From contig NIVC01004882.1 in the NCBI GenBank assembly GCA_002269645.1, positions 1-32,455 of the forward strand: a stretch of DNA of 32,455 nucleotides, read 5' to 3'. The notes beneath the pieces are model-generated. The model saw only the letters and a list, made by a program, of their open reading frames with translations. It had not been told where the DNA came from and did no database searches. A program made the position numbers and the translations under genes. Numbering within the stretch: position 1 is the first letter of the stretch; each line of letters opens with the position of its first letter. This DNA is from Macrostomum lignano. Lineage: Eukaryota. Below are positions 1-32,455 of this stretch, piece after piece.

Positions 1-264
1 CACTAAAAAATTCATGCATTTTTTCAGCTCCAAGCAGAAAGAGGGGACAATTAAGATTATCAAAGGTCAAGATTCAAGTTTTCTGCTTTTTTGAGGATCT
101 TAGAAATTAAAATTTCAGAACTAAAATAGCCTATAGCCGACCTCGGATTATTTCCAATCTTCCCATATAAGTTTCAACGCTGAGTTGGCACTATTCAAGG
201 AGGAGTTGTCGAAATGACAGACAGACAGACAGACAAACAACACGTCAACTTTAGTATATATAGA
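1..264 (-). mobile_element. Partial copy of the ~1.2-kb tandem non-autonomous Helitron/Helentron-like unit
   Basis: Homologous to 1239-1488 and 2431-2684. Ends in an (ACAG/ACAA)n microsatellite and TTAGTATATATAGA, which reads TCTATATATACTAAAG on the minus strand and resembles Helitron 5' ends. Continues beyond the window start. Confidence 0.4.
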
Positions 265-378
265 CAGACGAGGCCAACTCCTCCTTCGGAGAAGAAAGGG
301 AAGAACTCCAATCAGCGGAATTCCATTCCCTGAACTCCATCAGCGGAATCCATTTCCAACACCTCTCCGCGCAACAGA

Positions 379-490
379 AATCGTCTCCGTGAAACTGAAC
401 ACTATCGAAATCCTCTCCGTGAAACTGAACACCATCGAAATATTCTCCGCGAAATAGAAATCCTCTCCGTGAAACTGGACTAAATCGAAA
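379..490. repeat. Internal ~30-bp subrepeat TCTCCGTGAAACTGAACACyATCGAAAT (also at ~1604-1712)
   Basis: Three to four imperfect tandem copies are visible in each unit. Confidence 0.8.
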
Positions 491-526
491 TTTCTACGTC
501 AAACAGCCTAGCTCTCAGAATTCATT

Positions 527-550
527 GGTTAGGGTTAGGGTTAGGGTTAG
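527..550 (+). repeat. Short interstitial telomere-like (TTAGGG)3 tract
   Basis: GG(TTAGGG)3TTAG; the paralogous position 1752-1769 has (TTAGGG)2. Confidence 0.85.
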
Positions 551-1488
551 AGCTACACACAGCTGCGTGTTGAAAGGCGCCGTAAAAACATTGAACCAAT
601 TAAATTGCGCAACTTATTTCCAGGCAGTCAGTATCAGCCTCAGTTAAAGTTAACACAAAGATTGCGCAATCTAAATCAACCCTCCAATACACAGCAACCG
701 ACCCCCCTTCCAATACGCAGTGCAGCTAGAAATTGAACCCCCCCCCACCAACTATTGAGGGTCGGTCGAACCCCATTGAACTCCAAAATGAGAACAATCT
801 TTGCAGAAAGCTAAAAGTATGAAAATCTTTTCTTGAATGCTGTGAATTTAATTTTCATATTTAAAGCAAAAAACTTATATCCCCGAACTCAGCGCTGCAA
901 GCTCTTTCCAGCAATAAAAGTCTCGTCTCTCAAAGTTAAAAAATCGAGCAACAGTTAGCGTTTGAAACTTTCTGATTTTAAGCATTGAAATATCGAGTGT
1001 ACCTTCACTGCCTGCTAAAGATGCTCGCGAGTTTATGCATTAAAATGCACTGAATTTCACTGTGCAAAAAATACACAGGGCTTCCTGTTAAAAAACAGAA
1101 CACAAATAGTTGCGCAATTGTCTATAAAGTCAGCCAGTGAGCCAGGGTCCGATTGTACACACGCCGCAATGAGAACGCGCCCATTCCCCCACAGGAGAGA
1201 AAATGCACTGGCGACATAGGAAAAAGTTGTGGCGTAATCACTCAAACTTTATGCCAATTTTCAGCTCCGAGCAGAAAAAGTGTCCAGAGAAGGTTAGGAA
1301 ATCAGATTTCTGCTTTTTTAGGGATCTTAAAATTAAAAATGAAAGATTAAAACAGCCTAAAGCCGATTCCGGAAAATTTGCAGTATTCCCATATAAGTTT
1401 CAACGCTGAGTTGCACGTAGTCTAGGAGGAGATATCCTACAAACAAACAGACAAACAAACAAACAAACAACGCACCAACTTTAGTATT

Positions 1489-2684
1489 AACGAGGCCAAC
1501 TCCTCCTTCGGAGAAGAAAGGGGAAGAACTCCAATCAGCGGAATTCCATTCCCTGAACTCCATCAGCGGAATCCCATTTTCCAACACCTCTCCGCGCAAC
1601 AGAAATCGTCTCCGTGAAACTGAACACTATCGAAATCCTCTCCGTGAAACTGAACACCATCGAAATATTCTCCGCGAAATAGAAATCCTCTCCGTGAAAC
1701 TGGACTAAATCGAAATTTCTACGTCAAACAGCCCAGCTCTCAGAATTCATTGGTTAGGGTTAGGGTTAGAGCTACACACAGCTGCGTGTTGAAAGGCTCC
1801 GTAAAAACATTGAACCAATTAAATTGCGCAACTTATTTCTCAGGCAGTCAGTATCAGCGTCGGTTAAAGTTAACAAAAAGATTGCGCAATCTAAATCAGC
1901 CCTCCAATACACAGCAACCGACCCCCTTCCAATACGCAGTGCAGCTAGAAATTGAACCCCCCTACCAACTATTGGGGGGGGGTCGGTCGAACCCCCATTG
2001 AACTCCAAAATGAGCAAAATCTTTGCAGAAAGCTAAAAGTATGAAAATCTTTTCTTGAATGCTGTGAATTTAATTTTCATATTTAAAGCAAAAAACTTAT
2101 ATCCCCGAACTCATCGCAGCAAGATCTTTCCAGCAATATAAGTCTCTCCTCTCTAAGTTCAAAACTCGAGCAACAGTTAGTGTTTGAAACTTTCTGATTT
2201 TAAGCATTGAAATATCGAGTGTACGTTCACTGCCTGCTAAAGATGCTCGCAAGTTTATGCATTAAAATGCACTGAATTTCACTGTGCAAAAAATACACAG
2301 GGCTTCCTGTTAAAATAAAGTCAGCCAGTGAGCCAGGGTCCGATTGTACACACGCCGCCAATGAGAACGCGCCCATTCCCCCACAGGAGAGAAAATGCAC
2401 TGGCGACATAGGAAAAAGTTGTGGCGTAATCACTCAAAATTTATGCCAATTTTCAGCTCCGAGCAGAAAGAGGGGACAAATAAGATTATCAAAGGTCAGA
2501 ATTGCTGCTTCCTGCTTTTTTAGGGATCTTAAAATTTAAAAATGAAAGATTAAAATAGCCTAAAGCCATCCTCGGAAAATTTGCAGTTTTCCCATATAAG
2601 TTTCAACGCTGAGTTGCAAGTATTCTAGGAGGAGTTATCGAACTGACATACATACAGACAAACAACGCACCACTTTTAGTATTA
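1489..2684 (-). mobile_element. Complete ~1.2-kb tandem unit, copy 2
   Basis: Highly similar to 268-1488 with a short internal deletion (segment near 1085-1127 of copy 1 is missing). Homology stops at about 2685 before a GAA-rich tract. Confidence 0.5.
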
Positions 2685-5612
2685 AGAAGAAGAAGAAAGA
2701 AGAAGACAGAGACAGAGGATATGCTATGGGTCTGCGCTGTGAAGACGAGTCTGGTGAACATCGGAGGGGTGGCTGTTTTCGAACACGGTTGAATTTGACT
2801 ATGGTCCGAGTTAAAGGGTGATTCAGCATTCAGTATAGGAGCTTCGAGGGATGGTTTACTGTAATTAAAGCGCGACGAAGCTTCTTGTATCATACCCACT
2901 GTCAATAGAAATATAAAGCACTGCTTCAACACAGTCTTGTATTTGGGGGCAGACTTGGGGAGAGGCTTGGATGACGCAACCTCCACCCCATCGCTTGGCG
3001 AGAGTTTGTACAGGCCCGCCTCTATATGAAAGTATGTGTATTTTATAAGTGATTTCGAATAAATTATCAGCATATTCAAACCTACATTCTCCGAGGGTGG
3101 AAATGTACATACCTAATTTTTGGGGTATGTAGCGGATATGAGTATAGAGGCTATCGATGTACATATAGACTCCGACCCGTATTATTCAAATGTCTGAGAA
3201 ATGTACATTGGAAATATACATTTACGTTGTAGGCTACACAATTAGTTGACTCATTTGGTAGTAGTAGATGAGATTGTACACTGTACATATAGTAGGGTTT
3301 CGAGTTGTAATTTTGGTGCGCGCGCGCGCTGGGGATGACACTGTAGATTAATGCACATGTACATATAGAATTGGGGATGGACAATTTGGGATAGGGATTA
3401 ATGTACATGGAATTAATGTACAATTTGAGATAGATAGGGATTAATGTACATGGAATTAATATGAGCACATGGATTATTACAACTACATATTGAATCACGC
3501 TTAGGATAGCGTTTTTGTATACTACTTACTTCATTTTCAGATAGTAGTATAATTTGCGTTTTTTGCGTCAAATCTGCCTAAAAATCAACACTTAACGGCG
3601 CGATACGTAGTCATGTAGCCTTTTAGGCTGCGTCTAATCTGCAGTATTTCGGATTTTACACCTCCAGGTAATCAAAGACTGGGACTTAGTGACCGCGATG
3701 TTAAAGGCGATGAAGCGTGGTCAGACAGAAAGGGTTCCTCGAACTGTATTTTTCCGAAAACCTGCTTCCTAAAATTTTTCATGAAACGAGGTTTCCCGTC
3801 CTTCTACTTGAGTAGTCCATGGTATTTTGGTTAGTGTTTGCGAGTGTTAGTTCGGGCACTCAAAAGGGTGGAGAAGTAGACGTTGGCTCCACCTGCGTAT
3901 TAATTGTCTGACAGAACATCATCCAGTTCATCGCGAGTGCGTGGGGGAACATGCATGCTTGTGTAAGCTAGGGGAGTGGATTAGACTGATCGGGGGCGCT
4001 GTGTCACGAATACCAAGCTGAATGCCCCGAACTGTATGACTGTATGTCCCTTCAAAACAGACTGTATGCTATTAATAAAGACATTCAGAATCGAAGAGTA
4101 AAACAGCTAATAAAGCCGAAAAAAGTGGTATCATAAAACAATACTTACTTGAATTACTGATTATCCAAATTAATATTTATAGAGGCGGTTGTAAAAAGCA
4201 GCGATAATGTTAGATACATACTTCTTTTAATTTTTCAGACATTTAATGCTGTATTCTGTATCCGATATTATGCTACGCCTTCTTTTTTAACTGATGCACG
4301 ATACTTCCTATTTAAACTATTCTGTACGGTACGCGATACCAATGATATCCTGAATGTAATATTTGCGTGTTGATCCGGATCTATTAGTTCAAAGTAAAAT
4401 ATAGTTTAATCGAACTTTTCTCTGTCTATATTTGACTAACCAGGTCGCAAAATATACTTTAATTATACAGATTCATATGTTAAGTTTTCTAGGTTATATA
4501 GTGGTGTTCTACTGTTCAGGGTCAGGGGTGTAGGGAGGAGGATCGGATGGGGTATGTGTCACTCCAAACAGCCATTTTTTGAAGTTTGCTTTTTTAATAA
4601 GTATATGTCCATTGTGAAAGTAATTTATTCCCCCAAAAGAAATTTCTGGCCATATGCACCTGGTGTTGCTGTTATTTATAATATAAACATAAATTGTATT
4701 TTATTTATCTAGCTACTTACAGTTTGCTAATATTTTTGCACTACCAATACCTTTACAATAGTTTAGCTCGACCTACACATACAATAGACACTTCCTTCCC
4801 TCTTGCTATTATTAAAAAATAGCAAGACTCCACAAAGTTAAATTTATCTCTTAGAGTTTAATCAATATTTCAGGTTTTTTTATATAGATTATTGTATAAA
4901 AATTTAGATAACAAATTTCTATAGGCCTACTCTTTTTATATTAATAGCTGTAACTAAATAAATAGGCCTAGGACTAACCCATCAGTTAGACTGATGTTTA
5001 ATTAGAAAAATATCATAGTCATACTTATGCTAGGCTTCCAAAAGATAGGCAAATAGCTACGTGTAGCACATAAGGATTGTAACCATGAGAACTATAATAT
5101 AAAAATTATATTAGATAAAGTAGATATACTCATATTGAAGTAGATATAACCTTGTAAAAAACCTTGTATTGTATATTAAATATTGTTGTATGAATTTAGA
5201 TATACAATAAATAAGTTTGTATGCTTGTATGCTCATAAATGTTTATTAGAATGTATTTTTTTTCTTAACCAAATGGAAATTATTAAAAAACTAAATAATA
5301 TAATTTAAACTGAAAACTAAAGAGGACTAACTTTTTCATATTAGTAAAATAAGCAAGACCTGTCTAGATCATGACCCTTGACTTAAAGCTTAGAAATTGA
5401 TAAATTAAATCAATCCAGAAAAATATTTATGACTAGTCATATTGTATTTAATATTTTTTAGATATCAAGTTAAAATGATTTTAGAATTTCTACACTTTAG
5501 TAAGGGTAGATTTCATTAAAACCAAAACTTTGTCTCGTTAATAGCTTTATTAAAAAAATTATTTCAATGAACACTTTTCCAATTCATGCTTAACCAATAA
5601 AGAATCTCACTA

Positions 5613-8177
5613 ATGATGAAGCTTATATTGTTGATGCTACTAAGCCTTCTAATTTGTTCTGCATCAGGTGAACAGATGCCACGTTTTGTCTATTCTCAGT
5701 CTGCCAAGCTGCTTCTTGTCTGGAATGATGTTTGGGAAGCTGGAACACAGAACTCCATGGTTCTTCTTAGCTCAAACAGCAAAATCACACTCAGAATTCG
5801 AGTTGATGGCGTGGCCAGCGGATCCGGTCTCAAGCGAACTCTTTTGTATAGTTGCCCAACAAAGTCCTCGGTGGGTTCAATTAACTTGACATCTGTGACT
5901 ACTAGTCCAACATCACCGCTATGTAGCTCAGACATCGCATTCACACTGAGGGCCACAGCCACAAGTGACGAATTCGAACTGACAATGTCAAGTTCTTCTC
6001 TAACCTATTCCACCGTGTTTTCATCTAACGTGATCCTGACCGCAAAGGTGGAATATTCTGGTGGAGTTTTGATGTCCAACAACCTGACAATGTGGAACTT
6101 GGACCCTATCAGCGACTTTCCGGCAAGTTCGTCAAGTCCTAGCGGATATGATCGGCGCTTTCTCACAGAGAACTCAATTCTTCTGCTGACTCGAATGAAT
6201 TTAGGATCGGGAGAGTTCAACAGCACCGATTTTATAGACAACCGGCTAGTGTCTGCAGTGCAGTCTGCTCCAATGTTCTTCAGGCAGAAGCTGAATTTAG
6301 GCGCGATTTTACATCTTGATCCGAGTGGTTGTTCAAATGTTCAGTACGACCGTGCATACATGTTCACCACATACGACTCCAAGATAACTAGTGTCCAAAT
6401 GACTCGAATGAAGACTATGTACCTCGACCGAAAAACTGGGCAGCTTTGGTATTCGAGGTGTCAGTTGCACCATGCAGTCCATCAGTTATATTTGGATAGA
6501 GGATCTCCTTCCGCAATCGGCATTTGCTTGTCAGTTTCCTTCTCAGGCGATGTTGTGCCATACGCAAAGATTAGTGCCGTAAGAGAGCGCATTCTTAGCT
6601 CAGATTTTTCTTATTCGACCTGTTCTGAACCTCGGAGTGGAAACTGTATGCTAGTGCCAGACACCGAGCAAAACGTCACCATCTATTCAAGCATGGACAA
6701 CACTCCGTTGGTGTGCCCGATTGTCTGCGCTGATTCAGCAACTTCGTTCACATTTTATCAAAATGGTCAGAAGCTGATACCAGCTTCTTCTGACTGGAGC
6801 GACTTTGGAGCGCAAGGTGTTCGGATTGCGAGAACTTCGAACATCATTGAGTTTTCCAAAGATGTCACGTCAAGCCAGGCCGGTGAGTACAGGTGTATCG
6901 CTGGGGGCGCCAGCTTTACCTACTATGTTTCGGTTGTCTCAATGCCAACATTCTCAGCGAGTATTGGTGGTCAAACCGCCACTGTACCCTCAAAGGTGTT
7001 CGCCATGCAGGGTGAGAGTCTGTCCTACAGCTGTGGAGTAACATACTCGGGTCTCAGCTCAACAGTGTCGTTGCAGCCTCTGTTCTTTCTGCCCTCCGTG
7101 TCCAGTAGCGTTTTGACATGGACTGAGCAAAGTGTGGCGAGTTTTAATAATTTTGTCAGTCCCAGTGGCAGTTCAGCCGTCAGTATCAGCACGCCAGCAG
7201 TTGGAGCTGGAGTTCAGCTGATGAATGTCTCAATTCAAAGTGTACCACCTCAGCATCCAAGTTTTGGTTACAATTTTACTCACAGATTCTTGTGCAATGC
7301 CACAGTGTCAGGAACCGATGCAGCAAACTTGGGAATGTCCAGCTATGGCACACAAAGTGGCGGTGACATTGTGTATGTCCCTCGACCAACAAAGGAGAAC
7401 TTCGTTCTAGGTGAAAATAATGACTGTGCAACACAAAAGTGTCACCTTGGAAACGGTGCGACGTTCAATTTCGCTCTTAGTCGTGAGTACTCGTCCTACT
7501 TGAATTATATTGGAGTGGATGTGGATTTGTTCCTTCGCATCGACAATCTTCTACTGACTGACGTTAAGATTCTCATGAGCAGCAACGTTTCAATCATTAG
7601 GTCGAACTGGACAAGCATCAGTTACGAGATATTGCCGATCACGGATGAAGCAGTTCGAACTGAGCTGCAGAAGCGAAGCAGCCTGACTCCGGTGTACAAC
7701 TTTCGGTATAGAAATGGGTCCGAAATGGGCAATGCGAAAATTCAGAAGGGTCGATATGGATCACCGACTGTCGCTCTCGGTTCAAAAGACTGTCGTACAG
7801 ATCCGTTGTGTTTTTACTCGACTGACTTTGATGCCTCTGGCAGCTTGAGCTTCCTTTCCGTCACTCTGGACTTCAAAAAACCGCAGCCGCCACTGTCGAC
7901 CGCCAACATGACAATAATGATAGTGGTTATTGTCGTTTGTGTTGTGCTAATCATTGTCTTGATTGTACTTGTTGTCTACTTTGCCAAGCGCGAACCGGCA
8001 AAGAGTTACGCCCTGGAGGAGAAGGAGCTGGAGCAGGGGCGCAATCCAAATGCGGAGGCTAAAGATGAAGAGTTCAAAGAGTATGTGCGCCAGTCAGAGG
8101 CTCCGGGGATGAGGGGAGACGACATTCAGATGCACGGCACAGCTTATGATAATTCCAGTTTTATGTACGGTGAGTAA
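5613..8177 (+). CDS. Gene A main exon: type I transmembrane Ig-superfamily cell-surface protein with an L1/neuroglian-like juxtamembrane tail
   Basis: 854-aa ORF. Signal peptide MMKLILLMLLSLLICSASG. Ig-like domain with LVCP...FYQNG...QAGEYRC (about 6660-6941). Second Ig-like domain with GESLSYSC...HRFLCNAT. TM helix IMIVVIVVCVVLIIVLIVLVVYF. Tail KREPAKSYALEEKELEQGRNPNAEAKDEEFKEY. Colinear with B and C, with conserved cysteines. Probably spliced at 8169/8170. Confidence 0.9.
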   Translation: MMKLILLMLLSLLICSASGEQMPRFVYSQSAKLLLVWNDVWEAGTQNSMVLLSSNSKITLRIRVDGVASGSGLKRTLLYSCPTKSSVGSINLTSVTTSPTSPLCSSDIAFTLRATATSDEFELTMSSSSLTYSTVFSSNVILTAKVEYSGGVLMSNNLTMWNLDPISDFPASSSSPSGYDRRFLTENSILLLTRMNLGSGEFNSTDFIDNRLVSAVQSAPMFFRQKLNLGAILHLDPSGCSNVQYDRAYMFTTYDSKITSVQMTRMKTMYLDRKTGQLWYSRCQLHHAVHQLYLDRGSPSAIGICLSVSFSGDVVPYAKISAVRERILSSDFSYSTCSEPRSGNCMLVPDTEQNVTIYSSMDNTPLVCPIVCADSATSFTFYQNGQKLIPASSDWSDFGAQGVRIARTSNIIEFSKDVTSSQAGEYRCIAGGASFTYYVSVVSMPTFSASIGGQTATVPSKVFAMQGESLSYSCGVTYSGLSSTVSLQPLFFLPSVSSSVLTWTEQSVASFNNFVSPSGSSAVSISTPAVGAGVQLMNVSIQSVPPQHPSFGYNFTHRFLCNATVSGTDAANLGMSSYGTQSGGDIVYVPRPTKENFVLGENNDCATQKCHLGNGATFNFALSREYSSYLNYIGVDVDLFLRIDNLLLTDVKILMSSNVSIIRSNWTSISYEILPITDEAVRTELQKRSSLTPVYNFRYRNGSEMGNAKIQKGRYGSPTVALGSKDCRTDPLCFYSTDFDASGSLSFLSVTLDFKKPQPPLSTANMTIMIVVIVVCVVLIIVLIVLVVYFAKREPAKSYALEEKELEQGRNPNAEAKDEEFKEYVRQSEAPGMRGDDIQMHGTAYDNSSFMYGE

Positions 8178-8284
8178 AATCTTTTACTTTGTTTTGTTAA
8201 CCTAATATTCGTATTCTACTACTAAAATTAATTTATGAGTAGTCACAATCGCAGCTAGACGTGGCTAAAATAATTAATTTCCAG

Positions 8285-8355
8285 AGAGCGTAGAACCTGA
8301 CCAAGCAGTGGCCGCCCCAGAGAACATTCAGGTGGAGCAGACTGATCAGGTGTGA
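8285..8355 (+). CDS. Candidate terminal coding exon of gene A (ESVEPDQAVAAPENIQVEQTDQV*)
   Basis: Donor ACG|GTGAGT at 8169/8170, a 115-nt AT-rich intron, acceptor AATTTCCAG| at 8284. The phase-1 join gives an open 23-codon GC-richer exon ending in TGA at 8353-8355; the spliced product is 875 aa. Confidence 0.7.
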
Positions 8356-9857
8356 TTTCAGCTTTGACTTGACGTGTATCAACATTTGCTGCAGACTTGG
8401 TTGCTAAATTACGAGCTATTTGATTTTTTGTCGCCTTATTAATATTGTAGATGCTTTCATTCAATTTTTAATTCAGAATTTCAAAAAATAGCATTGATCT
8501 CCACTTCTTGTACAGCCTAAGGCTGTGGCTTTCTCCAAATCTTGACCAAACTTTTTATTTCTTCTGCTGCGATTATACTGCTATTATAGTGCTGTTAACA
8601 TTGAATAATTTGTAATTAGTTGTTTTTTATTAATTATAACCTTTACTGAAATGCTGTGTATTTAACATTCGTTGTTTTTGTTTCTACTATGGCTTTAACT
8701 CGATATTTAAAATATTTGAATCTCTTTTCTGTTGAATTGCCAAAATTTTATGGTCTGAATTTCAACAGCTTACAATGTGATCTCTGGCACTTTGCCAGTT
8801 TAAACCAGTGAGACGAAGTCAAGGCAGTTGGCACGAGAGGCGCAGGTTCGAGCCTGGCCCTATTGTACGAGTATTCGAGCGTATTTATTAACTTTAATTT
8901 ACCGGACTAAAAGCCGAATAAAAACCTTGGAGACTTAAAAGCGAGAAAAAAAAATCAATACGCGCTTGGCGGGTCAGCGACAGCCCGCACCGCATTAAAA
9001 AACCGCCACCCAGGCCGCGGGCACGTGACCAAGGCCCGGCCCACCACCCCCGCACCAACGCACAAGAGCCACGCCCCACTGGTTTAACACCCAACCAAGC
9101 TACGCCCGGTCGGACCAATCAGTTGGGTCCACTCGATCAATCATTTTTCTGCCTTGGCTTTAAGCGCTCATTTTCTAACCGTCGTGTAAAGCTTTCCTGT
9201 TGGGCTGCATTTTTAAAATGCAGTTTTATTGTTGGACTGTGATTAAATAAAAACAATTCAAATCACACTGATTTTGATAATCTCACTTTTTTTGCTTTTT
9301 GTTATTCCCGATTTCAAATCAAGTATTTTTTACTTATTCATACATAAACTTCACTAACCAATGAGTCTCAATCAGTACGATTTAGATTTGATATAACGCA
9401 CTATTTTTTTAAACAAACTGACTGAATTGAACTATTGGCTGTACCTGATTTTTGACCTGATATATGTCTAGATATAGTCTATAGCGAGTATTAAAATGAC
9501 TCATATTCAAGTGCCTTTTTTCCTAAACCGGATTCAATGCTTAAAAATTGTAATCGGAATATATTATATCAAATAAATTTGCCATATCGGTGCTCATCAA
9601 GGAGCATTGGTCCAGTAAATGACATCAAACTTCTGAAAATATTTTTATATATTTTTTTGAAATCCCAAATCGCTTCAAGATGTTTTGGCAAGAATGGAAC
9701 CCTGTAGCTTAGCAAAAATATTCCTTCGTTTAAAGTTTCAATTTATGATGGTTGTAAGTCCTGGAGGTCTTACTTACGTCAATTCATCCCCATTTTACCT
9801 TTGGCATTGTCGAATAGTTTCCTGGGTCGACAAACTTCTCGTCTGGAGATAAGAAAA

Positions 9858-10142
9858 GGGCTGTAGCCCAGTGGTTCGAGCGTCGGACTCACGACTGAAA
9901 GGTCGGGGGTTCGATTATTGACCCAACTCAAAACAATTTGTGTCCTTAAGCAAGACACTTAACTCTGCATTGCTTCAGTTCTCCCAACTGTAAAATGGGT
10001 GCAAACATTAGCTGGGGACAATTGAGGCTGTGTGTGGCGACCCCCAGTCCTTGGGCTGAACAGCAGTACGCAGCCTTCAGATGCGCCTGCACATCAGATG
10101 CACAGATGCACATCTGGCCGTTGCAATATTGATTATTAATTA
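9858..10142 (+). mobile_element. tRNA-derived CORE-type SINE
   Basis: Pol III A box TAGCCCAGTGG (9864-9874) and B box GGTTCGATT (9908-9916), followed by TGTGTCCTTAAGCAAGACACTTAAC...CTTCAGTTCTCCCAACTGTAAAATGGG (9939-9999), which resembles the MIR/CORE domain. AT-rich tail. Confidence 0.75.
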
Positions 10143-10164
10143 GAGGAGTAACTTCTCTCCGTTA

Positions 10165-10839
10165 CAACAACAACAACAAAGTACACTGGATAGTCTCTGG
10201 TGTCACAGGGCGCGTCTCAAGGCTAGAGTGCAAACATAGGCCGCTCCGCCGTCAGAGTCCGGGGCGCCGGCGTCAGCCAGCAGGCAGTCGACGAAACGCC
10301 GAGTGCGCGCCTGTCCTCGCCGGTAGGGTGCCTGCAGCGTGAGCAGCAGCACCTCCTGCACCGGCTGTGGGCAGTACGACTCGGCGCGGATGATATGACC
10401 TGCCAGCTGGAGTCGCCGACGGCGCAGCAGGTCACTTGGACGGGCCAGATCGAGTCGAGAGACTCGATCAAGATCAATTCAAGATCAGCTCATCGCTGAT
10501 CTTGAAGGCGGTGCGCAGCAGGCCAGCGTGCGCCGCGTCGACTTGATGTTCGAGCGAGTCGAGTCTCGGCGTTGTAAAGCAGGACGGTTTCGACTACCGC
10601 CTGGAACAGCGCCGCCCTCTGGCGGTCCGGAAGGGCCTCAGACTGCAGGATCGCCCTCACAGAGCGGAAGGCAGCCCAGGCAAGCCCGCGGCGACGACGC
10701 AGATCCTCGCGTACATCGGGGACCAGACCACCGAGGTAGACGAACTTCTGACATCGCGGAAGTTCCGTTGCCTGTCCGTCAGCGCCTCGGCATAGGATAG
10801 CAGCCTCGATGTCGTCCGGCACGCACAGCACGACGGTCT
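10165..10839 (-). mobile_element. 5'-truncated RTE-clade non-LTR retrotransposon (frameshifted C-terminal ORF fragment)
   Basis: Minus-strand peptides FVYLGG...RRRRGLAWAAF...VETVLLYNAET and DLLRRRRLQLAGHIIRAE...RRAL*, a (TTG)n 3' tail, and a 9-bp TSD TCTCCGTTA at 10156-10164 and 10840-10848. Confidence 0.9.
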
Positions 10840-11371
10840 TCTCCGTTAATAAGCTATAAAGACCTCAAGTTCTTCCACTCTTTTATGTCCATGGACGATT
10901 TCTTTCTCGATCCAACTGTACTTACGACAAAGAGAGAAACTGGCGTAATACTGATCTTACACAGCAATTTAACTCACCATAGAACTTACAGCAGTTTAGA
11001 GCAGACCCCCCCAGGTGAGAAATCGGCAATTTGGTAACTGAAAATAAGCAACGTGTAATATACAGACGAATTGTAATACTTGAAGTATACTCCGCACTTT
11101 TGTAATGATAGCAGTCAACCAATTTTTTGGCTTCCTCATCGAAAAATTCAGTAAAGCCAATCTTAGCCACGAAAAAATCTCGTAGATACGCTCGTATAGG
11201 AAATAATATGCATTTATTGTTGACTGCATCGCTATTCGAAACATGATTATGAATTGAGCTTTCACGAGATTTGGAAGGAAACTTAAGGCTTACTGGCAGC
11301 CTTCTTTGTAAGTGTTCGATCTGACTCCCTAATGAGATACGAACAATTACGGCAATCATATTGTTATGATT

Positions 11372-11520
11372 GTCAGCCAGTCGACGAAAGGCCGAGTGCG
11401 CGCGTGTCGTCAGCCGTAGCACCTAGCTGTTGCACCGGTTGTTAGTTGATGTGATCGATAGCGCAACAGGTCGCTTAGACAGTTGAGCAGGCCGGTGGGG
11501 CGACACAGTGCCGTGCTGAC
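11372..11520 (-). mobile_element. Older degenerate fragment of the same RTE family
   Basis: GTCAGCCAG..TCGACGAAAGGCCGAGTGCGCGC...GCACCGG...GCGCAACAGGTCGCTTAGAC aligns by eye to 10272-10440. Confidence 0.65.
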
Positions 11521-12639
11521 AGTATGTCAAGTTAGTGTTTATACGGGTATTACGTCAGCCGAATGTGATCGGTGGTACACTGCAAAAGTACTCATTTGCC
11601 AGCGACATCCATATAGACGTTGGAAGCCGTTTTTTTTTGTATGGCAGTGCCGCTCTATGTATTTCGCTCATCGCCTGTGTTGCACGCGCAAGCTTGTCAG
11701 TGTTGTAAGAACAATAAGAATCAATGAGTCCATTAGTGCTTGCAGATTCTTGTAAGCATGCTACTTCATCTATTGGTACATTGTGTACGGAATGTACTTG
11801 CACTCAAGAATTTTTCAACAATTGTACATGTAAAGTTAGAGTCAGCGATTGAATGGTATAAATTATTTAATCGTCTTTATTGTAGATAAGCTATTCTACG
11901 TAGTCGAGCCATTAGCTTCAACAATTGTTCACCATGGACTTGGATTTTCATTCAAGACTTTTGTCAAGTAGCTAAAGAGACATTTTAATTTCAAGTAATG
12001 GAAATGAAGTCAAAATGGTATTTCACTATACCGTGGCTTGTCATGCAACTGTGGAAAACTTTTCGTAACGTAAAATACTGTTACCGGTTTTAAATCGTTT
12101 TTATAAACTTCCTTCTGGCATAACAAATTTTCTAAGAAGTCTGACATTTACATCATATAAGTGAATTTTCATTTGTTATATTTTCTCTATAATAATTCTT
12201 TTAATCTAAGACATCATTCCATTTTTATTTTAAAAATGCATCGGCACGAATTTAAAGCTTGCGCCTTTGGCACACTGCTATGTAGCTAGACCCGAATCGT
12301 GTAGTTGCAGCAAAAACGGTCGAAATCTGAATCAATCTTCTGCTTTAGTTGCTTCTATAACTACCTGCAGTTCGTCACGGTATTTGTAAGTAATAACGTT
12401 TCTTTTTTCGATATATTATTAATTTAGATGTAACGTGCACGCAAATATTTAGCTCAATATTTGTGCTGTAGAGATAGTTATTCTATTGCCAAACTAAAAT
12501 TGAGTTCAGTAAAAACTTTAATTAGCGAATCTTAGTGAAATAACTGCAGTTGGCTTTACTATTAAGCTTGCAATAATCGAATTATAGGGTGCCAATATTT
12601 CAATGCATATTTCACTCATGTCCATCCAATGTCCAGATT

Positions 12640-15156
12640 ATGGCCTTCTTGGCGCTATTCTTCCTGGCGCTGGTCTCCGGTTGCACGCTCGCCACCCAGC
12701 AGATGCCGCGGTTCCAGTTCTCACCGTCCAGCAAGGTGTTGCTTTCCTGGAGCGACACCTGGGAGGTCGGATCGTCCAACATGCTGTCGATTCTCACCGA
12801 GGGCAAGCACATCAACATTCAGGTGTCCGTGAGCGGCGATCGCGGCGAAAGTGGCCTAAAAAGAGTTCTAATTTACGAGTGCCCGCAATCCCAGGCCCAA
12901 ATGATTGACATGGACACTCTCCAATCGAGCTTGTCTCCCGAACATCGATGCCCGAATACCATTCCATTCACTGTACAGGCGGGCAACTCCGAAAACCATT
13001 TTCAACTGAAGATGAAAGCCTCAGAGGTGCACTATACCCAGGTGGCTAGCAGGAGAGTGAAACTCGTTGTGCGGGTCGAATGGTCTGGCGGGGCAATCCA
13101 GTCCAATCCGCTCTTTCTGTACAACTTTGACCCACTTGGCGCATTTAGCGTTGGAAAGATGGGAGCATTGGATTTAAAATTTCTTACCCCTGCCGCGATT
13201 GAGCTGATGACCAGGTTGAACTATTCCAGCCCACTTGACGACCAGTTTCCAGCTGTACCCTTCATTGAATCGTCAATTTCAAGCTTTGTCAAAAACTCAC
13301 CGCAGTTCGTCAGGAGCAAAATAACACTAGGCTCAAGCCTGTACTTTGATGCAGGCTCCTGCTTGCACAATCAACTGGGAAAGGCCACGCTGTTTACAAG
13401 CTACTACTCCAAATTTGACTTGCGACATCAAAAGCTTCAAAAAATAATGCACCTGGATGTAGAGAGCGGCTATTTAGACTTTTCTGCTTGCGGTTTAAAA
13501 CAGGAGATTACCTCATTTTATCATGAAAAGAAGCCGCAGTATACCATTGGAATCTGCACCATCATTTCGTTCTCAGGAGAATCTGAACCCTACTTAAAAA
13601 TTCAGGCAGCAGATCAGCGCTATTCAATTGACAAAGTCCATTACTCCGGATGTCCCATATGGTCTACAGCCTGCAAAGTGGCACCAAATGCTAAGAAAAC
13701 TTTGACCATAATGGCCGGCATGGACAACACCGCCCTCGTCTGTCCCATTCTGTGCAGCGATAAAAGCCAGACGTATCAATTTTTCAGAGACGGCAACCCA
13801 CTTTATGCGTCCCAATTAGAGGAGTGGACAGTCATAGATGGCATTCGGGTGTCGAGAACTGGCAACATCATCGAGTTTACACCTTCCGTCTCAAGTGCTC
13901 ATTCCGGGATATACAAATGTGATGCTGGATCGGAACACTTTTTTGAGTTCAACGTCACTGTGGTCTCGATGCCGCACTTTGCTGTGACCTACTCTTCTGC
14001 AGCCAGTGGAATTCCAAGCTCTGAAAGTTCGGGTCTGTTGCCTGAGAAGGTGTTCGCGATGGAGGGCGAATCTCTGTTCTACAGCTGTACAGTGATGTTC
14101 TCTGGATTGAAGTCGGTCACAGTGGAGCCAACGTTCTACATGCCAATGGTCAGTAACGGCAAGGTGAACTGGGACCGTCTGACAGATGAGGCATTTCGTC
14201 AAAAGTTTTCAAATGGAGACAGTTGGATGAGCGTGACTACGACCTCAACTTCGACTTCAAGTAAAACTTTGACAATGGACGTGATTCGCGTTCCCCCAGC
14301 TAATCCGTCACTGGGCACCAACTTCAGTCATCGATTTGAATGCAATGCTTCTCTTAATCAGTTTGAGTCTGTTTCACAGGTGGGCATGTCAGAGTATCGT
14401 AATCAAACGGGTGCCGATGTCTTTTTTCTAAATCGCCTGACGAAGGACAGTTTTCTCATAAACCCAAACAACAATTGTAGCGTTCAGAAATGCAGCGTCT
14501 CGAATGGCGCCAAGTTCGAATTTGCTCTTTCGGAAAGCACCGCAGCCTACCTCCGGGACGTCGGGGTCGAGGTTTCTGCTTACTTCATGTTGGACGATCT
14601 TCTTCTTGAAAATGTGAAGTCCTTGTTTGTGAAAGACGCTTCTGCCATCAGATTTGACGCTAAAACTTTTACTCTGACTTACAAAGTTTTGCCAATATCT
14701 CAGGAAGGCGTTTTGAATGAGCTGCAGAAACGAAAAAACCTTACAGCCGTTTACAATTTCCGCTATCAGCCAAAAACGGCTTTGACAAACCTTCGACACA
14801 ACAAAAGTGCTTACGGCAGTCCAAGCGTCGCTCTCGGCCAAAGAGACTGCCGGGCGGACAAGTTATGCTTTTACTCCACCGACTTTGATTTATCTAATGG
14901 GCTTGAATTTCTTCGAGTTGACCTGGCCTTTCTAGATACACCATTACCCGAGCCTGGAGTCGCTTCTACTCGTACTTCGGGTGTGATTGTCAGAGTGGCC
15001 ATCGCTGCCAGTGTGGCTTTGATTGTTGGCCTGGTGGCAGCTTACCTCATGACCAGGACGCCTGAAAGGGCTTACCAAGTTGAGGAGAAAGAGAAGATGG
15101 GCACAAAGCAGATGCTGAACGCTTCCATTGCGTCCATTTACCTAGAGCTGTCGTGA
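12640..15156 (+). CDS. Gene B: intronless type I transmembrane Ig-superfamily protein with a short 34-aa tail (838 aa)
   Basis: The first ATG is at 12640 (the ORF-track GTG start is not a eukaryotic start). Signal peptide MAFLALFFLALVSGCTLA. Ig motifs LVCP...FFRDG...HSGIYKC and GESLFYSC...HRFECNAS. TM GVIVRVAIAASVALIVGLVAAYLM. Tail has deletions relative to C. The ORF is intact. Confidence 0.88.
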   Translation: MAFLALFFLALVSGCTLATQQMPRFQFSPSSKVLLSWSDTWEVGSSNMLSILTEGKHINIQVSVSGDRGESGLKRVLIYECPQSQAQMIDMDTLQSSLSPEHRCPNTIPFTVQAGNSENHFQLKMKASEVHYTQVASRRVKLVVRVEWSGGAIQSNPLFLYNFDPLGAFSVGKMGALDLKFLTPAAIELMTRLNYSSPLDDQFPAVPFIESSISSFVKNSPQFVRSKITLGSSLYFDAGSCLHNQLGKATLFTSYYSKFDLRHQKLQKIMHLDVESGYLDFSACGLKQEITSFYHEKKPQYTIGICTIISFSGESEPYLKIQAADQRYSIDKVHYSGCPIWSTACKVAPNAKKTLTIMAGMDNTALVCPILCSDKSQTYQFFRDGNPLYASQLEEWTVIDGIRVSRTGNIIEFTPSVSSAHSGIYKCDAGSEHFFEFNVTVVSMPHFAVTYSSAASGIPSSESSGLLPEKVFAMEGESLFYSCTVMFSGLKSVTVEPTFYMPMVSNGKVNWDRLTDEAFRQKFSNGDSWMSVTTTSTSTSSKTLTMDVIRVPPANPSLGTNFSHRFECNASLNQFESVSQVGMSEYRNQTGADVFFLNRLTKDSFLINPNNNCSVQKCSVSNGAKFEFALSESTAAYLRDVGVEVSAYFMLDDLLLENVKSLFVKDASAIRFDAKTFTLTYKVLPISQEGVLNELQKRKNLTAVYNFRYQPKTALTNLRHNKSAYGSPSVALGQRDCRADKLCFYSTDFDLSNGLEFLRVDLAFLDTPLPEPGVASTRTSGVIVRVAIAASVALIVGLVAAYLMTRTPERAYQVEEKEKMGTKQMLNASIASIYLELS

Positions 15157-17224
15157 TTGAGATATGACACATCGACAGACAGCACAGAAAATAATGCATG
15201 CATCGTTTAATACTGTTTTTCTATTTAAGTCTTTATGCCAGGAGTGTTTCTGAGACCGTGCAAATATGTTAAAATATCTTAGTAATTGGAGCTGGTGTTT
15301 TAGAATAGGTACTCCAAAAATTTCCTACTTTTTCATAAAAAGTTAACTAGACCCCGAATTAGAAGACAAACTGTAATAACGAGCACAATTACAAGCGTAC
15401 TCGTAAGTTCCACAGTACAGGTGCTGCTTGTTGTGTCTTTTATACTCTGAAAGATACTTACAGACGCTTCTGTGTTCGGTACTTTTTAAATCTGCGAGTA
15501 TATCATACAATCGAATTATTAAGTAAGTTTTTGCTTTCATTTTTCGAAGGCTACTCTCTGTAAAATTCATCATTATTGCCATCACGCGACTCATGTGGAA
15601 GTCCTACGAATATTTGCAACCGTGGACAACTGATGTAGAAGGACTTCAGTTGTACATGATTGCGATACAAAATAGCGTTGCTTGTCCGCCAGCTCGTATT
15701 TTACTAAAGACAAAAAGAATTAACCAGTAACTATTACTATATTTATATCACTAATTCAGCCGATGACCTAAATGTTATTAAACTCTAGCTATGCACGCAA
15801 CTCTGAAATAATAAATGTTTAATGCAAGTATTATGTTCTATGATTAACATGTAAAAGTTCAATTACGAGTACACACTATAACTATTAGTTATGTCCTTTC
15901 CAACCTTCCCCAACCTACTCAACCTACATATGGAGTTTCAAGGAAGAAAGTCAATCTATGGCTAGATGTGACCACACAGACAGAATGCTCAATCAGTCTA
16001 TGTCTACATGTATGACTCCGAAACGCATGCGCGTGCACACTACTTTTTCGGTGAAAACGCTCAAAGTAATGCCGAGGAAACTGATAGAGCATCATGTTTA
16101 ATAGTTAAAGAAAACTGGAAAGAAATCGGCTCATATCAAGTATGCTAAGAAAGACAAAACTAACTCACTACATTGAAATAAAGCGCACTCTTGCATCTTT
16201 ACTGTCGATGGCTTGCACCAATATCAAATGGTGTAAAATTTAAAATGTCAAAGTGTAAAATGGGAACGTGATAGATAGACAGGAAGAGCATTTAGAAACT
16301 GGGCAGTCATTAGGGAGCATGAACCAGAAACCTTTAAGCATGAGCTTGCTTGCATCATGATTAACTTCTTGCATACCTCTCTATGAAATTATTGTAATCA
16401 TCTGGCAGATCGGCAAGATCTTTCGGCAAAATTTTGTCACAAGACAATTTGACACTCATTGTTTGTCTCTGAGAACGACTTGGCTAGCAAGAATACGAGT
16501 AAAGGTTCAGACCTCAGCCTGTTGCTCAAACAGTCTGCTGTCAATGGCATATACGCAAGCTATCTGAGACTAAGCTGACGTGCTAAAATTTGCTTCTGCT
16601 TAAAACTCTACGATGATCGTTACGGTTACTCGAATTCCTTCATCAGAAAAATAGTCTATGCGCCTATCAATTTTTTGATTGACGCAGTTTTCAGCTTAAA
16701 ATTAGCCAACTGTGTAAGTTCTGTGATTATGAACGGTCATCTGTGACCTTCTCTCTATTTATGTTTTCTTTTAAAGATAAACTTCCTAATTCAGTTGGAA
16801 AAGCTTTTTCCAGAATTCATGAAAATTAGAGATTCGATAAGAATCACTTCAACTGAAAATTCATGACCAGCCAAGTAGAAGGCCAGCTGCTTCGGGTAGC
16901 TGCTTGGAGAAGATTTATTTTTAAGATATCACCAGGGTCTTGCTGTGAACTTTTCTTCGCCATAATTACTGAATACTGTGAAGGTATAAAAGTATTTAAT
17001 GATAGGAAGAAATAACCAGTAAACACAATGTTTACGAGTATAACAACCATATAACTAAGGTGCTTCTTTCTGTTGATCCTGAAGCAAGTAGCCAACTAAT
17101 TCTGCTAACTATTTTGCCGTCAAAAATGTAAAAAGGAAATCTCATTTGAGCCATTACGAGCTAGGTGTTGGCTGCAGGTGTTTGTAACACAGTCAGATAG
17201 CAAATATTTGATTAATAATTACTA

Positions 17225-17400
17225 CATATATACTATACTACCACATATACTAAATGCCCAAGATCTGTTTGTTTGTCTTTAAGGCTCTAGACATTGAACC
17301 GATTGACCAATTTTGATCGCGTTTTCGCCAAAAGATCTGTAATTATCTGGAAGGAAGACAGTTTAAATTTCTTTAATCTGTTTCAATGCTACATGTATTA
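17225..17400 (+). mobile_element. Helitron-like 5' terminal fragment
   Basis: TATACTA repeats then TATACTAAATGCCCAAGATCTGTTTGTTTGTC, the same architecture as the minus-strand ends at 264, 1488 and 2684. The end coordinate is uncertain. Confidence 0.3.
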
Positions 17401-18579
17401 AATATTTGAAAACTGAGTTTTCCAATGCTTTCAATAGGAGGCCAAACAAGGTTGAATTGTTGACTGACTGAATTCGTATTCCGATAACGATTGCATTACG
17501 AGCTTTTTAAATATTCTTTTTTAGGTGAAGGCTGCAGTGTGCCAAGCATTGCGCGTGCACTCTAGTGAGATAAATCAGCAAGTGCATTTTAAAAGTAAAA
17601 TTGAAATTATTGAAGGATGTACAACATTATGTACATCTGGTGGTGCTAATCTGGTTGAGCAGCGCTAATTTGGGGGAGCGGTGCTAATCTGACTTATGAG
17701 AAAAGTAATAAATATGTATAAGAGGATTGCAAATCAAATTTAAATTGCGAGTTGCAAAGATTTCAAATGATTTCGATCTAATGCAATCGTTACTCTCTGA
17801 GTAAGGTGTGTTAGACGCGCCGGGGGTGCCGCTGTACATATCGCTGTACTTTGGCGGGGGTTGAGGTGTGGGGTGTTGGCCGCGCGGGCCAGCTTAAAGC
17901 CTCTGCACCCGGCCCGGCTTGTCTCCGTCCGCCATTTCTCAATTTTTTTTATTCTCTTTTTTACGAACCAATGAATATTAACTCGTTTAATCTAATAAAT
18001 AAACGCTTCGCTTGATCCACTGGGATCCGCTTTCTCGGCCGCTGCCTGCTTTTCGCAACTGATTTGTCTCGTTTGGCTCCTTCCGGCGTGTTTAATGTAA
18101 AGCATTGAGATTTGTGGCCATCTGCTCAGGGATTGTGTGAAACAGTGCTGGTGAACCATTGTGTCGTGCCGTAGCAATAAGGTCGTCCATTATAAGAGAG
18201 CGCTTAGTTGAGCACAAAAAAAACGCGACTTGAGGTGATAGCCAAACTGGCCTTTATATTATTAAGAAACCACGTAAGAAACCAAGACGGCACGTGCCGC
18301 CTATAATATAGCGCAGTCAAACATTTCTAACTGTAGCCTAGGTACAACGTGCCGCGTGCACGCTACGTAACATTGGCAATGAGTAAATATTGCGTACACA
18401 AAGTAAGTCAGTGAAAGTTAATGAGCTGAGCAAGGCGCGGCGCCACACATAGCTAAACTGCTGGTGAACCATTGCAATTTTTTACTAAAAGCTATTTTTA
18501 AAAAGAAGAAAACTGAGCGAAAGAAAGAACGAAAAAAAGAATCACCGTGTCAAACAAAAAGAAGCACCCTGTCGAACAT

Positions 18580-19174
18580 ACAAGACTCATTGGGAATTGC
18601 TAAGATGTCAAGACCGATGGAGGAATTGCTAAGAGTCAAGGCTTACGGCAGAAATTTCTGAGATGTCGAGGATGGAGGGGATAGCTCAAATACTGTGATT
18701 CTTAGGAAGAATTGCTGCGAGTTCAAGGTTTATTTGGAAAATCGCTGCGATAACAAGTCTCACGGGTGGGGTTGTTAGATTGTCAAGGTTCATTGGGAAA
18801 TTCCTTTGCTGTCAAGGCTCATGGGATGATTTCTGAAATGCTGTGGCTGTTAAGGGGAATTTCTGAGATATCAAGGGTCTCCAGTAGATGTGGTTGCTGA
18901 GATATTGAGGCTCACGGGGAATTGCTGAGATGAGAATATTCATTGGGGGATTGTTGTGGCTCATGGGGCAGAATGGCTGAAATCTTGTAACCTTCAGCGG
19001 GGTTTTGGATAGGGTGGGTTATGGTGAGGGTTCCGTTTAGGAATGTTAGCGTAAGTGTAAAGGTTCAACCGTAAAAGAATTAGCCTGTCTACCAAAAAAG
19101 ACTAATAAGACACTTGCTCAGATTTTCAAAGCTCATAGAGGGAATGACTCAGTTGCCAAGGCTCATGAGGGGAC
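18580..19174. repeat. Degenerate ~30-bp minisatellite, approximate consensus GCTGAGATGTCAAGGCTCATGGGGAATT
   Basis: Recurrent AAGGCTCAT / GGAATTGCTGAGAT motifs; the same family occurs at ~24430-24830. Confidence 0.7.
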
Positions 19175-20499
19175 TGTAGTGACTGACGCGAAACAGAGAT
19201 AATTTGCTGAATAAGACTTCGGCCCCGACTTGGGCATTGGATTGCGATACATATTGCTGTGATGGGGCTCAAGGGCTCGGTCCTTTCGTGCCCCTTTCCC
19301 AGACCCGGGTTCGCGCACTGACCCTGGCTGCGGTCCTCCACTGACACGCGTACGACGCAGAGCTGCTTGGGTTGGGACCGGCGTACGACGCACTTAATCC
19401 CTCTAAGGTGCCTAGTACAGATGCAGACCCAAATGACTTGCAAATGGGAAGGCTCACCAGCCGCGATTTCGGTCGTACAACTCGGGAACAGCGCCGACAG
19501 AGCAGTGGGAGTATCGATATTCTTTAATTGTATTTGTCGGACAATTCGGACACTTAATAGTGAAGTACAGGCTGTTTGCTTCCCGGATTAGGCCCTTGCG
19601 GATTACCTTATGACTCGTGCCTCTTCAGTGGGAAGTTCTCTCAACTCTCAGTAGCGTAGGTAGTGCTGCCACCAGTTCCTTCAGGTCTCGGCCTTCGATG
19701 AGGTGAGCTTCCCGTCGGAACGAAATAAACAAGTCAACGAACTCAGCACAGCGTGCAGATTTGCAGATTAATGAACAAGGCGTCCTGATCAGCAGCTCCC
19801 CGCCGGGCTCAGGGGTGGCTGGGAAGGCAGTGTTAGCCTCCCTTAGGCTTGGGCTTTAGTGGGGTTTCAGTCAGACCAGTACAAACGGATTCAGTACGCA
19901 AAGGGCACTTAGTTAGACACTGACGCGCACGGGATCTTAGTGAATTCTCCGCAGATAAGAAGCCATTCCTTGACGGAAACAAGGGAGAGGGGTCCTATTT
20001 ATAACCGGGAAACACCCACGCACAAGACCTCGTGACCTCGTTCTATTTTTAGAACTGACGTCACTTGAGGGTCTCCCGGCAGAGTGCACATGGCTGTGAC
20101 TCAGTTGCTATTTTTAGCAACATGAGTCACTCCTCTCTTTAGAGAAGGGAGGGGGCCGAAAGCATGTGACTCTTCCGGTAAACAGGGCCAACAAGTGCAG
20201 TAAACATGTTTACTGCACTTTAGGACTCAAAGAACAGATCGAGGATCTGTTATGTGACTCGCTCACATGACAGGGGAAAGAAAGACCGAGCGAAACAGAG
20301 ACAGTCCACAGCAGAGAAGCTGAGGGCTGAGAAACAAGGGGCAAAACGGGAAAAAACGAGGGAAGGGAGCAGCAACAGACAGACAAAAGGAGGGAGGCGG
20401 GAAGCTGACCAGCGGCAGACAGCAACCCAGGGCGAGGGCGAGGGCAAGGGCGACTGCTGACGAAGTGCGACGCCTAACACTAACTAGCGGATCACTACA
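19175..20499 (-). mobile_element. LTR-like segment (~1.3 kb)
   Basis: Bounded by the inverted termini TGTAGTGA...TCACTACA. Minus-strand TATAAATA at 20003-19996 with clustered enhancer-like motifs upstream of it. No matching TSD, PBS or PPT was found. Confidence 0.5.
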
Positions 20500-21351
20500 A
20501 TAGCAACCAACGCTGGCAAAATCACCGGGGAGCCACGGAGTCTCACGGGGGTCCGAAAAAATAGGCAGCAAACTAGGGGTTGAGGGCGCGGGATAAAGGC
20601 AGAAAAGGGGGCTTAGACAACAGCATGGGACACACATGAGCCGTACCAGCCAATCGCCGGGGGCGCAGCACGGCAGACTGGGACTGGCAGCCAATCACGA
20701 TCTATAGGGGCGGGGCAGCTAGGCTAACAAAATAATGGGGTGGGGTCGCACGCAAAGAATGGGGGGGTCGCACGCAGAGAATGGGGGTTGAATAACAGAC
20801 AAGGCCTAGGCAGAGAGGGGGGGCTACGCACGTGCAGAAGTGAAGGGGGTGAGTCAGAAAATATCTGAGGAGGGGGGAGAGGCCGGCCAGACTGGCCCGG
20901 CGTAGAATAGTGCACTCAACTCAAGTTACAATAACACATTCATGACAATATATTGAGACCCAACCTAACAGTTCGATACGAGTGAAACGTAAATCCAATT
21001 ACACGAACACCAACCTAGCGTGTACATCAGCTCAATGTGCAATTGGACTAAAATAGCCCGCGCAGTGACTGAGGGTGGCCGTGTATAACATCGTACCCAC
21101 GTGAACTTTTACAGTAAAATAAAAACGAGATTAAAAGCTATTTTAACAGTGAAAAATCATGCAGAAATTGGCAGTTCATAAATCAGTCCGAATCAAATTT
21201 GTCAGAAAGCAAAACTCAATCACGAAAGTCCGGTCTCGGGATTTTGCAGCTTCTTGGATGCGGGCGGTATTCAATTGGTGGCTCCGCCGCACCAGACTCG
21301 ATCCCCGTCGCAGCGCCAAAAGTCGCCGCAGACTGTCCGGTGCTTTCCTTC

Positions 21352-24345
<2,994 letters not shown>

Positions 24346-24429
24346 GAATGGTGGACTTTAGGCAGGGTTAGTTTAGGATTAGGTTAGGGTTATGGTTAAA
24401 CCATAAAAGGGTTTCCTTTTCGAAAATAA

Positions 24430-24830
24430 AAGACTCGTTGGTGGATTGCTAAGGGATCAAGGCTCATTTGGGAATTGCTGAGATGACAAAGCTCGGAGAG
24501 GGGGAATTATGGAATTCTGGGACTCTTGGGGAGATGTCAATAATATGTAAAAAGCTCAATATGAAAAAGCTCACATGGGAATCGCTGAAATGCTAAGGCT
24601 CACTGTGAATAGCTGAGATGTCCAAGGCTCATAAGAGAATTGCTGAAATTTCTGCCGAGATAAAATTCAATAAATGTCAATGTTCATTGGTTAATTGTTA
24701 TAATACTGTGGCTCATGGGGGAATAGCCGAAATACTGTGACTCGGCAGGGATAGGGTTGGGGTTCAATCATAAGTCTCATGTGGAATTTCCAAGCTGTGA
24801 ATTGCTAAGTGGTCAGGCCTTAGGGGTGGT
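24430..24830. repeat. Degenerate ~30-bp minisatellite, same family as 18580-19174
   Basis: AAGGCTCA / GAATTGCTGAGATG motifs, preceded by a degenerate TTAGG/TTAGGG tract at 24365-24395. Confidence 0.7.
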
Positions 24831-25481
24831 CAGGAGAAAGGAGAAGCAACCTCATCTCTGTTAATAAGCTACATTGTTTATAAAGGCATCAAGTTTTTCC
24901 ACTTTCGTCCAGTTCTTTCTATTCAACATTTATGTACGTACGGGATAAGTACGAGAGTTTCGCAAGATCTAAATGGAATTTAGTAAGACTGATCTTACAC
25001 AGGGCGCAAAGTTCTAACTTACGATTTGAGTTACCATTCAACTTACTTATCGTATAGCTCGTATGACTGCGTTGAGTTTTACAATATTTGGAAGCACTAA
25101 CTATGCACATTTTGTATTTAATAATCGAAAAATCAGCTGATCCGATTCTTTATCTTGCAAAAATTGTCTACGTGTAGGTCGAAGTGTCGAAGTAAATTTT
25201 AAAATTTGACCCTGCGATTTCTACGAGTAGCCAGAATTTCTAGCTACATCCGAAGTAAAAAAATCGGAGCTTTTGAACGGAATTTCGCACCTTCAAACCA
25301 GATTCCAATCAGATCTCTGCCTTAAGTTACATTGATTCTGCGTTTAGAGTCTTTGTTTGCGTATTTGTATATTTTTTACAATTGCTTTTCAGCCTAGAAA
25401 AATCGCTCATTGTTCAAAACTAAAGCAAAAACCAATTGTAAGGATTTTCGAAACCATGCACTAAAAATAGCGCAGTCTCCG

Positions 25482-25712
25482 CTCCTCCCTCTTCTCTCCT
25501 CTCCTCTCCTCTCCTCTCCTCTCCTCTCCTCTCCTCTCCTCTCTCCTCTCCTCTCCTCCCCTCTCCTCTCCTCTCCTCCCCTCTCCTCCCCTCTCCTCTC
25601 CTCTCCTCTCCTCCCCTCTCCTCCCTCTCCTCCCTCCCTCCCCTCTCCTCCCCTCTCCTCCCCTCTCTTCTCCTCTCCTCTCCTGTTCTCTCCTCTTCTC
25701 TCCTCTTCTTTT
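25482..25712 (+). repeat. (CTCCT)n polypyrimidine microsatellite
   Basis: Uninterrupted C/T run from 25482 to 25684, then a further pyrimidine run after a single G. Confidence 0.95.
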
Positions 25713-26378
25713 ATCTCATCTCTCCCGTTTTATCCACTCCGGCTTTACTATAGGTTTAATTAACAGCAAAATTTGACACATCACACTTTGTGTAGTCCTG
25801 ATAATTAAGTTGCTGACTTTGTACTCGTTTGTATCGAACCTACAGGTTTTCAATCGAAAAGTCGCACCAATTTCTAGTTAAATACTACACACATTGAGAA
25901 ATACTCAAATGCAATTTTTTATCAAACAAACGATCATACCTAAAGAAGGTATGCTGACGGTCTGCTGATGCCTGTACATTACACAGGTGGATGATGACGT
26001 TATAGGTCAGCCGAATGCTATCGATGCAAATCGAAAATACTCATTTGCTAGCGACAAACATATATATTGATTGCAAGTCGGTTTTTGTATGGGAGTGCTG
26101 CGCTACGGGTGACAGTTATTAATTCATCACCTGTTGCTCGAGCGAGTTCGTTAGAGCCCAGGTCTGAAAGCTGTAAGAGCAAAGAGAATCAACGATTCCA
26201 TAGATTATCTTACATACAGGTTTTCAAAAGCATGTTAGATACTTCATTTTGCGTACATTGGTACATCCACAAGGATCTCTTCCATTAAGTTGTAGAAATA
26301 ATTTACCCATAGTTATATCTGATCTGTAATAAATTATTTTTTATTGAAAATGAAAGATTTTTCTGCTTTAGTATTGCA

Positions 26379-28179
26379 CTAGCAATCTAGTGCGGCCCCC
26401 CTTCGGGGCGCCCAATAAGAAAGGAGCAAAAATAGTTCATGGAAAACAATAAAAAAGCACATTTTCTTAAACACCATTCCTTCTTCACTTTAAAAAATCA
26501 CCTTATTCGTGTAAAATTGTCACGGACAAAGATGTTTGCGAAGTGAAAGAATCACTTTTTCTCTAAAATTAACAAACAAACAACAAAATATAGCTTCCCC
26601 TAAATAGAAAATATTCCCAAGACAGCAAGCACCCCCCTCCAAAAGTAAACAACCGCAGATAACAAGCATCCTCTAATGGTCATAGCAAGCATCACCCCAG
26701 ATAGCAAGCATTTGCAGATAGCAAGCATCCCCCAAATATTGTAGAAGTATCCACCCAGATAGGAAGCATCCTGCAGATAGCAAGCACCCCCCAAGATATT
26801 ATAGAAGCATCCTGCAGATAGCAAGCACCCCCAAGATATTATAGAAGCATCCTGCAGATAGCAAGCACCCCCAAGATATTATAGAAGCATCCTGCAGATA
26901 GCAAGCACCCCCCAGATATTATAGAAGCATCCTGCAGATAGCAAGCACCCCCAAGATATTATAGAAGCATCCTGCAGATAGCAAGCACCCCCCAGATATT
27001 ATAGAAGCATCCTGCAGATAGCAAGCACCCCCCCCCCAGATATTATAGAAGCATCCTGCAGATAGCAAGCACCCCCCAAGATATTATAGAAGCATCCTGC
27101 AGATAGCAAGCACCCCCCAAGATATTATAGAAGCATCCTGCAGATAGCAAGCACCCCCCCAGATATTATAGAAGCATCCTGCAGATAGCAAGCACCCCCC
27201 CAGATATTATAGAAGCATCCTGCAGATAGCAAGCACCCCCCAAGATATTATAGAAGCATCCTGCAGATAGCAAGCACCCCCCAAGATATTATAGAAGCAT
27301 CCTGCAGATAGCAAGCACCCCCCAGATATTATAGAAGCATCCTGCAGATAGCAAGCACCCCCCCCCCAGATATTATAGAAGCATCCTGCAGATAGCAAGC
27401 ACCCCCCAAGATATTATAGAAGCATCCTGCAGATAGCAAGCACCCCCCAAGATATTATAGAAGCATCCTGCAGATAGCAAGCACCCCCCCAGATATTATA
27501 GAAGCATCCTGCAGATAGCAAGCACCCCCCCAGATATTATAGAAGCATCCTGCAGATAGCAAGCACCCCCCAAGATATTATAGAAGCATCCTGCAGATAG
27601 CAAGCACCCCCCCCAGATATTATAGAAGCATCCTGCAGATAGCAAGCACCCCCCCAGATATTATAGAAGCATCCTGCAGATAGCAAGCACCCCCCAAGAT
27701 ATTATAGAAGCATCCTGCAGATAGCAAGCACCCCCCAAGATATTATAGAAGCATCCGCCCAAATAGCAAGCATCCTGCAGATAGCAAGAATCCCTAAATA
27801 GCAAGCATCCCTGGATAGAAAGAATCCCATACATGTAGCCAGTACCCCCCCTCCCAAATAGCAAGTATCCCCGCTCGAGAGCAAGCATCCTCCACATAGC
27901 AAGCATCCGCGAGACAGCAAGTAGCTAATGCAAATGTTACCTCCGCTAATGCAATAATCGCTTTCTCAGGTTGTGCAGCCATCCACGGCTCAGCGAGCGC
28001 AATAATCTCTTTTTTAGACAGCGCAAAAATCAGCTTCTCAGCTAGTGCAATAATCCTTTACTCATCAAGTCCAAAAATCGATGTCTCAGCTAGTTCAATA
28101 GCCCTTTCTAATCTAATCCTTGGCTTATCAAGCGTCAAATAGCTAAATTAGAATAAATTTGGGGGAAAAAGCTCTCAGA
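26379..28179 (-). mobile_element. Candidate non-autonomous Helitron carrying a satellite array
   Basis: Minus-strand 3' end is a GC hairpin with a GAA loop (GCGCCCCGAAGGGGGGCCGC) followed by CTAG|T at 26382-26378. Possible A|TC 5' end at 28180/28179. The segment is absent from the paralogous region upstream of gene B. The right boundary is tentative. Confidence 0.4.
26600..27920. repeat. 40-44-bp tandem satellite GATAGCAAGCA(C)5-10(A)AGATATTATAGAAGCATCCTGCA
   Basis: About 24 near-identical units from 26776 to ~27757 that differ only in the C run; degenerate ~20-bp monomers on both edges. Confidence 0.95.
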
Positions 28180-28658
28180 TGCATCAGTCAAAACGTAAAA
28201 ATTTTTGCCTGTTTTAATTCGTTTCTATAAACTTCTTGCTAGTACGATTATAACAGATTTTATTTTAAAAAACCACACTTTACACAATATACCTAAACTT
28301 TTATTAGTAATTTTTTCTAAATTATTTTTCTTACTTGATTCAAAAAACTTTTAATTTTTAATAAAAAAATGCATCAGCACGAATTCAAATTATTCGCCTC
28401 AAATACACTACCCTACAATATAGCTAGACCTTATTTGTGTAGTTGCAGCAACGGTGGAAATATAAATCAATCTTCTGCTTGTTACAGTTGCTTCTGGAAC
28501 TACCTCGAGTTTGCTATATTTTTGCAAGTAATAACTTTTATTTATTGTTAAAATATTAATTTCCTTTGCACGCGAATATCATGCCTTATGTATCTTTAGT
28601 TTGCATGTTAGAAATAGAAATGAATCTACGAGCGTAGTGCGTATGAAGTGATTGATAT

Positions 28659-28904
28659 GAGTCCCTGAGAATTGCCCGCCGAGTTTTTTCCCGCCGAGGT
28701 TTTCCTTCCCCCCCAAAAAAAAATATGCATTTGATATGCAGTTACTATAAAAACGTTTTGATCGTGTTAATCTCTTTATTAAGACTTACTATATGGGAAG
28801 GCAATGCAGACAAAACCAGCCGTGTGGCTAAATGCGCTGCAGGAAAAAAGCATTGCGGGCAAACCTCGGCGGGAAAAATCTCGGCGGGCAATTCTCGTGC
28901 TCCC
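28659..28904. mobile_element. MITE (246 bp, 9-bp TSD, possibly Mutator-type)
   Basis: 36-bp subterminal inverted repeats with one mismatch (28667-28702 and 28861-28896); direct repeat GATTGATAT at 28650-28658 and 28905-28913; absent upstream of gene B. Confidence 0.85.
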
Positions 28905-29101
28905 GATTGATATAAATGCGAGCATAAAGCATAAAGAGCTATTTAATCGCCAAACTAAAATTAAGTTCAGTAAAAACTCTATAATTAGCTAATCTTAGTG
29001 AAATAACTGTATTTGGCTTTCTATTAAGCTTGCAATAATCGAATTATAGGGTGCCAATATTTCAATGCATATTTCACTCATGTCCATCCAATGTCCAGAT
29101 T

Positions 29102-31834
29102 ATGGCCTTCTTGGCGCTATTCTTCTTGGCGCTGGTCTCCGGTTGCACGCTCGCCACCCAGCAGATGCCGCGGTTCCAGTTCTCACCGTCCAGCAAGGTG
29201 TTGCTTTCCTGGAGCGACACCTGGGAGGTCGGATCGTCCAACATGCTGTCGATTCTCACCGAGGGCAAGCACATCAACATTCAGGTGTCCGTGAGCGGCG
29301 ATCGCGGCGAAAGCGGCCTAAAAAGAGTTCTAATTTACGAGTGCCCGCAATCCCAGGCCCAAAGGATTGACATGGACACTCTCCAATCGAGCTTGTCTCC
29401 CGAACATCGATGCCCGAATACCATTCCATTCACTGTACAGGCGGGCAACTCCGAGAACCATTTTCAACTGAAGATGAAAGCCTCAGAGGTGCACTATACC
29501 CAGGTGGCTAGCAGGAGAGTGAAACTCGTTGTGCGGGTCGAATGGTCTGGCGGGGCAATCCAGTCCAATCCGCTCTTTCTGTACAACTTTGACCCACTTG
29601 GCGCATTTAGCGTTGGAAAGATGGGAGCATTGGATTTAAAATTTCTTACCCCTGCCGCGATTAAGCTGATGACCAGGTTGAACTATTCCAGCCCACTTGA
29701 CGACCAGTTTCCAGCTGTACCCTTCATTGAATCGTCAATTTCAAGCTTTGTGAAAAACTCACCGGAGTTCGTCAGGAGCAAAATAACACTAGGCTCAAGC
29801 CTGTACTTTGATGCAGGGTCCTGCTTGCACAATCAACTGGGAAAGGCCACGCTGTTTACAAGCTACTACTCCAAATTTGACTTGCGACATCAAAAGCTTC
29901 AAAAAATAATGCACCTGGATGTAGAGAGCGGCTATTTAGACTTTTCTGCTTGCGGTTTAAAACAGGAGATTACCTCATTTTATCATGAAAAGAAGCCGCA
30001 GTATACCATTGGAATCTGCACCATCATTTCGTTCTCCGGAGAATCTGAACCCTACCTAAAAATACAGGCAGCAGATCAGCGCTATTCAATTGATAAAGTC
30101 CATTACTCCGGATGTCCCAAATGGTCTACAGCCTGCAAAGTGGCACCAAATGCTAAGAAAACTTTGACCATAATGGCCGGCATGGACAACACCGCCCTCG
30201 TTTGTCCCATTCTGTGCAACGATAAAAGCCAGACGTATCAATTTTTCAGAGACGGCAACCCACTTTATGCGTCGCAAAAAGAGGAGTGGACAGTCATAGA
30301 TGGCATTCGGGTGTCGAGAACTGGTAACATCATCGAGTTTACACCTTCCGTCTCAAGTGCTCATTCCGGGATATACAAGTGTGATGCTGGATCGGAACAC
30401 TTTTTTGAGTTCAACGTCACTGTGGTCTCGATGCCGCACTTTGCTGTGACCTACTCTTCTGCAGCCAGTGGAATTCCAAGCTCTGAAAGTTCGGGTCTGT
30501 TGCCTGAGAAGGTGTTCGCGATGGAGGGCGAATCTCTGTCCTATAACTGTACAGTGATGTTCTCTGGATTGAAGTCGGTCACAGTGGAGCCAACGTTCTA
30601 CATTCCAATGGTCAGCAACGACAAGGTGAACTGGGACCGTCTGACAGATGAGGCATTTCGTCAAAAGTTTTCAAATGGAGACAGTTGGATGAGCGTGACT
30701 ACGACCTCAACTTCGACTTCAAGTAAAACTTTGACAATGGACGTGATTCGCGTTCCCCCAGCTAATCCGTCACTGGGCACCAACTTCAGTCACCGATTTG
30801 AATGCAATGCTTCTCTTAATCAGTTTGAGTCTGTTTCACAGGTGGGCATGTCAGAGTATCGTACTCAAACGGGTGCCGATATCTTTTTTCTAAAGCGCCT
30901 GACGAAGAACGATTTTCTCATAAACCCAAACAACAATTGTAGCGTTCAGAAATGCAGCGTCTCGAATGGCGCCAAGTTCGAATTTGCTCTTTCGGAAAGC
31001 ACCGCAGCCTACCTTCGGGACGTCGGGGTCGAGGTTTCTGCTTACTTCATGTTGGACGATCTTCTTCTTGAAAATGTGAAGTCCTTGTTTGTCAAAGACG
31101 CTTCTGCCATCAGATTTGACGCTAAAACTTTTACTCTGACTTACAAAGTTTTGCCAATATCTCAGGAAGGCGTTTTGAATGAGCTGCAGAAACGAAAAAA
31201 CCTTACAGCCGTTTACAATTTCCGCTATCAGCCAAAAACGGCTTTGACAAACCTTCGACACAACAAAAGTGCTTACGGCAGTCCAAGCGTCGCTCTCGGC
31301 CAAAGAGACTGCCGGGCGGACAAGTTATGCTTTTACTCCACCGACTTTGATTTATCTAATGGGCTTGAATTTCTTCGAGTTGACTTGGCCTTTCTAGATA
31401 CATCATTAACCGAGCCTGGAATCGCTTCAACTTCGGGTGTGATTGTCGGAGTGGCCATCGCTGCCTGTGTGGCTTTGATTGTTGGCCTGGTGGCAGCTTA
31501 CTTCATGACTAGAACGCCTGAAAGGGCTTACCTAGTTGAGGAGAAGGAGATTCGTCTTGGACACAATCCGAAAGCTGAGGCCAAGAACGAAACCTTTAAA
31601 GACTACGTCAGGGCCGGTGCCGCCGACAATGAGGACGCGCCTGTGCAGTCGGTGGTGGGCACGAAGCAGATGCTGAACGCTTCCATTGTGTCCGTTCCAG
31701 TAAGGACGACCTGGAGCTGTCGTGATTGCGATATGACACGTCGACAAACAGCACAGACAGAATGTGCATGCGTCGTAGATATTGTTACTCTTATTCAAGT
31801 CTTTACGTCAGGAAAGACAGTGCATAGATGTTAA
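29102..31834 (+). CDS. Gene C: type I transmembrane Ig-superfamily protein, close paralog of B with a long L1-like tail (910 aa if unspliced)
   Basis: ATG at 29102; same architecture as B. TM GVIVGVAIAACVALIVGLVAAYFM. Tail TRTPERAYLVEEKEIRLGHNPKAEAKNETFKDY. The true C-terminus may be changed by splicing near 31648-31705. Confidence 0.88.
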   Translation: MAFLALFFLALVSGCTLATQQMPRFQFSPSSKVLLSWSDTWEVGSSNMLSILTEGKHINIQVSVSGDRGESGLKRVLIYECPQSQAQRIDMDTLQSSLSPEHRCPNTIPFTVQAGNSENHFQLKMKASEVHYTQVASRRVKLVVRVEWSGGAIQSNPLFLYNFDPLGAFSVGKMGALDLKFLTPAAIKLMTRLNYSSPLDDQFPAVPFIESSISSFVKNSPEFVRSKITLGSSLYFDAGSCLHNQLGKATLFTSYYSKFDLRHQKLQKIMHLDVESGYLDFSACGLKQEITSFYHEKKPQYTIGICTIISFSGESEPYLKIQAADQRYSIDKVHYSGCPKWSTACKVAPNAKKTLTIMAGMDNTALVCPILCNDKSQTYQFFRDGNPLYASQKEEWTVIDGIRVSRTGNIIEFTPSVSSAHSGIYKCDAGSEHFFEFNVTVVSMPHFAVTYSSAASGIPSSESSGLLPEKVFAMEGESLSYNCTVMFSGLKSVTVEPTFYIPMVSNDKVNWDRLTDEAFRQKFSNGDSWMSVTTTSTSTSSKTLTMDVIRVPPANPSLGTNFSHRFECNASLNQFESVSQVGMSEYRTQTGADIFFLKRLTKNDFLINPNNNCSVQKCSVSNGAKFEFALSESTAAYLRDVGVEVSAYFMLDDLLLENVKSLFVKDASAIRFDAKTFTLTYKVLPISQEGVLNELQKRKNLTAVYNFRYQPKTALTNLRHNKSAYGSPSVALGQRDCRADKLCFYSTDFDLSNGLEFLRVDLAFLDTSLTEPGIASTSGVIVGVAIAACVALIVGLVAAYFMTRTPERAYLVEEKEIRLGHNPKAEAKNETFKDYVRAGAADNEDAPVQSVVGTKQMLNASIVSVPVRTTWSCRDCDMTRRQTAQTECACVVDIVTLIQVFTSGKTVHRC

Positions 31835-32455
31835 AAATCGCTTAGTGATTAGAGCTGGTGGTTTAATTAAAATAGCTACATGTACTCAGAAATTCCTACT
31901 TTTATTATAAAAAGTTAATCAGAAACCGAATTCAAGACATACTGGATTACACAATTTGTTACATATAGTACGTTTGCTGTTAATTGACCCATTGGCCATA
32001 AAATTCACCCAGTTTTTTTACTATTACTATATTGATATCACTAGTTCAGCCAATGATCTAAATATTATATTAAGCTTTCGCTATGCACGCAAACTGTTAA
32101 GTTGATTAACATAATTAGATGCTTAAATACAAAGCCACACTATATTATGAGATATACGCTAAGAGTTCTTACACACTATCATTCTATATCATTTACAACC
32201 TTCAAATTACTTTGCCATCAACTTTCCACGGAGAAAGTCCAAATATTTGAATCACCTGCTGACCTTCTCCCTCTATTCATGTTTTTTCTCGAAGCAATTT
32301 GTCAACCTGTCCTAAAGCAGAACTTCTTAATTCAATGCGAATCCTGTTTAATGCTTTTGCGTCGAGAATTTATGAAAATTCAGAGATTCGATAAAAATTG
32401 CTTAACTGAAAATGCAACTAAGCCAAAGTTTGAAAGCCAGGCGGACAGATGCTTC

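Follow-up and report, generated by a model that had tools for sequence, protein, structure and literature searches.

The question raised by this stretch of Macrostomum lignano DNA, a window of 32,455 nucleotides, is what is encoded by three long open reading frames lying on one strand (5613–8177, 12589–15156 and 29051–31834 in the ORF list), and whether the initial annotation was right to see in them a lineage-specific adhesion or self/non-self recognition locus. The frames are far beyond chance, running for 2.5 kb in DNA of 40% GC with dN/dS ratios between copies of 0.30–0.44. Their translations are type-I membrane glycoproteins of ~840–875 aa each, and ORFs, translations and hydropathy agree with the description of three same-strand genes bearing a signal-like segment and one transmembrane (TM) helix: genes A, B and C each encode an N-terminal hydrophobic signal-like segment, 9–12 N-glycosylation sequons, a conserved cysteine pattern and a single, C-terminal TM helix (Kyte–Doolittle 2.6–4.1 over 19 aa). 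We conclude that the three genes probably encode adhesion receptors specific to this lineage, the function in adhesion being one that we infer.

All positions given here are on the forward strand unless stated otherwise. Gene A (5613–8355) has two coding exons and one 115-nt intron; its end lies beyond the ORF end at 8177, the intron being spliced out. Coding exon 1 (5613..8169, from ORF and translation) supplies residues 1–852 and the first base of codon 853. The GT...AG intron (8170..8284) was placed from the sequence, the spliced translation matching the C-terminus of P0001, and its site is the last coding intron site of the paralogs examined, upstream of a small last exon (in A 8285..8355, 71 nt, encoding 23 aa and the stop). 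Gene B (12640..15156, 838 aa) is a single coding exon with ectodomain and TM helix as in C, and gene C (29102..31725) encodes 875 aa once a 1-nt deletion is corrected; the true start ATGs are at 12640 and 29102. Upstream of C, a 5′UTR-like exon (28423..28542) was located from a transcript-derived GenBank model and by tblastn of residues 1–40 of P0002, and the intron that follows it ends just before the coding exon, near 29093. P0002 is a 910-aa partial model of gene C, its 35 extra residues coming from this upstream exon. Beyond the window, 3.7 kb downstream of C, there is a fourth family member, gene D.

Between the genes lies retroelement debris that is no part of A, B or C. Pfam searches of the intergenic ORFs gave one significant match, an RNase H fragment between B and C (22061..22345, reverse strand; Pfam RNase_H, 29.9 bits). 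Broken ORFs, RT- or integrase-like by eye, surround this fragment (20–24 kb) and recur near 10.5 kb; the debris has a GC content of 52–57% and lies on the strand opposite to the genes.

AlphaFold, run on nine sequences (pLDDT 80.6, pTM 0.76; an earlier five-sequence run, with pLDDT 40, was set aside), predicts a compact ectodomain in the order beta-sandwich, alpha/beta, Ig, Ig, alpha/beta. The ~330-aa N-terminal region originally described is present, although it is predicted as two domains, the beta-sandwich D1 (~aa 20–170) and the alpha/beta D2 (~aa 180–330). The Ig domains are modelled as beta-sandwiches at 350–446 and 455–590, and the membrane-proximal alpha/beta domain D5 (~aa 597–745) ends in an invariant disulfide loop, DCRxDxxCFYSTDFD. 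In gene A, the signal peptide (5613–5669) is followed, with limits taken from the DSSP string of the model, by D1 (5670–6122), D2 (6123–6632), Ig-like 1 (6633–6953), Ig-like 2 (6954–7388) and D5 with its DCRxDxLCFYSTDFD loop (7389–7892), and then by the TM helix, positioned by hydropathy (7914–7982). The sequence blocks picked out beforehand (QMPRF, SGLKRxLxYxCP, MDNTxLVCPI and YGSPxVALGxxDCRxDxLCFYSTDF) are all present in the alignment.

Membership of the immunoglobulin superfamily (IgSF) is clear from the Ig fold with its B–F disulfide, core tryptophan and (D)xGxYxC motif. Both of the Ig-like domains proposed at the outset are seen in hallmark residues and in the model, whereas Pfam sees the first only, below threshold (Ig_2/Ig_3 at aa 356–433, E 6.5e-4 to 0.1). 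The Ig1 hallmarks LVCPIxC...W...GxYxC (C368/C372...W395...G424xY426xC428) and the Ig2 hallmarks SYxC...W...HRFxC (C474...W503...F559xC561) are invariant in the family, and it is on the C...W...xFxC hallmarks and the AlphaFold model that Ig2 is assigned. The N-terminal and membrane-proximal domains, by contrast, are as unrecognised as first reported, with no match to any Pfam or PDB sequence family: D1, D2 and D5 gave no Pfam match in any of nine members at E ≤ 5, PDB sequences queried with either gene A or the family profile gave marginal Ig matches only, and hhalign of each domain against each other detected no internal duplication (all probabilities ≤1.6%) and no similarity of D1, D2 or D5 to the family's own Ig domains. 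D5, which stands directly before the TM helix with a predicted order of beta-alpha-beta-(beta)-beta-alpha-beta (DSSP), may resemble the SEA and SEA-like domains found in dystroglycan, mucins, Notch and IA-2, whose ferredoxin-like fold runs beta-alpha-beta-beta-alpha-beta. SEA and SEA-like domains often carry a G/S autoproteolysis site; in D5 neither a G/SVVV-type autoproteolysis motif nor a sequence match or Pfam SEA match was seen.

Foldseek comparison of the whole model with the PDB gave 450 matches at E ≤ 0.001, the best 50 of which were mostly multi-Ig-domain proteins, with contactin-1 Ig1–6 (E 6.7e-16) and CNTN2 Ig1–6 (E 9.9e-16) the best. Matches to contactins, axonin-1 (TAG-1), Sidekick and DCC (7ol2, 8k53, 3kld, 1cs6, 5k6u and 5z5k) had E values of 1e-11 to 7e-16 and TM-scores, by target length, of up to 0.55: Ig1–4 fragments of CNTN4 (3kld), axonin-1 (1cs6) and DCC (5z5k) scored 0.54–0.55 and Sidekick Ig1–4 0.46–0.48, compared with only about 0.27–0.37 for linear three-Ig arrays (titin, IgLON) among the matches listed; a ‘horseshoe’ reading takes just these TM-scores and the high pTM of the nine-sequence model as its basis. 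The likeness is structural only, with 9–11% sequence identity and no Pfam I-set or fn3 matches. Moreover, contactins are GPI-anchored and have six Ig and four FN3 domains, whereas the present family has a TM helix and cytoplasmic tail and no fn3.

If most of the ectodomain deserves the label of an unrecognised family, the cytoplasmic tail does not: it is L1-type, a feature missed initially. As judged by the Pfam profile Bravo_FIGEY (PF13882), the TM-proximal tail is homologous to the cytoplasmic domain of L1CAM, neurofascin and neuroglian, with scores of 37.4 bits for P0003, 56.7 for P0005 and 60.9 for P0006 against a curated cut-off of 23.8. A (19.9 bits, profile positions 2–44) and C (19.1 bits, via P0002) fall below this cut-off and match the proximal half of the profile only, and their putative assignment as L1-type is made by alignment with the paralogs, their tails being colinear with those of P0003, P0005 and P0006; gene B has no Pfam Bravo_FIGEY match. 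The juxtamembrane half retained in A and C reads KR..Y..EEKE...NPxAEAKxExFKxY, the proximal L1-type tail lying at 7983–8169 in A and 31551–31655 in C (NPKAEAKNETFKDY). GSFIGGY or GSFIGEY is present in P0003, P0005 and P0006, and the FIGxY (FIGQY-type ankyrin-binding) motif is absent from A, B and C: at its position A reads ...DNSSFMY/ESVEPDQ..., and B and C terminate earlier. The last exon of A, which lacks the motif, occupies the place of the paralogs' FIGxY exon; the arrangement of a large exon and a small last exon is found in P0005, P0020 and P0029, FIGxY having been read directly for P0005. The family's tails also align with Lymnaea and Wuchereria proteins bearing Bravo_FIGEY or L1-like FIGxY tails, an alignment that includes the FxEDGSFIGxY block missing from A, B, C and P0004, and P0006 aligns weakly with the neurofascin peptide of the neurofascin–ankyrin fusion 7xce (phmmer E = 2.7, 11.9 bits). 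No paper linking Bravo_FIGEY with Macrostomum was found in the literature.

An exhaustive HMMER profile search of 1.84 billion representatives returned 13 matches, of which all those covering the ectodomain were from M. lignano. Full-length relatives came from this species only, as expected of the lineage-specific family proposed, and full-length orthologs in other phyla, the pattern of a conserved single-copy gene, were not found among these representatives. So far as this search reaches, the family is restricted to M. lignano, in which it has at least 8 paralog types in at least two tandem clusters and a singleton; A is 95% identical to BOX15_Mlig020816g1 and C 99.9% identical to BOX15_Mlig003394g1. 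Word-indexed protein searches recovered only P0001, P0002 and one Wuchereria tail fragment. Among JGI metagenome contigs there were 313 pattern matches and no confirmed relative, and the ENA metagenome contig L001 encodes P0011, a tail-plus-juxtamembrane relative adjoining RT fragments, with no ectodomain within 5 kb upstream. A lack of transcription, which would have told against the proposal, is countered by the GenBank models for A′ and C: since M. lignano gene models were built solely from RNA-seq and transcriptome evidence (PMC5730564), both appear to be transcribed. Expression data by gene ID were not found in the full texts and supplements of M. lignano papers.

The genes do form, as described, a tandem cluster of IgSF-type membrane proteins that have diverged from one another, and the array to which they belong comprises at least four divergent tandem paralogs that are 35–46% identical. 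A, put at roughly a third identical to B and C by eye, is 40% identical to them in the alignment. B and C are near-identical to one another, a point beyond the earlier description. Self-BLAST and windowed identity delimit a conversion tract at 12476..15094 (partner 28937–31550) with 97.5% nt identity and sharp edges, against about 55–70% in the flanks, and dS between B and C is 0.043–0.045. The ratio dN/dS is 0.30–0.35 for B/C, 0.37 for A/A′ and 0.43–0.44 for B or C versus B′. As part of the overall explanation that we favour, it is fairly likely that the array evolves through gene conversion and the duplication of genes in tandem, with purifying selection of moderate strength.

That explanation, which we hold to be rather likely, is that A, B and C are Macrostomum-restricted type-I surface glycoproteins that combine a five-domain ectodomain with an L1-type tail, with putative roles in adhesion and coupling. 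The ectodomain would mediate cell–cell or cell–matrix contact through its Ig-containing headpiece, and the full-tail paralogs with FIGxY would couple to the ankyrin–spectrin membrane skeleton, like L1-type cell adhesion molecules (CAMs). A, B and C would be tail-reduced derivatives, A and C keeping the juxtamembrane half and B none of it; because their tails are reduced, they may bind on the extracellular side while not being anchored to ankyrin, serving as mobile receptors for adhesion, as co-receptors or to modulate the full-length paralogs. Adhesion or contact recognition is the remaining best guess for their function. Against this explanation, the ectodomain lacks the L1-family architecture, with no FN3 and two recognisable Ig domains only, and B, with its truncated tail, and C, with its frameshift, may be starting to become pseudogenes rather than acquiring a new function.

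With the L1-type CAMs (L1CAM, CHL1, neurofascin and NrCAM; Drosophila neuroglian; C. elegans LAD-1/SAX-7) the family shares its character as type-I IgSF surface glycoproteins, the homologous TM-proximal tail, whose FxEDGSFIGxY ankyrin-binding block is kept in P0003, P0005 and P0006, and best structural matches to the related contactin/axonin Ig1–4 headpieces. It differs in lacking an ectodomain of six Ig and three to five FN3 domains: in place of six N-terminal Ig domains there is one sub-threshold Pfam Ig region and a second recognised by hallmarks and AlphaFold, and no fn3 match was obtained from nine members at E ≤ 5. The two recognisable Ig domains are flanked instead by a beta-sandwich and two alpha/beta domains without detectable relatives, the coding sequence is almost intronless, the paralogs stand in tandem clusters, and A, B and C have lost FIGxY, B having lost the whole conserved tail as well. 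A rival reading, which is unlikely, makes the three genes the flatworm's own L1CAM/neuroglian genes in an extremely diverged form: each would descend as a whole from an ancestor with six Ig domains plus FN3, with D1, D2 and D5 as remodelled Ig/FN3 positions, instead of joining an L1 tail to an ectodomain of unrelated origin. The tail, the FIGxY motif on a separate small last exon, and the contactin/axonin/Sidekick/DCC Ig1–4 matches speak for such descent, the Foldseek alignments spanning about 560–580 columns, which would mean that more than two Ig domains superpose. However, D2 and D5 are predicted to be alpha/beta rather than beta-sandwich, fn3 and I-set matches are lacking in every member searched with Pfam, and hhalign sees no likeness of D1, D2 or D5 to the family's Ig domains. 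Furthermore, the distant M. lignano relatives P0007, P0009 and P0010 carry D1-D2-Ig-Ig without D5 or tail, which suggests separate histories for the head module and the tail.

The lesions at the 3′ ends of B and C raise the prospect that these two are decaying duplicates and that only A-type and full-tail paralogs are functional. B has a 105-bp deletion after 15094, equivalent to C 31551–31655, and a second gap of 12 bp (4 codons) near its 3′ end. In this assembly C lacks, after 31697, one nucleotide that is present both in the homeolog and in the GenBank contig for this locus; the loss shifts the last 8 codons and lets the ORF run to 31834, the intact reading stopping at 31723–31725. We nevertheless regard decay as quite unlikely: the 2.5-kb ORFs are intact through ectodomain and TM helix in both genes, B/C dN/dS is low, B's deletion preserves the reading frame, and the 99.8% identical GenBank contig does not show C's frameshift, which may be either allelic or an indel of the assembly.

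More speculative, and likewise quite improbable, is the idea that the family represents a receptor of novel design, an L1-type TM segment and ankyrin-binding tail having been joined to a D1-D2-Ig-Ig head, D1, D2 and D5 being undescribed folds, the tail having been lost stepwise and the whole serving a Macrostomum-specific contact recognition. The head module is found alone in shorter M. lignano proteins with a hydrophobic C-terminus, possibly GPI-anchored, and the tails can be arranged within the array from full FIGxY through half (A, C) to none (B). M. lignano is a reciprocally mating hermaphrodite, and such recognition might, for example, take place when partners mate or when sperm meet the female tract.

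It is very unlikely that the cluster is a self/non-self, mating-partner or gamete recognition locus whose determinants are polymorphic in the manner of Hydractinia Alr or fish NITRs. Like Alr1/Alr2 and the NITRs, these are tandem, divergent, single-pass IgSF proteins of one lineage with exchange between paralogs, and the mosaic structure and gene conversion between neighbours, together with slightly higher A versus A′ dN/dS in the two N-terminal domains (0.72 and 0.48, compared with about 0.23 elsewhere, on tiny per-domain counts), would be consistent with such a role. Overall dN/dS between near-identical copies, however, is 0.35–0.44, and no domain exceeds 1 (the highest value, 0.98, is based on 13 substitutions). 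Paralog divergence is even, with pairwise identities of 37–47% in every ectodomain domain and no hypervariable membrane-distal domain, and the tail is of cytoskeleton-linker rather than ITAM/ITIM signalling type. Neither sequence nor architecture relates the family to Alr or NITR, no ectodomain match outside M. lignano was found among the 1.84 billion representatives, and the searches linked its sequences to no other family; M. lignano, in addition, is a solitary, non-colonial animal. The self/non-self part of the initial annotation has no positive evidence, and the present data give no ground for presenting the cluster as an allorecognition locus.

An origin of the three genes as envelope glycoprotein genes of a virus or transposon, whether domesticated or resident, is extremely improbable, for although a single 2.5-kb coding exon is out of keeping with the average of 4.9 introns per M. 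lignano gene (PMC5730564) and retroelement fragments lie between the genes, the tail is metazoan and L1-type, a spliced UTR and 3′ introns are present, purifying selection acts on at least 8 paralog types, features of fusion proteins were not observed, no same-orientation gag/pol adjoins, and Foldseek against predicted viral structures gave generic multi-Ig proteins only (TM ≤ 0.33), on which basis a viral-glycoprotein origin was rejected.

On the reading that we prefer, of Macrostomum-restricted surface glycoproteins with an L1-type tail, the L1 tail is conserved but the ectodomain that it carries is of a very different kind, restricted to one lineage and expanded to at least 8 paralog types. 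The usual account of L1-type CAMs gives them a constant ectodomain of six Ig domains and FN3 repeats. If the reading is true, the family would be a clear example of a core neural adhesion molecule whose domains have been shuffled or radically remodelled, and its truncated tails would form a natural series in which to study what ankyrin coupling contributes. Since M. lignano is amenable to transgenesis and RNAi, the question is directly testable.

Three open reading frames on one strand (gene A, 5613–8177; gene B, 12589–15156; gene C, 29051–31834) encode proteins of a common plan: a hydrophobic, signal-like N-terminus, an extracellular part of ~750 aa in which cysteines are conserved and 9–12 NxS/T sequons occur, and a single strongly hydrophobic helix followed by a short charged tail. 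Sequence blocks picked out in the initial annotation (QMPRF, SGLKRxLxYxCP, MDNTxLVCPI and YGSPxVALGxxDCRxDxLCFYSTDF) were all found and are conserved in the A/B/C alignment, although A, judged there to be roughly a third identical to B and C, shares 40% identity with them. The three genes and their shared plan therefore stand, with two ends corrected. In gene A, an apparent stop is bypassed by a GT...AG intron (8170–8284) joined to a 71-nt exon (8285–8355), and the C-terminus of the spliced product resembles the A-like database protein P0001. The end of C at 31834 is frameshift read-through, because one base is missing at 31697/31698 (GTTC-CAG versus GTTCACAG) relative to both the GenBank contig covering this locus and the homeolog copy; this deletion, which could be allelic or an indel of the assembly, shifts the last eight codons, and the intact reading stops at 31723–31725. 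Start codons are ATG 12640 (B) and ATG 29102 (C), the GTG-started ORFs simply extending further 5′, and for C the GenBank model includes a further exon upstream (28423–28542). The tail of gene B carries a 105-bp in-frame deletion, plus a 12-bp gap (four codons) near the 3′ end.

The family had been described as unrecognised, which holds for most of the ectodomain but overlooks the tail. On sequence comparison, the latter is homologous to the L1-type cytoplasmic tail: the Pfam model Bravo_FIGEY, which describes the cytoplasmic domain of L1/neurofascin/NrCAM/neuroglian, scored 37, 57 and 61 bits against the paralogs P0003, P0005 and P0006 respectively, all above its cut-off of 23.8 bits. Their tails align, through an FxEDGSFIGxY block, with one Lymnaea and one Wuchereria protein bearing Bravo_FIGEY or L1-like FIGxY tails, and P0006 aligned weakly with the neurofascin peptide of the neurofascin–ankyrin-3 fusion 7xce (phmmer E = 2.7, 11.9 bits). 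Genes A (19.9 bits) and C (19.1 bits) fall below threshold, keeping the proximal half (KR..Y..EEKE..G.NP.AEAK.E.FK.Y) and lacking FIGxY, and the conserved tail segment is entirely gone from B. In P0005, P0020 and P0029, the coding sequence consists of large exon(s) and then a small terminal exon of 26–28 codons, which in P0005 contains the FIGxY block. Gene A retains an intron at this position, but the 23-codon exon there is unrelated; B and C end upstream of it. A transmembrane segment and L1-type tail are also encoded in an environmental eukaryotic metagenome contig (ENA ERZ25070786, ctg142120l, 5038–5595), where the juxtamembrane IIFYSSEEDP...LNF weakly resembles the family's CFYSTDFD...LDF and RT fragments lie around.

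Within the ectodomain, Pfam matches were confined to the first Ig region and were sub-threshold; the remainder matched no Pfam or PDB sequence. AlphaFold modelling, which reached pLDDT 40 from a 5-sequence input and pLDDT 80.6 (pTM 0.76) from a 9-sequence alignment, predicted five domains in gene A: a beta-sandwich (D1, aa ~20–165), an alpha/beta domain (D2, ~180–330), two Ig-like domains (Ig1, ~350–446; Ig2, ~455–590) and a second alpha/beta domain (D5, ~597–745), after which comes the invariant DCRxDxxCFYSTDFD loop immediately outside the membrane. The high pTM suggests that the modelled domains are packed together rather than arranged as beads on a string. Foldseek ranked contactin-1 and CNTN2 Ig1-6, Sidekick, CNTN4, axonin-1 and DCC Ig1-4 highest in the PDB for the whole model (TM by target length 0.54–0.55 for CNTN4, axonin-1 and DCC Ig1-4, 0.46–0.48 for Sidekick), compared with only ~0.27–0.37 for the linear three-Ig arrays (titin, IgLON) among the matches, which hints, as a lead from whole-model comparison, at a contactin/L1-like folded head. 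Domain-versus-domain comparison detected no similarity between the family's own domains.

The tail is homologous to that of the L1 family, but the six Ig domains and FN3 domains of that family were tested for and not found, so that by architecture the Macrostomum proteins do not belong to it. The gene may have arisen by the joining of an L1 tail to a separately occurring D1-D2-Ig-Ig module, or the whole gene may descend from an L1-type ancestor; shorter relatives favour joining. Three shorter M. lignano proteins from other loci (P0007, P0009 and P0010) consist of D1-D2-Ig-Ig with a C-terminus that is hydrophobic and may be a GPI signal. Neither D5 nor the L1 tail is present in them, which shows that the head module also occurs without the tail. 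The accessions of P0009 and a further entry, P0033, are consecutive and fall on a single contig.

A profile search of all 1.84 billion representative proteins gave 13 matches, and every one covering the ectodomain was from M. lignano, bearing out the earlier proposal of a lineage-specific family; no relatives were found in JGI metagenomes. At least eight types share <55% mutual identity (A, B/C, D, P0003, P0004, P0005, P0006 and P0020). A second tandem pair, of P0020 and P0005 types, both with a full Bravo_FIGEY tail, occupies NIVC01001207.1 (3102–6689 and 10001–12800), and a singleton P0006-type gene (NIVC01000151.1, 10001–17061) has unrelated XendoU and tyrosine-phosphatase neighbours; all three genes show the exon arrangement described above. 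The proteins are already deposited, as hypothetical or automatically named entries, gene A being 95% identical to M. lignano BOX15_Mlig020816g1 and gene C 99.9% to M. lignano BOX15_Mlig003394g1; no publication on them was found in the literature searched.

NIVC01001317.1 matches 18416–32455 at 99.8% identity and extends the tandem array with gene D (~889 aa, 16976–19648 of that contig), 3.7 kb downstream of C and beyond the window. D is 46% identical to B and C overall, but 83% at the nucleotide level in its second Ig block (18065–18696), and so is a mosaic or carries a conversion tract. A second copy of the A–B part, ~97% identical and either homeolog or allele, is on NIVC01002404.1. In self-comparison, a block spanning B (12476–15094) matched one spanning C (28937–31550) at 97.5% nucleotide identity, dropping sharply to ~55–70% on both sides (flanks 11900–12475 and 15095–15900), with synonymous divergence of just 0.043–0.045. 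Such high identity with sharp edges and low synonymous divergence indicates a gene-conversion tract over an older duplication, rather than a young whole-segment duplication.

Values of dN/dS were 0.30–0.35 for B/C, 0.37 for A and its second-copy counterpart A′, and 0.43–0.44 for B or C against B′; per-domain values, each with few substitutions behind it, were never clearly >1, and paralog identity was even over the ectodomain domains (37–47%). B and C may have partly decayed, although the constraint on both genes gives no indication of it. Annotation of the assembly was built solely on transcript evidence (PMC5730564), so the existence of A′ and C models indicates transcription; no tissue or stage expression data for family genes were found in the M. 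lignano literature searched.

Elsewhere, a 41-bp satellite (26763–27772; 24.6 copies, 96% matches, higher-order period 330 bp) lies upstream of C, and a (TCTCC)n microsatellite (25476–25706, 46.6 copies) produces a spurious SPLLSS-repeat ORF (25410–25763). A direct repeat with a ~1.24-kb unit at the left edge (7–2685; 7–1490 versus 1244–2685, 87% identity) is absent from the homeologous locus, which instead has a gene for an MFS transporter upstream of A′. Broken minus-strand retroelement ORFs make up GC-rich sequence (52–57%) at 19000–24000 and ~10490–10831; the only significant match in this debris was an RNase H fragment (22061–22345), while other fragments resemble RT or integrase on visual inspection.

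The simplest interpretation is that these are Macrostomum-restricted surface adhesion or contact receptors with an L1-type membrane–cytoskeleton linker tail on a non-canonical ectodomain, in keeping with the adhesion role proposed in the initial annotation. The alternative given there, a self/non-self recognition locus, is less likely, nothing specific having been found in its favour. The genes are also unlikely to derive from a virus or transposon, structural matches among viruses being generic Ig repeats only. L1-type CAMs bind ankyrin, and the role of the FIGQY segment is established; by analogy, full-tail paralogs presumably bind ankyrin too. Genes A, B and C are tail-reduced derivatives, which would be capable of extracellular binding without ankyrin anchorage. 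What is new is a set of putative IgSF adhesion molecules in which an L1 tail accompanies a novel ectodomain, expanded in tandem within one lineage.

Follow-up and report, generated by a model that had tools for sequence, protein, structure and literature searches.

Probable repeated gene conversion between tandem membrane-protein genes of Macrostomum lignano

Two tandem genes of the flatworm Macrostomum lignano, here called B and C, share 2.4–2.6 kb that has been homogenised between the loci, beginning at the end of intron 1, spanning the signal peptide and ectodomain and reaching into the stalk/transmembrane region. The promoter and first exon, the 5′ portion of intron 1, the end of the tail and the 3′ UTR all keep the old divergence. 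With a probability of about 0.8, this pattern is attributed to repeated interlocus gene conversion together with non-allelic recombination in an old tandem array. The case is a fresh instance of a well-known process, a clear but ordinary gene conversion in a tandem family.

The window, that is, the whole stretch of DNA analysed, is an entire contig (32,455 bp) of the M. lignano assembly Mlig_3_7 and contains three tandem paralogues, A, B and C, all on the + strand (Table 1). A fourth, D, is the next gene after C on an overlapping contig (L001, 16979–19648). The single contig carries B and C at a distance of 16.5 kb, C being offset from B by +16462. A single assembly, made from an inbred neopolyploid line, is the source of all the DNA. 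The window copies are labeled B_w and C_w, the C copy of contig L002 is C_L2, and the single gene of contig L003 is X_L3. A 1-nt deletion near the end of C in the window lets the open reading frame continue to 31834 and is likely an indel error in the assembly.

Among the retroelement ORF pieces of the B–C interval, domain searches found a C-terminal RNase H match only, with no reverse transcriptase or integrase domain, and tRNA scans of the window and of the loci were empty. A protein from another source database, the MetaClust-only P0005, has a tail deletion identical to that of B, which lends B independent support. Exact-sequence look-ups of B and P0005 retrieved no encoding contig, and P0005 matches none of the gene calls recorded for the assemblies collection. 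Nothing specific emerged from literature searches on the gene identifiers or on gene conversion in M. lignano.

Table 1. Features of the array, in window coordinates
Feature	Position	Strand	Remarks
Paralogue A	5613–8177	+	854 aa; 40% amino-acid identity to B and C
Gene B, CDS	12640–15156	+	838 aa; intact ORF, shortened cytoplasmic tail (ORF and alignment)
Gene C, CDS	29102–31725	+	Stop as read in L001/L002/L003; annotated BOX15_Mlig003394g3 (P0003)
B–C intergenic interval	15157–29020	.	Not in contig L003
Retroelement-type RNase H remnant	22061–22345	-	Inside B–C interval
(TCTCC)n run	25476–25706		Inside B–C interval
41-nt satellite	26763–27772		Inside B–C interval
Core tract, copy B	12559–14940	+	Last ~80 nt of intron 1, signal peptide, whole ectodomain
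Core tract, copy C	29021–31402	+	From B–C alignment
5′ shoulder, B	12476–12558	+	Partner C 28937–29020; within intron 1; intermediate divergence
3′ shoulder, B	14941–15094	+	Partner C 31403–31550; stalk, transmembrane helix, juxtamembrane segment
Upstream island	B 11551–11657 / C 26003–26105		K2P 0.21
Upstream island, promoter and exon-1 region	B 12067–12425 / C 28192–28562	+	79 differences in 349 aligned nt; K2P 0.27; 32 gap columns; old divergence
Tail end and 3′ UTR/flank island	B 15098–15373 / C 31656–31944	+	40 differences in 264 aligned nt; K2P 0.17; 37 gap columns; old divergence
B exon-1 homologue	12283–12388	+	Outside tract; 74% identity to C exon 1 and surroundings; conserved GTAAGTAATAAC donor context
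C annotated 5′ exon	28423–28527	+	N-terminal extension of P0001/P0003 translates from here
C intron 1	28528–29098	+	Donor CAA/GTAAT, acceptor CAG/ATTATG
Tail segment deleted in B	C 31551–31655	+	105 nt (35 codons) of L1-like cytoplasmic tail; end of alignable high-identity tract
Older putative conversion tract with D	B 14017–14320, C 30479–30782	+	~300 nt; D at L001 16979–19648

Extent of the shared tract and its flanks

Self-BLASTN aligned 12476–15094 with 28937–31550 at 97.5% identity (56 mismatches and 3 gaps over 2621 columns). Within the coding part, 12640–14940 against 29102–31402, there were 36 differences in 2301 nt and no indels, a divergence of 1.6%. The differing codons number 34, 19 synonymous and 15 non-synonymous; because a double change occurs in each of two non-synonymous codons, the corresponding nucleotide count is 19 + 17. 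The NG86 estimates were dS 0.038 and dN 0.0096 (dN/dS 0.25).

The core tract starts in intron 1, ~79 nt before the ATG and ~75 nt before the acceptor. B and C show zero differences over 12561–12663, including the 79 non-coding nucleotides 12561–12639, which rules out coding constraint as the cause of identity there. At the other end, the core has its last difference at 14923, and from 14941 onwards differences are clustered (B numbering). The 5′ shoulder carries 9 substitutions and 2 indels in ~83 nt and has kept locus-specific sites; at 4 sites B agrees with X_L3 and C with C_L2. The 3′ shoulder, with 11 differences in 148 nt and a 6-nt indel, is more diverged than the ectodomain (P = 7e-5) and less diverged than the 3′ flank (P = 0.03). 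A two-breakpoint likelihood scan placed 48 differences in 2574 positions inside the tract against 138 in 704 outside (2dLL = 254; reached in 0 of 200 permutations) and put the 3′ break at 15040–15135, at the private 105-nt deletion of B. At the 5′ end, intron 1 differs in length by ~325 nt between B and C. The tract would appear to end at breaks in homology, the intron 1 length difference on the 5′ side and, on the 3′ side, the 6-nt indel followed by the 105-nt deletion.

The flanks are collinear and alignable in islands only, within which B and C are 15–23% different; further downstream, two short islands gave K2P 0.12. Only B_w and P0005 lack the 105-nt tail stretch, which C_w, C_L2 and X_L3 all have. 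A GC-biased signature is a frequent correlate of gene conversion, not a defining one. GC3 was 0.55 in B and C, compared with 0.49 in A and 0.62 in D, and did not rise in the tract, leaving GC-biased conversion unsupported. Alignment of A to both copies found no tract in common with B or C.

The initial annotation had counted 36 nucleotide differences (19 synonymous, 17 non-synonymous, no indels), and this count proved exact. Its limits, 12559/29021 and 14940/31402, are accurate for the low-divergence core. Confinement of the tract to the ectodomain was correct in that the whole ectodomain is included; the tract also begins in intron 1, takes in the signal peptide and fades through the stalk/transmembrane region. 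A rise in divergence right at the stalk/transmembrane boundary is seen as the cluster from 14941, followed by an intermediate zone extending to 15094, with the likelihood break further on. Flanks described as 65–85% identical were recovered as such for about one fifth of the spans given, the remainder being unalignable. The tails, said to stay distinct, do differ, largely because B alone has lost 105 and 12 nt in frame (35 + 4 codons).

Exchange among copies and alternative explanations

The homogenised B/C state was also found in copies from two other subgenome contigs. Among the six pairwise distances, B_w–C_w was the smallest (1.56%), compared with 2.26% for B_w–X_L3 and 2.39% for C_w–C_L2; sign-type tests of this closeness gave P = 0.07 and 0.004. 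The flanks of these subgenome copies, all from one assembly, group differently: B_w goes with L003 and C_w with L002 and L001, whereas in the tract B_w and C_w are closest. The four B/C-type copies display all three incompatible site partitions, with 10, 5 and 4 sites. Parallel mutation would be expected to give 0.31 incompatible sites, whereas at least 9 are present (P = 6e-11). In addition, one stalk indel unites B_w with C_L2 and separates them from C_w and X_L3. Private sites number 6 in B_w and 21 in C_w, the range being 20–32 in copies other than B_w. The central position of B in the network of these four copies hints that B was the donor.

Contig L003 contains one gene, with a B-type upstream flank and a C-type downstream flank, and is missing the 13.9-kb interval. 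Its positions 6451–12446 match window 9118–15094 at 96.9%, and 9837–13349 match window 28937–32455 at 96.0%. The gene could be a B/C fusion, as from a non-allelic crossover in the tract, or could reflect assembly collapse through the 2.6-kb repeat. In L002, identity to the window drops from 99.6% to ~97% across the 41-nt satellite, which makes the pairing of C copies with B copies uncertain.

An older tract is shared with D. Identity between B and D is 86–97% at the nucleotide level in ~300 nt, as opposed to 40–57% outside 13690–14320, and their dS is 0.17 in the tract and > 1 elsewhere. All four B/C-type copies are at the same distance from D. GC3 of D falls to the B/C level there, hinting that D was the recipient. 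Private variants of C, a cluster at 13812, 13816 and 13817 and the codon 14449–14450, agree with D and are too few for a claim of import. Another tandem pair of the same family, at L004, showed no homogenisation, only patches of 72–79%; the process is therefore not family-wide.

As old tandem duplicates of a Macrostomum-specific gene, B and C would have been homogenised by non-reciprocal homologous repair (interlocus gene conversion) or by an equivalent double exchange between misaligned copies. Recurrence in the array is suggested by the four B/C-type copies, which appear to be mutual mosaics, by the putative L003 fusion and by the older D tract. With its 2.4–2.6 kb, the tract is long by the standard of metazoan gene conversion and may therefore combine several events. 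The main homogenisation probably dates to about the time at which the three subgenomes diverged and would not be very recent. The likely outcome is a near-identical extracellular surface on B and C, with a different promoter region and tail.

Four other explanations were weighed. One ancient homogenisation before the subgenome split, with later mosaicism produced by homeologous exchange or recombination and by contig chimerism, is quite unlikely. It fits the B–C dS, which is near the dS between subgenome copies (0.040–0.063); the published SNP divergence between subgenomes is 1.9–2.4% (PMC10733133). The identity switch in L002 is also compatible with chimerism. Nevertheless, B_w is nested in C-type diversity on the shortest terminal branch, B_w–C_w is the closest pair, and the stalk indel is common to different loci. 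Part of the mosaic could still stem from one ancient event plus ordinary divergence and recombination among subgenomes, the B–C distance being only modestly smaller than the distances between subgenomes.

An artefact of assembly or polishing, in which B/C or subgenome reads were mixed in the consensus or homeologues were falsely placed in tandem, is distinctly unlikely. Mlig_3_7 is heavily chimeric, with 36% of its length in chimeric scaffolds (PMC10733133). Moreover, where the window and another contig overlap, the two differ by indels alone, C has its likely 1-nt error, and contig NIVC01001317.1 begins between B and C. Against this, 36 clean substitutions persist, and three contigs that were assembled separately, as well as a protein from another source database, show the homogenised state. 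False joining of homeologues predicts flanks ~2–3% apart and a second A upstream of C, neither of which was found.

It is very improbable that the unit was duplicated whole and recently, without conversion, and that the flanks simply diverged faster through relaxed constraint, indels and repeat insertions. The flanks are indeed non-coding, indel-rich and repeat-interrupted. Nevertheless, 8 of 349 four-fold degenerate sites (2.3%) and none of the 79 intron nucleotides (0%) are different, against 15–23% in the flank islands (Fisher P = 1e-17 upstream, 3e-9 downstream for the four-fold sites), and the tract boundaries in the likelihood scan are sharp. The same flanks are only ~3% apart between subgenome contigs: the B upstream flank is 96.9% identical to its L003 counterpart, and the C downstream flank is 96–97.4% identical to L002 and L003. 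The flank rate is thus ordinary, not elevated.

Selection alone, whether on codon usage or through RNA-level or exonic regulatory constraint, is extremely improbable as the cause of synonymous similarity: the ectodomain is under purifying selection, as its dN/dS indicates, but dS is saturated against A and > 1 against D outside the D tract, the intronic part of the tract is identical, and neither the mosaic of site patterns nor the fusion contig could arise without physical exchange.

Repeated conversion and non-allelic recombination therefore remain the preferred reading. The initial annotation had held that purifying selection alone was insufficient, and the four-fold and intronic sites bear this out. 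It had also named equality of flank divergence and ectodomain dS as evidence against conversion; the two are unequal (K2P 0.27 and 0.17 vs dS 0.038). Its proposal of an old duplication followed by recent conversion of the ectodomain is supported by flank divergence of 4.5 to 7 times the ectodomain dS, with "recent" to be read as relative, given a dS about equal to that between subgenome copies. The conversion it envisaged was not one event, as the incompatible partitions and the sharing of B's stalk indel by C_L2 indicate.

Protein family, known systems and meaning

The encoded protein is a Macrostomum-restricted type I membrane protein with a predicted Ig-like array and a putative L1/neurofascin-like tail, encoded by an intron-poor gene. 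No full-length family member was found outside M. lignano among 1.84 billion representatives. Pfam searches with A, B and C gave a single weak Ig_2/Ig_3 match that did not reach the gathering score (E 7e-4 to 0.06), FN3 domains were not detected, and a PDB sequence search with all three returned no match, only transmembrane-driven sub-threshold ones. An AF2 model from a 21-sequence alignment reached pLDDT 80.7 (a 4-sequence alignment gave 42) and has a predicted transmembrane helix at residues 780–804. Foldseek with this model retrieved, as its best matches, the Ig arrays of contactin-2, axonin-1, Sidekick-2 and DCC (E 1e-14 to 1e-10; target TM-scores 0.5–0.58 for four-Ig fragments). At fold level, the ectodomain is thus predicted to be a chain of Ig-like β-sandwiches. 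Bravo_FIGEY (PF13882) scored below cut-off in A (E 0.042) and gave no match in C, while B is without most of the segment. The L004 paralogues have precomputed PF13882 matches. Relatives with a Bravo_FIGEY tail are named in UniProt as Neurofascin/L1/NrCAM C-terminal domain proteins. The resemblance to L1/neurofascin/contactin-type IgCAMs accordingly lies in the predicted Ig-like β-sandwich chain and in the Bravo_FIGEY tail of relatives, at a sequence identity to solved IgCAMs of 8–12% only.

Regional gene conversion has been described in the clustered protocadherins of teleosts (fugu and zebrafish; PMC1852091; Noonan et al. 2004, PMC353213, as reported in a citing paper). Like B and C, these genes stand in tandem, have a single large exon and encode type I membrane proteins of adhesion type. 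Neighbouring genes in either system have been homogenised over a portion of the coding exon, to near-identity at synonymous sites, and are diverged in other parts; the events are lineage-specific and repeated, with some clusters of the family unaffected. B and C differ in having an Ig array instead of cadherin domains, in involving two to three genes and not dozens, in homogenising the whole ectodomain instead of EC4–EC6 and the cytoplasmic part, in showing no GC3 rise, and in having a neopolyploid flatworm as host.

The primate γ-globin genes are a classical case of interlocus conversion between tandem duplicates with diverged flanks (overview PMC3966226). They share with B and C a high-identity tract that has older divergence on both sides and ends at interruptions of homology, as well as, if the L003 gene is a fusion, a fusion/deletion haplotype from unequal crossover in the tract. 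The organism and gene family are different, and the B/C tract measures ~2.4–2.6 kb.

Selection may also hold the conversion limits, with B (lacking 39 tail codons and having a promoter and exon 1 of its own) and C (with the full L1-like tail) forming a functional pair that needs the same binding surface, within a lineage-restricted IgCAM-like family; this is unlikely. If true, the two could be, for example, a signalling receptor and its tail-less decoy or modulator, or co-recognising homophilic partners, and recurrent conversion would keep specificity matched while regulation and signalling diverge.

In practice, most ectodomain probes, RNAi triggers and short reads are unable to separate B, C and the subgenome copies, and orthology assigned from ectodomain gene trees would be misleading. 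Contigs of Mlig_3_7 are likely to break or collapse at the 2.6-kb repeat. Exchange between paralogues on the time scale of subgenome divergence matters for dating the genome duplication by the divergence of duplicates. For the conversion reading favoured here, the array provides a clean and quantifiable example of concerted evolution in a flatworm, in which the body of an adhesion-type receptor is probably exchanged while the promoter/exon 1 and the tail evolve apart.

The B–C tract and its limits

In self-BLASTN, 12476-15094 and 28937-31550 were 97.5% identical, while collinear flank matches between the tandem paralogues B and C reached at most 71-86%. In a global alignment, no 100-nt window between ~12530 and 14930 fell below 95% identity (range 95-100%), and identity collapsed on either side. 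The manual count of about 36 ectodomain differences without indels in the initial annotation proved exact: B 12640-14940 differs from C at 36 of 2301 nt, with 0 indels. The differences fall in 34 codons (19 synonymous, 15 non-synonymous), giving dS = 0.038 and dN = 0.0096 (NG86). Only 8 of 349 four-fold sites differ, whereas the alignable flank islands upstream (12067-12425 / 28192-28562) and downstream (15098-15373 / 31656-31944) have K2P distances of 0.27 and 0.17, which are lower bounds because the flank is mostly unalignable (Fisher tests of four-fold sites versus flanks, P = 1e-17 upstream and 3e-9 downstream). A two-breakpoint likelihood scan placed the best tract at B 12550-15130, with 48/2574 differences inside and 138/704 outside (2dLL 254), a score reached by 0 of 200 permutations.

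The core tract starts at ~12559-12561, within intron 1, and its first 79 intronic/leader nt are the same in B and C. In the 5′ shoulder, B matches its counterpart on contig L003 (NIVC01002404.1) and C its counterpart on contig L002 (NIVC01002676.1), so that locus identity is kept there. Upstream of this shoulder, intron 1 differs in length by ~325 nt between B and C. On the 3′ side, the earlier observation that divergence rises at the stalk/transmembrane boundary was reproduced: differences bunch from 14941 (11/148 nt plus a 6-nt indel), at a rate above that of the ectodomain (P = 7e-5) and below that of the flank (P = 0.03). The alignable tract breaks off at 15094, at a deletion in B that removes 105 nt (35 codons) of the tail; a second deletion, of 12 nt, lies further on. 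Both are in frame and private to the window copy of B and P0005, a protein listed from another source database. The ectodomain is thus covered as first proposed, but homogenisation is not confined to it: the tract also takes in the end of intron 1 and the signal peptide, and its 3′ limit is fuzzy, in the stalk/transmembrane region. The tract does not reach the promoter and exon 1 or, on the other side, the end of the tail and the 3′ UTR.

Features of the array and its surroundings (window coordinates unless a contig or locus is named; L001 is the overlapping contig NIVC01001317.1, L004 a locus with another tandem pair of the family)
Feature	Position	Strand	Remarks
Direct repeat	7-2685		left contig end; period ~1.24 kb (7-1490 vs 1244-2685, 87% identity)
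A	5613-8177	+	long ORF, paralogue of B and C
Dispersed repeats, A-B intergenic	9926-10087, 10331-10689		66-89% identity, with the C-D repeats
Exon-1 homologue of B	~12283-12388		74% identity to C's exon
5′ shoulder	12476-12558		9 substitutions and 2 indels
B	ATG 12640 to 15156	+	long ORF
Decayed retroelement	~21600-23500	-	short ORF pieces
RNase H domain (PF00075)	22061-22345		only the C-terminal part recognisable
(TCTCC)n run	25476-25706		B-C interval
41-nt satellite	26763-27772		B-C interval; 24.6 copies, 330-nt higher-order period
5′ exon of C	28423-28527		annotated model; intron then runs to acceptor CAG|ATTATG
C	ATG 29102	+	long ORF
Dispersed repeats, C-D intergenic	L001 14790-14953, 21970-22337		66-89% identity, with the A-B repeats
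D, fourth paralogue	L001 16979-19648		seen on L001, 3.7 kb downstream of C
Mlig020049g1 and Mlig011430g1	L004 3102-6689 and 10001-12800		tandem pair, both with a Bravo_FIGEY tail

Gene array and protein family

The window is one entire contig of Mlig_3_7 (GCA_002269645.1). Its positions 18416-32455 recur with 0 substitutions and 25 indels as the start of NIVC01001317.1 (L001 1-14033), which begins between B and C; this duplication is a redundant, unmerged contig overlap in the assembly. In the window, C carries a 1-nt deletion ~10 codons short of the stop typical of the family (TGA 31723-31725; window ~31690-31834), so its ORF continues to 31834 (927 aa). The deletion, absent from L001, L002 and L003, probably reflects an indel error in the consensus. 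A shares 40% identity with B and C. D is intact (889 aa) and had no match among the retrieved annotated proteins.

The GC-rich block at 18-24 kb around the retroelement is also found in L002, at 99.6%. Neither a reverse transcriptase nor an integrase domain was detected in the remnant, and the adjoining ORF (22360-23034) gave no profile match. An inserted element is the likely origin of the GC-rich 10-11 kb stretch (57% GC).

The B protein had a single significant match in a 5.8-billion-protein collection, an M. lignano hypothetical protein whose 90% cluster includes the annotated C protein P0003 (BOX15_Mlig003394g3). Searched with an HMM, 1.84 billion representatives yielded 12 proteins only, every full-length one from M. 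lignano; UniProt names several family members Ig-like, Bravo_FIGEY or Neurofascin/L1/NrCAM C-terminal domain proteins. On A, B and C, Pfam gave one Ig domain, sub-threshold, and sequence criteria did not place them in the L1/contactin family. In the AlphaFold2 model of B (21-sequence alignment; pLDDT 80.7, pTM 0.75), a predicted signal peptide is followed by a multidomain ectodomain rich in beta structure; residues 770-782 form a disordered stalk and 780-804 a TM helix, and the tail is disordered as well. In Foldseek the model came closest to the Ig arrays of contactin-2, axonin-1, Sidekick-2 and DCC; as modelled, the gene may work like a divergent IgCAM.

Subgenome copies, timing and alternative explanations

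Mlig_3_7 holds three subgenomes (S, L1, L2) with a SNP divergence of 1.9-2.4%, and chimeric scaffolds make up about 36% of its length (PMC10733133). B/C-type genes were compared on two further contigs, L002 and L003. L002 carries C's upstream interval at 99.6%, followed by a gene and downstream flank at ~1.5-2.5% divergence. Most of the satellite region is missing from L002 at ~9207-9830, and across this point identity to the window falls from 99.6% to ~97%, a subgenome switch reflecting either real recombination or a chimeric contig. L003 lacks the 13.9-kb B-C interval and runs from A through B's upstream flank (96.9%), one gene, X (protein P0004, Mlig026651g1), and C's downstream flank (96%) to D; the gene with both flanks spans L003 6451-13349. 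The best reading of L003 is a fusion of B and C through a non-allelic crossover within the homogenised tract, or else a collapse of the assembly at that point. Since the B/C flanks are 17-27% apart and L003 differs from the window by only ~3%, the two-copy state is much older than the subgenome split.

The six pairwise ectodomain distances among B and C of the window, the L002 copy of C and X range from 1.56% to 2.96%, with the B-C distance the smallest. Informative sites group B with C against the L002 copy and X at 10 positions (plus a 3-nt indel), B with X at 5 and B with the L002 copy at 4. At least 9 sites fit no single tree, where parallel mutation would be expected to yield 0.31 (P = 6e-11), and a stalk indel common to B and the L002 copy sets them against C and X. 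These mosaic patterns call for repeated exchange, with a timing near subgenome divergence. The initial annotation had called the conversion recent; homogenisation stands, but a very recent date does not, as the B-C dS of 0.038 is close to the 0.040-0.063 between subgenome copies.

Part of the mosaicism possibly stems from exchange or chimerism among subgenomes, and a single ancient event followed by subgenome recombination is a partial alternative to repeated exchange as its source. An assembly artefact behind the B-C near-identity is unlikely in view of the 36 clean differences, the three separately assembled contigs and the protein listed from another source database. Selection on synonymous sites fails to account for the likeness of old copies, and purifying selection alone is insufficient, as first argued: the intronic stretch is identical and dS to A and D is saturated. 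Recent duplication of the whole unit with fast-diverging flanks is contradicted by near-identical neutral sites inside the tract and by flanks only ~3% apart between subgenomes, a normal divergence.

An older tract with D and significance

Over most of its length D is 40-57% identical to B and C at the nucleotide level. Nevertheless, ~300 nt matching B 14017-14320 (C 30479-30782) are 86-97% identical, with a patchier D-B zone (70-87%) from ~13690; dS to D is 0.17 in the shared segment and >1 elsewhere. D is equidistant from the four B/C-type copies (24-26 differences/300 nt), which makes its exchange older than the B/C homogenisation. The GC3 of D drops to the B/C level inside this tract, which weakly suggests D as the recipient.

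The L004 tandem pair of the same family, in which no homogenisation was seen, is the negative control for the B/C tract. Among the papers of the library searched, none mentioned these genes or gene conversion in M. lignano. The closest described case is that of the teleost clustered protocadherins (PMC1852091), where regional gene conversion in tandem adhesion-receptor arrays follows the pattern seen here; classical conversion between tandem duplicates likewise matches B/C. The B/C tract adds a further example of a known process, one that should come as no surprise to a specialist. Its use lies in annotation and in the dating of duplicates in the neopolyploid M. lignano.
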